A stretch of DNA of 64,000 nucleotides from the IMG/VR virus record IMGVR_UViG_3300042562_001598, positions 124,001 to 188,000 of that record; one strand, written 5' to 3'. Positions 1-64,000 of this stretch are shown piece after piece. The position numbers and the translations under genes were made by a program. A model generated the notes under the pieces. The model worked only from the letters and a program-made list of their open reading frames with translations, was not told the origin of the DNA and did not search any database. Within the stretch, counting starts at the first letter, position 1. Each line of letters begins with the position of its first letter.

Positions 1-35
1 ATTAATGATGAGGTAACCAACAAATTCCGTTAATA

Positions 36-63
36 AAAAACCCCCAATATGATTGAGGGTTTT
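36..63 (+). terminator. Rho-independent terminator-like hairpin
   Basis: aaaaaccccca-atatgat-tgagggtttt inverted repeat flanked by A and T runs. Confidence 0.55.
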
Positions 64-147
64 AAGGTTTACATATAATTAATTATAATTGTTTAATAAT
101 ACAAAATCAAATATATTTGTGGTATATTTATTAATATATTTATTTTT

Positions 148-618
148 ATGGAATTAAGTAAAGAAGAAGAAAGAGGTATTGATTTGGTCGTTAGAGCGGT
201 ATCAAAGAAATATCCATTTATAAAGGGTTGGGTGTTAAATCAGGTTGTTAAAGCTGATAATACTGAACATACAATTATATTCATTGATATTCTTATTAAT
301 ATGGGGGCTTATCTAAAGTATTTTGATTTATACCCTAGTAAGTTTTATATCAATTATAGTAATAAGAGTGAATTCCAATCATCGTCACTATGGCATTGGG
401 GTAGTGAAGAAGAGGGTGGTAAATGGGTTGGGTCATATGATGAATCGCGTGAAAAATATGAGGAAAAATCAAATAATTTGAATCAACATATTCGTGAGAT
501 GTTAAAAGATAGGTATAGTGAAATACCGGAAGAATATCAAAAATTGTATATAGGTTATGGTGGAGAACTTACACCATCATCACTATTAAACTTCCAATAC
601 AGAATTGCAAATGATTGA
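148..618 (+). CDS. Hypothetical phage protein, paralog of the next gene
   Basis: ELSKEEERGIDLVVRAVSKKYPFIKGW matches ELTNNEKKGINLSVKGLAKTYPFVKGW of 611..1078; both end with a (I/L)P(E/D)EY motif. Confidence 0.75.
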   Translation: MELSKEEERGIDLVVRAVSKKYPFIKGWVLNQVVKADNTEHTIIFIDILINMGAYLKYFDLYPSKFYINYSNKSEFQSSSLWHWGSEEEGGKWVGSYDESREKYEEKSNNLNQHIREMLKDRYSEIPEEYQKLYIGYGGELTPSSLLNFQYRIAND

Positions 619-1078
619 GTTAACAAATAATGAGAAAAAAGGGATTAACTTGAGTGTTAAAGGTCTTGCTAAAACATATCCTTTTGTTAAGGGGTGGGAT
701 TATAATGAAAATTCTGATGATTATAGATACTCACTTTATATTAATCTATTAATTGACCCTATTGAATCAATTAATTTTATTCGTGAAAAATATGGGATTG
801 AGTTTTATCCTTCAAGAACATTAATTGATATGATTACTAACAGACCTGACGAATACGAAACACCTGTTTTAATGTTGTATGCTTCGGTTGAAGGTGAAGG
901 TGGTGAAATGATGGGTAGTAGTAATGAGGCTTGGTCTGATACATTTAATAAATTATATGATATAAAATTGGAGATGGTTGAAAGGTTAAATGACAAATAT
1001 AATATGTTACCTGATGAATATAAAGTTCCTAAAGCATTATCACTTCAGAGATATAGAATAACTCCAGAAAAAAAATAA
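611..1078 (+). CDS. Hypothetical phage protein, paralog of 148..618
   Basis: ORF track 605..1078; first ATG at 611; shared KxYPFxKGW motif. Confidence 0.75.
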   Translation: MIELTNNEKKGINLSVKGLAKTYPFVKGWDYNENSDDYRYSLYINLLIDPIESINFIREKYGIEFYPSRTLIDMITNRPDEYETPVLMLYASVEGEGGEMMGSSNEAWSDTFNKLYDIKLEMVERLNDKYNMLPDEYKVPKALSLQRYRITPEKK

Positions 1079-1080
1079 TT

Positions 1081-1854
1081 ATGAATTTACAGGAAAATAT
1101 AGTAAGGATTAGAGAGATGATGCTTGCTGAGGAGATGGTGCAATCTGATGCTTGGAAAATGATTAAGAAATCAATAGATATTCTTAAGAAGAAAGATAAG
1201 GTTTTATTATTGAGTTGTTCCAATAGATACAATTGGAATGAAGAAAACATAGACATTCCAAAGTCAAAGATGATTGCAATGTATATCCAAGATGAGTTGG
1301 GTGATAAGGCGGTCTTAATTGATGTTCCAGAACTTAATATATTACCTTGTGAGGGCAATGTTTCAAGAAAGGATGGTAATAGTTGTGGTTTATTAAAAGC
1401 GTTGCTTAAAGATAAGGATAAGAACCCCTCCGGTAATCATAGATGTTGGGCAAGTTATAACAATCCTAAAGATGAGTTATGGAAAGTATCCAAGGAATTG
1501 TTTGAGTCTGACACTGTAATATTTTTTAGTTCTATAAGATGGGGACAGACTAATATGTATTACCAAAATTTAATTGAGAGGTTAACTTGGATTGAGAATA
1601 GACACGCAACACTTGGTGAATCAAATATAGTTAAGGATATTGAGAGTGGGTTTATTTGTACAGGTCAAAACTGGAATGGTGAGAATGTTACTGGAACTCA
1701 ATTAAAGGTACACGAATTTTATGGGTTTAAACCGAATGATGATTTATATTGGAATTGGCAATACACTAAAGATGTTAATGATGAGACGAAAAAATCTTAT
1801 AAGGAATCACATAAAAAATTCATAAAAGACACGAAGATACCTGAAAATAAATAA
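1081..1854 (+). CDS. Flavodoxin-like / NAD(P)H-dependent FMN reductase-fold protein with N-terminal MNLQENIxRI leader
   Basis: KVLLLSCSNR, LIDVPELNILPCEG, DELWKVSKELFESDTVIFFSSIRWG..YQNLIERL resemble the multimeric flavodoxin/FMN_red pattern. Confidence 0.65.
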   Translation: MNLQENIVRIREMMLAEEMVQSDAWKMIKKSIDILKKKDKVLLLSCSNRYNWNEENIDIPKSKMIAMYIQDELGDKAVLIDVPELNILPCEGNVSRKDGNSCGLLKALLKDKDKNPSGNHRCWASYNNPKDELWKVSKELFESDTVIFFSSIRWGQTNMYYQNLIERLTWIENRHATLGESNIVKDIESGFICTGQNWNGENVTGTQLKVHEFYGFKPNDDLYWNWQYTKDVNDETKKSYKESHKKFIKDTKIPENK

Positions 1855-1872
1855 AAAATTTGTTTTATAATT

Positions 1873-2553
1873 ATGAAATTACAGGAAAATATAGACAGAA
1901 TGAAATCAATGATGGGTTTAATTGGTGAGGGTACGGATAAACTTACCAATAAATTAATTGATAATTTTAGTAAAGAGTTTAATTACACTAGATTAGCTAA
2001 CCCAAATATTGAGAAGTTAAACAATGGGCTTTATTATGTTATGGAATATCGTAAAAATAAAAACACTATTGAAGTGTTGGATAACTATTTCTCCGATGTT
2101 TTTTCAGAATTGCATTTACCTCAAAATGTGTATGAAAAGATTAGAAAAGATTTGATTATTGGTATAATCAAAAACTCCGAAATGGAACCCAATGATGATA
2201 CAATTATATGTGTTAAAGGAAATAGTTTTAATTCTAAATGTTTGGATACATTTTATTATGGTGGTGATGACTTTAATGAAGATGAGGAAAAAAATATTGA
2301 GATAACTTTCAACGCGTTAGATAAAGGCCATTTTTATGTAAATTATCTTGTAAATTATAAATTTGGTTTTATTGAGATTGATGGTTATTTAAAGCCTTAC
2401 AATACAGGTAGAGGTGCTGTTTATGAATTTCATCCTGATATTAATAATGATGATGATGATAATGAAGCTCAAGAATATTATGATGAAAATTATGAAGATA
2501 TTGAACAAGAGATATTGGATGAATTCTATAAAACAAACCCCAGTCAGAAATGA
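1873..2553 (+). CDS. Hypothetical acidic protein with MKLQENIDRMKSMMGL leader
   Basis: 226-aa ORF, leader family, very acidic C-terminus. Confidence 0.7.
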   Translation: MKLQENIDRMKSMMGLIGEGTDKLTNKLIDNFSKEFNYTRLANPNIEKLNNGLYYVMEYRKNKNTIEVLDNYFSDVFSELHLPQNVYEKIRKDLIIGIIKNSEMEPNDDTIICVKGNSFNSKCLDTFYYGGDDFNEDEEKNIEITFNALDKGHFYVNYLVNYKFGFIEIDGYLKPYNTGRGAVYEFHPDINNDDDDNEAQEYYDENYEDIEQEILDEFYKTNPSQK

Positions 2554-2622
2554 TTGGGTTTTTTATTTATAATTCGTTTTATTATGTCTATTATTATCAA
2601 ATAAAAAGTAATTAATAGGTTT

Positions 2623-4311
2623 ATGAATATATTGAGTTTATTTGACGGGATATCTTGTGGGCAAATTGCCTTGAATAAAGCGGGAATTAAATATGACAAT
2701 TATTACGCTTCAGAAATTAATAAATATTCTATACAAGTAACCTCAAAAAATTATCCTGATACAATTCAACTTGGGAATGTGTCTGAAATAAATGTAAATG
2801 AATTACCTAATATTGATTTATTAATTGGTGGTAGTCCTTGTCAGTCTTTTAGTAATATGGGGGACAACACTGGATTTGAGGGTAAAAGTAAATTATTTTG
2901 GGAGTTCGTTAGAATATTAAACGAGGTAAAACCTAAATATTTTTTACTTGAAAATGTGGTTATGAAAAAAGAGTGGCAAGATGTAATATCTGAAGCTGTT
3001 GGTGTTAAACCCATCAAGATAAATAGTGCGTTACTTTCGCATCAGAGGAGAAATCGTTTATATTGGACCAATATACCAGGAATTACACAACCAAATGACT
3101 TAGATTTAGACTTCAGAGATATTATTGAACAAAATGTTCACCCTAAATATAATCTTACTAAAAGAGCTGTTGAAAGAGTTAGGGAAAAACAAGGTTATGA
3201 TTTGGTTGCTAAAAAAGCTAAATGTCTTTTTGCGACATATTATAAAAACAATAGTAATTCCAGGGAAGGTCAGATAGTTGAACAAAATGGTGTGTTGAGA
3301 AGATTAACTCCCAACGAATGTGAGATATTACAAACGGTTCCCTTGAACTATACAGATTGTTTAAGTGATACACAAAGATACAAAACTTTGGGTGATGGTT
3401 GGACGGTAGATGTTATTGCACATATATTTGAGAGGTTGAAAGAACCTAAAAAAAGAAAATTAACGGTCTTATCATTATTTGACGGGATGAGTTGTGGTCA
3501 GATTGCCCTTAATAAAGCTGGTATTGAGTATGATAATTATTATGCTTCTGAAATTGATAAACACGCGATTTCAGTAACACAATATAACTATCCAAATACT
3601 ATTCAAATGGGTAGTATAACTGAATTAAAAAGTTCTCAATTACCTAAAATTGATTTGTTATTTGGTGGTTCACCTTGTCAATCATTCTCAAATGCAGGTA
3701 ATGGAACTGGGTTTGATGGTAAGTCAGGGCTATTCTATGAATATGTTAGATTATTGAAAGAATGTAAACCTACATATTTTATGCTTGAAAATGTTAAGAT
3801 GAAAAAAGAATGGCAGGATATTATTTCAGATGAATTAGGTGTTCAACCAATTAAGATAAATTCAAATCTTGTAGGAGCCCAAAATCGTGAGAGACTTTAT
3901 TGGTCAAATATTCCAATTGTAGGGTTACCTAATGATAAAGAAGTTTATATTGAAGATATACTTGATATTACTTTTGATAGTAAGTATTGGTTGAAAGAAA
4001 GAAATTCTGAATTACTTTCTAAGAAAGTTAATATAGAAGGAGCTCCGGCTATTTGTTGTATTGATGTTTATAATAAGAAGTACAAGAAAGACAGAAAAAG
4101 TCCTACATTAACTTTACCACATCATAATTCATTAAGATTACTTCAAGATGGTAAGTTTAGAAAACTAACTCCTAATGAGTGTGAGAGACTACAAACGGTT
4201 CCTGTTGATTATACTAATATTGGTATTTCAGATATTCATAGATACTCAATGTTGGGTAATGGGTGGACTGTTGATGTAATTGCTCATATATTTCAAGGAC
4301 TAAAAGAATAG
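2623..4311 (+). CDS. C5 cytosine DNA methyltransferase with two complete tandem MTase domains
   Basis: Two sets of LSLFDG.SCG (motif I), GGSPCQ (IV), ENV (VI), QxRxR (VIII), LTPxECExLQ and G(D/N)GWTVDV (IX/X). Confidence 0.92.
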   Translation: MNILSLFDGISCGQIALNKAGIKYDNYYASEINKYSIQVTSKNYPDTIQLGNVSEINVNELPNIDLLIGGSPCQSFSNMGDNTGFEGKSKLFWEFVRILNEVKPKYFLLENVVMKKEWQDVISEAVGVKPIKINSALLSHQRRNRLYWTNIPGITQPNDLDLDFRDIIEQNVHPKYNLTKRAVERVREKQGYDLVAKKAKCLFATYYKNNSNSREGQIVEQNGVLRRLTPNECEILQTVPLNYTDCLSDTQRYKTLGDGWTVDVIAHIFERLKEPKKRKLTVLSLFDGMSCGQIALNKAGIEYDNYYASEIDKHAISVTQYNYPNTIQMGSITELKSSQLPKIDLLFGGSPCQSFSNAGNGTGFDGKSGLFYEYVRLLKECKPTYFMLENVKMKKEWQDIISDELGVQPIKINSNLVGAQNRERLYWSNIPIVGLPNDKEVYIEDILDITFDSKYWLKERNSELLSKKVNIEGAPAICCIDVYNKKYKKDRKSPTLTLPHHNSLRLLQDGKFRKLTPNECERLQTVPVDYTNIGISDIHRYSMLGNGWTVDVIAHIFQGLKE

Positions 4312-5214
4312 ATATGGAAAAGATAAATGTATTAAGTTTGTTTGATGGAATGAGTTGTGGTCAAATAGCTCTGAATAGAGCTGGTATTGATTACAAGAAC
4401 TATTACGCATCAGAAATAGATAAAGATGGTATAAAGGTAACGATGAATAACTTTCCTAATACTAACCAAGTTGGTAGTGTTACGGATTTGGTTGGTAGTG
4501 ATTTACCTAAAATTGATTTATTAATTGGTGGTAGTCCTTGCCAATCGTTTTCAAATGCGGGAAATGGTAAAGGTTTTGAAGGTAAGTCTGGGTTATTTTG
4601 GGAATATGTTAGAATATTAAAAGAAGTTCAACCAAAGTATTTTTTACTTGAAAATGTAAAGATGCGGAAAGAATGGCAGGATATTATTTCGGAAGCTTTA
4701 GGTGTTGAACCGGTCTCAATTAACTCAAAATATTTTGTTCCTCAAAATAGACCAAGATTATATTGGACCAATATTCCTATTAATGAAATACCAAATTCTT
4801 ACACCCATTGTTTAAACGATGTGTTAGAAGAAGCGACATCAGATTATTATTTAACTGATAAACAAAAAGCTATCCTTGATTTAAATTATAAATGGAGTGA
4901 AAATGAAATTATAAGACATAAAGCTGGAAAACACCAACAAGACAATATCTACAGGTATGATGGTATAATGTGTTGTTTATCGGCGTCAAGTCACGGAGCG
5001 GCAAGACACTTAACTAAAACATATTTACCTAATGGTAAGTTAAGACGATTGACTGAAAATGAAGTTGAAAAACTACAAAGTGTTCCGGTTAATTACACTA
5101 ATTATGTTTCATCGTCAAAAAGATATGAAATGTTGGGTAATGGGTGGACTGTTGATGTAATTGCTCATATATTTCAAGGACTAAAAGAATAGATATGGAA
5201 AAGATAAATGTATT
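4248..5214 (+). repeat. 86-bp identical direct repeat (4248-4333 and 5129-5214) spanning MTase gene junctions
   Basis: aatgttgggtaatgggtggactg...aaagaatagatatggaaaagataaatgtatt occurs twice, 881 bp apart. Confidence 0.9.
4314..5192 (+). CDS. C5 cytosine DNA methyltransferase
   Basis: LSLFDGMSCG, GGSPCQ, LENV, QNRPR, GNGWTVDV. Confidence 0.93.
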   Translation: MEKINVLSLFDGMSCGQIALNRAGIDYKNYYASEIDKDGIKVTMNNFPNTNQVGSVTDLVGSDLPKIDLLIGGSPCQSFSNAGNGKGFEGKSGLFWEYVRILKEVQPKYFLLENVKMRKEWQDIISEALGVEPVSINSKYFVPQNRPRLYWTNIPINEIPNSYTHCLNDVLEEATSDYYLTDKQKAILDLNYKWSENEIIRHKAGKHQQDNIYRYDGIMCCLSASSHGAARHLTKTYLPNGKLRRLTENEVEKLQSVPVNYTNYVSSSKRYEMLGNGWTVDVIAHIFQGLKE

Positions 5215-7123
5215 GAGTTTGTTTGATGGGATGAGTTGTGGTCAGATTGCTCTGAATAGAGCTGGTATTGAGTATGGTAATTATTATGCTTCTGAAATTG
5301 ATAAACACGCAATTAAAGAAACCATGGCGAACTATCCCAATACAATCCAGGTTGGTGATGTTACAAAGATTACAGCGTCAGATTTACCAAAGATAGACTT
5401 ATTAATTGGTGGTAGTCCATGTTTTACCGCGGGTAATTTAGTGATGACTAATGATGGTTATAAACCAATAGAAGATATTGTTGTTGGTGATATGGTATTG
5501 ACTCATAAAAATAGGTATAAAAAAGTTTTAAGAATTGGTGGTGAAATTAAAGAGACGATACGAGTAAAATCCCAAGGGTCAAGTATGATAGAAACAACTA
5601 GAAACCATCCATTTTATTGTTTTGAGAGTAATGGTGAGAATTCTGACTTTTGTTGGAAAAATATTGGTGATTTTAATAAAAAAGATAAAGTTGTATCTAT
5701 AAATTGGGGTGTAAATATTGATTTTGAGAACTTTTCAAATATTGATTTATACATATTAGGTCGTTTTTTAGCGGATGGTTGTTGTTACAAAACAAAAAGA
5801 AAAGATAGAGATAATTCTTACATCTATAAGTTTAAAATAAGTGTTGGGAAACATGAAATAGATGACTTTAAGAGTAAAGTTGATGATAGATTTACCTATA
5901 TTGAAGAAAAAACTGTATATAATGCTTTTATATATAAAAAAGAATGGGTTGAGATAGGTGAAAAATTTGGCCACTTAGCTCATAATAAATTTATACCTAA
6001 TTTCATATTAGATTTACCTATTGATAGACTTAAAATTTTCATCAATGGATATATGGATGGTGATGGTCATGTTAGAAAACAAGCTTCTAAAGTCAATGTA
6101 TATAAAAGAAATACGACTGTTAGTGAAAAACTAGCTCTTACATTATCTTTAGCTATACAAAAATGTTACAATGGGGTGTCAATTAATTATACAAAAAGAG
6201 AAAATACTTGTGTTATTGAAGGTAGAGTTGTAAATCAAAAAGGGACTTATGAAGTTTCATATACTGAAAATAAAACAAAATTTAGTAAGTATAAAATAAT
6301 AAATGATTATACAATTTACAACCTGACTAAAAGTGTTTCATTTGTTGAAACTGGAACTAATCCTGTTTATAATATAGAGGTAGAAGAAGATAATTCATAT
6401 GTGGTTAATAATCTAATTGTTCATAATTGCCAAGGATTTTCTTTTAGTGGAAAACAATTAAACTTTGAGGACCCAAGAAGTAAATTGTTCTTTGAGTTTG
6501 TTAGACTATTAAAGGAGTGTAATCCGAAATACTTTTTACTTGAGAATGTTGTAATGAAAAAAGAATATGAACAGGTAATAACTGATTACTTGGGAGTAGA
6601 ACCCATTCAGATTAATTCCACTTTGGTGGCAGCCCAAAATCGCGTGAGATTGTATTGGACCAATATACCAAATGTTCAACAACCTGAAGATAGAAACATA
6701 AGGTTAATTGATATTTTAGAAGATGATGTAATGATTGGCGATACAATTGTTAGAAAGGAGAACCTGAACAAAGGAACTATACTTGGTAGGAGACTAAATA
6801 ACGAGGGTAAGAGAGACGATTACAATAAAAGTGTGCCAATAGTTCAGTGCCTTGAGATAAGAGCGTCAAATAGAGAAAAAAGTAATTGTATAACAACCGT
6901 GGCCAAAGATAATGTTTTATCTACATTACCAATAGGTCGGCATGTTGATGCGTTTAATAAGAAATTACCTTTTAGATATTATACGACTACAGAATATAGT
7001 AGATTACAGACTGTTCCAGATGATTATTTCAAGGTTTCAAGTGATAATCAGATAAGAAAAATGATTGGTAATGGGTGGACTGTTGATGTTATTGCTCACA
7101 TATTCAATAATATACAACTATAA
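5195..7123 (+). CDS. C5 cytosine DNA methyltransferase containing an intein
   Basis: MTase motifs interrupted at GGSP|C...VHN|CQGFS. Confidence 0.92.
   Translation: MEKINVLSLFDGMSCGQIALNRAGIEYGNYYASEIDKHAIKETMANYPNTIQVGDVTKITASDLPKIDLLIGGSPCFTAGNLVMTNDGYKPIEDIVVGDMVLTHKNRYKKVLRIGGEIKETIRVKSQGSSMIETTRNHPFYCFESNGENSDFCWKNIGDFNKKDKVVSINWGVNIDFENFSNIDLYILGRFLADGCCYKTKRKDRDNSYIYKFKISVGKHEIDDFKSKVDDRFTYIEEKTVYNAFIYKKEWVEIGEKFGHLAHNKFIPNFILDLPIDRLKIFINGYMDGDGHVRKQASKVNVYKRNTTVSEKLALTLSLAIQKCYNGVSINYTKRENTCVIEGRVVNQKGTYEVSYTENKTKFSKYKIINDYTIYNLTKSVSFVETGTNPVYNIEVEEDNSYVVNNLIVHNCQGFSFSGKQLNFEDPRSKLFFEFVRLLKECNPKYFLLENVVMKKEYEQVITDYLGVEPIQINSTLVAAQNRVRLYWTNIPNVQQPEDRNIRLIDILEDDVMIGDTIVRKENLNKGTILGRRLNNEGKRDDYNKSVPIVQCLEIRASNREKSNCITTVAKDNVLSTLPIGRHVDAFNKKLPFRYYTTTEYSRLQTVPDDYFKVSSDNQIRKMIGNGWTVDVIAHIFNNIQL
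5420..6427 (+). mobile_element. Intein (336 aa) with LAGLIDADG-type homing endonuclease
   Basis: Starts CFTAGNLV; TTRNHPF block B; LGRFLADG and INGYMDGDG LAGLIDADG motifs; VYNIEVEEDNSYVVNNLIVHN terminus followed by +1 Cys. Confidence 0.93.
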
Positions 7124-7225
7124 TTATTTAGACCAAATTAAAATTAACTATTTTCAGTATAATTTATGGTTGGGGTTTTGTTACATATTATAAATTATCT
7201 ATCTTTGTAAAAAACAAATAGAGTT

Positions 7226-7381
7226 ATGAATATTATATTAACTATAATGATAATAATGGCGGTTTTATTAATCGTTATTGTTTATGTGAATGAGAAGGTT
7301 ATTGGTAAATTACCTGAGAGTTCAACTATTAAAACATTTTGGAGAAAACACATCTGCATGGAGGATGAAACACACAATTAA
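7226..7381 (+). CDS. Small membrane protein (51 aa, not in ORF track)
   Basis: MNIILTIMIIMAVLLIVIVYVNEK...THN*, directly after TATCTTTG box at 7200. Confidence 0.55.
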   Translation: MNIILTIMIIMAVLLIVIVYVNEKVIGKLPESSTIKTFWRKHICMEDETHN

Positions 7382-7385
7382 TATT

Positions 7386-7872
7386 ATGGAAAATTACAAA
7401 ATTAAATTAGTTTATTGGTTAGCTAACCAATTCGGGTATGAAATTACCATGGTCAGAATGAGTAACGGTCAGGAGGTAAAACAGACTGAAGAAACTCCAA
7501 CTATGTCTTTAAGAGAGAAAACAAAAAACTTCTTGGTTACCAAATTACAAAAAAAGTTAAACAAAAAGAAAAAGGTAATGGTTCAAGTAAATGAAGTGCC
7601 GGTATTAACTCTTAGAGATAAATTAAAGGAAATGGGTAAATTATAAAAAATAAGTTAAGATGATTATAGATTACGCTAGTGAAGAAATGATGTCAGCCAA
7701 ATATCAATATAACGGTGTGACTGAAGATGGTAGAAAATTTGTTTTACACGCTGATTGGAATAGTTGGGATGATTATACCGCTGAAGATATTGAGTGGTTA
7801 GATGGTACTACAGGAACATATGAGGAAGAGTGTGAAATTTTTGAACTTTATCAAGAAACAATGAATGGTTAA
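7386..7872 (+). CDS. Two small hypothetical proteins (7386..7646, 7660..7872)
   Basis: ORF track; first gene restarted at ATG 7386 to avoid overlap with 7226..7381. Confidence 0.6.
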
Positions 7873-8151
7873 TAAACCAAAAAAAATAAAATTATGTCAA
7901 ATATTTCAATTTTAATTTATTGCATCGCGATTAATTACATTATATTCACAGCAAGTTGTATAATAATGTGTTATGACAAAAAAAGGGATGACTTTTGGAT
8001 GAAAATATCTGTAGTCAGTTTAATGTCCATGATTATAACCTCTTTAATTGGAATTATAGTAGTTTAGAAAATATCCCCAATGTAAATTTATGTTGGGGAT
8101 ATTTATTGTTATAATCTTAAAATAAAATAATTTCGTTATATTTATTAAATT

Positions 8152-9198
8152 ATGAAAAAGAACGCTTTAAAAGAGGAAGTATTACGAATTCACGAACTTA
8201 CTTATGGTAAGAAAATTTTGGAGGAACAAAACTTCCTATCAAAAATATTTGGTGATGATAAAGAAAAGACAAGTAAAGTTGACGACCCAAAAAAGGCTGA
8301 TATTGTAACTTCAGATGTTAAAAAATTCTATCAAAATATTGAGGACGCTATTTCATCGGGTGGATTATCACAACAAAAAATCGGAACGATGAATTTCCAA
8401 AAGGGTGTTGAGTCTATGCAAATTGGTTTAATGTTATTAGGTTATGATTTACCTAAACATGGTGTTGATGGGTTATTTGGTCCTGAAACGGCGAATGCTG
8501 TTGGTAAGTTTATTAGTGATAACTTAAAGGACTCTGTTGACTTAACCAAAGATAGTTCAAAAAAAGTTGAAGCGACACCGGAGATGTTGGGTAAATTATT
8601 AGAAATGTTAGAAACGAAGGGTATTTCTTCTGAAGAACTTAAAAAATATATTGATTCTGTTACTACAGGTGGTGGTGCTAACTTTACTGATTTAGATTTA
8701 TCAACAACTGAAGGATATGAGGCTTATGCTGAAATATGTCAAAAGTTTATAGATAGTAAACAACCAAATTTATTGGGTATTACTGGAACTATGTTGGCTG
8801 ATGGTGCTAAACGAGCTTTTGATAATCGTCATAAGTATGTCCCACCTGAATTAGCCTTGGCTCAATTAGCTGCTGAAGGTGGTATAGGTAATAAAAACGC
8901 TCAAAGTAGACCAATAAGAACTAAAAACCCATTCAATGTTGGAAATGTTGATTCTGGTGGAAATGTTTTCCATGGGGATGTACAAAGTGGTATTAACACT
9001 TATTATGATTTAATAGCTAAAGATTATTTGGTTAAAGGTAAAACCGCTTCAGATTTGGTAAAACAATTTGTTAATAAGAGTGGTAATAGATATGCGACTT
9101 CAGCTTATGAACCATTTATTAATAAACTTGCTGGTGAGGCAAATAGAATTGCTACCCCAATTTATTTAGCAATGTCTAACAAAGAACGAGAAGTTTAA
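8152..9198 (+). CDS. Peptidoglycan-binding domain + lysozyme-superfamily (glucosaminidase-like) hydrolase with leader; possibly virion-associated
   Basis: MQIGLMLLGY..GVDGLFGPETANAV (PG_binding_1-like); LALAQLAAEGG and KNPFNVGN..RYAT (GH73-like). Confidence 0.7.
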   Translation: MKKNALKEEVLRIHELTYGKKILEEQNFLSKIFGDDKEKTSKVDDPKKADIVTSDVKKFYQNIEDAISSGGLSQQKIGTMNFQKGVESMQIGLMLLGYDLPKHGVDGLFGPETANAVGKFISDNLKDSVDLTKDSSKKVEATPEMLGKLLEMLETKGISSEELKKYIDSVTTGGGANFTDLDLSTTEGYEAYAEICQKFIDSKQPNLLGITGTMLADGAKRAFDNRHKYVPPELALAQLAAEGGIGNKNAQSRPIRTKNPFNVGNVDSGGNVFHGDVQSGINTYYDLIAKDYLVKGKTASDLVKQFVNKSGNRYATSAYEPFINKLAGEANRIATPIYLAMSNKEREV

Positions 9199-9299
9199 AT
9201 ATAATTAAAAATAGTTACAATCCCCAATATAATATAAATTTATGTTGGGGATTTGTTTTTATGTTAAAAATTACTTACTTTTGTAAAAAACAAAAACTT

Positions 9300-9761
9300 A
9301 TGAAAAAGATTTATTTATTGTTATTATTGCTTTTCGCATTTTCTATGTCGGGTCAAAAGAAGACTTATAAAAAACCTATTAAACTTGAGGTTGGTGGTGT
9401 TAAAATATCTTATGATAAGGTAAAACACGTAATGACTATTGAAGTTCCGGAGGGGGTTGTATTAACGAATGATTATGATAAGGAGACCAGTGTTAGGTTA
9501 AACAATGAGTTTGTTTTGGACTTGGTTATCAATGGTGAGACTATAACTAGTAATGATGATTTTTTTATGGTTAAAGGGTCACAACAGGGTTATTGGTCTC
9601 ATTATTATAAACTTATACCTTATGGTTGTAAGGAGATTGTTCGGAATCGTAAGTGGGTGATTTATAATATTCAACCTGGTGAATATGTGTTACAGGTTGC
9701 GGATGTATGTTATGGGAAACAATATTCAAATATAAAAACTGGTTCTTTAATAATTCAATAA
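9300..9761 (+). CDS. Secreted hypothetical protein with Bacteroidota-type signal peptide
   Basis: MKKIYLLLLLLFAFSMSGQ signal peptide; TACTTTTG box at 9276-9283. Confidence 0.7.
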   Translation: MKKIYLLLLLLFAFSMSGQKKTYKKPIKLEVGGVKISYDKVKHVMTIEVPEGVVLTNDYDKETSVRLNNEFVLDLVINGETITSNDDFFMVKGSQQGYWSHYYKLIPYGCKEIVRNRKWVIYNIQPGEYVLQVADVCYGKQYSNIKTGSLIIQ

Positions 9762-9771
9762 ATAATAGATT

Positions 9772-12700
9772 ATGGAAAAAAAGATAACATTAGGGAAGGC
9801 AATCAAAATTAAGGTTAAAGATTCGGTATCATCTTATGTGTGGAATAGGTTATATGAAAAATTAGATAAGTTAGTAAGTAATAAAATATATAATTCAACC
9901 ATTCATTTACAAAAAGAATCGGAGGTTTATGAGATGTATTACGCAATATGGTTGTCAATTAGGCGTAAATTATGAAAACAAAGATAGAATTAGGCAAATC
10001 GGTTATGAATGAAGTAAGGAGTTCAGTTAGGCGTTCAGTAAATATTTTAGTGAGTAATTCAGTGTGTGGTTCAGTGAGTAGTTCAGTGGATAGTTCAGTG
10101 AGGAGTATAGTGTGTGGTTCAGTAAATATTTCAGTGTATAATTCAGTATATGATTCAGTGGATAGTTCAGTGTGGAGTTCAGTATCTGATTCAATAAATA
10201 ATAATATATGAAAACAAAGTTAGTCTTGGGGAAACCAGTTAATGGTAATGTGGTTGAATCAGTTAAGAATTCGGTGTGGATTTTAACACATATTTCATTG
10301 TATCGTTCAGTGAATAGTTCAGTATACAATTCAGTGTTTAATTCGGTGTGGCGTCCAAGTTTTATATTATGAAAACAAAGATTAAATTGGGGGAATCGGT
10401 TAGGGTGTTACTGTATAAGTCAATAAGGAGTTCAGTTGATGTTTCACTGATGTTTACAGCGTATGGTTCAGTGCATAAGTCAGTGTGGACTTCAGTTAGG
10501 ACTTCAGTTCATAATCCAACAAATATTAGCATATGAAAACAAAGATAGACCTGGGGGAATCGGTTAAGGGTAAAGTTAGGAGTTCAGTGAGGGATTCAGT
10601 GAGACATTCAATATCCCCTTCAATGTACAATTCAGTTAAAAGTGTTCTGCATAGTGAAATATTTTCATCACTTGAGAATTCTATTAGGCATTCAGTTAGT
10701 AATTCAATCTATTGGACTATAGATAACTTCAATAAACTTTAGATTATGAAAACAAAGGTAGACCTGGGGAAATCAATTAAGGATAAAGTGTATGATTCAG
10801 TACTTAGTTCAGTGAGGAGTTCAGTGAATAGTTCAGTGTATGGTTCAGTTAGTAGTTCAGTGTATGATTCAGTGGGGAGTTCAGTGTATAGTTCAGTTAG
10901 GAATTTAACAAACATTAGATTATGAAAACAAAGATTACATTGGGAGAATCAGTTGAAGATAAGATTTTCCAAATAGTTACTGATGTGATTAGTAAAAAAA
11001 GTTATGACTTGTTAATCAGGGGAGTTTCATCAAATATGTTAAAGGGTGTTTCAGATGGGGTATATGATTACGCCTATAATTCAATATTACCTTCATTGAG
11101 TAGGGAAGTGTGGTTATTAGCGGTCACTAATTCAACAATAAAAAATTATGAAAACAAAGATAGACCTGGGGAAATCGGTTAAGTGTAAAGTGTATGAGTC
11201 ATTGTATTGTTCAGTAAATAGTTCAGTGTTTAGTTCAGTGAGTGGTTCAGAGATGCGTTCCGTTTGGAGTTCAATGAATAGTTCAGTGTGGATGTTAACA
11301 AATTTTAGATTATGAAAACAAAGATTAGATTGGGGAGGTCAGTTAAGGATAAAGTGAGGAGTTCAGTTTGGAATTTAGTTAGTCATTCATTGATGAGTTC
11401 CGTGCATGGTTCAGTGAAAAATCCAGTGTATTTTTCAGTAAGGAGTTCAATTTATGAATCATTAAAAATATAATATGAAAAATTTAGGTAATTCAATTAA
11501 AGATAATGTTGGGGATTTAGTTAAAGTTTCAGTTTGGCGTTCAACGAGTGAATTAATTAATGATTCAACAGGTGGTTTAACAATCCTTTCAACTTGGAAA
11601 ACAACAGGTCTATCATTACGAGATTCAGTTAGTAATTCAATTTATAATCAATTAAGAGTTCTTCAAGATGAAAATTAAAAAATTAGGAAAACCTGTTAAG
11701 CGTAAGTTGTTTAGTTCGGTAAATAATTTAATTTATTATTCAATAGGTGTTAAGCTCTATAAAGATAAGACTAGTAATATCTGGGATTTTGGTTACGAGT
11801 CAGTAAGAAAACCAATTGATAATTCAATAAATTTTAGATTATGAAAACAAAGGTAGGTCTGGGGAAATCAGTTAGTGATAAAGTGAGGAGGTCAGTGGAG
11901 AATTCAATTAAAAGTTCAGTTCGGTGTTCAGTAGATGATTTAGTGAGTAGTTCAGTGAGTTATTCAGTGAGGAGTTCAGTGATGAGTTCAGTGTATTGGC
12001 CAGTGTGTGATTTAGTGTGGAGTTCAGTGAGTATTTCAGTTAATATTTCAGTGTGGCGTTCAGTGAATATTTCAGTACATAATTCAGTAAGGTATTCAGT
12101 GAGTGATTCAATAATAAATAGTATATGAAAACAAAGGTAGACCTGGGTAAATCGGTTAAGGGTGAAGTATGGAATTTAGTTAATCATTCAGTGTATAGTT
12201 CAGTGTATGATTCAGTGAGTTGTTCAGTTAGTAGTTCAGTTATTGATTCAGTGGATGATTCGGTGTGGAGTTCCGTGCATGTTTCAGTTTGGATTTTATT
12301 ATATAGGTCAGTGGATGATTCGGTGTGGAGTTCAGTACATGGTTCAGTTAATAATTCAATAGAGGATAGTATATGAAAACAAAGGTAGACTTGGGAGAAT
12401 CAGTTAAGAATAAACTTAAGAATTCAGTGTGTAGTTCAGTTAGTCAGTCCGTGAGTATTTCATTTACAAGTACAAAATATTATTTAGTGGATAGGTCAGT
12501 CTATACATCACTGAAATGGTCAGTGAATGATTTGGTATGGTTCTCAGTGTATGAAATTATTTGTGATTCAATAGAAGATAAATTATGAAAACGAGGGTAA
12601 AATTAGGAAAATCAGTTAAGAATGAGGTTAAAGAATTAGTGTGTTGTAATGTGAATTTATTTTATTTTTCAGTGGGAAAATTTGTATATGATTTAGCTAG

Positions 12701-13395
12701 TGATAAAGTAAAAAATCCGGTGTACAGAACAAGCGATATAATATGGAGGTCGGTTCGTGACTCAACTATTCAATTTAATAAAAAATAGACTATGAAATTA
12801 GGAAAATCAGTTAAGTTTGAGGTGATTAAAGCGGTTGATGAAGGAATATTTGATGTTGTTACAGAATTGATTGATAACTCAATTAAGAATTTAGTATGGG
12901 ATTCAGTATTTTATTCAGTGTGGGATGCGATGAATGTTTCATTATTATCACCGATATTTGAACCAATAGAGGATAACTTATGGGAAGAAAATTAATATTA
13001 GGTAAATCAGTTAGTTATAGAGTTACTAATTCAATAGGTGATTCAATCTGGAGTATTAATTATGGGTCCATTAACCAGTTAGTGGATAGTTCAATTATTT
13101 TTCCAATAAAAGACTTATCGGAGGAAATATTAGATGATTTAGTATTTGGTTTGGTGAGTAGTACAATTAATATTTCAATAACAAATAGACTATGAAAACA
13201 AAATTAATATTGGGTAATTTAGTGGGAACCGAATTAAACAGGTCAATATGGGAATCAGTTAGAGTTTCAATTGAGATGAAAGTAGGTGTTTCAGTATGGG
13301 AAACAATAAACCAATCAGTTTATGAACCGATACAGGAAATAGTAAATGATTCAATCAACAACCAACTATATTGGTTAATAAAAAGTAAAGTATAA
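9772..13395 (+). CDS. SVxx-repeat small-protein array 1: 18 tandem, mostly ATGA-coupled paralogous genes
   Basis: Starts 9772, 9972, 10208, 10369, 10533, 10746, 10922, 11148, 11312, 11475, 11668, 11841, 12125, 12373, 12585, 12792, 12980, 13192 (five short ORFs read by hand); MKTKxxLGKSV head + S-V-x-x repeats. Confidence 0.88.
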
Positions 13396-13453
13396 GGATT
13401 GGATATAACAATTTCTTAACTTAATATAATGTAATTTTTATCTATTTATTTAT

Positions 13454-14158
13454 ATGGAGATGAAATTATCAATTATTATACCTTGTAAAAATGAAGAAAA
13501 ATATATAGGTAAATTATTAAATTCTTTATTACAACAAAATTTACCTCAAAATGTTGAGATAATAATAGCTGACGCTAACTCAACTGATAACACTATAAAA
13601 ATTATAAACTCTTATTTAGATTTACTACCTAACTTAAAAATTATTCCAGGTGGTTTACCATCAGTTGGTAGAAATTTAGGTGCTAAAGAATCAAAAGGTG
13701 AAATATTATTATTCATTGATTCGGATGTTTATTTTAAACGAGAAAATATAATCGTAAAATCTTTAGATACATTCAAGAAAAATAAAGCGGAGATATTAGG
13801 TTGTTTCTTAAATATTGAGAATAATCTTAAAGTGAAAATGGTGTATAAAATCTGTAATCTTATATTCTATTTATCAAAATTTGATAAACCATTTGTTGTT
13901 GGGTCATATATGATGATTAACAAAGATGTTTTCTTTAATTTAGGTGGTTTTGATGAAGAGTTGATGCACTGCGAAGATTACTTTTTAAGTAAAAAAGTTA
14001 ATCCATCCAAATATACTATAATAAATGAATATGTTTATACTGATGATAGGAGATTTATAAAATTAGGTATGTTAGGTATGATAAAATATTTTATTAAAAA
14101 CATAGTTGAAAAAAACAATAAAGATTATTTTAAACAAGATGTTGGATATTGGTTATGA
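13454..14158 (+). CDS. Family 2 glycosyltransferase
   Basis: LSIIIPCKNEE, IADANSTDNT, GRNLGA, LFIDSD (DxD), GGFDE..EDY. Confidence 0.92.
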   Translation: MEMKLSIIIPCKNEEKYIGKLLNSLLQQNLPQNVEIIIADANSTDNTIKIINSYLDLLPNLKIIPGGLPSVGRNLGAKESKGEILLFIDSDVYFKRENIIVKSLDTFKKNKAEILGCFLNIENNLKVKMVYKICNLIFYLSKFDKPFVVGSYMMINKDVFFNLGGFDEELMHCEDYFLSKKVNPSKYTIINEYVYTDDRRFIKLGMLGMIKYFIKNIVEKNNKDYFKQDVGYWL

Positions 14159-14874
14159 ATTATAAAACAGTTATTATTTCAGATTTACATTTAGGTTCAA
14201 CATATTCCAGGTCGGAAGATATCGCTAATTTTTTAGATAAAATTAAATGTGAGACCCTCATATTAAATGGTGATATTATTGATGGTTGGGCGTTAAAAAG
14301 AGGAAACGCTTGGACGCAGGAACATATGAAATGCGTTAGAAAACTTATGAAGAAATCTTATAAAACCAAAATATATTGGGTTAGAGGTAATCATGATGAT
14401 TTCTTACATGATTTTATACCATTAAATTTAGGTAATATTAGTCTTGTTGAAAATATGGACTTATACGGGTTAAATGGTAAAAAATATTTAGTTTTACATG
14501 GTGATATCTTTGATGTATTTGTAAATAAAATGAAATGGTTAGCGAAAATTGGTTCCGTTGGTTATGATTTTACACTTTGGTTGAATAAATGGTATAACAA
14601 ATATAGAGCATTTAGAGGTAAGGAGTATTTTTCATTATCTAAAAAAATAAAAGATTCAGTTAAGAGTGCGACCAACTTTATTGGGGATTTTGAGGACCAT
14701 ATGGTTAGTCATTCAAGGTCGTTAAACTATGATGGTGTTATATGTGGTCATATTCATAAAGCTGAGATTAGAGAAATAAATGGTATTGAGTATATGAATT
14801 CTGGGGATTGGGTTGAATCAAAAACCGCTTTAGTTGAATCTTATACAGGTGAATGGAGTTTGTTATATTATTAA
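14149..14874 (+). CDS. LpxH-like metallophosphoesterase (UDP-2,3-diacylglucosamine hydrolase family)
   Basis: ISDLHLG, LNGDIIDGW, RGNHDD, LHGD, CGHIH, NSGDWVE. Confidence 0.88.
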   Translation: MVMNYKTVIISDLHLGSTYSRSEDIANFLDKIKCETLILNGDIIDGWALKRGNAWTQEHMKCVRKLMKKSYKTKIYWVRGNHDDFLHDFIPLNLGNISLVENMDLYGLNGKKYLVLHGDIFDVFVNKMKWLAKIGSVGYDFTLWLNKWYNKYRAFRGKEYFSLSKKIKDSVKSATNFIGDFEDHMVSHSRSLNYDGVICGHIHKAEIREINGIEYMNSGDWVESKTALVESYTGEWSLLYY

Positions 14875-14993
14875 TAACTCTAACATAACAAAATAATTAA
14901 TTCCTCACTTATTAAAAAAGGTGAGGATTTGTTTTTTTATAACATTTTTTTTATTATATTTACTCATCTATTAATCTTAAAACATAAAAAACA

Positions 14994-15206
14994 ATGAAAA
15001 GAGTTATATTATTTTCTTCAACCTTATTTATTCTAACCGCATTAGTCGGAATCGTAATGACCTTAATCTTTGTTATAGCTCCAATTCCACCGGAAGGATT
15101 ATACGCTCAAATTCTAAAGTTTGATTTTATACTATCATTTGCATTTGCAATAATTATGATACTATGTGGTGCGTTTAACGAACTTATGGAAAAGTTAAAC
15201 GAATAA
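14994..15206 (+). CDS. Small two-TM membrane protein
   Basis: Two hydrophobic stretches in 70 aa. Confidence 0.65.
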   Translation: MKRVILFSSTLFILTALVGIVMTLIFVIAPIPPEGLYAQILKFDFILSFAFAIIMILCGAFNELMEKLNE

Positions 15207-15492
15207 AAAAACTTCCTCACTTATTAAAAAAAGGTGGGGAATTATTTTTTTATATAGTATTAAGTTGTATATTTGTTGAAAGAAAAAGTAAATATAAAAT
15301 CACAGAATTATGGAAGTTAAATATTGGGAAGATTGTAGGTCATTAAAAGAAATAACCGATGATGTTAAGGGTATGATATCAAGTGGTGAAATTAATGAAA
15401 TTATTTCATTAACACATAGTTCAATTATCAATGCTGCTTACGGGTTGATAAAGTATTCTGCGATTTTAGTTTATAAAAAAAATAAATAAGTT

Positions 15493-16217
15493 ATGAAAAC
15501 TCAATTTGCACCTGAAGAAATTACATTAGAATTAAAAGCGTTGGGTTTTGATGAGACTTGTTTTGGTTATTATGATGGTACTGGTTATGTAATGATAAAA
15601 GAAATTAAACATTGTGTAATATCCGCACCGACATTCGCTCAAGCGTTTAGATTTTTTAGAGATAAGTATGAGTTATATTATACTATAGAAGGTTCAAAAA
15701 AATATGGGTTTGCTTTTTTTATTTATTATGAAAACGATGATAAAGGTGAATTAAAATCTAAAGAATATTCTACCTACGAAGAAGCTGAACAGGAATGTTT
15801 AATTAAATTAATAGAAATCACTAAAGAAAAGAAATAATGGAAAATCAATTTGTTGGTTATAATGAAGCAAAACAATTAAGTGAGTTAGGTTTCAGTGAAC
15901 AATGTTTTGCTGGTTACTTAAAAGAAGAAAAAACTCTTTGGATTGGATATGTTAGTTCCCAGGGTGGGGAACAATTCAATAGAGAGTATCATATCTTAGC
16001 TCCAACATATTATCAAGCGGTAAAGTTCATCCGGGATAAATACAATTTATGTTACGCAATTGACCCCTACGATGATGGGACTTATGATTACACCATCTTC
16101 AACCCTTACATTACAGATGAGGAAGATTTTGAGGAAGGACCCTACAAAACCTACGAAGAAGCGGAACAGGCTTGTTTAGTCAAGTTGATAGTTATCAGCA
16201 AAGGACTGAAAAAATAA
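15493..16217 (+). CDS. Two paralogous hypothetical proteins (15493..15837, 15837..16217)
   Basis: Shared LGFxExCF, APTxxQAxxFxRDKY and TYEEAEQxCLxKLI motifs. Confidence 0.8.
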
Positions 16218-16306
16218 TAAATAAATTCCTCACTTATTAAAATAAAGGTGGGGAATTATTTTTTTATATGGATTATTAATCTATCTTTGTAAAAAGAAAT
16301 TTAGTT

Positions 16307-16957
16307 ATGGAAAACATACACATATTAACAACGTTAAAACCAAGTAGGATATTAAGAGGTCTTGATGGTATTAGAATATTTAAAAATGAGGTATCACCAG
16401 ATAGTGAGTGGTGTGTTAATGTAAATATACACATAACAAATGATGATGAAATTAAAGATGGGGATAAACGAATTAATAATTACCAAAGAAAACCTGAAGG
16501 GGAGGAAATCCCAAGTAAAAAAATCATCCTAACAACAGATGACCAACTAATTCAAGATGGAGTTCAACCTATTGATGATGAGTTTTTAGAATGGTTTGTT
16601 AAGAATCCAAGTTGTGAGGATGTTAAGGTTGTAAAAGAAGGTTACAAAAAGAATGATATGATTGATGAAGCTACTTCTTACATATACAAAATCATCATTC
16701 CAAAAGAAGAACAAAAGCAACATCTTATTGGTATGATGAAAGCAGATGAAGAGTTGGGATTATATGATGAAACAGAACACTTGTTATCAACTCAAGCGAA
16801 TAAAGAAAGGTTGTTAGAGGATGTGAAAGAAGAAACACAAAGAATGTATAGTGAGGAAGAAGTTATTGATTTACTACAAGAAATGAATGATTATCCAACA
16901 ATATTTGAAGGTAGAATTGATATTAAAGAATGGTTTGAACAACTTAAAAAGAAATAA
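16307..16957 (+). CDS. Hypothetical protein, paralog of 55867..56661
   Basis: NIHIL, KIIxTTD, DGxQxIDDxFLEWFVxNPSCE and YSEEEV..WFEQxKKK shared. Confidence 0.8.
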   Translation: MENIHILTTLKPSRILRGLDGIRIFKNEVSPDSEWCVNVNIHITNDDEIKDGDKRINNYQRKPEGEEIPSKKIILTTDDQLIQDGVQPIDDEFLEWFVKNPSCEDVKVVKEGYKKNDMIDEATSYIYKIIIPKEEQKQHLIGMMKADEELGLYDETEHLLSTQANKERLLEDVKEETQRMYSEEEVIDLLQEMNDYPTIFEGRIDIKEWFEQLKKK

Positions 16958-16961
16958 TATT

Positions 16962-19086
16962 ATGGATAAAAATGTGTTAGACTGGATTGTTGCAATGGAT
17001 TTTGCACATTATAAAACAGAAGAATTTCCTGATTATAAACCGTCAGGACCATCTCACTGGTACATTAAAGGTTCACCTGAAAGATTTACAAGTGAGGAAC
17101 TTATACAAATCTATAAAGGTGAGATGAATGATAAACTAAGAGAAAATTGGAATTGGGCATTAACAGATAAAAAGAAATAATATTATGGACTTTAGAACAG
17201 AACTAGCAAAATGGGGTTACAATAAAGGTGACTCAATTGATGTTGATATATTGGTTAATGAAATACTACCAAGTTTATTTTCTCAACAAGAAAAAAGTAA
17301 TAATAAGGAAGAAGTTTGGACTATGTGTAATGAACTGGGATATTATTTTATTGGTGGAGATACTGTTGATTTACAAGAGATAATTAAAGAAAAAAATAAG
17401 TTATGACACCAAAAGAAAAAGCGTTAGAATTGATAGAAAAATTCAAAATTAATGATTATGATTGGATTGCACAAGGTAATCTTTATTGTGTAAAACAACA
17501 TGTTTTGATTACTGTTGATGAGATATTATCAATGAAAATAGTCAGAAAAGACGACTTAACTGATGAGTATTGGGAAGCGGTAAAACAAGAAATACAAAAG
17601 TTATGACACCTAAATTTTTAAACAATTATGGTAATCAATTAATGGATAACCTTAAAGAAATAAAACAAAAACCGGAAAAAAGTTATAGTGAACAAGAAGT
17701 AACAGATTTATTAACAATGCAACGAGAAAATTGTTATGTTGCTATATTAGGTGAAACAAGAAATGATGAAATCGCAACAATCGCATTAAACGCTCCTGAA
17801 CCTGGGGGTAGAAACGGAAGTTGGAAAAATAATAAGTTATGAATAATACAGTTTATTTTCAACCACCAGGGATAAGACCACAATATTGTGAAGCTGGTAT
17901 GATTTCAGTTACGGACCCTGATTATATATGGTATTATGATGAACCTTGTAAGATATTAATAAGTGATGTTAAGATTATACCAAAAGAGAATGTTATTTAC
18001 GATAAGAAAAAAAGATTATATATTATTAAAGAGAAATAAGTTATGATACTACTGATAATATTTTTATACATTATACCCGTCATACTTTCTATAATAGTCA
18101 TATCTAATAATTCAGATGAAATGACGGTGGGGGATTTAATAGGTATAGTTTTAATATCTATAATACCAGTAGCTAATATATTCACAGCTTATGTTGGAGG
18201 ATTAATAGCTTTATGTCAATCAAAACAAGTAAATAAGTTTTTAAATAAAAGAATAAAATGAAACAAACAGCTGTAGAATGGTTAGTAGAACAATTATTTG
18301 AATTAAGAAATCCTACTTTAAATCAAATAGAAATAATGAAACAAGCCGAAAAAATGGAAAAGCAACAAATAATTGACGCTCATATAAAAGGTCATAACGC
18401 ACCATCAAGTACAATTAAAAATCACGATGCGGAACAATACTACAACGAGCGATTTAATAAGAAATAAGTTATGGAGTTATATGTGGAAATATTAAAAGTT
18501 ATTTTTTTTACTTTAACGGTATTGGCGATGGGACTTGTTGTTGCTGGATTAATGATAATGTTAATTAAAGAATATAAAAACAAATAAGATTATGAAAAAT
18601 ATATTATCAATAACGGTAGGATTAATATTCACACTTATAAGTTGTGAGAGTAGAGTTACAATTTCTCAATCAGAGTATGATAAATTAATAGGTATTAATA
18701 CTCAAACAAAAAGAACTATTACCTTTCCAGAAGGAAGTGTAGCAAAAAACATGGATTGGTATATAATTCAAGGTTCTGATGGTCATGACTATATGGAGAA
18801 TGGTGATGGAAGTGCTTATATATTAATGCACTACATAGAGTGTGACAAATGTAAAAAGAAATAAATGGAAAAAGAGATAATAAAACGAGGAAATGAAAGT
18901 GGTTATGAAACATTAATCATCCAAGGGAAATGGACCAGTTTGGAATTAACCTCGGTGGATAAAGATGGGGATATTGAGATTGAGTTAAACAATACCGACG
19001 AGAACATATCTCTATACCTTAATCAAAATGAAATAAAAGAGGTTATAGAGTTCTTACAGAAACAAATAATATCCCCATCCAATTAA
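16962..19086 (+). CDS. Cluster of about 10 small hypothetical genes (MTPKEKA-, MKQTAVEWL-type, a lipoprotein, membrane proteins)
   Basis: Tightly packed 60-90 aa ORFs; LISC lipobox in 18592..18864. Confidence 0.65.
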
Positions 19087-19151
19087 AAAAAGGTGGGGAT
19101 TTATTGTTTTTATTACTATTTGTGTTATATATTTGTAAAAAGGGATAAGTT

Positions 19152-19685
19152 ATGGAAACATTAAAAATTATAGGAGGGGTTATTGTAGGGTTTATTATAT
19201 TAATACATCTACTGAATATGCTTGTGGATAGTAATAGAAGAAAACAATTCAGACACTGGAGAATTGGTGATAAAATTCTATTATATAAGAATAATGCGGC
19301 CTCAAGAACATTGGTGAATTATCGTAAAGAATATGCTGAACTACTGGGATGGTCCACAGATTATTTATATCTTGATTGTGGTGATGGTATAACAAATCAA
19401 GTTAAGTGGAATGTAATGGAGGGGAATAAATCTGCAGCATGGAGAAAGAACTTTGATGATGCGAAGAAAGAGATGGGTATTAATCCCGCGTTTCCTTATG
19501 ATGCGATGAGCCTTCCGGAATATTCAAATGATGATTTTCTTATTCCAATTGGGGAGAAGTTTCAGGGTAAGGATATTAGTTTAATGACCGAGACGGAGTG
19601 CCAAGTTTATTTAAAGATTGCAATTGATAATGATGATTATTCCAAAGCGGAGTTAATAAGAAAGAGATTAGAGAATTTTAGATAA
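19152..19685 (+). CDS. Membrane-anchored hypothetical protein with C-terminal UVR-like helical hairpin
   Basis: N-terminal TM; LKIAIDNDDYSKAELIRKRL. Confidence 0.6.
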   Translation: METLKIIGGVIVGFIILIHLLNMLVDSNRRKQFRHWRIGDKILLYKNNAASRTLVNYRKEYAELLGWSTDYLYLDCGDGITNQVKWNVMEGNKSAAWRKNFDDAKKEMGINPAFPYDAMSLPEYSNDDFLIPIGEKFQGKDISLMTETECQVYLKIAIDNDDYSKAELIRKRLENFR

Positions 19686-19741
19686 GGGGCTGGGGATAAC
19701 CTCGTGATAACGACCCGGACCATATGAGAGATAATAAGAAA

Positions 19742-20583
19742 GGGGATAATATAAATAATAATGTTATGACAATAGATTTAAGATTTGGTGATACGATAGA
19801 ACAAATGAAATTGATATCTGATAAAAGTATTGACTTTATTTGTTGTGATTTACCTTATGGTTCAACAAAAAACAATTGGGATATTATCATACCATTTGAC
19901 CAACTTTGGGAACAATATAAGAGAATTATTAAAGATGATGGGGCTATCGCGTTATTTGGGACAGGTTTGTTTGCTTATAAGTTAGCGTTATCAAATGAGA
20001 AAATGTATAAGTATGAAATAATTTGGTCAAAATCTAAAAGTGGTAGTTCATTTACTGCAAAATATAGACCCGTTCAGAAACATGAAAACATTTTAATATT
20101 TGGGAAAGGTAAAGTGGTATATAATCCACAATTAGAACCGGGTGAACCATACTATAGGAAACGGAAAGCTAATGATGGGGATAAACCAAATAATCATAAA
20201 TTAGGTGTTGTATCTGAAAGTGAGACCAAGAATGATGGGTTTAGATATCCGTCAACTATTCAATTTTTCCAACAAAAATGGAGAAGGCAAGACCAACTAC
20301 ATAGTACACAAAAACCTGTGGAACTTATAGAATGGTTAATAAAATCATATAGTAATGAAAGTGATACTATTTTGGATAATACATTTGGTAGTTGCACCGC
20401 GGGAATTGCTAGTATAAACACTAATAGGAATTTTATAGGAATTGAGAATAACCAACATTATTTTGATGTTTCTATAGAGAGAATTAATAAAATATTACAA
20501 TATAACGACCCGAACCATATGAAAGACATTATCTTAATTACTCAATAAAAAAAGGGGGGATAATATAAATAATAATGTTATGA
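19742..20583 (+). repeat. 28-bp direct repeat flanking the amino-MTase gene (19742-19769, 20556-20583)
   Basis: ggggataatataaataataatgttatga at both ends, each containing a start codon. Confidence 0.88.
19766..20548 (+). CDS. N6-adenine/N4-cytosine DNA methyltransferase (beta class)
   Basis: CCDLPYG, HSTQKPVEL, ILDNTFGSCTAG, NFIGIE; ATG 19766 preferred over 19724. Confidence 0.92.
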   Translation: MTIDLRFGDTIEQMKLISDKSIDFICCDLPYGSTKNNWDIIIPFDQLWEQYKRIIKDDGAIALFGTGLFAYKLALSNEKMYKYEIIWSKSKSGSSFTAKYRPVQKHENILIFGKGKVVYNPQLEPGEPYYRKRKANDGDKPNNHKLGVVSESETKNDGFRYPSTIQFFQQKWRRQDQLHSTQKPVELIEWLIKSYSNESDTILDNTFGSCTAGIASINTNRNFIGIENNQHYFDVSIERINKILQYNDPNHMKDIILITQ

Positions 20584-21098
20584 GAGTAAATTTCAACAAA
20601 GTTACCTGTATTAACTTAAAATCTGTTAATCAACAACAACTATTGGCCATATGTGAGACCTACCTATTTGGTTTTGAGGGATTACTTATGGATAAAAAAG
20701 ACGGAATAAATATTATATGGATAGATAGTGAAGCAAATACTGTTGCATATACATATACTGGTGATTGGGGAGAAGTATTGGTTAAGGGGAGTCACTACAA
20801 TGGGATGGTTCAAAAGGACTATGATAGAATAATGGATATTAAACCCGTAAAGACCCCAAAGTTTCCAAAGACAGACCAAGCACTAAATAATTATATTTCT
20901 TTCTTAAAAGAGGGATTTGATGTGAGAATACCCACAATTGATTCGTTAATAGAACATAAGTTAAGAGAACAAGAAAGATACAAAGAAATACAACAAATAC
21001 CGGTTATATTAGATATGGATATAATCTTGGATAAGATTAATAAGTATGGGATAACTTCATTAACCGATGAAGAGAAAGATTATATGGATAATATCTAA
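20580..21098 (+). CDS. Hypothetical protein with C-terminal LDxILDKIxxxGxxSLTxEE motif
   Basis: LDMDIILDKINKYGITSLTDEEKDYM. Confidence 0.65.
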   Translation: MRVNFNKVTCINLKSVNQQQLLAICETYLFGFEGLLMDKKDGINIIWIDSEANTVAYTYTGDWGEVLVKGSHYNGMVQKDYDRIMDIKPVKTPKFPKTDQALNNYISFLKEGFDVRIPTIDSLIEHKLREQERYKEIQQIPVILDMDIILDKINKYGITSLTDEEKDYMDNI

Positions 21099-21135
21099 AA
21101 TTGGGGATAACATATATTTATTATAAAATCGTAAT

Positions 21136-22763
21136 ATGAACTTAAACGAAAACATACAGAGAATAAAACAAATGATGGGGGTCATAACTGAAGATAGGTC
21201 ATCAATAAATGTGTTAAGAAGATTACCAAGGGTTAAAAAATTATTAGATGTGATTTTAGAATATTCACATCCTTGTGATTTTGGTAATGTTCAACATTTT
21301 ATTGATGGAATATTATACGATATTGATACTTTTTTAATTGCGTATGAAATGGAAGGTATGTCTTCAGGTGAGATAAAAGAGTTTATTTCAGAATATTTAA
21401 GTGATGATATTGAGAGATATTATTATGATAGTAAAGAAGATTGTTAATATGAACCTACAAGAAAAGATAAGAACCCTATTAAGGGAACAAAGTGAACAAA
21501 AGGTGGAGATTAAACCACCAATATTCTTTAGAAGAAGAGTAACCCAAGATGAAACGGATAAAAACTTCAGACATAGTGTAGTTTATGTAATCAATAATTT
21601 CCGAAAATATCGCAATTTATTCAACTTTAATGATTATGGTGTTGATAAATTCAAACGCGCCGTCATAATTGTCTTAATAGATGAATATAGTGATATACTA
21701 TCAGATAGTGATGATTTCCCTTATGATGAGATGTATGATTATCTATATAACCATTATGAATCTGAAATGGAAGATAGGTATAATGAACTTGTTAATGATT
21801 TGCAGGAGAACATAAATGAATCAACATTCTTTAAAAGAAGAAGTGATATAGAAAAGATAAAAGATTTATTACCATTATTTGTAGATGATGTTTTCTATGA
21901 GTCTGAAAATTTTGAGGACTTCAAATATCAATTAACAATAAGAGCATTAGAATATTATATATGGTTAACCCATAAGTTATCCTGGGACGAACTACCATAT
22001 GAGGAAGAGACAGATTTTGTTAATCAAATAAGTGAAGTATTAAACGATACAATTAAAGAACTTTACAACACCAAGATTTAATATGAACTTAAACGAAAAC
22101 ATACATAGAATAAAATCAATGATGGGGATTAATGAATCCGAAGAGGAGGTATTTTATATATTTAACCCAAAGGATAATAAAATTATAGGGTTTAATATAA
22201 CATCCGAGGACGAGTTAAATAATTTGTTGTATGATGATAACGGACATAATCTTGGTTATGGGTGGGGATTACAAGTAAATAGATTTGATTCCTTAGATGA
22301 CATTCAACAATGGAACCAAGAAAAAATGGGGGATAGAAATACTAAAGAGACTCAAAACTCAAAATATCCTGATTTAAGTTATATCGCATCAAATTTAAGA
22401 AAAATTGATGGATTAGACTATTACACCATTAACAGAGGTAGTTGTTTCAAGTTCGCAAAAGAAATATCTGAATTAGGTTACAATACATTTACGTTCATAT
22501 TCTCAAATGAAGAACAAGAAGTTATACATGTTTATATAAAACTTAATAACAACTTATATTTTGATGCAACCGGTTTCCATTCTAAAAAAGAAATAAAAGA
22601 CGAATACATTAGTGGGGAAGATAATGATATGTATGATTCAGATATATCAGAATTAGACCACTACTGTAGTTTAGATACATATAATACTCTAACAACAATA
22701 CCAATCTCCAATCAATTATGGAAGAAAGTTGTAAGTGTAATTAAAAAATCCTCATCCAATTAA
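21136..22763 (+). CDS. Three leader-tagged acidic hypothetical proteins (21136..21447, 21449..22081, 22083..22763)
   Basis: MNLNENIxRIKxMMG / MNLQEKIRTLLRE leaders; TATTTAT at 21115. Confidence 0.75.
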
Positions 22764-22779
22764 AAAAGGTGGGGATTTT

Positions 22780-23699
22780 ATCTTTATATCAATTATGTAA
22801 TTTGATTATGAACTATATCAACTCAATTCATTTCTCACTGGCGTGAGAACCACTACATTCTTCACTATCGTTCAGAACTCCGTTATTCATTTCGTTAATA
22901 CATTTCATAATCAAATTCTTCAATTAATATCCTAATATTTGACTTTTATATACTATACTCGGATAACAAATGTAAATATACACATTCCCCCCATATAAGA
23001 ACATCCTATAGTAATATATTTATCCCCCCCATATAAGTTCCCTATTCAGAGGGACATATATAAAAGAGATAAGTATTTCGGTTAAGTAATCTGTTTATAG
23101 GGAATATATTATTAATCAATCCTTGATTATTAAGTTATTCTTTAGTAGATTTAATGTGGAATATCGTTTAACCCCTATATAAGTGAATTATTAAATGGGT
23201 TAAAATAATGAGGTATAACCTCATAAAATAACCTGAATGATAATTGGTCTGTGGGTTATGGAATATGTCGTTAAATGGGGGTTAAAATGACCTCTACGAG
23301 GGCTCGTTGAAGATACCATTCTAACACACTACGTGTTTCCACCGCCTATGAACCATAACTATAATTTCTTGCTGGGAAACATAGATAGTAAATAAAGTGG
23401 TCTTTACGGTATCACCAGGGGGAATAAATTGGTCTTTACACTATTGTAACAACCATATTCGGTGGTAATCTGTGGTAGATTATGGTAAGTCTAATAGTCT
23501 GAAATAGTGGTGGGGGGATTATCCCCCATTCAACACTCACCTGACATTCTGACATAATCAAGAAAATTAGCATAAAGTTATTAACAAAATTGGTCTTGTA
23601 GATACCCCCAGGATAAACACTATAATAAATAATGAGTATAAATAACGGGTATAATTTGTACCGATTATAAATAAGTAATAAATAATTAATATAAATAAG
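22780..23699. other. About 0.9-kb non-coding region with short iterated motifs
   Basis: No credible ORF; repeats of aa(g/t)tggtct, cccc(c)atataag and ttaaatggg(gg)ttaaaat. Confidence 0.6.
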
Positions 23700-23987
23700 A
23701 TGGAATATTTGGTTGATGTGCCGGTTAGTGTAAGACATGATGGTCATATATACTTTGTGGAGTATAATGATGGGGGTAATACTGGTGAGTGCATATATGA
23801 ATATGGTGGTGTGGGAAAGAGTGGGAAGATATTGGTTATGACAAGTTGTCGTATGGATGATATTATCTCTGGGGTGAATAGTAGGAAACCGTTAATGGAT
23901 GGGGACTTCTATGGATTATCAATGCACATCCGGGAACATTCACTATGGCAGGTAATGGAATATATTGATAAATATTCCAAGGTATGA
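23700..23987 (+). CDS. Hypothetical protein
   Basis: 95-aa ORF with ATG after an A-rich leader. Confidence 0.5.
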   Translation: MEYLVDVPVSVRHDGHIYFVEYNDGGNTGECIYEYGGVGKSGKILVMTSCRMDDIISGVNSRKPLMDGDFYGLSMHIREHSLWQVMEYIDKYSKV

Positions 23988-24020
23988 TGGTTTTTTTGGG
24001 GAATGGGTATATTTATATAA

Positions 24021-24192
24021 GACCCTCCTAACGGCGGGCAGGAATAAGATATCCATTTCCCCACTGTTGGGAATTTGCCATTCAGGGACAGGTGCTCGTA
24101 AAGAACTGGGGGATTGATTGTTTCAAGAACATATAAAAATTTAAGACTTACCTTCGGTCGGTCTAACGACACCTCCTATATGGGGGATTTTG
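24021..24192 (+). ncRNA. Candidate structured non-coding RNA
   Basis: GC-richer ORF-free stretch after TATTTAT (24010-24016) with hairpins ttccc/gggaa, agact/ggtct and terminal cctcc/ggggg+tttt. Confidence 0.35.
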
Positions 24193-24196
24193 TGTT

Positions 24197-26760
24197 TTAG
24201 TTAAGTTCATCGTATATCTCCAGGGTAACAAGGTTCCATACCGGAAGTTCTATTGATTTATATGGGGGATTATAAATGGACTGGGGATAATCATACCTGG
24301 TCTTTATCCAAAGGGGTGTATCAATATTGAGACTTATTGAACTATACACTATACCCTTAACTGACTTCCCCAATGTAATCTTTGTTTTCATAATCTAAAA
24401 TTTGTTGAATTATTAACAGGGTCAACCAATAACCTCCATACTAAATCATATATTGGACCATGCACGGAACTCATCAATGAACGACTAACTGAACGCCACA
24501 CTGAACTCCTCACTTTATCCCTAACTGATTTCCCCAATCTAATCCTGGGGGTAATAACTTCTTTCATATACTATTCTTTATTGAATTATTAACTGAACCA
24601 TACACTAAATTCCACACTGAACTATATACTGAAATATTCACTGAACGCCTAACTGAACAACTCACTGAACTATGTACGGAACTATACATTGAATTATCTA
24701 CTGAACCATACACTAAATTCCACACTGAATTCCACACTAACTTATCCACCGGTTTACCCAATCTAATCCTGGGGGTAATAACTTCTTTCATATACTATTC
24801 TTTATTGAATTATTAACTGAACGCCAAGCTGAACTATACACTGAATCATATACTGAATTCTGCACCGAACTATCCACTGAACCACACACTATACTCCTCA
24901 ATGAAATATCCACTGAACTACTCACTGAATCATACACTGACCTCCTCACTTTACGATTAACCGATTTCCCCAAGACTAACTTTGTTTTCATAATATAAAA
25001 CTTGAACTCCACACCGAATTAAACACTGAAATATTTACTGAACCACACACTATACTCCTCACTGAACTATCCACTGAATAATACACTGACTTCCTCACTT
25101 TAACCTTAACCGATTTCCCCAAGACTAACTTGGGGGTAATAATCTTATTATCCATAATCTAAAATTTGTTGAACTATATACTGAAATATTCACTGAGCGT
25201 CTAACTGAAAACCAGACTGAACTATGTACTAAATCCCACAATGAACTACCCACTGAACTACTCAATGACCTATTCACTGACCTACTAACTGATTCCCCCA
25301 ATGTAATCCTGGGGGTTATTACTTCTTTCATAATCTATTCTTTATTGATTCACGTATTGGACGACTAACTGAACTCTTCACTGAACTATGCACTGACCTT
25401 TCTACTGAATGATACAATGAAATATCCACAGAACTACTTACTAAACGACTAGCTGAATAATCCCTCAATGAATGATACACTGAACGATTAATTGAATCCC
25501 ACAATTTATCCTTAACAGATTCTCTAATTCTAATCTTTGTTTTCATAATCTATTTATTATTGAACTCCTCACTGACCTTATCACTGAACTATTCACTGAA
25601 CGATACACTGAACGATACACTGAACGATATACTGAACTCCTAACAGAACCCCTCACTGAACGATTCACCGAACTATTCACTGACCTTATCACTGAACTAC
25701 TCACTGAACTATCCACTTTACCCTTAACTGACTTCCCCAATGTAATCCTGGGGGATATTACTTCTTTCATAATCTATTCTTTATTGATTCATTAACTGAA
25801 CCCTTAATTGAACTCCATACTGAATTAGTCACTGGTCTCCACACCGAATCATCCACTGACCTAACCACTGTAGTATTAACCGACCCCATACTTGAACCCA
25901 CCACATAATCATGTAGATAAACTCTCACTTTACGATTAACCGGTTTCCCCAATGTAATCTTTGTTTTCATAATATAAAATTTGTTAAACTCCTGATTGGA
26001 GAATCCACTGAACGCCTAACTGAAATATACACCGAACTACTCACTGAACTATATACTGAACCATGCACTGACCTTTCTACTGAACTATATACTGAACCAT
26101 GCACGGAATTATCTACTGAACTCAACACTAACTTATTAACCGACTTCCCCAATCTTATCCTGGGGGATATAACTTCTTTCATATTCTATTCTTTATTGAA
26201 CTATATACTGAATTACTCACTGAACTCTCCACTGAAGACCTTACCAATCTCCATACTGAATCATACACTGGAATATTTACTGAACCACACAATGCACCAA
26301 TCATTGACATATCCAGCGAACTTCTTAATTTATCACTAACTGACCTCCCCAATTTAATATTTGTATTCATTATTAAAAGTTGTTGGATACCACAATGAAT
26401 CACACACTGCATCACATACAGAATCACGCAATAACCAATTCACTGAACTATACACGGAACTATATACAGAATCGTACACTGTAATCCTAAGTGAACTACT
26501 TATTTCACCCTTAACCGGTTTCCCCAATCTAATCCTGGGGGTCATAACTTCTTTCATATTCTAATGTTTATTGAATTAGTCACTGACCTATATACTGAAC
26601 GATATACTGAACTACTCACCGAAATATCCACTGAACTCTTAACTGAATTCCTAACTGGTCTACTTACTGAATTAGCCACTAAATCATACACTGACCTACT
26701 TACTTTATCCATAACCAAACTCCCCAATCTTATCCTGGGGGTTATTACTTTACCATCCAT
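24197..26760 (-). CDS. SVxx-repeat small-protein array 2: 13 coupled paralogous genes
   Basis: Starts 26760, 26557, 26370, 26182, 25970, 25770, 25546, 25331, 25155, 24991, 24791, 24567, 24391; MKEVITPRIRLGKSV and MKTKITLGKSV heads. Confidence 0.88.
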
Positions 26761-26780
26761 ATCACTTAACAATTAAACCA

Positions 26781-26788
26781 CAAAGATA
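26781..26788 (-). promoter_or_regulatory. Bacteroidota-type -7 promoter box (TATCTTTG) upstream of array 2
   Basis: caaagata on + strand about 20 bp upstream of the first ATG. Confidence 0.65.
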
Positions 26789-26844
26789 ATCATTTATTCA
26801 TTACAATCCTAATCCATCCTGGGGGAATAACAATCCCTTATATA

Positions 26845-26925
26845 AAAATAAAAGGTAGGTCGCCGTCTACTCTACCCGATTGTAAAACAAATCGCGCCCC
26901 CGTGGAAGTCTTATCCCCCATTTCC
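26845..26925 (-). ncRNA. Candidate ~80-nt small RNA
   Basis: TATCTTTG box at 26932-26939 (-), internal hairpin cgatttgt-ttt-acaatcg, terminal ggtag..ctacc hairpin + T run, no ORF. Confidence 0.4.
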
Positions 26926-26939
26926 GTTATACAAAGATA

Positions 26940-27390
26940 CAAAACCCCCAGGTATAAACCAAACTTATATTCATAAAGTTATTAACATGACATATAGTCT
27001 GTTGATAACTTTCCCCCATTGTTAATAACTTCCTATTGTCAGTGCGTCAGGTTCATAACTTGTTAATAACTTCTAACCACCAGGGGAGGGAGCCACTTAA
27101 ATGGTTCATTATTAGGTTGTTATACCGGGCTGCCTGGGGCGTATGGGGGGGCGCTACCTACTGCCCCCGTATCCCCCTTCCTTCCTGCCCCCTGTCAAAG
27201 TGTCAGAAGGGGGGATAATCCCAAGAATGAAGTGTATGGGTAAAAAAAACTTTATAGGAAAATTGTTGGAAAAAGGTAAAATAAATTTCTGGAAAAAATT
27301 GGGGAAATGAGTCCCCCATTTACAGGGGTGGTTTAGAAATGATTTATGTATGTTTTTTCATTTTAGGTTATATTTATTATAAAAAAATAT
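26940..27390. other. Putative replication origin / DNA-handling site
   Basis: Divergent gene orientation; five GTT(A/G/C)ATAACTT-type repeats; GC-rich G/C-run block 27080-27220; A-tracts 27240-27310. Confidence 0.5.
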
Positions 27391-27393
27391 TAT

Positions 27394-27777
27394 ATGAAAA
27401 AAGTTATAACATTAACAGAAAACGATTTGGTTCGTTTAATTAAAAAAGTAATTAGTGAACAAATGAAAGTTGACGATTCAGAAGTTTCTCAATTTATTAA
27501 AACACCCAATAAATTAGTTATTCTTGATTTTACAGCTGAATGGTGTGGTCCTTGTCAAAAGATTAAAAAACATTTTGACGAGATTATTGAAAACCCTAAA
27601 TTGAGTAACAAATTTATTTTAGGTTCTTATGATTTTAGTTTTAGTTCACCGTTAGCGAAGAAATATAATATTCAAGGAATACCTTATGTTATGTTTTTTA
27701 GAAATGGTAAAATGATTCATAAGTTTGTAGGGTATAAAGACAAAGAACATATTGTTTCTTTAATACAGAAACTTTAA
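27394..27777 (+). CDS. trxA: Thioredoxin fused to an MKKVITLTENDL leader
   Basis: LDFTAEWCGPCQ, YNIQGIP. Confidence 0.88.
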   Translation: MKKVITLTENDLVRLIKKVISEQMKVDDSEVSQFIKTPNKLVILDFTAEWCGPCQKIKKHFDEIIENPKLSNKFILGSYDFSFSSPLAKKYNIQGIPYVMFFRNGKMIHKFVGYKDKEHIVSLIQKL

Positions 27778-27990
27778 TAATCCCCCTCTTCAACGGAGGG
27801 GTTTTTTATTTTCTATAAACACGAGCCCTTTATATATGGAGGGGTCAATAGTGAAAAAAAAATTCTGGGAAAATTTTCAGAAAAAGGGGATTAGTATATA
27901 TCTTCAACGAAAGGGGTTTTTTTATATCATCAATGTTGATTCTATAGTTTTTTATTTGTATGATTATATAAACCTTAAAATTTATATATT

Positions 27991-28281
27991 ATGTCAGAAC
28001 AAACGGAACAAAGTGTAAAGACCATTGCGGTATTTGTGAGAGAGTATTATGAAACATCTATTGTTAGAGAGCCTATTGAGTTGAATATTGGGGATTACCC
28101 TGAATTGGAGGGTATGACCCAGGATGAGGCAATTGATTATGTTGAATCTAACGCTTGGGAGATGAAAGCAACCATTGATGATTATGATTCACTTGCTGAC
28201 CAACTCAGTGATATGGATATTCGTAGAGATAAGATTACCAATGAGACCCAAGAGATTAATGCGGTTAAAGAAATGTTTTAA
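27991..28281 (+). CDS. Acidic hypothetical protein
   Basis: 96-aa ORF followed by a terminator. Confidence 0.7.
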   Translation: MSEQTEQSVKTIAVFVREYYETSIVREPIELNIGDYPELEGMTQDEAIDYVESNAWEMKATIDDYDSLADQLSDMDIRRDKITNETQEINAVKEMF

Positions 28282-28287
28282 TTAACT

Positions 28288-28702
28288 CCCCCAATTATTT
28301 TATAGTTGGGGTTTTTTTTATTTTATGATATATTTATATTTAAATAAAATTAAAAAATTAAAAACATGGGAAAAGTAATTAGATTAAGTGAAGACGATTT
28401 AAGTCGTTTGGTTAGAAAAATAATAAGTGAAGCGGTTATTGCTGAATCATTTGATGATGTTGTAAACTATTTAGGTATTACACCTAATGAAAAAGGGAAT
28501 ATAAGTTTTAATTATAACCCACAAACCGGTCTTTATTTGACAAATACTAAAAATAACAGGAATTGTATATTAAAAATTACTCCACCAAAAACTCAACCAA
28601 CTCAACCGGTACGATAAAAAAATATATATTATTTACACCCCCAATTATTTTATATAGTTGGGGTTTTTTTTATTTTATGATATATTTATATTTAAATAAA
28701 AT
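28288..28702 (+). repeat. ~63-bp direct repeat (terminator + TATTTAT motif) flanking 28366..28617
   Basis: cccccaattattttata(ta)gttggggttttttttattttatgatatatttatatttaaataaaat at 28288 and 28638. Confidence 0.88.
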
Positions 28703-29027
28703 AATTAAATTATTAAATATGAAAAAAGTAATAAGATTAACTGAATCCGATTTGATGAGGATTGTTAGAAGAGTGATTAAAGAGAATAACGCACCTGAAA
28801 GATATGTTATAGATATTGAAACGGGTAAAATGGTTGGAACACATCAATATGGTGTTGGTTTTACTGTAAATAAAATTGGTGAGAGAATGGGTTATGAATC
28901 AGACCCTGTTAGTATCCCTGATGGAACAAAGATGGAAGATAATGATAACTCCCCTATGAGAATGGACAGATTTAATGATAGAGCTGAAATGCCTCGTATG
29001 AGAAGGTATAATGATTCACTTGAATAA
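28366..29027 (+). CDS. Two leader-tagged hypothetical proteins (28366..28617, 28719..29027)
   Basis: MGKVIRLSEDDL / MKKVIRLTESDL leaders. Confidence 0.75.
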
Positions 29028-29139
29028 CATAAATTATTTATTAACCCCCATTTTCTTAATTGAACTTGGGGGTTTTTTATTTAATATAAATTTGTTTTAT
29101 ATGGGGTAATTATATATCTTTGTTGAAAATAAATTAGAT

Positions 29140-29640
29140 ATGAAAACAATAAAAGATTACATAGGTAAAGACTTTATATATGTTGAGCTTCCTGAAACTG
29201 TATATACCGTTAAAGAGTGTATTGGGGATTTTGTTAAGATAACTTGGGATAATCGTGATGTTCATTATCATATATCTCAAGTGACGGATTTTTTTGGTGA
29301 GGGTATTTGGGAATTAATTGATTCATCAGATGTTGAGATAAGTTATGATGGTGGGGATATGGAACGATTAGATACTGGACTCACCAGGAGAATTGATTAT
29401 AAGGATTGGGTTTTATATAAAGGGACTGAATATGTTAGGGAAGAAACTCTATTTCTAAAACATAAGTTAATTGATTTCCATACCATAACTTGGAAAGAAA
29501 GATTTGGGAATGTTGATGTGGAATTTTATACAGATGATAAAGGTTGGTCTAAAGATGGTTATCAGGATAAGAATAATCTCACCCCCGAGATTGAGTTGGA
29601 GTTTAAGAGAACAATTGGTAAGGACTTAATTTATAATTAA
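29140..29640 (+). CDS. Hypothetical protein
   Basis: TATCTTTG at 29115; 166-aa ORF. Confidence 0.7.
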   Translation: MKTIKDYIGKDFIYVELPETVYTVKECIGDFVKITWDNRDVHYHISQVTDFFGEGIWELIDSSDVEISYDGGDMERLDTGLTRRIDYKDWVLYKGTEYVREETLFLKHKLIDFHTITWKERFGNVDVEFYTDDKGWSKDGYQDKNNLTPEIELEFKRTIGKDLIYN

Positions 29641-29749
29641 TTATATTGGGGGGAAGATAATTTATTATATACCCCGGACTCGTTCCACTCGCAAAGAATC
29701 CCCGGCCCTTTTTTTGGATATCGGCATATTTATATTAATATAATAGATT

Positions 29750-30430
29750 ATGAAGATTATAATTACTGAAAGACAAAAGAATTTATTGACGGAGACCATA
29801 CCTGCAGCCATTCGTAGAAGGTTGGACTCGGAGTATATTCACGAGATTGCTGAGAATATTATTGAATATGATATTGACCCTTGTGAATGGGAAGATACTA
29901 ATGATTTTATTGTTGATTTTGCTGATTTGATTGTTCATAACATTATTATTGATATCAATGATGGTGAGGCAACATCCAAAGAGAAGGACTTATTATGGCA
30001 TTATGTGATTGATAATTTTGGTGGTTATATCAGAAACTTATATATTAGAGAATGTCAATAGATTATGAAAATATTAATTAAAGAAGGAATTGTAAAGAAA
30101 ATGGTTAATCGTGTGTTAGGTTACGACTTAACCGACCATATTGAAATGATTACCAGTTGGGAAGAGTTGGACGAATCATTGAAAGATAATGTATTCACTA
30201 TTAATAAAAGTACTTTTAATTGGACTCTTAATAATTATGGTCCAATGTTTTGTTTTAATATTGGTGATACCAAATTCCTAGTTCAGAATCGCCCTGATGG
30301 ATGGTATATACGTAGTGATAATGATGATTTACCTCTTAATATAGAGGATGATGAATTATTGGATTATATTGGTATTGGTTTTATGGGAGTTAAACTCCAA
30401 CAAGTAATTGATGAATTTGTAGAAGAATAA
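29750..30430 (+). CDS. Two leader-tagged acidic hypothetical proteins (29750..30061, 30065..30430)
   Basis: MKIIITERQ and MKILIKEG starts; TATTTAT at 29727. Confidence 0.75.
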
Positions 30431-30571
30431 AATAATAAACCCCCTTGATTGGGGGTTTTTTTATGTTTTGTATCGCCGTAGTGAGGTTAAACCTCACAAA
30501 ACAACTATGAAAGATAACATTTTGTTGAAAAATAAAATAATAAACCCCCTTGATTGGGGGTTTTTTATGTT
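30425..30571 (+). repeat. Duplicated terminator (~42 bp) enclosing a ~60-bp spacer
   Basis: aataaaa(a)taataaacccccttgattgggggttttttatgtt twice. Confidence 0.88.
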
Positions 30572-30639
30572 CATTATTTTTATTTGTTTAAGTATCTGAA
30601 CTTTTTTATAAATTGAACATATTTATAATAAAAGCTATT

Positions 30640-31083
30640 ATGAAAAAATGTACAAAATGTGGTGAAACTAAAGAATCGTGTAATTTTAGACCAAGAGGTA
30701 AAAGTTTGTTTTCCTGGTGTAAAAAATGTGAGTCAATTGGTAATTATGCAAGAGCTAAAGCGAAATATGTCCCAAAACCAATAAAACCTAAAGTCTTTAA
30801 GAGTGTTGAGGAAATAAGAATCGCGGCTAAGAAAAGAATGTTAAAGCACCGATATGGCATTACTTTAGCACAATATGAAGATATGTATACTAATCAAAAT
30901 GGGAAATGTGGTATATGTAAAAAAGACTATCATTTAGGAGGTTCAAAAGGGTTATTTGTTGACCATAACCATAAAACTATGGAAGTTAGAGGATTACTTT
31001 GTAGAAATTGTAATTCAGCTATTGGTCAATTATATGAGTGTAAAGATATACTAAATGAAGCTATCAAATATTTAGACCTTTAA
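30640..31083 (+). CDS. Endonuclease VII-like (His-Me finger) nuclease, probable free-standing homing endonuclease
   Basis: CTKC..CKKC N-terminal Zn motif; YGITLAQYEDM..QNGKCGIC; VDHNH; VRGLLCRNCNSAIG. Confidence 0.88.
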   Translation: MKKCTKCGETKESCNFRPRGKSLFSWCKKCESIGNYARAKAKYVPKPIKPKVFKSVEEIRIAAKKRMLKHRYGITLAQYEDMYTNQNGKCGICKKDYHLGGSKGLFVDHNHKTMEVRGLLCRNCNSAIGQLYECKDILNEAIKYLDL

Positions 31084-31183
31084 CGAAATACATACTTCAT
31101 AAATGTTAAACATAAAGAAGATAATTTCTTATGTACCCCGAACTCCCTCCGGTCGCGAGAAATCCCCAGCCCCTTTTTTGGTA

Positions 31184-31609
31184 TTATTTTGTTTTGCCCC
31201 AGGTCTTACCTTTTCCTTTGTCTTTACACTTGGCAGGCGTTGGTCTACAGGCCGGATATTTGCTCCTGGATTCACCTTCTTGTCTTCCGCAAGCTTTGTA
31301 TCCACCTTTTCCATCTGGTGCGTTACAATCAACCCATCCGCCTTGTTTTCCTTTTGGTCCTTTTCTTTTGAACCATTGATGTAGTGATTCCTTTTCTGTT
31401 ACTTCGGTTGATTCTTTAATATCCTTCCAAATATTTCCTTTTCTGCATCTAACGATTGCTCCGGATTTATATGCCGATGGTTTATCGTATTTTCTATCCG
31501 CAATTCTTTGGCATCTATCTTTTTTCTTTTCTTCAAGGACTTCGGTCTCAATAAGAATTTGGTTGATTATTCTTATCAAATCTGATTCCGTTAATTTTAT
31601 AACTTTCAT
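31184..31609 (-). CDS. Leader-tagged basic Cys-containing protein
   Basis: MKVIKLTESDL leader; PSAYKSGAIVRCRK and LHQWF..GGWVDC..CGR..KYPACRP modules. Confidence 0.7.
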   Translation of the reverse strand: MKVIKLTESDLIRIINQILIETEVLEEKKKDRCQRIADRKYDKPSAYKSGAIVRCRKGNIWKDIKESTEVTEKESLHQWFKRKGPKGKQGGWVDCNAPDGKGGYKACGRQEGESRSKYPACRPTPAKCKDKGKGKTWGKTK

Positions 31610-31638
31610 AATCGTATTTTAATTATAAATATTATGGA

Positions 31639-34600
31639 TTATCGTTTAAGCGACCCCCAAATTGAAAGATAAATGAACCTGGTTGATGTATCCCATAATG
31701 AAACATTGACTGATTTCCATAATGAACTATTAATAAATTCACCTGTTAAATCATGAACTGATGGGATAATTGATTCATATATACATGTTGAATTGCTTCT
31801 TGGTCCATTACCTAAAAACTTAACTGGTTTTCCTACTTTCATAACTTGGATATTCTAACTAATCTAATGGAATTATTAACTTTATCTTTAATTTGTTCAT
31901 AGATATAACCTTCAACGGGGTTATATGTTGATTCTGACACTGAATTACCTATTGGGCTATGTAATGACCAAAATATGGATGAAAATAATTTTCTTCTAAC
32001 GGATATAAGTTTTGTTTTCATGATAAAGTTTTCATTGGTAATGTTATTTCTCTTAAATTTTCCCAAATTGAACTATTAAATAAGTCTTTTTTTTGTTGAA
32101 TAACAAATAAATCTGCTGATTTTTTTAATAAAACATCTGTTGGAACATGTAATGACCAATTAACCTTACCAATAAGTCTATTTGCGACTGATTTCCCCAA
32201 CTTTGTTTTCATAACACTATCACCCATCTTGTTAAATTATTAATTGGTCTCCACACTGAAACATTAACAAAACCCCACACTGAATTTTTTGGTGCCATAT
32301 ATACCTCCTCGTTAACAGAATCTAAAACTGAATTATAGACTGAATTAACAATTACATTATTTATTTTATATCTAACTGGTTTCCCCAATTTTACCTTTGT
32401 TTTCATAATAAAGTTTTCATTAGTTCATCTATTGGGTCATATATTGTTTCATAAACTAAATTCGTCCCAGACCAAAACACTGAATTAGTTATTGTTTCAC
32501 TGACTGATTTATAAACCAACTTATCAACCGAATTAGTTATTGCAATACACAAAGAAATATTCAGTTTTTCATCAACAGGGTTCCCCAATTTTACCTTTGT
32601 TTTCATAAATTTATTCTCCATCTTGTTGAAGTATGTAATGGTGTAATCACCGAATTAACAACCAACTTATGAACTCCATTGCTAACTGATTCCCTAACAG
32701 AACTCCACACTGAATTAAACAATGAATTATTCACTGAATCATACACTGAACCATACACTGAATCACTCACTGAATCACTCACTGACCTACCCACTGACCT
32801 ATTCACTTTAGTCTTAACTGACTTACCCAATTTAATCTTTGTTTTCATAATATAATGTTTGTTAAACTTCTGATTGGAGAATACACTGAATCATCCACTA
32901 AGTTACTCACCGAAATATCCATTTCACTCCTAACTGGACAATACACTGACCTACTCACTAAACTATACACTTTATCCTTAACCGATTTCCCCAATATAAT
33001 CCTGGGGGATATTACTTCTTTCATATATTATTATTTATTGAAGTCCAAACCAAACTATGAACTGACCTACCCACTGAACGATACACTGAAGACCTTACCA
33101 ATCTCCTTACTGAATCATACACTGAAATATCTACTGAACTCCACACTAAATCATCTACTGTCCAAACCGTAGTATTAACCGACCCAATACTTGATTCCTT
33201 CACATAATTATGTAGATAAACTCTCACTTTATCACTAACTGATTTCCCCAAGACTAACTTGGGGGGTATTACTTCTTTCATATTCTATTATTTATTGAAT
33301 TAGTCACTGAACCACTTACTGAATTCCACACTGAACTTCTCACTGAAAGGTTTACTGAATTATCCAATGAATCATACACTAAACTCCACACTGAACCATA
33401 CACTGAACCATACACTTTATCTATAACCGACTTCCCCAATTTTACCTTTGTTTTCATAAATTTATTCTCCATCTCATTGAAATATTAATTGAATCTCTCA
33501 CTGAACTCCATACTGAATTAGTCACTGGAATACTCACTGAACTAACAATTGTATTATTTATTTTATATCTAACAGGTTCCCCCAATTTTACCTTTGTTTT
33601 CATAATGCTATTACCCATCTTGTTAAATCATTAATTGGTTCCATTGTTAATTTATTTGTATCCCATATTGAATCCCAAGCGACATCCTTTAATGAATTAT
33701 ATGTTGAAAAATTTACTGATGTATGAACTGATTCATATATTTCACGCCTAACCGATTCCCCCAATTTTGCTTTCATAACTTTAATTTCCACGCTAATGAT
33801 TCATCAATTGAACGCCTCACCGAACTTCTCACTGAACCCCTCAATGAAAGTTCCACTGTCTTATTCACAGGACTATATACTTCACTATATACTGAACCAA
33901 ACAATGAATTATCCACTAAACTCCAAACTGACTTACCTAACTCTAACTTTGTTTTCATAATTTATTTATTTATTGAATTATTAATAGGTTCAACTATTAA
34001 ATTTCTAATTGGAATCCAAACTAATCTCAAAACTGGACTCCACACTGAACTATGTATTGAACTACTTACTGAACTACTTACTAAAATAGTCACTGAACTA
34101 TTCACTGAATTATTAATTAATTCACTAACTGACTTACCTAACTCTATCTTTGTTTTCATAATCTTATTCTTATTAAACGACTAATTGAAATATTCACTGA
34201 ACTCTGTAATGAAGCCCACACTGAATCATTGATTAAACCAATTACTGAACTAACCAATGAACTATCCACAGAATAATACACCGAATCCCACACTTTCATT
34301 GAATTATTTATGTCACCCTTAACATTTTTACCTAACTCTAACTTTGTTTTCATAATCTTACACTCCATCTTGTTAAATCATTAATTTGTCTCCAAGTTGA
34401 ACGATATATTGAATTATATACTAGTTTTGATGTTGATTTCCTTATTGGATAATGCACTGAATTCTTCACTAATTGATACACTGACTTACCAACTGATTTT
34501 CCTAATCTAACCTTGGGGGTTATAACTTCTCCCATAATCTATTATTTATTGAATTACAAATAGGATTATATACTGAACTCCGCACTGAAATATGCACTGA

Positions 34601-35671
34601 AACATACACTGAATTAGTCACTGATTCACTTACTAAACCGCTCACTGAACCACACATAGAACTATACGCTGAACGACACACGGAATCATGTACTGAAATA
34701 TCCACCGAACCCCTCACTTTAACCTTAACTGGTTTTCCTAATCTAATCTTTGTATTCATATTATAATTAATTTTTAAGTTTTTCTATAGGGATACTCACT
34801 GAACGCCAAACTGAATTGTAGGGAAAGTTCCACACTGAATCATTGACCGAAATAACTATTGAAAGATATAATAACTCAATAATTTCATTCCGTTGCATTA
34901 CCTTAATTGGTTTACCTAATTTCATAATCTATTTGTTATTGAATCAACCACTAAACCCCACACTGACATAAAGACTAAATCCCTAACTAAATCTCTCACA
35001 TTATTATTAGTTATATGATATGATTGACTCAACATATCATCACTCACTAAAATATCAACTGAGCTACATACTGACCTTCCAACTGATTTACCTAAAATAA
35101 TATTTCTTTTCATAATTTAATCCTCCATATCATTAAATTATTAATTGGTGTTCTAATTGAATCCCAACCTTTATCTAAAAGATTAGTTGTACGAATAGTC
35201 ATTGACCATTTCACAGAGTTACTTACCGAACTCTTAAATAAGTAACCAATTGGTTTTCCTATTTCTATCTTTGTTTTCATATACTTCTTCTTATTGAACG
35301 AGCCATTGAACTATCCACTGAATTTCTAACCGGGACACACACTGACTCACTCACAAAGATATAAGATTGGTTATTAAACTTAAAGTATATCAGTTCCTCT
35401 GTTTTATCTTCAACCATCTTATATATAAATTTATTCACCTCATTCTTAAGTGATTTCCCTGTTTTCATTCTAATAATCTATTTTTTATTGTTTCTATAAT
35501 TGGTGACCAAGCTAACCATTGTACTAAATCATCCACCGAATCATAAATTATATCATCAACTAAATTATAAACTGAATTATTCACCAATTTATCAATTGAT
35601 GGATACATATTACCCCCAATATCCCATATTTCTTCACTAATTGGTTTCCCCAATTTTATCTTTGTTTTCAT
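31639..35671 (-). CDS. SVxx-repeat small-protein array 3: 21 coupled paralogous genes
   Basis: Starts 35671, 35468, 35280, 35113, 34925, 34759, 34535, 34353, 34159, 33958, 33776, 33603, 33457, 33281, 33024, 32848, 32606, 32406, 32212, 32021, 31842. Confidence 0.88.
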
Positions 35672-35682
35672 ATAATTGTTTA

Positions 35683-36183
35683 TTAAAGGTGAGTGCCACC
35701 GCCATCCAATTTATTTGTAAAATCCATCAACTTACCAAAAGAAGGGTGCGAGGATACTGGTTCCTTTTTAACATCTTTCATTACTTCCCAGATTGATGGT
35801 TTAACTTTCATATGGTTTTGGACCAAGTATTTTATTTCATCAACATCTGTATTGTTGAATGAGGAAATCCAACCACTGAAATCTTCAACATATTTGGTTG
35901 ATTTATTCTCATGACCATATGCTGTTGGTTGGCCGGTTTTCGGATTAATTGCGTATGTATCTATTTTCCCAAGGTCGTGGAATAATGCTGACATAATCAT
36001 ATTTGGGTCACCAGGGAAATGATGGTATGCTCGTTTTACAACAACAAGAATATGTTTCAAGGTATTTCCCTCCGGATGCCAATTTGGATTTTGTTTCGCA
36101 TTCCATTGACTAAAGAATAATTTCTGTAATTCCTTGGGTGCTGACTTAATTAATGATTTTGGTGTTCCTGGTATTGTATTCAT
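35683..36183 (-). CDS. HD-domain phosphohydrolase (resembles the HD domain of CCA-adding enzymes)
   Basis: QNPNWHPEGNTLKH, ALFHDLGKIDT, AYGHE, LVQNHM; TATATTTG box at 36205-36212 (-). Confidence 0.85.
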   Translation of the reverse strand: MNTIPGTPKSLIKSAPKELQKLFFSQWNAKQNPNWHPEGNTLKHILVVVKRAYHHFPGDPNMIMSALFHDLGKIDTYAINPKTGQPTAYGHENKSTKYVEDFSGWISSFNNTDVDEIKYLVQNHMKVKPSIWEVMKDVKKEPVSSHPSFGKLMDFTNKLDGGGTHL

Positions 36184-36472
36184 AATTCGTTCTTTTGATT
36201 GGAACAAATATATGAAAAATTTCACAATAAACCAAGATAATAACAATTATTCTTTTTTTCACCTTTTATCTATCATATCGCGAACTCCCTCCGGTCGCAA
36301 ATCATCTTTTGGCCGTTTTTATGGCGTTTTATTGGCTTGGTTACACCATAATTGTTTTTTGTTATATGTTGCCGGATTTGTTAAATGGGTCCGTTAAATG
36401 ACCTTAAAATGACTAATTTCGTTTGTTTATATGTAAATAACCACTATATTTGTAACATAAATTAACAATATT

Positions 36473-36891
36473 ATGCCGAAAACTAGGTTAATTATCGGAA
36501 AATCAATGAGTGAGGAGTTAATATCTCACATATCTTCAGGTTTTGCTCAATCCGAACATGAAACAATCCGAACCAATGCTAACGATGTAATTTGGGATAA
36601 CATAATTGATTCTGTTTGGGCTGCAACAGATTTTGAGGTTGGCGAGTTAATTTGGAATACATTTAATGTTAAATTATCTTTATCATGAAATTAGGAAAAC
36701 ATGTTTTAGTTCCCAGTTTAACTTATAAACTCCGGGAACCAACTTACACAAAGATTAAAGACAGCGTGGATATATTAATTATAATTTCAACTGAACGGAA
36801 AGTCAGAAATATTATTTTTGATTTTGTGTCAAATTCGGTAACCACACCCATTAAAGTTAATGTTAAAAACAATTATTTTAGGTATTTATAG
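36473..36891 (+). CDS. Two divergent members of the SVxx family (array 4: 36473..36688, 36685..36891)
   Basis: KTRLIIGKSM / MKLGKHV heads; WDNIIDSVW and FVSNSV; TATATTTG at 36445. Confidence 0.6.
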
Positions 36892-36893
36892 TT

Positions 36894-39323
36894 ATGAAAA
36901 TTATTATCACAGAAAATCAATATGAGTTATTGAAAGATAAACCAAAAGTTTATAACTTTCCATCTTTGGATATATTTGGACATGAAAAACCAATAGATAA
37001 TTGGAATTTGATGCAAAAGTTTTTAGATAAAAAGGGTAATCCTGATTTTACCATTGATGGTAATTTGGATTTAAGGGATGCACCAATTGAATCATTAGGA
37101 AATTTAACTTCGGTTGGGGGGCATTTGGATTTATGTTTTACTCAAATTGAATCATTAGGAAATTTAACTTCGGTTGGGGGTTATTTAAATTTAAGATACA
37201 CACCAATTAAATCATTGGAAAATCTAACATCAGTTGGGGGTACTTTGTTTTTAACAAATTCATCAATTGAATCATTGGGAAATCTAACTTCAGTTGGGGG
37301 TACTTTGAGTTTAGAAGGAACACCAATTAAATCACTAGGAAATCTAACTTCAGTTGGGGGTAGTTTATTTTTAAGAAAAACTCCAATATCCGAAAAATAC
37401 ACTGAAGAAGAAATAAGAAGTCAAGTTAAAGTTGAAGGAGATATATACTTATGAAAATAATAATAACAGAAAATCAATACGAATTATTGAAAGAAATGGA
37501 AGATAAACCAAAGGTTTATCACTTCCCTTCATTGGATATATTTGGACATGAAAAACCAATAGATAATTGGAATTTGATGCAAAAGTTTTTAACTAAAAAA
37601 GGTAACCCTGATTTTACTATCACAGGTGATTTGGATTTAAGTGACACCCTCATTGAATCATTGGGAAATCTAATTTCGGTTGGGGGTACTTTGTATTTAA
37701 TGGGAACACAAATTAAATCATTGGGAAAACTAACTTCAGTTGGGGGTGGTTTGTTTTTAGAGTATTCATCAATTGAATCATTGGGAAATCTAACAACAGT
37801 TGGGGGTGCTTTGAGTTTAGAAGGAACACCAATTAAATCATTGGGAAATCTTAAATCGGTTGGGGGTAGTTTGTATTTAAAAAGTTCACCAATTAAATCA
37901 TTGGGAGAACTAACATCAGTTGGGGGTAATATATATTTAACTGATACATCAATTAAATCATTGGGAAATCTAACTTCGGTTGGTGGTAGTTTGTTTTTAA
38001 GAAGAACACCAATATCAAAAAATTACACTGAAGAAGAAATAAGAAGTCAAGTTAACGTTGAAGGAAAAATATACTTATGAAAATAATAATTACAGAAAAT
38101 CAATATGAGTTATTGAAAGAAACCAAAGATAAACCAAAAGTTTATAACTTTCCATCGTTGGATATATTTGGTTATGAAAAACCAATAGACAATTGGAATT
38201 TGATGCAAAAGTTTTTAGCTAAAAAAGGTAATCCTGATTTTACCATTGATGGTAATTTGGATTTAAGTGATACTCTAATTGAATCATTAGGAAATTTAAC
38301 TTCGGTTGGGAATAATTTGTATTTATCATACACACCAATTAAATCATTAGGAAATCTAACTTCAGTTGGGGGTGATTTGAGTTTAGGAGGAACACCAATT
38401 AAATCATTGGGAAATCTTAAATCGGTTGGTGGTTATTTGGATTTAAGAGATACATCAATCGAATCATTGGGAAATCTAACTTCGGTTGGGGGTACTTTGC
38501 ATTTAAATGAAACGCAAATTGAATCACTGGGAAATCTAACAACAGTTGGTGGTAATTTGGATTTAGAAGATACAACAATTGAATCGTTTGAAAATCTTAC
38601 TTCGGTTGGTGGTAGTTTGTTTTTAAGAAGAACACCAATATCCGAAAAATACACTGAAGAAGAAATAAGAAGTCAAGTTAAAGTTGAAGGAAAAATATAC
38701 TTATGAAAATTATTATCACAGAAAATCAATACGAATTATTGAAAGATAAACCAAAAGTTTATCACTTCCCTTCATTGGATATATTTGGTCATAAAAAACC
38801 TATAGATAATTGGAATTTGATGCAAAAGTTTTTAGATAAAAAAGGAAACCCAGATTTTACTATCACAGGTGATTTGGATTTAAGTGACACCCCCATTGAA
38901 TCATTGGGAAATCTAATTTCGGTTGGTGATAATTTGTATTTATCATACACACCAATTAAATCATTAGGAAATCTTACTTCGGTTGGGGGTGGTTTGGATT
39001 TAAGAAATACACCAATTGAATCATTGGGAAATCTAACTTCGGTGGGAGGTAATTTGTATTTAACATACTCAAAAATTGAATCATTGGGTAATCTTACTTC
39101 GGTTGGGGGCGATTTGGATTTAGATGATACACCGATTAAATCAATAGCTAATCTAACTTCAGTTGGGGGTAGTTTGTTTTTATATAATACACCAATTGAA
39201 TCATTAGGAAAACTAAAATCGGTTGGGGGTAGTTTGTTTTTATATAATACACCAATATCCGAAAAATACACAAAAGAAGAAATAAAAAGTCAGGTTAAAG
39301 TTGAAGGAGGTCTATACTTATGA
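36894..39323 (+). CDS. Four tandem LRR-like proteins (36894..37454, 37451..38080, 38077..38706, 38703..39323) with MKIIITENQ leader
   Basis: 5-6 copies each of the 20-aa unit xLxLxxTPIxSLGNLTSVGG (60-bp DNA repeat); conserved N- and C-caps. Confidence 0.88.
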
Positions 39324-39628
39324 AAATAATAATTACAGAAAATAGAATATTCAGTGTTGCTAAAAAACAACTGACTAAAAAGTTTGGTGATTTAACGCCT
39401 TTTACCTATGATGAGGAAGATGATATCGTTTATTATATTAATAATAAACGAGCACTTTATTTTGAATATGATAAAGAAGAAAATTATTGCCGAATTGGTG
39501 ATACTATTTGGGATTTCTTAACAGATATCTTTGGCTTAGATGATGACCAAATAAAAAAAGTTACAAAAGAATGGTTGGAAGACTATTATAATCTTAAGGA
39601 TGTTTCAGTATTAAAATCAGAGTGGTAA
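39320..39628 (+). CDS. Leader-tagged hypothetical protein, paralog of 63494..63832
   Basis: MKIIITENRxxSVAKKxLTKxFGDLTP and DIFGxDxDQI shared. Confidence 0.8.
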   Translation: MKIIITENRIFSVAKKQLTKKFGDLTPFTYDEEDDIVYYINNKRALYFEYDKEENYCRIGDTIWDFLTDIFGLDDDQIKKVTKEWLEDYYNLKDVSVLKSEW

Positions 39629-39708
39629 AATAATATTAAAATTATTTTCAAGTTATTCATTTTTTTCATTATCTTTGTTCAAGAAATTAATCACTTAAAC
39701 AAATCAAT

Positions 39709-39912
39709 ATGAAAATTAATCCCCACATTCTAGCAACATCCATATTCCTATTAATAATTTCAGGAATGATAGTAACAGAAGTCCTACAACAATTCATAAC
39801 CTTTGAGGACTTAACCAACGAAATTATCCTTTATATAGGAACAACAACAATGGGAATACTACTTTTCGTTAGTTCCTTTGAGAAAAATAAAACTAAAACC
39901 CCCCAGGACTAA
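39709..39912 (+). CDS. Small two-TM membrane protein
   Basis: Hydrophobic ORF after TATCTTTG (39670). Confidence 0.65.
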   Translation: MKINPHILATSIFLLIISGMIVTEVLQQFITFEDLTNEIILYIGTTTMGILLFVSSFEKNKTKTPQD

Positions 39913-39983
39913 CTTGGAGGGTTTTTTATTATTACACTATAAATTTTAGTGAAAATTACCTATATTTACCATATTTATATAGT

Positions 39984-41475
39984 ATGAACGCAAAACTTAA
40001 CGAAAAGCTAAAAAAGTTAGTAGAGGAAAAAGGTTATAGAGAAGCTTGTGAATTGATATCACTAAAGATGTATGATTTGGCAACATTAACTGACTTAAAA
40101 ATAGAAGGTGAATTTGCTCAAGGTATATTATTTGATTTATTGGATGATAATAAAATTCCAACCACTTATGAGGATTTCAACATTAAAACAAGAGATATTG
40201 AAGATATAATAATATGGGAAAATGATTCTGTTGCCGCGGAGGCAATGCCATTTTATAAACCCAACCAATTAAATGTTTGGATGTTTATCTATACCAATGA
40301 AAATGACGATGAGAAATATTTCCATGGTGAAATTCCGAACTCTTATATAATGTCAAAGTGTAAAGGTAGTTTTGATAATCTTGAAGAATTTATTACTTGG
40401 ATTAAAGATTATTATTACCCAACATCAGCAAAAATGATTGCAGAATTAATATCATTAAATAATGATTCAACAAAATAACTAAAGTATGACCCCAAAAGCA
40501 AAAGAAAAAATACAACAATTGGTTGATAAAATAGGATTTCATAGGACATGTGAAAATTTACATATGAAATCATATGATTTAGTTAGACTATTTGGTGTGA
40601 AGATTAATAACTCAGAAGTATGTAATAATTTAGTATTTGATTTATATACAGATTCTCTTTTACCAACAACATATAAAGAATTTACCCTTTATATTGATGA
40701 TGAAGGTATTTTATCTTGGATTTCCACAGATGCCGAAGTTTGGGCAACACCTTATTGGAATTGTGAAAATGAACTACCAATAGATATAGTTCATTATAAA
40801 CGCTATAATGAAGATAATATAGATTACGAATACTTATCAGATAATTTTAAGTTAAAACCGGAGTTTACCGATATTACAGAGTTCATTCAATATCTTAAAG
40901 ATTTTACATATCCAGAGACATATAAAAAAATTCACAGGTTAATAGATAGAATTGAAGAATATGAAAATAATTTATAAAATAACCACAGGATGAACCCAAA
41001 AGCAAAAGAAAAAATATTAAAATTAATAGAAAGAGAAGGATTTGATGGAGTTCTTGATAGCCTACAACTAAAAGCGTATGACTTAGTTGAAAAGTTTGAC
41101 CTTGAAATTAATAATCCTGATATGTGTTGGACTTTAATTTATGATTTATATAAAGATAATAAATTACCCAGTCAATATAAAGAATTTACTATTGAACTTG
41201 ATAATGATGGTTTTTTAGGTTGGGAGGATGTTTCAACGAATACTCTTTTTTACGCAACACCTTTCTGGGATGCTGAAAGTAATTTACCTATAAATATAGT
41301 AACTCATAAAGAATATGATGAAAGAGACTTACCGGATGAATTAAGGTATATTTATATTCAAATACCTTATGAATTTAATAATCTTGAAGAATTTATTACT
41401 TGGTTAAGAGATTTTTATTATCCAACAACTTATAAAGTAATTAAAGATATAACTAATAGAATTGACCAAGCATGA
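39984..41475 (+). CDS. Three tandem paralogous acidic proteins (39984..40478, 40486..40977, 40990..41475)
   Basis: Shared EKxxxLxxxxG, YDL, DLxxDxxxPxxYxxF, AxP(F/Y) and EFIxxxxDxxYP motifs. Confidence 0.82.
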
Positions 41476-42256
41476 AAATAATAATTACAGAGAATAAATT
41501 ATATAACTCAATATACAACTATATTGATAAATTTTACGATACATCTAAAATAGGTCAATTCAACCCAACAACTGATGACGAAATTGGGAATTGGGGTGAT
41601 AAGGAAAATCCGTATATTACAGAGTTTTATTACTATATATTTGATGGAGATTATGATGAAAACGGGGTAGCGTTTTTATATATTCAAAAAGAATATTATG
41701 ACGAGAAACACTCAAATATGTCATTTATAAATCAATCACCAATATTAATTGTTAATAATTATGGCGATTTTACAGAAATGTTTAGTGATTATTGGAAAGA
41801 ACCAATGAAACAATGGTTTTGGGATAAATATAAACTACCGGTTAAAACGATAGTTGCTGATTAATAAAATAAAATATGAAAATAATAATCACAGAAAATA
41901 AGCTAAACACCTCATTTGAGAAAATGCTTAATAGGGAATTGAAACACCTAAAAGAATATAAGGAATCCGACGATTTTGACGAAGAAAGTCTCCCAGATAA
42001 TATTTCTTGGGATACAATGAATTGGATTGAATATGTTGATAAAATTGAGGTTGTTCAAGTTGATAAAGAAACTAACCCAAATCCAGAATTTAGTTCTTTT
42101 AATGTTCTAATTAATGTTTATACAAGTTATTTAACTAATTTTGATGTTGAAAGTATTATTTCAGACCTTGAAGATAATATTAACGAAACTTTACAATATA
42201 ATGTAAGTTTAATTGAAAACGATGTAATAAATAACGGAACAACAACTGAATGGTAA
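41472..42256 (+). CDS. Two MKIIITENK-leader acidic proteins (41472..41864, 41876..42256)
   Basis: Leader family. Confidence 0.75.
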
Positions 42257-42257
42257 T

Positions 42258-42707
42258 ATGAAAATAATAATTACAGAAAATCAATATACATTATTGAAAG
42301 AAATGGAAGATAACCCAAAAGTTTATAACTTCCCATCATTGGATGTTTTCGGTAACGAAGAACCAATAGATAATTGGAATTTGATGCAAAGTTTTTTAGA
42401 GAAAAAAGGTAACCCAGATTTTTCTATTAGTGGTAATTTGGATTTAAGAGATACACCAATTGAATCACTAGGAAATCTTACTTCGGTTGGGGGTTATTTA
42501 AATCTATATGGTACACCAATTGAATCATTAGGTAATCTAACTTCAGTTGGGGGTAGTTTGATTTTATCACGAACACCAATTGAATCATTGGAAAATCTAA
42601 CTTCGGTTGGGGGGTTTTTAATTTTACGAAATACACCAATATCAGAAAAATACACAGAAAAAGAAATAAGAAGTCAGGTTGAAGTTAAAGGAAATATACA
42701 CTTATGA
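42258..42707 (+). CDS. Fifth LRR-like protein (3 repeats) with MKIIITENQ leader
   Basis: Same caps and 20-aa unit as 36894-39323. Confidence 0.88.
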   Translation: MKIIITENQYTLLKEMEDNPKVYNFPSLDVFGNEEPIDNWNLMQSFLEKKGNPDFSISGNLDLRDTPIESLGNLTSVGGYLNLYGTPIESLGNLTSVGGSLILSRTPIESLENLTSVGGFLILRNTPISEKYTEKEIRSQVEVKGNIHL

Positions 42708-43231
42708 GAATAATAATTACAGAAAATCAAAGAACCCAAATGTTAAATAAAATTTGGGACAAATTAAAAGCAAACGGAAAACAACCAACACTAAACCGTG
42801 AGGTTCTAAACTCTTTAGGTTTTAATACTTGGGATTCCGAACCAAGATTTGCATTAACACATTACCTTGGCGGTTATGATAAAGTAAAGGAAGATGCTAA
42901 AAATTTAGTATTAGGAAAAACCTTTAATACCGATGACTATGATGGAACTGGTAGTTATAGTTTTACTTTTACAGTTGAAGATGTATGGGAAGAAAATGAA
43001 GAAGAACAAGCAATCCAATTTATAGTAAAATTTGGTAACGGAACTGTTGATTGGTATGATGAAGATGGTGAAGAAATTGGTCCAACAGATATTTTAGATG
43101 CTTATTCACAAGCGGATATGACTGAAAGTTGGGAATTTAAGTCTGAAATACAAGATGTTATTAAAATGATTTTAGAACAAGAAGTAACCAACAAAACCGG
43201 AATTGATGTTGAAGTTGAATTATTATGGTAA
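42704..43231 (+). CDS. Leader-tagged acidic hypothetical protein
   Basis: MRIIITENQ start. Confidence 0.75.
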   Translation: MRIIITENQRTQMLNKIWDKLKANGKQPTLNREVLNSLGFNTWDSEPRFALTHYLGGYDKVKEDAKNLVLGKTFNTDDYDGTGSYSFTFTVEDVWEENEEEQAIQFIVKFGNGTVDWYDEDGEEIGPTDILDAYSQADMTESWEFKSEIQDVIKMILEQEVTNKTGIDVEVELLW

Positions 43232-43239
43232 AATCAATA

Positions 43240-43272
43240 AAAAAACCCATCTTATTTAGATGGGTTTTTTAT
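43240..43272. terminator. Bidirectional terminator between convergent genes
   Basis: aaaaaacccatct-tattt-agatgggtttttt. Confidence 0.8.
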
Positions 43273-44007
43273 TTATCGTTTTAAGATTTCTTTAGTGTAA
43301 TACTCATCAAAACCTTCCATCATCTGACTAACTGATTTGTTTTTATCAATTCCAATAACCGTATCAATTAAACCAAATTCTTTAGCTTCGTCAGAATTAA
43401 ACCATTTATCATGTCTTGATGATTCAAGCATTTCCTCAAAAGTTTTTCCGCAATTATCAGCTAAAATTTTGAATAACATATAGTTATATTTTTCAGCTTC
43501 CAATTGGTTAATCCTAGTATCTTGTACATTACCCCCTGTAGAATGTGAAACAAAATGCGTCATAACCTTTGAGTGAATTAATGATGACCTTTTACCCTTT
43601 TCTCCAGAAGATAACAATACAGAACCCATTGACGCACACATTCCAACATTGATTGTTGCAACATCAGCTTTAATGTAATTCATAACATCTCTAATCCCCA
43701 ATCCAGCTAATACTGAACCCCCAGGGCTTGATATCTGTAGAGTAATATCTTTTTTATTAACACTATCCAAGAACAATAATTGGGCTTCAACAATTGACGC
43801 CATTGTATCTTCAACACCTCCGGATACCCAAATAATCCTATCCATAAGAAGTCGCGAGAAAATATCTATTTGGGTAGCTCTCATTTCCCTTTCTTCCAAA
43901 ATGTATGGTGTTACATTATCAATATGTTTTTGATAGTAATGTAGATTAAGGCCTGATAAACCTTTTTCACCCATTGCAAATTTCTCAAATTCGTTTTTGT
44001 AATTCAT
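43273..44007 (-). CDS. clpP: ATP-dependent Clp protease proteolytic subunit
   Basis: DIFSRLLMDRII, AQLLFLD, ISSPGGSV, GMCASMGS (Ser), KVMTH (His), RHDKWF (Asp). Confidence 0.93.
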   Translation of the reverse strand: MNYKNEFEKFAMGEKGLSGLNLHYYQKHIDNVTPYILEEREMRATQIDIFSRLLMDRIIWVSGGVEDTMASIVEAQLLFLDSVNKKDITLQISSPGGSVLAGLGIRDVMNYIKADVATINVGMCASMGSVLLSSGEKGKRSSLIHSKVMTHFVSHSTGGNVQDTRINQLEAEKYNYMLFKILADNCGKTFEEMLESSRHDKWFNSDEAKEFGLIDTVIGIDKNKSVSQMMEGFDEYYTKEILKR

Positions 44008-44122
44008 ATATTAATTTTTTTAGTTATTCCAAATGATAGGTTAAAAAAATAAGATTGCCAACATTGAAAATTAATGTTTTTCTATTTGATTATTTAATTT
44101 ATTTATATTATATTTTTTTATC

Positions 44123-45964
44123 ATGGAAAAAACTGTTATGAGTGAGTTAATTACGGAGTTATATCCGGAGGTTATCATATTATACATTGAGGAATTGGAA
44201 AGGCAAATGTTGGATAAAGGGAATATGTGGATACCGGATACCCCCTCTTATTTTGTTCAGGTGATGTATACTACAATTTCTTATAATGATTATAATATGT
44301 CAAACCTTGTATCGGATTTTACGGGATGTGAAGTTAATATATTCAAATAATCAGTCTATAACCTTAAAAAAAATAAAATAAATCAGTCTATAACCTTAAA
44401 AAATAAAAATTAATATATGAGCAATTTAGTAGAACACGCAAGAACAGAATTAAAATCAGCAGGATTGTTAGATGAGACCACAGATTTTTATGGTGGTGAA
44501 ACCGGTAAGGCGGTATTGGAATTAATTGAGAAATTTTCAGAACAAGGTCATTCCGGGACTTCAGCGGGTCTTGTGGCGGGTTTATTCGCAAGATTGGCGA
44601 AATATGATGTTATCACCCCAATCACTGGTGAAGATGATGAATGGAACAATATTTCAGAAGAAATGGGTCAAATATTACATCAAAATAAAAGATGTTCATC
44701 ATTATTCAAGAGAGCGGATAATAAAGTAAGTTATTCTGATGCGATAATCTTTAGAGGTGAAGAATCCTGGGACACTTTTACCGGTAAAGTTGAGGATATT
44801 TCAAGTAGTCAATTCATTAAAGGGTTCCCATTCACACCTAAAACATTTTACATTGATGTTTATAAAGAAATTTATGATTATGATAAACACGGAAGTGAAG
44901 AAGATGCGAGAATTATCACCACTAGTAATGGTAATTATGTATATTTCATTAAAGATAAAACCCAATTAGAAGAAATTTTCAATTATTACGATAAAAAATA
45001 GTTTATCCAAATAATTTGTTTATCTTTGTATCGTTGAATGTATAAAACAAAAATATATGAGCACTAATTTAGAAGACTGGGAAGCTGTAAATTACAGAAT
45101 GAGAGAAGAAGGGATTGACTATTGCTTTGAACATTATAGCAATTGGGATGAAATCCAAGATGACGAATTCCACCGATTAAGATTGGGTTTTCTTCAATAT
45201 ATGAAAGAAATTAGAGAATATGTTAATAAAAAAATTGAGGAAGAAGAGTTTAAAGAGTGGGATAGATTAGATGACTTATTTGAAGAATAACCAATAAAAA
45301 TTATATATTATGAACAAGTACAATACAAAGAATAACAAAAAATATTTAGGGTTACTAAACTTTGAAGGTGATGTTTTTAGAGCATACAAAGAAACTGAAG
45401 ATAAATTTGTTATCATTGACGATAACCACGAATTTATTTTAACAACAGATAAAAATGGTGTTCGCGATGTTTTATCAGGTAAAATTATATTAACAACAAG
45501 TAGTGGTAGAACTTACAAAATATCTGAAGAACACCAAAACGCAAGACCAAAACAAGAAGCTATTGATAATTTCTTGGGGACTGAATCCGGTGACGACTAT
45601 AAGTTATGGTTTGACCTTAAAAATAAAATTGATAAAAAAGGTTTTGAGAAGTGTTTTCTTATCTATAGCGATTGGGACGAAATTAAAGATAAAGAATTTC
45701 ATTCCTTAAAAAGACATTTTATAAAATCTATGGGAACATTGATGGGTTATGTTAATACAAAAGTTAGCGAAGGTAAAAAATAATATGGGTAAAACTTTGC
45801 CAACACCATATCCTGGTCAATCATTAGAAGACTATAAAAACCAACTAATATCTTTTAAGAAAAACTATTGGAAATTCCTTAACCCCCTCTCTAAAAGTAA
45901 AAGTAAAAGTGGGGGTAGGGAAATTCCATTACCACCTGAACACTTAAGACCAAAAAAAGAATAG
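44123..45964 (+). CDS. Five hypothetical proteins (44123, 44417, 45057, 45310, about 45785)
   Basis: 44417 has FSEQGHSGTSA; 45057 and the C-terminus of 45310 share CFxxYSxWDEIxDxEFHxL. Confidence 0.7.
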
Positions 45965-46044
45965 GGGATGAAGAAGATGATACTAGTGATTGCGTTAATA
46001 CTCCAATTGTTGTTAGATGAATTAAAACGAAAAAGAAAAAGTAT

Positions 46045-47292
46045 ATGGGACTTATGAATAAATTAGATAAACAATACACAGACCTACTTCAAGATATCCT
46101 TGATAATGGAACCACTAAAGGTGACCGTACTGGTACAGGGACAATCTCAGTATTCGGAAGACAAATCAGACATAAAATGTCAGAGGGATTCCCACTTTTG
46201 ACTACAAAGAAAATGCCGTTCAAAACAATCGTAACTGAACTTCTTTGGTTTTTAAGAGGTGATACAAATATTAAGTATTTGGTTGATAATGGATGTAATA
46301 TTTGGAATGGTGATGCTTTTATTAATTACAATAAGTACGTATGGAAGTTAAGTAATTTAGAATTACTAACACAAGAAGAATTCATCAACAAAATCAAAAC
46401 AAATGATACATTTGCTAAAGAGTGGGGTGAGTTAGGTCCAATCTACGGTAAGCAATGGAGACAATGGAATACTCATAAAACTGTAGTAGTAGGGCATAAT
46501 GGAAATCATAATGAATTTGGGACAGTTGTTATAGACCAAATCCAAAACCTAATCAACGACCTTAAAACAAATCCAGACTCAAGACGATTAATGGTTACTG
46601 CTTGGAATCCTGCAGATTTAGAAGCAGCAGTGCTTCCTCCATGCCATTATGGATTTCAAGTTTATACAAGAGAGTTGAGTTTGGATGAACGATTTAAGAT
46701 TGCTTACAAAAATTTAGAACTAAGAAAAAAATTAGAAGCTGAATCTGCTATGCTACATTATCCATCAGGACATAATAAAGTTATGGATGACGCAAATATT
46801 CCAACCAGAGCAATCTCTTTAATGTGGAATCAAAGAAGTTGCGATTTTTTTCTCGGAATTCCTTTTAATGTAGCGTCTTATGGATTGTTATTAGAAATAA
46901 TTGCTAAAGAAGTCAATATGATTCCAGATGAATTGATTGGTAATTTAGGTGATGTTCATTTGTATTCAAATCATATTGAACAAGCAAAAGAACAAATCGG
47001 TAGAGAATTAACTCACGAAGAAAAAATTGAGTATGCTCGTTCATTATATGGGAATGAAGTGTGGTGGGATATAAATGATAAAAGAGTTATAACAGTTTTA
47101 CAAAGAAAGAGACAAACAAGAGAACCATATCCATTACCAACATTAAACATCAACACAGAGTTTTGGAAAACACAAAGTGGAAAATGTGGAGTAGGTCTAT
47201 TGGATACTAATCTAGAAGGATTTGAAATAAGTGATTTTCAAATAGAGAATTATCAATCACATCCAACAATAAAAGCACCTTTAAGTAACTAA
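46045..47292 (+). CDS. thyA: Thymidylate synthase with insertions
   Basis: DRTGTGT, FPLLTTKK, ELLWFLRG, GPIYGKQWR, SRRLMVTAWN, LPPCHY, QRSCDFFLGIPFN, HLYSNH. Confidence 0.96.
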   Translation: MGLMNKLDKQYTDLLQDILDNGTTKGDRTGTGTISVFGRQIRHKMSEGFPLLTTKKMPFKTIVTELLWFLRGDTNIKYLVDNGCNIWNGDAFINYNKYVWKLSNLELLTQEEFINKIKTNDTFAKEWGELGPIYGKQWRQWNTHKTVVVGHNGNHNEFGTVVIDQIQNLINDLKTNPDSRRLMVTAWNPADLEAAVLPPCHYGFQVYTRELSLDERFKIAYKNLELRKKLEAESAMLHYPSGHNKVMDDANIPTRAISLMWNQRSCDFFLGIPFNVASYGLLLEIIAKEVNMIPDELIGNLGDVHLYSNHIEQAKEQIGRELTHEEKIEYARSLYGNEVWWDINDKRVITVLQRKRQTREPYPLPTLNINTEFWKTQSGKCGVGLLDTNLEGFEISDFQIENYQSHPTIKAPLSN

Positions 47293-47455
47293 TTATGTGG
47301 GACATTGTAGTAATAAAAGAAGACGGAGATAATTATATCGTAATGACTCCTAATGGAGATGTACATAGTATATCAAAAGAAACTTTTCAAACCTTTGAAA
47401 AGGCTGGTAGGGTAAGTTATAACCCTGAACATAAAAAAATGTAAATAAAAAAAAT

Positions 47456-49012
47456 ATGACGACACAGACCTTAAAAGAATTGATAGAAGTTGAATTTGAT
47501 AGATGTGAAACTATTTCAGAATTCAAAACAAATGTTTTTAGATTAATTGATTTATATGGAAAAGATGTTACAACCACTTTTCCAGGAAGTATTACTTTCC
47601 CTACACCAACAGAACCTGACGAAGTAAAATACGGAACAATATGTTCTTGTAACCCACTAAATGGTGGTAGTGGTATATGTGGTTGTGTAATGGGTAATAA
47701 ACTAGTTAAAAACCCTAAAAAATATAACAACACATCCATTACCACAAATATGAATACTTGTTCAACAAATACAAATAACCTATGAATTTTATCTTAGGGT
47801 TAATTTTTGGAATATTAGCACAAATAGTAACCTTCATCCAATTACAGGGTCAGTTTAAGTATCCTTGGATGAAGGATAATCCTATGTTGGTAGCTTTAAT
47901 AGGTGTGCCGTTATCACTCCTTTATATTAAAGCGGTTAGTCATATGGTTGAACATTTCAATGGTGAAATGTGGCCTTCCAGGATTTTAGGTTTTGCCGTA
48001 GGAGTGATAGTTTTCACCATTATGTCTTGGTTATGGTTTAAGGAACCACTAACATTAAAAACCTTAGTTTGTTTAGGTTTGGCGTGTTGTATTTTAGCTA
48101 TTCAATTATTATGGAAATAATTTTCATATAATTTAATTTATATGATATATATCATATAAACCCCCCCCCCTTTATATGACACACGAATACACAATTATTA
48201 CGGAGAGAGTAGCCCCGGATGGTGCTCAAAAATGGGATTTAGTAATCCCTGATGGTCCTCACACAATAACAGAAATTGAGGCTGTTATGTTTAAATTAAA
48301 AGAATACGAAAGTGTTAAATTGGTAACTTGGGAAAAGTACCAACAAATGTTAAAAGAAAGAAAATAAAATGAATCAAGAAGAAATTAAAACAGAAGAAAC
48401 TACAAAAGTTTACAAAAAACCATATAAGAACCATTTTAATAAAATAGTTAAGGAATATGAGAGTGCTACAAATAAAGAGATTTGGGAGGGTATAAGAGAC
48501 AATTTCATCTACGGCTTCCTTGGTGCTGTATTAGTTGTTTTTATCGCCACAAAGTCAGATATTGCAGTTTTATTAGGTTTTTTGGTATATTACTTCTTTT
48601 TAGGTAAGATTGTTAATAGACCAAAATACATTACAGACTTGGGAAAATTGATTGTTTTTCCTATACCGTCAGCCCTGGGAGCGTTTGTAGGGTATAAATT
48701 ATCATATTTTTTAATCAATTTTATGTAATGAAAGGATTTAGTAAAGAAAAAATAGTAACCGACTTAAAACGTATTTTGGATAAATACGAAGGTATGTTAA
48801 TACACGATATCTTTTCTGATATTGAGAATGAGATTCAAGAGTATATTAATGATTATCTAACAACTCACGATGTGTATGTTTCAGACTTCCCAATTGAGTT
48901 TTGTAATAGTAATGGTAAATTTATATTGCAGGCTAATGGTGAATGTCAGGTAATACCCAAGTTATATATAGAAAAAATGGATATTAATGTTGTAATAATA
49001 AAAAACCCTTAA
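47456..49012 (+). CDS. Hypothetical genes including a 4-TM DMT/SMR-like membrane protein (47782..48120) and a multi-TM protein (48369..48728)
   Basis: Hydrophobicity pattern; WFKEPLTLKTLVCLGL resembles DMT C-termini. Confidence 0.6.
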
Positions 49013-49558
49013 GGTTAACTTAAGGGTTTTTCTTTTTAAAAAGTTTTTCATTGTATTTATTATAACACATCACTTAAATATGAAAAAATTTTTAATTACG
49101 GAATCAGAAAAAAAAACTATAAGACAATTATATGGACTAAGTGAACAACAAACAGCTCCGGAATCATCTGTAGACACTACAACAACAGCAATACCACCTA
49201 AACAACAAATGGGGTCAACTCCTGAACAAAGAGCTGCAGCTAAAGAGAGAAATAGGTTAAGATTAGCACCTATTGAAACGGCTCAAAAAACAAAGATACA
49301 AAATTGGATTGATTGTAATAGTAAACCGGGGAGTACACCTTTAACTACTGCTGATTATTGGAAATGGCAAGAAAAAAGAAACAAAGGTAATGATGCTGAC
49401 CCATATGGTGGACAATTAAATACTTCCTCAGCAAACAAAAGAGGAGAAACAAAAGGAAGTTGTAATGCTGATGGTTCGGCCGGAGACACCAAAAAAGGTG
49501 AATCGTTGCAAGATATAAAATAAGAAAAAAACCCTTAAGATTAACTTAAGGGTTTTTT
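49001..49558 (+). repeat. Duplicated terminator flanking 49080..49523
   Basis: aaaaacccttaag(g/a)ttaacttaagggttttt at 49001 and about 49527. Confidence 0.88.
49080..49523 (+). CDS. Leader-tagged hypothetical protein
   Basis: MKKFLITESEKKTIRQLYGLSEQ; TATTTAT at 49054. Confidence 0.72.
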   Translation: MKKFLITESEKKTIRQLYGLSEQQTAPESSVDTTTTAIPPKQQMGSTPEQRAAAKERNRLRLAPIETAQKTKIQNWIDCNSKPGSTPLTTADYWKWQEKRNKGNDADPYGGQLNTSSANKRGETKGSCNADGSAGDTKKGESLQDIK

Positions 49559-49674
49559 GTTTTAATCTTAGGTTCAATACCTTTTGATTTGTAATGTAAG
49601 TTCCAATCTAAAATAGATTGTTTACTTTTTTTTAATATAGTGTGTAGTTTTTTAATTAAATTATTCATATTATC

Positions 49675-50235
49675 TTATGATACTCTTTTGAGGTATTTCC
49701 AATTTTTTTGGTAATCAATGTTATTAACACAAAATCTTGCGTAACCATTAACCTTTAAATGACCTGTGTTATAGTATCCACATACGATACTCCAATTTCC
49801 GTATCTATTATGTAGTGTATGAAGTAATTTCATACTGGTTTGAATATTAAAATTTATGTTTGTTTTTAACTTTTTTACAGACACTTTTCTGTGATGAACA
49901 TCGTTTGCTGTTGTTGGCATAATTTGCATTGGACCTACAGCTCCCGCTGATGATGTTTGACTTGGTTTATATTTCCAATCAAATGGACCGCAATATCTTG
50001 TTTCTAAAAACGCCACATTGAAAGCAATGTGTTTTGGTATTTTGTATTTATCAGAATACATATCAATTAATTCATACATTTCTAATGAAGTAGGTGATGT
50101 TGGTGTTCCCCCCATCTTTGCCATTTCAATTTTAGGGTCTGTTTTTTCTTTTTTACTCATTGCGATGAAGGATGAAAATATCACTATCATTGAGAGGGTA
50201 AAACAAGAAAATAAAAAGATTTTTTTTACATTCAT
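49675..50235 (-). CDS. Lytic transglycosylase (SLT/GH23) with N-terminal anchor
   Basis: VAFLETRY, SSAGAVGPMQIMPTTA, YYNTG. Confidence 0.88.
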   Translation of the reverse strand: MNVKKIFLFSCFTLSMIVIFSSFIAMSKKEKTDPKIEMAKMGGTPTSPTSLEMYELIDMYSDKYKIPKHIAFNVAFLETRYCGPFDWKYKPSQTSSAGAVGPMQIMPTTANDVHHRKVSVKKLKTNINFNIQTSMKLLHTLHNRYGNWSIVCGYYNTGHLKVNGYARFCVNNIDYQKNWKYLKRVS

Positions 50236-50236
50236 A

Positions 50237-50575
50237 TTAATTCATTTTATCGGTTATGGTGTTATTCTCACCCCACACATTTTTGGCATATAGTTTGAAG
50301 ATAGTTTTACCTATGCTATCAGAGTATATGGTGTAGTCTCCAGTTTGGTTATTGATAACGATTAAATGGTTGTTTTCGTCTATTGCGAGGTTCACATTTT
50401 GTTTCAAAACATGGGTCACTTTAAACTTCGCATCCTCTCGTTTCATAATAAGTTTGTTATAATAAATACCTATAAAAAAAGCCGAAGCTACTGACAACAA
50501 TATAATAACATATACCAATAGGTTGTTAAGTGTTGATTTTACTGTGTTTAATCTGTTTTTTAATTTCTCGTTCAT
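50237..50575 (-). CDS. Membrane-anchored hypothetical protein
   Basis: Single TM, adjacent to the SLT gene. Confidence 0.65.
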   Translation of the reverse strand: MNEKLKNRLNTVKSTLNNLLVYVIILLSVASAFFIGIYYNKLIMKREDAKFKVTHVLKQNVNLAIDENNHLIVINNQTGDYTIYSDSIGKTIFKLYAKNVWGENNTITDKMN

Positions 50576-50686
50576 AGTCTTAAAGTTTTAATTGTTTTTA
50601 TAATTATAGGTAAATAATTTCAGAAAACAAGGTGTAATAAAAAAGGGTGGAAGACCACCCTTTTTATAAGTTAAAGTTAATGTTAA

Positions 50687-51112
50687 TTAGTCAACACTAA
50701 CAACTTCCAAATCAAAAATCAATTTCTGACCTGCTAATGGGTGGTTTGCGTCTAATACGACAACATCTTCTTTTACTTCAGTTACTCTAACTGAAATAGG
50801 ACCCATTGGTCCATTACCTTGTAATGTTTCACCAACTTGAACACCTTCTGGAACTTGTTCTTTAGGGATTTCGGTAATCATATCTTCTCTGTAATCTCCG
50901 TAAGCGTCAGCTACTTCAATTTCAATTGTTTTAGTTTCAGATTCGGTCATGCCGATTAATCCTGCTTCAAAACCTTTAATTAATGAACCTTGACCTAGTG
51001 TTACTTCTAACGGCTCACGACCTTCGGTCAATGATGTATCAAAAATTTCACCTGTTGTAAGTTTTCCGGTGTAATGAACTTTTACATTACTAGTTGTTTC
51101 TACTGTTTTCAT
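50687..51112 (-). CDS. FKBP-type peptidyl-prolyl isomerase (SlyD/SlpA-like, no His-rich tail)
   Basis: VKVHYTGKL, GEIFDTS, LIKGFEAGLIGM, AYG, LDANHPLAGQKLIFDLEV. Confidence 0.93.
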   Translation of the reverse strand: MKTVETTSNVKVHYTGKLTTGEIFDTSLTEGREPLEVTLGQGSLIKGFEAGLIGMTESETKTIEIEVADAYGDYREDMITEIPKEQVPEGVQVGETLQGNGPMGPISVRVTEVKEDVVVLDANHPLAGQKLIFDLEVVSVD

Positions 51113-51144
51113 ATATAAATTGATTTTATTTTTAATAAGTATAG

Positions 51145-53773
51145 TTAATTTTTTTCAATAGTCAAATTAGTTTCTAAAATATCTAACGATGTTACTATTG
51201 AGATATCCGAATCAATCCCCATATATTTCCAAGCTTCACCTATAATATACTGGAGACCATAAGGATAACTTTCTTCACATAATTCAACATCATCACTATA
51301 TAATGTGCAATTAATTACAAATAATTTTGCGTTGGTTGAATACTTTATTGGACCATTTACCTTAATAAAACTGCTATTCCCAAATAATAGGAGTAACTCT
51401 TCTTTAAGAAGACCATTAATTAATAACTCAAAACCTTTTTTCATTCCAAAAAAATAGTTATATTTACAATAAAAATCAAATCATGGGAAAGTTAATTATA
51501 ACCGAACAGGAAAGACAAGATATATTGGGTAAGTATAATGATGAGAATACCAATAAAGAGGTTCTTGTTTATTTACGCAGACATTTTACGACACATACTT
51601 ATCCTGGAGTTCCTGACCAAGTAATGATATCTATCAATGATAAATTATATCCGGTGTATTCTAATAAAAAATATGTTAAAAATAGAATATACAATATAGT
51701 TAAGGAAGTCTTTGATAACTTGGATGAAGCGATTATAAAAAAAACAATTAAAAATTATTTAGATTATTTGTAAAAATAGTTATCTTTGTAAAAAAATATG
51801 GAAACAAAAATGAAATACTTGTGCGGATTAATAGTTGTTAGTTTATTAACATTCACTTCTTGTAAAAAAGATGAAATATCTTCATCAATAGAAGGTAACG
51901 GATTTAAAGTTGAATTTTTATTTGAGAAGGATGGTATAAAAGTGTATCGTTTTATTGATGGTAGTAGTACTCATTATTTTACTTCTAGAGGTGAAACAAT
52001 TAGTTCCCAACAGCATGGGAAAACCAGTTATGATGAAAATATAAATTAAGATAAAAATGATAGACTTTACCAAATATTCAGTAGAAGAATTAAGAGAACT
52101 TCAAAATAGTATTGGAACTTATCTTACTAACATAAATGATGGGTTTATATATATCTGTGAGGTTAGGTCATATGGTAGCAGTTGGGTATTAAACTTTACC
52201 AATGAACTTTCGGTGAATGATTTATGTGTGACTTATGATGGACAAGATGGAATTGTGGATGTATATACCACAAATCCAAATGCTAAAATTAACAACTATG
52301 GCGGTGAGGTTAATTATATTGAATCACAAATGAATTATGATAGATGGAAAAAAGCCAACGATTTGGTTCATACTATAAGAAAAGCTGAAGATGATATAAA
52401 AAGATGGGAAGATAGAGATAATATCCCTTTTCATTCAAGACCATCGTTTGAACCAGTATGGTCTGAAGAAGATGTTGTTGGAATGAAAAAAGTGTTGGAA
52501 GAAATTGGTGAATATGAAAACCCTACACCAATAAATGTTAATAGTTATGATGAAGAATACTAAAATAAAATAGATATGACACTAAAAGATAAGTTACAAG
52601 TTGAGATAATGGATTTACCAATTATGGATGAGGTAATTGATGACATTGGAACTAATTTAGAATATGTTGCTGATAATTTTGCTAAAGAAGTTTTGAGAAC
52701 TTATATAAGTAACAAAACTTTACAATATAAACAAAGTCAAGGAGATTATAGTTTAGATGAATTACTACTAATTATTAAAAAAGAAAAAGGATTATGACAA
52801 TATTCAACGATGAAGATAAAAAAATAGGAATTATTGAGAAAATTTCACTTTGGTATAGATTTGATGGTAGACACATTCCAAGGAATATTATGGAAGGTAT
52901 TAAAAATATCATCTATTGGTTTCCTATTATTTGGAAAGATAGAAATTGGGACCAATCATTCATTTATGAAGTGTTGAAACATAAACTAAAAGCTCAAGCT
53001 AACTATATTGATACTAAAGATAGACACACTAGAGCTAAACAAGATGCTCGTAGAATGAGATTATGTGTTAGTTTAATACAGATATGTCAAGACGATACTT
53101 ACAATACGGAATATATGGATTACGCCGAAACCGACTTTTGGTTTGAGGATGTTGAGGATAAACCTGGATATTCAACCATAAAGAGTGACATCATTTGGGA
53201 GAAATATGATGATTACTTCAAGAAATATCCGTTAATTTATAAGAGAGTGATGAATGGTGAAGGTGTGTTTAGTCTTGAGGGTAGAGACGACGATAAACAA
53301 GTTATTGCAATGAACATCGGACACATCAACCAAGACAGAGCACATAAGCTTTTGTTTAAAATACTGGAATCTAATATAAATTCTTGGTGGGATTAGACTA
53401 TTTATAATAAAAAATAGTTATGATTACCAGATTAAAGAAAAATATTTACTTAACAATATACGGGGTCTCACTCTTAACATTAATAATGATATGGAGTGGA
53501 CCCCAATTATTTACACCGGTTGAAACTTATAAAACAACAATTAAAGAAGAACCGGAATTACCTATCGTATATGTTGATTCAGCATCATCTGGACCGGTAG
53601 AACAACTCCCAAGAAGTGTTAAACCTGAACCAGTCGTTGAACCAAAGGTTACACAGATAGAACCACCCCTATCAATCTTTTCATTTATAAAAGAAATAAC
53701 ATCTTCAATAATCGCAATAGGTAATATAATCCTATTATTTTATCAAATTAGAGATAAAAAAAAGACCACATAA
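51145..53773. CDS. Hypothetical genes: 51145..51444 (-); 51483 (leader-tagged), 51798 (lipoprotein), 52057, 52576, 52794, 53420 (+)
   Basis: ORF track; FTSC lipobox in 51798; MGKLIITEQER leader in 51483. Confidence 0.65.
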
Positions 53774-53825
53774 TAGTTTGATAAAGTCGTATTAATAGTC
53801 TATCTTTGTTAAAAATATAGAAACA

Positions 53826-54515
53826 ATGATTATCACTCTAATCTCAGATACACACGGAAAACATAATGAAATCACTCAGGATTTACCTGGTGGTGATTTG
53901 TTATTGCACTCAGGAGATATCTCATCAATGGGATACCAACACGAAGTTCAACAATTCTGTAAATGGTTTAACAATGTTGAAAACTACGACCATAAAATCT
54001 TCATTGCTGGAAACCACGATTGGGGTTTTCAGAATAATGTTGAAAAGATTATGGAAATTGTTAACTCATACAAAACCGTAGATTACATCCAAGACGAAAC
54101 CATCAGTGTTGGTGATGATGAAAAAATGGTTAATATTTATGGGTCACCTTGGCAACCAGAATTCTATAATTGGGCGTTTAACTTACCTAAAAATGGTGTA
54201 GAACTAGCGGCAAAATGGGATGCTATTCCAGATAATACCGATATCTTAATCACTCACGGACCAGCATTTGGTGTTTTAGATACCGTTGCCGGAAAAATGT
54301 GGGATAACTTGGGTTGTCAGTTATTGACCAATAAAATTAAGTCAATTAAACCCAAAATCCATGTTTGTGGTCATATCCATTCAGGTTATGGTTATTACTT
54401 TGATGGTGATACTCACTTCATCAATGCGTCTGTATTAAACGAAGCGTATCAATACACAAATAAACCAATCACTATTGATTGGAATCAGGAAACCAATGAG
54501 GTAACCTTTTTATAA
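53826..54515 (+). CDS. Calcineurin-like metallophosphoesterase (MPPED/239FB-like)
   Basis: ISDTHG, HSGD, IAGNHD, YGSPWQP, LITHGP, CGHIH. Confidence 0.9.
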   Translation: MIITLISDTHGKHNEITQDLPGGDLLLHSGDISSMGYQHEVQQFCKWFNNVENYDHKIFIAGNHDWGFQNNVEKIMEIVNSYKTVDYIQDETISVGDDEKMVNIYGSPWQPEFYNWAFNLPKNGVELAAKWDAIPDNTDILITHGPAFGVLDTVAGKMWDNLGCQLLTNKIKSIKPKIHVCGHIHSGYGYYFDGDTHFINASVLNEAYQYTNKPITIDWNQETNEVTFL

Positions 54516-54769
54516 AAGAAAACCCCTTCTTTACAGAGGGGGTTTTTTGTTACATTAACCTTTGCAATTCCGCCATAACTCTTTGTTGTTGTTCTTGGAG
54601 TTGTTTGATTCTGGTTAATTGTTGTGTGTTTAAATCAATACTTTCACCTTTTATTGAGGCAATTTCATTGTCCAGTGTATCAAAATTATATGTTAACTGG
54701 TTGTACTTTTGGGCTTTTTGGTTATCGTTCATATGATTAACATAACCATAATTTTGTTATTGTGAATGA

Positions 54770-55561
54770 TTAAGATAATAACTTATAAAACTTATTAAAT
54801 TCCTCTATGCGGTGCTCAATCCCAATTAACCCCCCATTTACACATTTAGAAACACTTTCAATTGCTGCTTTAGTTGCGCCAGCATCACATTTCTTAACAC
54901 AATTTGTCTTGAAGAACCAAGCTGCGGAAACTAATGAGTATTTTGTAGCTACTAAATCCGGGTTTGCTAACAAATCAACACCTATTGCTTTACCGAAGGC
55001 TTTATAGTTGTCCTTACCTGTCAATTGGCAAGCACCCCTCCCCCGAAACTTATAACCATCCTTTGTAGCTTCATTACCATTACCCATTCTACTACCATAA
55101 ACTTTTGACGCAATTTTTTCAGGGTTACGAGAATAACTTTCAGATAAGTTACCAGGGAAATATTTTGGAAAAATAACCTTTAGTCTATCACCTGAATAGT
55201 TTAAGTTTTCTTGTAGGATTGAGAAGTTAGCACTTTCGTGACTACATTGAGCTAAAAAGTGTGCTAATCTTAAAGGTGTGTCAATATCAAATTTTTCAAT
55301 AACCTCAGGAATTTGAGATAAAATTGTATCTGGTATTACCCCCTTTAATTTAGAAGTGTTTAATGTATTTGGAACAGTTGTTCCTAATCCTAGTTTTGAC
55401 CAAGTTGTATCACCAACAATACCATCGGCAGTTAATTCATTTTTTTCTTGCCAAGTTTTAACCGCCTTTTCGGTTGCTGGTCCGAAATCACCATCGGGAG
55501 TTAATCCCAATTTTGTCTGTAATTGTTTTACTTCATCACCTGAAGAACCTAATTTTAACAT
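54770..55561 (-). CDS. Endolysin: PG-binding domain + GH19 muramidase
   Basis: LKLGSSGDEVKQLQ..DGDFGPATE..DGIVG; FLAQCSHES, ENLNYS, FRGRGACQLTGKDNY, VNGG. Confidence 0.92.
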   Translation of the reverse strand: MLKLGSSGDEVKQLQTKLGLTPDGDFGPATEKAVKTWQEKNELTADGIVGDTTWSKLGLGTTVPNTLNTSKLKGVIPDTILSQIPEVIEKFDIDTPLRLAHFLAQCSHESANFSILQENLNYSGDRLKVIFPKYFPGNLSESYSRNPEKIASKVYGSRMGNGNEATKDGYKFRGRGACQLTGKDNYKAFGKAIGVDLLANPDLVATKYSLVSAAWFFKTNCVKKCDAGATKAAIESVSKCVNGGLIGIEHRIEEFNKFYKLLS

Positions 55562-55866
55562 AATATTTAGTTTAACTATAAATATTATGTTATACTATTT
55601 TTTTGGTTAGTTTTCTACTTGTTACAGGTTTGGGTGTAGAGCGTGGGTTCTTTGATTTTATTTCAACCTCGTAAGGACCGGTCTTATTTTTGGATAAGTC
55701 GTATCTCCAAATGATTGTTTCATCAACATCATCGTAGATTTTTTCCCATTTGGTATCACCAATGTTTTTATTATCTTTTTTCATAATGTAAAAATATTAA
55801 AATCTTTTTGGATAATCAAATGTTTTTTTTGTATATTTGTTGAGTAGAATTAAAGCAATAGAAATT

Positions 55867-57124
55867 ATGAAAAATATACATATATTACCAACAACGCAAA
55901 AAAGTAGGTTAGCAACTAAAGATTCCAATGGTAAATTAGAAATAAGTGATAAAAATACTTTTTTTGTTAATGGGTGGGGATTTACTCCTCAAAACATTTA
56001 TATTACTTCCGCACAAGAAATTAAAGTGGGGGATTGGTATTACTTACCAAGAACAAATTCGGTTCATAAATGTATTGAAGACCCAACAGAATTAAATTTA
56101 GAAATAAGATTAGGTGTTGCGAAAATCATCATAACAACAGACCAAAGTTTAATTGTTGATGGTATACAAGTTATTGACGATACTTTTTTAGAATGGTTTG
56201 TTCAGAATCCAAGTTGTGAGGAAGTTGAAGTATTGAGATGTCCAATAGAAGGGTTATGCACAATTATTCCAAAAGAAGAATTACATTCTATGGACGATGA
56301 AGTTGAATGTAATAATTGTGGTTATTTAATGTCTTTAACAGAAGACGAAAGTGTTTATGCTTGTTACAATTCTGAATGTACAAGTTGTTATGAGGAATAT
56401 GAAGAAGAACCTAAACAAGAAACACTTGAAGAAGCTGCTGAAAGACACGTAAATATAAATGTTGCTAAATACGCATCTAAATTAATGTATAAAGAACATT
56501 TTATTGCAGGTGCTAAATGGCAAATAGATAAACAAGAAAGAAGTTATAGTGAGGAAGAAGTATTTAATTTACTTATGGAATTTTCTTCACGAGATATAAA
56601 TTCATCTTCAAGAACACCTCATAGTGTTGCTAATTGGTTTGAACAATTTAAAAAGAAATAAGATGAAATTTAAATTAAGTCTAAAACCCCCATTTTTATT
56701 ATACAATGATACTTTATGTGAATGTGGTGAACATAAAAAATGTGTTAGAAAAATAAATGCTTCAAATAACGGAAGACTATGGGTTGAAAATAAAGACCAT
56801 TTTAGATGTGGGAAGGTTAGAAATCAAATTGAAAAACTAAATGAATTATTTAATAAATAATAACTTATGATAACACATACAAAAGGTGGTTTAATTATTG
56901 AGGAAATTAAAATAGGTGATATTCATTATGAATATGATTATGGGATGGGAATGAAGTGTGAAGTAATAACTTTACCAAAACTTAACGAATCTAGCCAATA
57001 CGAGTGGAATAGTAGAAATGTAAATACAGGTAATATTATCAATTATCTAGTAGACCCAAAATACCCCCACTATTCACCTAACTTATATAATCACGAGGCT
57101 TATAAAGTTAATACTTACATATAA
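55867..57124 (+). CDS. Three hypothetical proteins; the first is a paralog of 16307..16957 with an inserted CxxC module
   Basis: ECNNCG..ACYNSECTSC; TATATTTG at 55832. Confidence 0.7.
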
Positions 57125-57133
57125 TAAAAAAAA

Positions 57134-57718
57134 ATGAAAACAAATAAAATCTTATTCTTGGACAACGACGGAGTTCTATGCTTAAGTAATAATTGGGGTG
57201 GTAGAACTAAAAAATGGAATGAGTATAGAAAACTCAATCCTGACCAAGATATGCTTGAGTTAGCACCAGTTGAGGTAAGATTTGATGATTTTGATAAAAA
57301 AGCGGTTAAGGTATTAAACCAGGTATTGGAAGAAACCGGAGCTGAAATCGTTGTTTCCTCTGATTGGAGATTACACGCAAATTTAGAAGAACTCGGAGAA
57401 TATTACCTATCCAAAGGTATCTTAAGAGCCCCAATCGGTGTAACCAAAAGATACTTTAATTGCGATAATCCGGATGAACTTGAATGGAATAGAAGAACAG
57501 CTTACGAACTACAGAGATGTATTGAAGTTAAACAATACCTAACCGACCATCCGGAAGTTACTCATTGGGTTTGTGTTGATGATTTGCAATTGGGTGAGAA
57601 AGATACCTATGGTCATATCCAAAAGTGGGGTTTATCCAATTTTGTTCATACACCCAGGATGGATGAGGGAATCAAACAATCAGGTGTTAAAGAGAAATTA
57701 ATCAAATACTTAAAATAA
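57134..57718 (+). CDS. HAD-superfamily phosphatase (RNA-repair-associated HAD type)
   Basis: LFLDNDGVL, IVVSSDWR, WVCVDD. Confidence 0.85.
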   Translation: MKTNKILFLDNDGVLCLSNNWGGRTKKWNEYRKLNPDQDMLELAPVEVRFDDFDKKAVKVLNQVLEETGAEIVVSSDWRLHANLEELGEYYLSKGILRAPIGVTKRYFNCDNPDELEWNRRTAYELQRCIEVKQYLTDHPEVTHWVCVDDLQLGEKDTYGHIQKWGLSNFVHTPRMDEGIKQSGVKEKLIKYLK

Positions 57719-57719
57719 T

Positions 57720-58181
57720 ATGGAAAGAATCAATCATAGAACATTCAAGGATGAAAGAGGGTCATACACACCCATTTCAACGACGGTTTTAGACCAAAAG
57801 TGGGAACAATGTTCTGTTAGTATCAATGATGAAAAATTTACCTTTAGAGGCCTCCATTATCAAACAAATCCCCCACAAACAAAATACATTAAAGTGGTTC
57901 AGGGGTCCATTGTTGATTTTATGGTTGATTTGGAAACTGGTGAAACGGATTATATTGCACTTTACGATTCCGATGCGGTGTTAATACCAAATAATAAGGC
58001 TCACGGATTTTTGACATTAGAACCCAACACAATTGTGGTTTATATGGTTGAGGGTGAATATAACCCGGAATCAGAACATAGTATTGTATGGGATACGAAT
58101 AAGGAGGTCAAACGAGTTGTTAATAATTTTAAACAACAAAACCCCTTAATCATTTCAGAAAAAGATGCGTTAGGTAAATAA
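57720..58181 (+). CDS. rfbC: dTDP-4-dehydrorhamnose 3,5-epimerase family
   Basis: FKDERG, FRGLHYQ, QTKYIKVVQGSIVDFMVD, AHGFLTLE, ISEKD. Confidence 0.88.
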   Translation: MERINHRTFKDERGSYTPISTTVLDQKWEQCSVSINDEKFTFRGLHYQTNPPQTKYIKVVQGSIVDFMVDLETGETDYIALYDSDAVLIPNNKAHGFLTLEPNTIVVYMVEGEYNPESEHSIVWDTNKEVKRVVNNFKQQNPLIISEKDALGK

Positions 58182-58217
58182 ATTTATTATCTTCAATATT
58201 TATTAATAAAATCACAA

Positions 58218-58571
58218 ATGAAAATAATTATCACCGAAGAACAATACAAACATTTTAATATTGTTAAAAAATCAGATTTAGAGGATTCCGGAACTTGGTC
58301 TGCGGATGTATTAACACATAAAAGTGAAGGTAAAAATATATATACTTATAGTGATGGTGTTTTTACAAAAAGAGAAAAAAAACCATTGGAAAGAGGTGTC
58401 ACTCGTCACGGGGGTAGTAGAACCGAAGTTTTTTATCTATCTGATGAACAAGCGGAACAGGCAAATGATTTAATTAGACAGTCTCGTGAGTTAGAACAAC
58501 AGGCGAAAGAATTACGTCAACAAGCCAAAGAAGTTATACAACAAGAATTTCATTTACCACAAAAACGATAA
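58218..58571 (+). CDS. Leader-tagged hypothetical protein
   Basis: MKIIITEEQY; TATTTAT at 58197. Confidence 0.75.
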   Translation: MKIIITEEQYKHFNIVKKSDLEDSGTWSADVLTHKSEGKNIYTYSDGVFTKREKKPLERGVTRHGGSRTEVFYLSDEQAEQANDLIRQSRELEQQAKELRQQAKEVIQQEFHLPQKR

Positions 58572-58647
58572 ATAAAAACCCCTCCGGTAAAGAGGGGATT
58601 TTTATTGACATATAGTGATTTTTAACCTATTTTTATATAAAAAAAAT

Positions 58648-59517
58648 ATGTGGAATAAAGACGATTATAATAAGTTTCATTTAATTGACATTATTGATGG
58701 TATGAAAAAAATACCTGATAATAGTGTTGATATAGTTCTTAGTGACCCCCCATATAATATTGGTAAAGATTTTGGTATCTGTAAAGATAATATGGAATTA
58801 ACTTCTTATTTGGAATGGTGTGATTTATGGATTGACGAATGTAAACGAATTATAAAACCAACAGGTGTTATTTACATTTACGGGTTCAGTGAAATTTTAG
58901 CACATATTTCAGTAAGGATTGATTTACCCAAAAGATGGTTAATATGGCACTACACCAATAAAACAACACCATCTTATAAGGGGTGGCAGAGAAGTCACGA
59001 GAGTATTTTATATATTTGGAAAGATAAACCAGTGTTTAACAGAGATGCTGTTAGAGTTCCGTATACCGAAACATTCCTAAAAAATTCATCAGGTAAAAAA
59101 AGAACCAATACCGGAACTGCAAGATTTGGTAATTCATCAGATACGGTATACACCGCTCATGAAAATGGTGCGTTACCTAGAGATGTATTTACAGAAATTT
59201 CAACATTAGCCGGAGGTGCTGGTAGAGAAAGATATTTCTTATACAAAGGAGTTGTTTACCCTTCAAAAGAGATTAAGAAATTTCCCGTTGATGAATGTAT
59301 TAAACACCCAACGCAAAAACCTTCTAAATTAACTGAAAAGTTAATAAAAGCATCATTACCGGAGAAAGATGGTGTTGTAGTTATACCTTTTGGAGGTTCA
59401 GGAACTGAAGGTGTTGTGTGTAAAAGAATGGGGGTTGATTTCATCGGATTTGATATTAACGATGAATATATTAAGTTAGCGGAAGGGGCTTTAGAACAAT
59501 ATAAAACAATATATTAA
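58648..59517 (+). CDS. N6A/N4C DNA methyltransferase (beta class)
   Basis: SDPPYN, HPTQKP, IPFGGSGT, FIGFDIN. Confidence 0.93.
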   Translation: MWNKDDYNKFHLIDIIDGMKKIPDNSVDIVLSDPPYNIGKDFGICKDNMELTSYLEWCDLWIDECKRIIKPTGVIYIYGFSEILAHISVRIDLPKRWLIWHYTNKTTPSYKGWQRSHESILYIWKDKPVFNRDAVRVPYTETFLKNSSGKKRTNTGTARFGNSSDTVYTAHENGALPRDVFTEISTLAGGAGRERYFLYKGVVYPSKEIKKFPVDECIKHPTQKPSKLTEKLIKASLPEKDGVVVIPFGGSGTEGVVCKRMGVDFIGFDINDEYIKLAEGALEQYKTIY

Positions 59518-59532
59518 TTTTATTTCATAGCG

Positions 59533-60060
59533 TTAAGAGTTTAACGCTATGAAATTATTTAGTTCTTCAATTCCATTAATAGGTGTTAAGTAATCTTTAA
59601 TTTTACTATAGTCACACCATAACCCTTGACCTCCAGCACCACCTTGTTGTGTTACTAAACCTATAGATTTTAATTCCATAAATTTCTCTTTCCCAATAAC
59701 ATAAACATCTATTGAATTAAAATTGACACCCACCATCAATAAATAATCATAAAGATGGTCTTCCATAATATGTTGCCATTTCCAATCACCACTGGTAACC
59801 CAAAATCTTGCAGATTTAACCTCAAATTTAATCCCAGTTGATTCTTGTAGGATATCATGACCACTTTCAGTTGGTTTATCCAGGGATAAACATTCTTTAA
59901 TAATCCTTTGAGCTTTTTCCCCAAATGATTTATTACCCAATCTTACAATTTTAACAATATCAGGGTGCGCGTTATTCTCAATATAGTAATCTACTTGAGT
60001 TTTAACATTTTTAATAGTGTCAAAAGCATTCGTTTTGTTTACTTGATTTATATCAAACAT
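59533..60060 (-). CDS. Putative restriction endonuclease (PD-(D/E)xK)
   Basis: FGE..GHD..KFEVKSAR..WQH motif; convergent with the MTase. Confidence 0.65.
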   Translation of the reverse strand: MFDINQVNKTNAFDTIKNVKTQVDYYIENNAHPDIVKIVRLGNKSFGEKAQRIIKECLSLDKPTESGHDILQESTGIKFEVKSARFWVTSGDWKWQHIMEDHLYDYLLMVGVNFNSIDVYVIGKEKFMELKSIGLVTQQGGAGGQGLWCDYSKIKDYLTPINGIEELNNFIALNS

Positions 60061-60137
60061 AGTTTATTTATTTTTTATAAAGATACAACTAAATTTAATA
60101 TAAAACAAAAAACCCCTCCGGTAAAGAGGGGATTTTT

Positions 60138-60422
60138 TTATTCTTCAGATGTTGTATCTTTCTTTTCTTTTTGTATTTGATTGACTATGTAACCGGATAT
60201 TGCAAATTCAAGGGTTGCCCACATAAGAAAATCTGACATTGTTAATACTTCGTGTTTTTGGTATAGGAAAAATAACATTCCGATTTGACCTATAAGAAAT
60301 GCAACACCTGATTCCACTCTTTTCTTTGAGAAGTGAGATTTGTTTCCGTTATACATTTTACCTATCTCCCGGATGAACCATTTAATATTTTCCCATCCAA
60401 AGAAAAAATTATCCTTTTTCAT
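60138..60422 (-). CDS. Two-TM membrane protein (holin-like candidate)
   Basis: SKKRVESG followed by two TMs and a charged tail; TATTTAT at 60441-60447 (-). Confidence 0.5.
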   Translation of the reverse strand: MKKDNFFFGWENIKWFIREIGKMYNGNKSHFSKKRVESGVAFLIGQIGMLFFLYQKHEVLTMSDFLMWATLEFAISGYIVNQIQKEKKDTTSEE

Positions 60423-60454
60423 ATTTACTTTTTTATAATTATAAATATATGGAA

Positions 60455-60545
60455 ATGAAAAAAGGAGAGGTAGCGACACTTCTCCTTTTAATTTGTTACC
60501 ATCACTGATAACGGTCCTAAAATCCCCCAGAGTTGGAGGTGAATT
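60455..60545 (-). ncRNA. Candidate structured RNA element (three hairpins)
   Basis: cctcca/tggggg; gttatca-GTGA-tggtaac (GNRA loop, G-U pairs favour the minus strand); aaaaggaga/tctcctttt. Confidence 0.35.
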
Positions 60546-60553
60546 ATAAAATA

Positions 60554-61312
60554 TTATTTTTCTTTAAGTAATACCAAACATCTTTTTAGATATTCTTTAG
60601 CTCTTGGAGATGGAGTATACTCATCTTCTTTTGTTTGTAAAGCCAATACTTTTTCAATATCTTTTACAAGTTCAGTTCCGTGTTCATTTTCTTTATAAAG
60701 TTCAATTACTTTATCCATAGCTTTATGACACTCATTTGATGTTTCATCAAAGTAATTTTTACCTCTATACTTATTCAAGTTATTAAGCATTTCGTAAGCT
60801 AAATGAGCTCCACCATCGTTAACATCCTTAAATAATCTCAATCCGTTTAAGATACCTAAAGTATCAACCATTGAGTTAACACCATTTCTTCTTTTCTTAA
60901 CACCTGGAGTATAGTGGTGAAAATCATCAGCTTTACCAGTAATTTCTTCTAGTGGCATAACATTAGATGTTAAACAATGATTTTTCTTTTCTTCTTTAAC
61001 TTCTGGTTGTGCTTGTTCCAGGATATGTTTTCTAATAGATTGACGAAGTAATTTTTCGTCTATAATAACTCTTTTCATATAATACTTTTTTTATAAATAT
61101 CACTTATTTGGTAATTGTTCATCATCTTCATATTTTGTTGAAGTTAATGTTAATGTAACCCAAACATCAAATACTAAAAAATATATCCACCAGGTTAAAT
61201 TGGATAATGGAAATTCATCTGGGTATAACCCATTCATGGTGAATAGATAAATAATTTTTATCATTATTATAAATTTCAATAATGATGTGATAACTTTAAA
61301 TGCTTCTTTCAT
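60554..61312 (-). CDS. Leader-tagged hypothetical protein (60554..61078) and a small membrane protein (61100..61312)
   Basis: MKRVIIDEKLLRQSIRKHILEQ; TATTTAT at 61093-61099 (-). Confidence 0.7.
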
Positions 61313-61316
61313 AATA

Positions 61317-61715
61317 TTATAATTTTATTTCAAATCTTTTTTTCATTTGTTCAATTTTTTCCTCCGGAACATTATGTTGGTTAGTTCCCTGATGTCTTTT
61401 CTCAACAATAATTGAGAAAATTGTAAAATCATATTTTTCGGCCAATTCATAATATGGTTTCATTTCCCATTCTTGGGTGAATGTATTGGATACCGCAATT
61501 CGTTTATCCCCAATTACATTATCAGATAATTTCATTGTTATTTCAACTTGGTTTTGACACCATTGATGAGCTTGTTTTAATTTGGTTGGGTCAAATTTAT
61601 ATTCATTCCCCTCCATAAAAAACATATCAGCCTCAAAATTAACCACCCCCATTGTTTTCGCCAATGAACTTTTACCTGCTGATGGCAGCCCTCTCAATAG
61701 ATATAGTGTTTTCAT
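61317..61715 (-). CDS. P-loop kinase (AAA_33 / polynucleotide-kinase-like)
   Basis: LLRGLPSAGKSS, FEAD, AHQWC, VSNTFTQEWEMKPY, HNVPEE. Confidence 0.88.
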   Translation of the reverse strand: MKTLYLLRGLPSAGKSSLAKTMGVVNFEADMFFMEGNEYKFDPTKLKQAHQWCQNQVEITMKLSDNVIGDKRIAVSNTFTQEWEMKPYYELAEKYDFTIFSIIVEKRHQGTNQHNVPEEKIEQMKKRFEIKL

Positions 61716-61717
61716 AA

Positions 61718-62188
61718 TTAAATTTTTGTTATCCAAAGATAATATTTTGTGTTATTTGCTGAACCAATTGTTATATCAATAAAAGGTAGTCCCCTAATAT
61801 CACCATTTAGATTTGAATCGTAAATAGTTCCACTCAAATTCCCCCAAACAGTTCCGTTTAATGTTAGATTATAACCTGAACCTGTAACATAAAAAGAATA
61901 GGTATTTTGTGTTTTGGATTGATTTGTGGAATACATATAGTTATTTTTTGTAATAAAATGTAAGGTATCACTACAAGTCCTTGTTGTTGTTTCCGTTCCT
62001 ATTTTATATTCTTTGATAACCCATTTTTGACCTATTAATGTGGGTGCTGAAGTAGTCCCTCCACCACCTGGGGGTGGATTAACAATTGGGTTATTCCCAT
62101 TACCATTAACATTATTATTATCGGTGGGAATTTCTTGAATATAACAAGAAGAAAGTAATAAAGTAGTTAAGATGATTAATTTTTTCAT
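61718..62188 (-). CDS. Lipoprotein
   Basis: MKKLIILTTLLLSSC lipobox; TATCTTTG at 62203-62210 (-). Confidence 0.75.
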   Translation of the reverse strand: MKKLIILTTLLLSSCYIQEIPTDNNNVNGNGNNPIVNPPPGGGGTTSAPTLIGQKWVIKEYKIGTETTTRTCSDTLHFITKNNYMYSTNQSKTQNTYSFYVTGSGYNLTLNGTVWGNLSGTIYDSNLNGDIRGLPFIDITIGSANNTKYYLWITKI

Positions 62189-62242
62189 ATCGTCTTTTTT
62201 TACAAAGATAATCATATTTATATTATAAAAGAAACAATTTTT

Positions 62243-63481
62243 ATGAAATTAGTTGAAAATATTAAAATATCAAAAGAATTACAATATCATATTGATAATA
62301 ACCTACCATTAAACGAGAATGTATTCAGACCAAACTCTGAAAAATATTTCCAATTGTTTAATGAAGTTAGAGAATTATTTAACGATGATAAAATTAGATT
62401 GACCGAGGATGATATATTTTTGGTTGAAAGTGATTTGGGTAAAAAAGTAAAACTATCCAATGGTCAGACCGTATGGCTGGATGCCCCAATTGAGGAAGAA
62501 TTAATTTCGGAAACAATAAAATTGGATATTAAAGTTGGCGATACTTTAATGGGTGGAAAATTTAAGAATAAAAAAGTTGTTGTAAAAACAATTGATAAAA
62601 ATGAAAAGGGGGATATTACAATCAACGGAAAACCATTATTGAGGTTTAGAATGATTAATGAAGTTAGAGTTCCAAGGGACGAAAGAGTTGAATTATATAG
62701 AGACGATAATATCCTTGTTATTGTTCCATTAACTCATAGAGCTTTAAGAAAATATGCAAACTCCTGTCAGTGGTGTATTAATTCAGATGTTTCAGAATGG
62801 GAAGATTATCATAAAGGATTACACACAATTATCCTTCAAAGAAACCCTAAAGAAGTAAAAACCGGAATAACAGGAAATCCAACCGCTAGTGAAATATTAA
62901 TGGGTCAAAGATGGGGTGAAGGTTATACTTTTGATGATATTCAAGATATTTTAGGATATGAATTTGAGAACGAACAACAAGCGGAAGAATATTTAATATC
63001 ACTAACTAAAGATATTGATAATTTCGCAACTAATGCTGTTTATTATTCACCTGGTTATGGAATTTATGATATGGAAGATAATCATATGGGTGATTATCAT
63101 TATGAAATTACCGATATACCAAATGTAACACCTGAAATTGTTAAACTAATTGATGAATACCTTGTTAATGAAGAAGTATTATCTGAAGCCGAATATAAAG
63201 GTAAAAATGTGGAACTAAACAAACCTACTAGAAGTTCTGGACCTAAAAAATATCAGGTATATGTTAAAAACCCATCAACCGGAAATATTAAAAAAGTAAG
63301 TTTTGGTGATGCAAAGGGGGGATTAACCGCTAAAGTATCAAACCCTAAAGCAAGAAAAGCATTTGCTGCTCGTCATAATTGTAAAGATAAAAAAGATAAA
63401 ACTAAAGCCGGATACTGGGCTTGTAGAGCAAATAGGTTCGCTAATCTGTGGGGTGGTAAAACTTATCCAGGGTTTTGGTAA
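62243..63481 (+). CDS. Multi-module protein with basic C-terminal module
   Basis: C-terminal ELNKP..KKYQVYVK..KVSFGD..RKAFAARHNC..AGYWAC; modules separated by (L/I)xE. Confidence 0.7.
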   Translation: MKLVENIKISKELQYHIDNNLPLNENVFRPNSEKYFQLFNEVRELFNDDKIRLTEDDIFLVESDLGKKVKLSNGQTVWLDAPIEEELISETIKLDIKVGDTLMGGKFKNKKVVVKTIDKNEKGDITINGKPLLRFRMINEVRVPRDERVELYRDDNILVIVPLTHRALRKYANSCQWCINSDVSEWEDYHKGLHTIILQRNPKEVKTGITGNPTASEILMGQRWGEGYTFDDIQDILGYEFENEQQAEEYLISLTKDIDNFATNAVYYSPGYGIYDMEDNHMGDYHYEITDIPNVTPEIVKLIDEYLVNEEVLSEAEYKGKNVELNKPTRSSGPKKYQVYVKNPSTGNIKKVSFGDAKGGLTAKVSNPKARKAFAARHNCKDKKDKTKAGYWACRANRFANLWGGKTYPGFW

Positions 63482-63493
63482 AATAAATAAGAT

Positions 63494-63832
63494 ATGAAAA
63501 TTATAATTACAGAAAATAGGGTATTAAGTGTTGCGAAAAAAGAGCTAACTAAACACTTTGGTGATTTGACACCTGTTGAGGATAAAAGAAACCCTAATGT
63601 TGTTTTTTATACTGATAAAAACCGAAAAATTTATATTCAGTATATTGCACACTTCAAGAAAGCCGGTGTTAATGAAATTTATTCATTTTTAGAAGACATA
63701 TTTGGTTTTGATGAAGACCAAATAAATGAAATTATGACGGAATGGTTTCAAGAACAATATGGTTTAGATGTAAAAAGAACCATTCAGGCCAGTCGTGAAT
63801 TTTGGGGTTGGGATGGTATAACAAATAATTAA
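63494..63832 (+). CDS. Leader-tagged hypothetical protein, paralog of 39320..39628
   Basis: MKIIITENRVLSVAKK. Confidence 0.8.
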   Translation: MKIIITENRVLSVAKKELTKHFGDLTPVEDKRNPNVVFYTDKNRKIYIQYIAHFKKAGVNEIYSFLEDIFGFDEDQINEIMTEWFQEQYGLDVKRTIQASREFWGWDGITNN

Positions 63833-63835
63833 GAT

Positions 63836-64000
63836 ATGGAAAATAATAAAAAAAACTTACCATTTACTGAAGTAAATGATGGAAATAAGAAAATAAGAAC
63901 CTTTTCAGCTAATGTTGAAGAAGGTGAGTTGCAATGGCATAGAGACCGGGAAGATAGATTAGTTGAAACTACTCATGAAACCAATTGGAAAATCCAATTT
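63836..64000 (+). CDS. Partial CDS running off the window (possible cupin-like protein)
   Basis: MENNKKNLPF..RTFS..ELQWHRDREDR.. open to the window end. Confidence 0.6.
   Translation, partial: MENNKKNLPFTEVNDGNKKIRTFSANVEEGELQWHRDREDRLVETTHETNWKIQF

What the first reader, a model, noticed from the sequence alone, without database searches (positions are those of the whole stretch)
10082..33281. Segments are shuffled between SVxx genes in different arrays (recombinational diversification without a reverse transcriptase)
Seen: a 56-bp block (ttcagtggatagttcagtgaggagtatagtgtgtggttcagtaaatatttcagtgt, 10082-10137) recurs identically, inverted, at 25023-25078 in array 2. There it is joined to a tail (..ttaattcggtgtgg..caagttttatattatgaaaacaaag) that in array 1 belongs to a different gene (about 10330-10380). 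Other swaps: KVRVYLH(D/N)YV..SS.GSVNTTV in 25767..25970 and 33021..33281; DKVRSSVW..VS.SLMSSVHG in 11312..11473 and 24388..24567; VYDSV.RLVRSSV in 26179.. and 33021..; MKTKVKLG.PVRYKI in 32209.. and 33454... Inference: the 12-bp unit and shared heads are recombination or gene-conversion handles that produce chimeric genes, like antigenic-variation cassettes.
Basis: partly seen in the sequence, partly recalled or inferred. Interest (0 to 1): 0.82.

Follow-up and report, generated by a model that had tools for sequence, protein, structure and literature searches.

The report
Recombining arrays of phage mini-genes
A 282-kb environmental phage carries about 53 tiny genes built from a 12-base (Ser-Val-x-x) repeat, in three arrays. 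Ordinary recombination at the shared gene heads and repeat units keeps cutting, pasting, duplicating and deleting them, but nothing shows a dedicated antigenic-variation-style switch.

Summary

The window is part of IMG/VR contig 3300042562_001598, a 282-kb phage. It holds about 53 paralogous mini-genes of 49-95 aa: a conserved head (MKTKIxLGKSV), then (S-V-x-x)n, then a short tail. Most are joined by ATGA stop/start overlaps.

The paralogs do not form a tree:
- Head and tail distances are uncorrelated.
- No pair is similar over its full length.
- Three parent/child triplets give p<=0.0005.

Independent assemblies of close relatives show the process directly:
- Array 2 has 13, 10 or 2 genes, and array 3 has 21 or 14.
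- In-frame fusions, head swaps and a one-gene indel occur.
- There is a one-unit (12-nt) insertion and a short conversion patch with its donor 36 nt away.

Other samples carry arrays 100% identical to the window, so change is evolutionary, not per-infection. There is no reverse transcriptase, no template/variable repeat pair and no silent-cassette layout.

Similar arrays, with their own heads and tails, occur in unrelated phage contigs. The same repeat occurs inside long DUF6745 proteins. Protein function is unknown; AlphaFold predicts a helical hairpin.

The parts
9772..13395 (+). Array 1: 18 tandem mini-genes (head MKTKIxLGKSV, then (SVxx)n, then tail). Most are joined by 4-nt ATGA overlaps.
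   Evidence: ORF lists; 12-nt periodicity from TRF; alignment A2.
24197..26760 (-). Array 2: 13 tandem mini-genes. Many carry the longer head MKEVITPRIRLGKSV.
   Evidence: The same locus has 10 genes in L093 and 2 genes in L090.
31639..35671 (-). Array 3: 21 tandem mini-genes. SV-poor members at the ends are conserved; SV-rich members in the centre vary between relatives.
   Evidence: L080 has 14 genes here; L087 and L090 have different sets.
36473..36688 (+). Lone divergent family member (MPKTRLIIGKSM...), conserved at 87-100% in relatives.
10082..10137 (+). 56-bp exact block inside gene 9972-10211, shared with array 2.
   Evidence: shuffle controls.
25023..25078 (-). Inverted copy of the 56-bp block, inside gene 24988-25155.
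24988..25155 (-). Chimeric gene. Its head resembles 24788 and 33021, its middle is the 9972 block, and its tail is the 10208 tail.
   Evidence: Segment painting; triplet test p=0.0002.
33021..33281 (-). Chimeric gene. The N-part resembles 25767 (90% over 63 nt) and the C-part resembles 26179 (95% over 56 nt). The next gene, 32845, has a head like 25543 and a tail like 25967. This matches an unequal-crossover duplication copied from array 2.
   Evidence: p=0.0003. The gene is present at 98% aa identity in L090 and L091 and absent from L080 and L087.
24529..24938 (-). Gene-length (224-nt) tandem duplication with a 66-bp exact tail-plus-head junction repeat (24533-24598 and 24757-24822).
10533..10742 (+). 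One whole gene that is absent from the near-identical contig L226. The joint lies in the tail/head junction.
25543..25770 (-). Gene that gains exactly one 12-nt unit (SVNS) in contig L221.
26062..26082 (-). Short conversion patch. The L221 allele is identical to the paralogous stretch 36 nt away (26098-26118) in the same gene.
10830..10843 (+). Four substitutions within 14 nt. These are the only differences between L224 and the window over 6240 nt.

Best explanation
The region holds a lineage-specific multigene family of about 53 small protein-coding genes in a 282-kb phage. It evolves by ordinary homology-driven recombination, not by a dedicated diversifier.

Each gene has three parts:
- a conserved head (MKTKIxLGKSV, or an extended MKEVITPRIRLGKSV);
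- a run of 12-nt units (TCA GTG NNT NNT, giving S-V-x-x);
- a short tail that overlaps or abuts the next gene's start.

Heads, tail-plus-head junctions (exact repeats of 29-66 bp) and the in-frame 12-nt units recur dozens of times on both strands of a 26-kb stretch. Recombination between misaligned copies, replication slippage and short-tract gene conversion therefore keep producing several kinds of change:
- whole-gene gains and losses (an accordion);
- in-frame chimeras and head swaps;
- changes in unit number;
- transfers between arrays.

Because the unit is four codons, nearly every such event leaves an intact ORF.

Shown here: the mosaicism, the position of the joints, the copy-number and chimera differences between close relatives, purifying selection on the stable members, and the absence of DGR or cassette features.

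Inferred: the proteins are dispensable accessory proteins, predicted helical hairpins and possibly host-interaction factors. The variation may be kept by selection or may simply be tolerated.
For: Coding status:
- Conserved starts and ATGA overlaps.
- pN/pS of 0.06-0.5 for most stable orthologue pairs. The pooled value is about 0.42, which is my own sum of the rows after leaving out one misaligned pair.
- No Rfam family matches.

Propagation at the DNA level:
- Ser in SV is coded TCA 78% of the time, against 35% in the background.
- Val is coded GTG 52% of the time, against 9% in the background.
- Other Ser codons are AGT 70% of the time.

Not tree-like:
- Mantel test of head against tail distance gives r=0.11, p=0.08.
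- The nearest paralog by head and by tail is the same for only 4 of 46 genes.
- All similarity of >=88% between paralogs is segmental, 30-88 nt long.
- Triplet tests give p=0.0002-0.0005.

Joints seen directly:
- The L087 fusion is gene 34922 nt 1-140 at 100% identity, joined in frame to the 34520 body.
- Head-region crossovers are seen.
- In L093 the same bodies carry different heads.

Copy number:
- Array 2 has 13, 10 or 2 genes.
- Array 3 has 21 or 14 genes, between flanks that are 95-98% identical.

Near-identical genomes differ by a one-gene indel, a 12-nt unit insertion and a conversion patch whose donor lies 36 nt away. L090 and L091 also differ by 5 substitutions within 13 nt.

Similar arrays with genome-specific heads and tails occur in L213 (25 genes), L153 and L207.
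Against: - Several dense substitution patches have no donor in this window. They may come from allelic exchange between co-infecting strains rather than from paralog conversion.
- Substitutions are not visibly denser inside the arrays than in nearby intergenic hot spots. This is my reading of the difference positions listed; it was not computed.
- One triplet test (gene 32845) was not significant.
- Two variant contigs, L081 and L221, change at or near their ends, where metagenome assemblies can be chimeric.
- No reads, no expression data and no function. Whether the diversity is adaptive is untested.
Confidence: 0.78

Rival explanations
1. This is a programmed diversification system comparable to antigenic-variation cassettes. 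The arrays would be a library whose segments are moved at high frequency, by dedicated machinery, into expressed genes, so that each burst of phage carries new variants.
For: - In-frame 12-nt units and conserved handles make nearly every exchange productive.
- Segments move between arrays on opposite strands.
- Similar arrays recur in unrelated phages, which could point to selection for the architecture.
Against: - All members are intact, start-codon-bearing ORFs in coupled arrays. There is no expression-site and silent-cassette asymmetry.
- Arrays are 100% identical over 1.9-6.2 kb in independent samples (L092, L223, L227).
- No recombinase or reverse transcriptase turned up in the roughly 27 window ORFs of 153 aa or more that were scanned.
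Confidence: 0.1
2. The pattern comes from whole-gene duplication followed only by point mutation. The shared blocks would be slowly diverging remnants, giving a clean tree.
For: Tandem organisation and a 224-nt gene-length duplication.
Against: - Head and tail distances are uncorrelated.
- A 56-nt exact block sits between poorly matching flanks.
- Triplet breakpoints are significant.
- Chimeric joints are visible between relatives.
Confidence: 0.03
3. The repeats act as DNA or RNA, for example as binding-site arrays or structured transcripts, and the ORFs are incidental.
For: - The TTCAGT core is conserved beyond what the amino acids require.
- The reverse strand is also open, for example 10027-10329.
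Against: - Conserved ATG heads, stop/start overlaps, and indels in multiples of 3 or 12.
- pN/pS below 1.
- No Rfam hit.
- The same tetrapeptide repeat is embedded in long proteins with globular domains.
Confidence: 0.05
4. Diversification is by a diversity-generating retroelement or another mutagenic mechanism.
For: Variation is concentrated at 5 of the 12 positions of each unit.
Against: - No reverse transcriptase among the window ORFs scanned.
- No template/variable repeat pair; the longest repeats within the arrays are <=66 bp.
- In the patches printed, the differences are not confined to adenines.
Confidence: 0.02
5. The shared blocks and chimeras are metagenome assembly artefacts.
For: Short-read assemblers can mis-join repeats. 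L081 and L221 change near their contig ends.
Against: - The same genes are recovered letter for letter on 15 and 12 contigs; those fetched come from several samples and pipelines.
- Several of those contigs are 99.9-100% identical to the window.
- The chimera 33021 is found at 98% in L090 and L091.
- The repeats are shorter than the k=141 that the k141_ contig names of the ENA contigs suggest.
Confidence: 0.02

Closest known systems
Tandem multigene families of large DNA viruses that expand and contract by unequal recombination. Examples from my own knowledge, not tested here: poxvirus 'genomic accordions' and the African swine fever virus MGF families.
   Same: Tandem paralogs. Copy number differs between close relatives. 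Chimeric genes sit at the joints. The variable genes are probably accessory.
   Different: Here the genes are only 50-95 aa and are themselves built from a 12-nt repeat, so recombination acts at three nested scales: unit, head and whole gene. The virus is a phage, and there are three arrays on both strands.
Antigenic-variation cassette systems of bacteria, such as Borrelia vlsE/vls and Neisseria pilE/pilS (from my own knowledge).
   Same: Segmental, RT-independent gene conversion between related copies yields mosaic coding sequences.
   Different: There is no single expression site and no promoterless silent cassettes. Every copy is a complete ORF in a polycistronic array. No high-frequency switching is seen, since arrays are identical across samples.
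Long proteins with (D/N)SVx tetrapeptide repeats and a C-terminal DUF6745 domain (Pfam PF20530), mostly viral.
   Same: The same S-V-x-x repeat, with W, R, D, N or G at the x positions. The family profile hits them at E down to 5e-43. The repeat often opens with an L-G-x-S-V-like start.
   Different: The window genes lack the N-terminal and DUF6745 domains. They are stand-alone repeat mini-proteins in arrays. DUF6745 has no known function and appears in no paper in the library.
Polymorphic internal-protein loci of T-even phages, where small genes share a conserved N-terminal capsid-targeting sequence (from memory, not checked in a paper).
   Same: Small, variable phage genes share a short conserved N-terminal head that could also serve as a recombination handle.
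   Different: There is no sequence similarity, no evidence that the head here is a targeting or cleavage signal, and far more copies.
African swine fever virus B602L central variable region, made of 12-nt tetrapeptide repeats.
   Same: A 12-nt coding repeat. There are weak Foldseek resemblances (TM 0.71, but E about 4).
   Different: The match is not significant. B602L is a single gene, not an array of mini-genes.

Membership tests
Diversity-generating retroelement (DGR) | A reverse transcriptase gene next to the variable gene. | tested here: not met
   No RT domain in the roughly 27 window ORFs of 153 aa or more that were scanned with Pfam or PHROGs. The rest of the 282-kb genome was not seen.
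Diversity-generating retroelement (DGR) | A template/variable repeat pair of about 100 bp or more that differs only at template adenines. | tested here: not met
   The longest repeats within the arrays are <=66 bp. Differences in the variant patches printed involve all bases.
Antigenic-variation cassette system (vls/pilS type) | One expression site plus silent, truncated or promoterless donor cassettes. | tested here: not met
   All of the roughly 53 members have start codons, conserved heads and stops, and are coupled by ATGA overlaps.
Antigenic-variation cassette system (vls/pilS type) | High-frequency switching within a clonal population. | tested here: inconclusive
   Consensus assemblies from other samples are 100% identical over 1.9-6.2 kb of the arrays, while others show indels and patches. 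Read-level data were unavailable.
Tandem multigene family evolving by unequal crossing-over and gene conversion | Tandem paralogs with copy-number differences between close relatives. | tested here: met
   Array 2 has 13, 10 or 2 genes. Array 3 has 21 or 14 genes between flanks 95-98% identical. A one-gene indel is seen at >=98% identity.
Tandem multigene family evolving by unequal crossing-over and gene conversion | Chimeric genes whose joints lie in homologous sequence, with discordant histories along the gene. | tested here: met
Tandem multigene family evolving by unequal crossing-over and gene conversion | Short conversion tracts with an identifiable paralogous donor. | tested here: met
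   The L221 allele at 26062-26082 equals 26098-26118 exactly. The 56-nt exact block lies between diverged flanks.
DUF6745 (PF20530) proteins | A C-terminal DUF6745 domain of about 200 aa. | tested here: not met
   No Pfam hit in any window member tested. The domain is present in the long hits P0094, P0096, P0097 and P0099.
DUF6745 (PF20530) proteins | A central S-V-x-x tetrapeptide repeat. | tested here: met
   Profile matches with 3-5 stretches per protein at E 1e-30 to 5e-43. Common descent or convergence of a low-complexity repeat cannot be told apart.

The most novel reading that the evidence does not exclude
The architecture itself may be selected. On this reading, a four-codon unit plus conserved heads and junctions forms an RT-free, always-in-frame recombination scaffold. 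It would let large phages keep a combinatorial, fast-turning-over repertoire of small helical-hairpin proteins, for example decoys or inhibitors aimed at variable host defences or surface systems. It may have arisen several times, or spread, among unrelated phages (L213, L153, L207), possibly by budding off the repeat region of DUF6745-type proteins.
Probability: 0.2. Interest if true: 0.8.

Novelty: new variant of a known kind. Interest (0 to 1): 0.55.

Why it matters
This is a clear natural example in a phage of recombination acting at three nested scales: the 12-nt unit, the gene head and the whole gene. The intermediate forms are preserved in public assemblies of close relatives.

The family is uncharacterised and has no Pfam, PHROG or PDB match. 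Even so, its profile finds 1,916 cluster representatives. It also forms arrays of up to 25-45 genes in other phages, so it is a sizeable piece of viral dark matter.

If the proteins turn out to be host-interaction factors, the arrays would be a new kind of rapidly evolving phage arsenal. If not, they remain a useful model for how short coding repeats seed gene families.

Tried and rejected
Searches that found nothing useful:
- Pfam, PHROGs and PADLOC scans of members gave nothing significant.
- PDB sequence search found nothing for the family profile. The DUF6745 protein P0099 gave only one marginal hit, E=0.007.
- Foldseek against BFVD had a best E of 0.9.
- The ESM Atlas returned only unnamed viral clusters.
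- Megablast against GenBank phages gave no match.
- Literature searches for DUF6745 and for similar phage arrays gave nothing relevant.

Leads that did not help:
- Relatives at 57-76% aa identity next to the GT2 gene and 58-73% next to the HD gene have no arrays at those positions, so they gave no orthologous comparison.
- The sigma-70 promoter scan was uninformative, with fewer hits than in shuffles. The few terminator-like hits inside the arrays look like chance matches to the head motif.
- The DNA pattern TTCAGT x4 at a 12-nt period mostly returned unrelated simple repeats, including in giant-virus bins. Only a minority are true SVxx genes.

Weak or ambiguous results:
- The head-type by tail-type table was crude and is not relied on.
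- The first MAFFT triplet for gene 24988 was out of register. It was redone with fixed offsets.
- The triplet for gene 32845 was not significant.
- The idea that array 1 and array 3 recombined to invert the segment between them (L081) does not fit the window's gene order and may be an assembly effect.
Full report
**Context**

The window is about 30% G+C. It is part of IMG/VR contig IMGVR_UViG_3300042562_001598, which is 282,192 bp long. Loci L001 and L074 match it at 99-100%. Other genes in the window are typical of a large phage:
- three tandem C5 DNA methylases, one of them interrupted by an intein;
- N6/N4 methylases;
- thymidylate synthase;
- ClpP;
- a GT2 glycosyltransferase;
- metallophosphoesterases;
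- a lysozyme-like protein.

No tRNA and no Rfam family was found.

**The objects**

Three blocks of very short, tightly packed ORFs lie at 9772-13395 (+), 24197-26760 (-) and 31639-35671 (-). A lone divergent copy lies at 36473-36688. There are about 53 genes of 49-95 aa.

- Each gene starts with MKTK(I/V)xLGKSV, or with an extended MKEVITPRIRLGKSV.
- It continues with 3-19 copies of S-[VIL]-x-x.
- It ends in a few tail types (NxRL, xFIL, RWxxL, NSI).
- Most neighbours overlap by ATGA.

Tandem Repeats Finder reports a 12-nt period, and multiples of it, in the SV-rich members. The unit is TCA GTG NNT NNT.

Codon use depends on position in the unit, far beyond what the amino acids require:
- Ser of the SV pair is TCA in 78% of cases, against 35% in the background.
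- Val is GTG in 52% of cases, against 9% in the background.
- Other serines are AGT in 70% of cases.

So the units share descent or homogenisation at the DNA level.

The ORFs behave as coding sequence:
- Stable orthologue pairs between the window and relatives have pN/pS mostly 0.06-0.5.
- The pooled value is about 0.42. This is my own sum of the rows, leaving out one pair that was misaligned by 3 nt.
- Length differences are multiples of 3 or 12.

AlphaFold2, run on the 52-member alignment, predicts a two-helix hairpin (H7-34, H41-78; pLDDT 78).

**Checking the observation**

- The 56-bp block is exact at both sites.
- In gene 24988-25155 it is followed by a tail 91% identical to that of a different array-1 gene (10317-10372).
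- All the other peptide sharings are present.
- When the 12-nt units are shuffled, the longest inter-gene exact match is at most 35-45 nt in 200 trials, against 56 observed.
- Matches of >=20 nt are 3-10 times fewer in the shuffles than observed.
- The exact proteins of both block-bearing genes are on record on 15 and 12 contigs, and those fetched come from several samples.
- Several of those contigs are 99.9-100% identical to the window.

The sequence is therefore not an assembly artefact.

**Mosaic, not tree-like**

- At >=88% identity no two paralogs match over their full length. Every relation is a 30-88-nt segment, and many genes are painted by several different partners.
- Head and tail distance matrices are uncorrelated (Mantel r=0.11, p=0.08).
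- Only 4 of 46 genes have the same nearest paralog at both ends. For example, 24197 is 7% from 25543 at the head and 89% from it at the tail.
- Breakpoint tests on gap-free informative sites give:
  - p=0.0003 for 33021 = 25767 (N) + 26179 (C);
  - p=0.0005 for 24388 = 24564 (head) + 11312 (body);
  - p=0.0002 for 24988 = 9972 block + 10208 tail.
- A fourth triplet, for gene 32845, was not significant.
- The chimera 33021 is followed by gene 32845, whose head resembles 25543 and whose tail resembles 25967. The pattern "gene-5 N-part / gene-3 C-part, then gene 4" is what an unequal-crossover duplication of array 2 would leave. In the window it sits in array 3.

**Relatives show the events**

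Contigs from other samples have flanks 93-98% identical to the window (L080/L093, L081, L087, L090, L091, L083-85).

Array 3 has 21 genes in the window and 14 in L080.
- The SV-poor genes at the ends, plus a few in the middle, are orthologous at 85-100% aa identity.
- The SV-rich central genes (34520, 34156, 33962, 33773, 33021, 32845, 32603, 32209) are missing, replaced or rearranged.

Array 2 has 13 genes in the window, 10 in L093 and 2 in L090.

Several joints can be read directly:
- L087 9085-9414 is gene 34922 nt 1-140 at 100% identity, fused in frame to the body of 34520. One gene and two half-genes are deleted.
- L080 7794-7967 has the upstream region and head of 34520 joined to the body of 34350, within the shared LGKSV sequence.
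- Window gene 33278 equals the head of L090_8298 plus the body of L090_8726. The two are separated in L090 by about 430 bp, one intervening gene.
- In L093 the bodies of 25767 and 24788 carry the MKEVI-type head instead of MKTK.
- L090 holds the body of 32845 under two different heads.

**Near-identical genomes**

Contigs that are 98-100% identical to the window give a population-like view.

Stable arrays:
- L223 and L227 are 100% identical over array 1.
- L092 is 100% identical over 31112-35494.
- L217 and L222 are 99.9% identical over array 2.

The arrays are therefore stable on short time scales.

Variants:
- L226 lacks exactly one gene (10533-10742), with the joint in the tail/head junction.
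- L221 has one extra 12-nt unit in gene 25543.
- L221 also has a 4-substitution patch at 26062-26082 that is identical to the paralogous stretch 36 nt away in the same gene. This is a conversion tract with its donor in view.
- L224 differs from the window at only four positions in 6240 nt, and all four fall within 14 nt of gene 10746.
- L090 and L091 are 99.74% identical over 8.5 kb, yet they differ by 5 substitutions within 13 nt of one SV gene. The L091 patch is close to the window allele.

Caveats:
- Other dense patches replace whole heads with alleles seen in other strains. These may reflect exchange between strains rather than between paralogs.
- Reading the difference positions, substitutions are not obviously denser inside the arrays than in nearby intergenic hot spots. 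It is the structural change that is special.

**What it is not**

- No reverse transcriptase was found among the window ORFs scanned.
- There is no template/variable repeat pair.
- There is no adenine-specific pattern of differences.
- There is no expression site with silent cassettes. All copies are complete and coupled.
- No internal terminators were found, and promoter consensus hits are below the shuffle expectation.

**Wider distribution**

- The family profile finds 93 small unnamed metagenome proteins.
- In the exhaustive library it finds 1,916 representatives.
- The best of these are 400-500-aa proteins with very long (D/N)SVx repeats between an N-terminal domain and a C-terminal DUF6745 domain. 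No paper in the library mentions that domain.
- L079, a more distant relative, has about 42-45 mini-genes in one array.
- Unrelated IMG/VR contigs hold arrays of the same design with their own heads and tails:
  - L213 has 25 genes of the form MILGKSIKDKV...PKIKL.
  - L153 has 5 genes.
  - L207 has 4 genes.
- Head-plus-tail identity within L213 is 0.66, against <=0.37 between genomes. That is a concerted-evolution signature.

**Mechanism and verdict**

The analogy with antigenic-variation cassettes is not supported. This is a tandem mini-gene family under unequal crossing-over, slippage and gene conversion, evolving by birth-and-death with partial homogenisation. The four-codon unit keeps the products in frame.

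Function is unknown. I infer accessory small helical proteins, and I assign about 20% to the reading that the architecture is itself selected as a diversity engine.

Noticed in passing
window 2623-7123: Three tandem C5 cytosine DNA methylase genes. The third (5195-7123) is interrupted by an intein with Hint and LAGLIDADG-like domains. An 86-bp exact repeat spans the gene junctions at 4248-4333 and 5129-5214.
   Followed up: partly
window 36894-39323 and 42255-42730: A second paralog family of 186-209-aa proteins with leucine-rich-repeat-like units, sharing many exact repeats of 25-60 bp. Its copy number and order differ in L080, L087 and L090.
   Followed up: partly
L080 12736-13908 (between window 39929 and 39972): The relative carries a TnpB/IS605 OrfB-type gene (Cas12f-like TNB domain) that is absent from the window.
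   Followed up: no
window 13203-14955 compared with L083 3427-3459: The last array-1 gene, the GT2 glycosyltransferase and the metallophosphoesterase are all absent from the otherwise 93-97% identical contig L083.
   Followed up: no
window 30582-31112; hairpins at 30437-30458, 30542-30563, 28289-28311 and 28639-28663: A 530-bp segment that is missing in L092, which is otherwise 99.8-100% identical. Duplicated terminator-like hairpins and a 50-bp exact repeat (28301-28350 and 28653-28702) lie nearby.
   Followed up: no
window 46045-47292: The thymidylate synthase is 415 aa, and the Pfam match is split into two stretches. This suggests an insertion of roughly 100 aa or more.
   Followed up: no
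L081 1-527 compared with L080 6750-7281: Two contigs are 99.97% identical over 12.9 kb but diverge completely inside array 3. L081 continues with genes that resemble array 1 (the 12373 and 10746 types). This is either a real inter-array rearrangement or a chimeric contig end.
   Followed up: partly
L221 2297-2554: The end of this array-2 variant contig runs into an ORF unrelated to the mini-gene family. To my eye it looks like an ABC-transporter fragment, but it was not scanned. The contig is probably chimeric at its end.
   Followed up: no
window 10027-10329 (-), 32855-33172 (+) and others: Long ORFs on the strand opposite the arrays (LTEL/YTE repeats) follow from the stop-free repeat and are probably not genes.
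   Followed up: partly
P0135, and loci L104, L148, L150, L160, L197, L200: A further class of 230-290-aa phage proteins has SVxx repeats between an N-terminal domain and a conserved C-terminal '...WRLHSG...' module. P0135, the only one scanned, has no Pfam family.
   Followed up: no

Follow-up and report, generated by a model that had tools for sequence, protein, structure and literature searches.

A tandem family of leader-tagged predicted leucine-rich-repeat proteins with a diversified strand face in a T4-like lake phage

Gene organization of the locus

Five paralogous genes encoding predicted leucine-rich-repeat (LRR) proteins of 186, 209, 209, 206 and 149 aa, all on the plus strand, were found in a 64-kb window (the whole stretch of DNA analyzed; Table 1). 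The element carrying the array is a phage, T4-like, from a lake and 282 kb in size. The start codon of the second gene overlaps the stop codon of the first (ATGA). The interval 36894-42707 is not made up by LRR genes only, seven non-LRR genes residing inside it, from 39320 to 42256. The three mutually paralogous genes located there lack the N-terminal leader described below, which is borne by related families in other phages. The hairpin downstream ends both the leader/LRR block and the convergent ClpP gene. The DNA of the window is AT-rich; no tRNAs were found in its 64 kb, and the T4 late promoter TATAAATA occurs 24 times vs. 21 expected, hence without enrichment.

The LRR genes belong to an accessory island encoding small acidic proteins (pI 4-5.8), distant from the late structural genes, head and tail genes included. 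A homologue of the Thoeris inhibitor Tad3 is encoded 1.2 kb away (E 3e-34), and at least six DNA methyltransferases are encoded by the phage. The phage ClpP gene adjoins the island; a 683-aa double-AAA ATPase of the Clp/Hsp100 type is encoded elsewhere in the phage, which also encodes a UVR-domain protein.

Table 1. Features of the LRR locus and leader-bearing ORFs, in window positions
Feature	Positions	Strand	Remarks
Thioredoxin with variant leader	27394..27777	+	24-residue variant leader MKKVITLTENDLVRLIKKVISEQ precedes complete Trx domain
Variant leader ORF	28366-28617		leader match
Variant leader ORF	28719-29027		leader match
Leader gene outside LRR span	29750..30061	+	103 aa; MKIIITERQ...
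Variant leader ORF	31184-31609	-	leader match
LRR paralogue 1	36894..37454	+	186 aa; leader, N-cap, 5 units (37059-37358), half unit plus C-cap
LRR paralogue 2	37451..38080	+	209 aa; 6 units (37625-37984)
LRR paralogue 3	38077..38706	+	209 aa; 6 units (38251-38610); modelled
LRR paralogue 4	38703..39323	+	206 aa; 6 units (38868-39227)
Non-LRR leader gene	39320..39628	+	102 aa; MKIIITENR...; paralogue at 63494-63832
Three mutually paralogous genes	39984..41475	+	164, 163 and 161 aa; leader absent here
Two unrelated leader genes	41472..42256	+	130 and 126 aa; MKIIITENK...
LRR paralogue 5	42258..42707	+	149 aa; 3 units (42432-42611); furthest diverged of the five
Acidic leader protein	42704..43231	+	175 aa, pI 4.2; MRIIITENQ...; ends plus-strand block
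Bidirectional intrinsic-terminator-like hairpin	43240..43270		13-bp stem flanked by T runs on either side
Leader gene outside LRR span	58218-58571		leader match
Leader gene outside LRR span	63494-63832		leader match

Repeat units and caps

The five paralogues align at 78-83% identity. Units of 20 aa (60 bp), with the consensus GxLxLxxTxIxSLGNLTSVG, are enclosed by an N-cap (KPKVYxFPSLD.FG..PIDNWNLMQ.FL.KKGNPDF) and a C-cap (TPIS..YT..EI.SQV.V.G..L), both invariant or nearly so across the five proteins, as had been claimed in a previous inspection of the letters alone (the sequence-only reading). Cutting in register yields 5, 6, 6, 6 and 3 full units per gene (26 in total), the very counts given in that reading, and in each protein an extra half unit merges into the C-cap. 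Arrays of 60 bp were detected by Tandem Repeats Finder in all five genes (75-78% matches). Cysteines are either missing or limited to one per protein.

Variation is confined to a few residues of the unit. The per-position entropy, calculated on the 26 units, is 2.4-3.1 bits at positions 2, 4, 6 and 7, 1.9 bits at position 9, and below 1 bit at all other positions, SLGNLTSVG being near-invariant, in agreement with the earlier view that variability is concentrated in the strand. The same pattern was found across 460 units from 120 homologues. Residues favoured at the variable positions are D, Y, N, S, R, G and T. The recurrence of units across genes, also proposed earlier, is real, the nucleotide identity of cross-gene pairs ranging from 88% (1.5/2.4) to 95% (2.4/3.3 and 3.2/4.2) and 97% (2.1/4.1). 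Units have been exchanged or offset between paralogues, which are mosaic, and in this sense the repeats have been shuffled as suspected.

Predicted fold and binding face

The LRR core, LxxLxLxxN/CxL, is found in tandem units of 20-29 residues. The core of the phage unit is L-x-L-x-x-T-x-I, in which Thr replaces the usual Asn/Cys. In the AlphaFold model of the gene 3 product (pLDDT 92.5, pTM 0.84; low confidence at residues 1-20), short strands are formed at unit positions 3-4, 12 and 16-19, and the caps are helical. The best Foldseek matches in the PDB were nearly all LRR or L-domain structures (FlrP, SDS22, the LRR domains of IpaH/SspH, InlA/InlC; the LRR domain of Leptospira LIC10831 is also among the fold matches), with weak E-values (5e-3 or worse). 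The family profile matches the solved LRR protein FlrP (E 7.9e-16), the unit being 20 aa long in both. Window proteins fall below Pfam thresholds (LRR_4, 10-15 bits vs. a cut-off of 27; Recep_L_domain, at most 20.8 vs. 21.8), and larger homologues exceed the LRR_4 or the Recep_L_domain threshold. The confident model and the FlrP match show, at the level of prediction, that the five proteins are LRR solenoids. Positions 2, 4, 6 and 7 are predicted to lie on the exposed side of the LxL strand, the ligand-binding face in LRR proteins, because they alternate with buried leucines, an assignment based also on the DSSP string and on general LRR knowledge. Both the solenoid and the location of the variability on its strand face had been anticipated by the sequence-only reading. 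The proteins probably act as protein binders.

FlrP of Vibrio (PDB 8z5u and relatives) belongs to the polar flagellar motor; this small LRR protein features a 20-residue unit of the same type (GxLxLxxTPIxxLxxxxxVxG) and an LRR core which is likewise a beta-solenoid and similar in size, with a Foldseek identity of 32%. Unlike the phage proteins, it has a Sec signal peptide and is a periplasmic spacer on the flagellar rod; it lacks the MKIIITE leader, has other caps and no tandem paralogues, and is not phage-borne. The LRR domains of the injected bacterial effectors IpaH/SspH and YopM resemble the phage proteins in having short bacterial-type LRRs of about 20 residues, with which the effectors recognise targets inside another cell, but use type III secretion, are mostly fused to an E3 ligase domain, and display low TM-scores (0.27-0.40) and no sequence-level relationship with the phage LRRs.

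The variable binding face would suit receptor recognition, and the presence of InlA/InlC and LIC10831 among the fold matches would fit structural or adhesive parts of the virion (capsid decoration, internalin-like surface binding), the paralogues having different specificities. Such a role is quite improbable for proteins of only 149-209 aa devoid of anchoring, fibre or baseplate domains, which have no PHROG structural match and are encoded far from tail and head genes, in a neighbourhood of unrelated small proteins that bear the leader, too.

Selection and stability of the array

The paralogues group by genome. No syntenic orthologues at intermediate divergence were found, and selection was therefore assessed by comparing the units of the window with one another. 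Thirteen disjoint pairs of nearest units give a ratio of nonsynonymous to synonymous differences of 44:5 at variable codons, vs. 17:34 at codons of the scaffold (Fisher 4e-9). The maximum-likelihood omega is about 1.2-1.95 at variable codons, a point estimate from few codons, vs. about 0.15-0.2 in the scaffold. The variable codons evolve at or above the neutral rate, and the scaffold is under strong purifying selection, in line with the diversified strand envisaged earlier. Relaxed constraint may be an alternative reading of omega values above 1.

In six near-identical contigs the order of units is constant, except for two single-unit deletions. In four lake metagenomes covering the years from 2016 to 2024, compared as assembler contigs, which may miss rare variants, one substitution and zero rearrangements were found in the LRR genes.

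Changes limited to few codons and mosaic units could be the outcome of actively generated hypervariation, by a diversity-generating retroelement or by VLR-like cassette assembly. At unit positions 2 and 4 every codon is of the NNT type, the expectation under AAY-templated mutagenesis; yet AGA, GAA and GGA codons occur at positions 6 and 7. A retroelement is unlikely because no reverse transcriptase was found among the larger ORFs scanned (Pfam, PHROG) and no template repeat was seen. Near-identical strains and the four metagenomes, with a single substitution and no joints over eight years, likewise argue against programmed hypervariation, which is close to refuted and has hardly any chance of being correct. 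VLR-like assembly and a retroelement were both rejected on the grounds of the missing reverse transcriptase, the codon patterns and the stability of the population.

The array is germline-fixed and consists of five paralogues, not of an assembled repertoire; neither the VLR-like mechanism nor the library postulated in the sequence-only reading is supported. VLRs of lamprey and hagfish feature, as the phage proteins do, an LRR scaffold, diversity concentrated on the concave face, at residues of the strand, and unit-level mosaicism. VLRs, however, are somatically assembled from cassettes and possess a stalk as well as LRRNT/LRRCT caps rich in cysteine, whereas the phage array is made up by five fixed germline genes, stable for years (2016 to 2024), whose products contain no more than one cysteine each and have helical caps unrelated to those of VLRs.

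The MKIIITE leader

All five LRR genes start with MKIIITENQY.LLK. M[KR]IIITE starts twelve ORFs of the window, which differ by synonymous codons, and a variant longer by one residue is found on four further window ORFs. The leader, about 15 residues long (consensus M-K-[IY]-I-I-[TSN]-E-x-Q-[YLF]-x-x-[LI]), heads 140 ORFs in at least 37 unrelated small-protein body families of the same phage group. Conserved residues are Glu7 (140/140, in a search permitting Asp at this position), Ile5 (138/140) and Gln9 (128/140). Because the leader is kept despite synonymous changes, its conservation as a peptide is shown. The leader is also shown to be a flexible add-on; it is present or absent within one protein family, and is found also on a DUF5872 protein. 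No description of it was found in the literature, or in Pfam, PHROGs, NCBIfam and PADLOC. That 37 unrelated families feature one common N-terminal peptide stands even if the proteins are unpackaged.

Distribution of the LRR family

The family profile matches over 6,000 clusters at 50% identity, a figure which includes repeats within larger proteins. The LRR family is almost entirely phage-borne and uncharacterised. No match for the window LRR proteins was found in PHROGs, NCBIfam and PADLOC. In public phage records, the only DNA similarity was to two uncultured huge phages, over the ClpP region, and the protein search detected Edwardsiella phage Edno5 and EBPR podovirus 1 only. The homologue in Edno5, a lambdoid phage, is distant, leaderless, and encoded in the early-left region. 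Three loci, all in MAGs, were found upon scanning 185,579 bacterial species genomes; this is therefore not a host family. The 'Leucine-rich repeat' proteins of uncultured Caudovirales (e.g., UniProt A0A6J5LZF9) are true members, viral, 42% identical, with the same size and fold; they carry automatic annotation only, and the literature search revealed for them no function, leader, arrays or selection pattern. Likewise, nothing relevant on phage LRR anti-defence proteins emerged from the literature search. The five genes are best explained as a tandem expansion, specific to this lineage, within a large family of small LRR proteins which have a single domain and are restricted to phages.

The same LRR module is also part of multidomain proteins, in which it is accompanied by ART-PolyVal (named in Pfam after polyvalent proteins), PcfJ or Amidoligase_2 domains; the window LRR proteins are single-domain, and lack the several effector domains that characterize polyvalent proteins. 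The latter have been proposed to be injected together with DNA, in a paper in which LRRs go unmentioned (PMC5512222).

Relationship to the T4-type head

Terminase_6N, Portal_T4, Peptidase_S77, DUF4494 and Gp23 were found on the sequence of this phage, the portal, protease and Gp23 genes lying about 40 kb beyond the window, on a contig chain 100% identical to it in the overlap. Portal, S77 protease and gp23 of this phage are of the T4 type. Alignment of the MCP of this phage to T4 gp23 revealed no unambiguous cleavage site.

The capsid-targeting sequence (CTS) is the sole feature common to T4 internal proteins (PMC3012670), and gp21 cleaves T4 Alt behind a Glu in every case, at ITE-6 and at LTE-619 (PMC5694885). 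The leader holds an (I/L)-x-E motif matching ITE-6 of Alt and, as the CTS, is a short leader common to otherwise unrelated proteins (140 ORFs, 37 families). IPI, IPII, IPIII and Alt similarly are unrelated small proteins having in common a short leader, in which an (I/L)-x-E site resides; IPI* of T4 is injected and inhibits a restriction enzyme of the host. Yet the leader has no detectable homology to the T4 CTS MKTYQEFIAE; compared by eye over 10 residues, they share the MK start and the (I/L)-x-E end only. The leader is longer, is conserved through Gln9 and the following helix, and is found on dozens of families, an enzyme (thioredoxin) among them; its role in packaging and its cleavage are putative, and no T4 internal protein is an LRR protein.

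In phages whose T4-like head module has the order portal, 244 aa, 145 aa, leader ORF, protease, scaffold, gp23, the gene immediately upstream of that for the S77 protease encodes a member of a leader family of 124-128 aa, starting with MKVIITENQLLRLFE, MEVIINESQ... or MKILITEKQ.... In the phage analyzed here the neighbour of the protease is a 156-aa MKKGK protein, not a leader ORF.

Possible functions of the LRR proteins

The preferred reading, with a probability of about 0.4, is that the LRR proteins may be head-packaged, injected binders. The leader would correspond to the capsid-targeting or propeptide sequences of T4 and route the protein to the core of the prohead; its removal, by cleavage after the invariant Glu7 (I-T/S/N-E), would be the task of the T4-type S77 prohead protease of this phage, which is specific for Glu. 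The mature LRR proteins would ride in the capsid and enter the cell together with the DNA. Once inside, and this is the weakest step, each paralogue would bind and block a host protein before phage expression. Plausible targets would be defence factors, such as modification-dependent nucleases directed against the heavily methylated phage genome; duplication and diversification of the face would broaden the coverage of host variants. The guess that the proteins are injected, already present in the sequence-only reading, gains real circumstantial support from the leader, because this resembles T4 head tags and heads a family encoded upstream of the protease. That host defence proteins are the target is pure conjecture.

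The nearby Tad3 homologue, the methyltransferases (at least six) and the occurrence of the LRR module beside ART-PolyVal were counted in favour of packaged, injected binders. Counted against injection were the lack of significant similarity between leader and T4 CTS beyond MK and (I/L)-x-E, the MKKGK neighbour of the protease in this phage, the placement in an accessory island, typical of early host-takeover genes, the variant leader on thioredoxin, no obvious capsid cargo, the leaderless Edno5 homologue in the early-left region, and the association of a phage ClpP beside the island with a Clp ATPase, as the leader could be a degron.

Several of these observations fit the main rival, according to which the LRR proteins are unpackaged, early cytoplasmic binders, serving in host takeover or anti-defence, and the leader is a shared regulatory tag, either an N-terminal degron recognized by the Clp machine of the phage for timed turnover, or a common docking or oligomerisation element made up by a strand and an amphipathic helix. 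The accessory block of small acidic proteins shares its terminator with the convergent ClpP gene, and the phage encodes the 683-aa Clp/Hsp100-type ATPase and the UVR-domain protein. The leader is optional within one family and found also on thioredoxin and the DUF5872 protein; the T-E-x-Q/D residues, followed by an amphipathic helix, resemble an ordinary helix N-cap. The Edno5 homologue resides in a lambdoid early region. On the other hand, an invariant Glu with Ile/Leu two residues before is the specificity of the T4-type prohead protease encoded here, the leader heads a family inside head-assembly modules, directly upstream of the protease, and no known Clp degron was matched in any test. 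Early binders are a serious alternative, only slightly less likely than packaged, injected binders.

Going beyond the packaged LRR proteins, the leader might be an unrecognised, widespread head-loading/processing signal of uncultured aquatic T4-like phages, marking an 'ejectome' of dozens of families (LRR arrays, thioredoxin, acidic proteins), in which the LRR arrays would form a germline repertoire of diversifying binders neutralising variable host defence proteins at DNA entry. Taken as a whole, this broader proposal is less likely than not to hold. If the leader is a head-loading signal, the tag would list injected proteins of uncultured phages directly from metagenomes, a task which today needs virion proteomics of cultured phages; injected proteins meet host immunity first, so the tag would point at counter-defence factors. 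The LRR family is a very large, almost purely viral set of small, nearly cysteine-free scaffolds with a naturally diversified face, which binder engineering could use, as with repebodies and DARPins, and it represents a clear arms-race gene family in phages.

Structure, family and origin of the LRR proteins

The five LRR proteins encoded in the window are 78-83% identical and have an N-terminal leader, an N-cap and a C-cap in common. The caps enclose 5, 6, 6, 6 and 3 repeats of 60 bp (20 aa), and an additional half unit leads into the C-cap; the sequence-only reading had described genes and repeats accurately throughout, copy numbers and recurring units included. One public gene call of gene 1 (protein P0001) runs past the TGA stop (...IYLWK), its source having evidently used genetic code 4 for a short, AT-rich contig; the long ORFs of the window are intact under code 11.

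Pfam matches of these proteins are LRR-like, and all sub-threshold. The AlphaFold2 model of gene 3, obtained from an alignment of 108 homologues, folds as a regular solenoid capped by helices (pLDDT 92.5, pTM 0.84), and its Foldseek matches are nearly all LRR proteins, with modest scores. Among solved proteins the family profile has one strong match, the Vibrio flagellar LRR protein FlrP (E 7.9e-16), made up by 20-residue units like the phage proteins. Viral structure and language-model libraries contain many viral clusters of like kind, some automatically named 'Leucine-rich repeat'. The LRR assignment is sound, and we set the probability that these proteins are binders at about 0.85.

A word-indexed search detected 1,488 relatives, every one annotated as hypothetical, and an exhaustive profile search 6,111 clusters at E ≤ 1e-3, 311 of them at E ≤ 1e-30. 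The layout of leader, N-cap, units and C-cap is retained in the small members, which mostly have four units; the repeat also resides in very large proteins, some carrying ART-PolyVal, PcfJ, Amidoligase_2 or kinase domains. Searches of cultured phages and bacterial genomes found the family almost missing from both.

The nearest neighbours of single units form an offset mosaic (gene.unit pairs 3.1/1.1, 3.2/4.2, 3.3/2.4 and 1.4-1.5/2.3-2.4). A 3-residue indel after the leader unites genes 2, 3 and 5, and N-cap variants separate genes 1 and 3 from genes 2 and 4. These relations indicate that the paralogues recombined, with units gained or lost between copies. A tree built from the caps unites the five copies in a single well-supported clade, and in it the paralogues of other phages likewise cluster by genome, the arrays being therefore either lineage-specific expansions or homogenised within each genome.

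Variation and selection at the units

The same pattern of variability was found in the 26 units of the window and in 460 family units: positions 2, 4, 6 and 7 are highly variable, 9, 11 and 17 partly so, and the remainder almost fixed. The variable residues alternate with buried Leu3 and Leu5, two residues of a predicted strand. In the established LRR architecture, strand positions of this kind make up the sheet that binds ligands, along with its ascending edge, to which the variable positions would map by analogy.

Scaffold codons are chosen in a position-specific manner (TTG at Leu3, TTA at Leu5, CTA at Leu16), hence the units are young relative to synonymous saturation. Pooled Nei-Gojobori estimates gave dN 0.89 at variable codons, and dS 0.37 and dN 0.07 at scaffold codons. 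In 13 independent nearest unit pairs, nonsynonymous and synonymous differences were 44:5 at variable and 17:34 at scaffold codons (Fisher 4e-9). Maximum-likelihood omega on the unit tree was 1.2 (4 codons) or 1.95 (6 codons) at variable and 0.15 at scaffold codons, omega above 1 being short of formal significance. Residues at variable sites are D, N, Y, S, T, G, R and E, with hardly any K, I or L, a set which differs from the drift expectation in a genome of 30% GC and argues for diversifying selection. Such selection on the predicted binding face is likely.

Units are conserved in six near-identical contigs, the sole changes being the loss of one unit in gene 1 (contig L007) and of one in gene 2 (L006). 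LRR genes from four lake metagenomes (2016, 2020, 2023 and 2024) differ by one substitution, 38893 C>T, and no indels or joints were found in them. Scans of the larger ORFs found no reverse transcriptase; with units stable in the six contigs and four metagenomes, programmed hypervariation is very unlikely. The label 'VLR-like' holds as a structural analogy only and fails as a mechanism, unit order being stable and the 2016-2024 sequence near-constant.

The phage and its accessory region

The window covers positions 124,001-188,000 of the viral contig IMGVR_UViG_3300042562_001598 (282,192 bp), to which it is 100% identical, and near-identical contigs were found in many lake-water metagenomes. 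Identical overlapping contigs, walked past the window end, reached first a Clp-type double-AAA ATPase and then a T4-type head module, which identifies the element as a T4-like jumbo phage. The order of the module is Terminase_6N, Portal_T4, two small genes (239 and 156 aa), Peptidase_S77, DUF4494, a 455-aa scaffold-like protein and Gp23. Five (I/L)-x-E motifs are present in the first 60 residues of the capsid protein.

Features of the window and of overlapping contigs of the same phage (L153, L154)
Feature	Position	Strand	Remarks
LRR genes 1-4	36894-37454, 37451-38080, 38077-38706, 38703-39323	+	back-to-back, successive genes overlapping in ATGA
LRR gene 5	42258-42707	+	ORF
Variant-leader ORFs	27394-27777 (+), 28366-28617 (+), 28719-29027 (+), 31184-31609 (-)		MK(K)VI.LTE.DL..I(V)..(V)I.E
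Tiny paralogue arrays	9972-13195 (+), 24197-26760 (-), 32209-35671 (-)		three long arrays
Two further tiny paralogues	36473-36891	+	directly before LRR genes
ClpP	43273-44007	-	convergent with island, terminator in common
Tad3 homologue	44417-45001	+	type I Thoeris inhibitor; PF25185, E 3e-34, 118 bits vs. cut-off 27
Thymidylate synthase	46045-47292	+	415 aa; Pfam model matched in two stretches
Methyltransferases	2623-7123, 19724-20548, 58615-59517	+	three adjacent C5 cytosine; two N6/N4
Clp/Hsp100-type double-AAA ATPase (683 aa), UVR-domain protein, ClpB_D2-small fragment	L153 10924-12975 (-), 13176-13643 (+)		~30 kb past window
T4-type head module	L154 11356-20766		~36-45 kb past window end

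The window is an accessory region, which encodes DNA methyltransferases, thymidylate synthase, ClpP, thioredoxin, FKBP and a Tad3 Thoeris inhibitor. The C5 methyltransferase at 5195-7123 contains an intein carrying a LAGLIDADG domain, and shortly upstream of the window the phage has a fourth C5 enzyme. The two-stretch match indicates that thymidylate synthase is enlarged, compared with ordinary ThyA, by an insert of at least about 100 residues. The Tad3 homologue resides 1.2 kb from the leader/LRR block and, the match being confident, at least one recognised anti-defence gene is present in this region.

The tiny x-S-V-x proteins make up a second repeat-protein family near the LRR genes, larger than the LRR set. 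At least 37 genes (52-95 aa) lie in three arrays; the products start with MKTK[IV]xLGKSV or MKEVI[TS]PRIRLGKSV and continue in runs of a 12-bp/4-aa x-S-V-x repeat. The GC-rich, reversed-skew patches of the window are due to these arrays.

The leader peptide

Twelve window ORFs start with M[KR]IIITE. The upstream DNA is unlike between them, and synonymous differences are found among their Ile, Thr, Lys and Glu codons, hence the conserved entity is the peptide. Of the core motif, the window has nine N-terminal copies and, among 10,337 residues, not one internal copy. In non-redundant related loci the leader was found on 140 ORFs of 37 unrelated families, the LRR family being the largest, with the consensus M-K-[IY]-I-I-[TSN]-E-[NSER]-Q-[YLF]-x-x-[LI] and Glu7 in 140/140. 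The first 20 residues of the gene 3 model are of low confidence, and a helix begins at residue 7. Variant leaders are found on a complete thioredoxin (Trx domain beginning at residue 25), a DUF5872 protein and two proteins of unknown type. Literature searches with leader strings gave no match.

Natural fusions with an internal second leader occur. The metagenomic protein P0127 (272 aa) is formed by a homologue of the 29750-30061 product followed by an LRR protein, with an internal leader (..RKIIITESQY..), as a polyprotein cut at the leader would be expected to look. For the leader as a whole, a sorting or processing role at the peptide level is likely.

In several metagenomes, assembly-graph branch points fall at 37473, 41541 and 42273-42278, directly after leader codons, where contigs diverge into other sequence. 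Leader and preceding C-cap are thus a dispersed DNA repeat, and more leader genes must reside elsewhere in this or related genomes.

Possible roles of the leader: head loading or degradation

The internal proteins of T4, a diverse set of anti-restriction proteins, have only a capsid-targeting sequence in common (PMC3012670). The T4 prohead protease gp21 cuts always after Glu, and trims the injected Alt protein at ITE-6 and LTE-619 (PMC5694885). The leaders described here (...I-I-T-E, ...L-T-E) resemble the Alt cleavage site, at an equal distance from the protein start, and the phage, like T4, encodes a member of the gp21 protease family (Peptidase_S77). Related phages carry T4-like head modules that include a 124-128-aa family with leader starts MKVIITENQLLRLFE, MEVIINESQ... 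and MKILITEKQ...; its gene precedes the protease gene by 23-40 nt and stands between portal and scaffold/gp23 genes, the position occupied in T4 by prohead-core genes 67 and 68. By this analogy the leader would load proteins into the prohead and would then be clipped off, a case circumstantial but coherent.

The leader may instead act as a degron at the N-terminus, or be a regulatory peptide of another kind that these proteins share. The island, the + strand block of LRR and other small leader-bearing genes, converges on the phage's own ClpP with a terminator in common, and the phage also encodes a Clp ATPase, which keeps this reading a serious alternative; ClpP, ATPase, UVR-domain protein and ClpB_D2-small fragment might together make up a Clp protease machine of the phage. 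Further points weigh against head loading: the island is remote from the late genes and encodes acidic proteins, a variant leader is found on thioredoxin, a leader ORF is missing from the phage's own head module, and a distant LRR homologue without leader resides in the early-left region of a lambdoid phage. Head loading and injection as the specific role of the leader is plausible, if tentative.

Host defence proteins, proposed as targets by the sequence-only reading, are a speculative choice. The LRR proteins join two known kinds, LRR binders and T4-style leader-tagged proteins.
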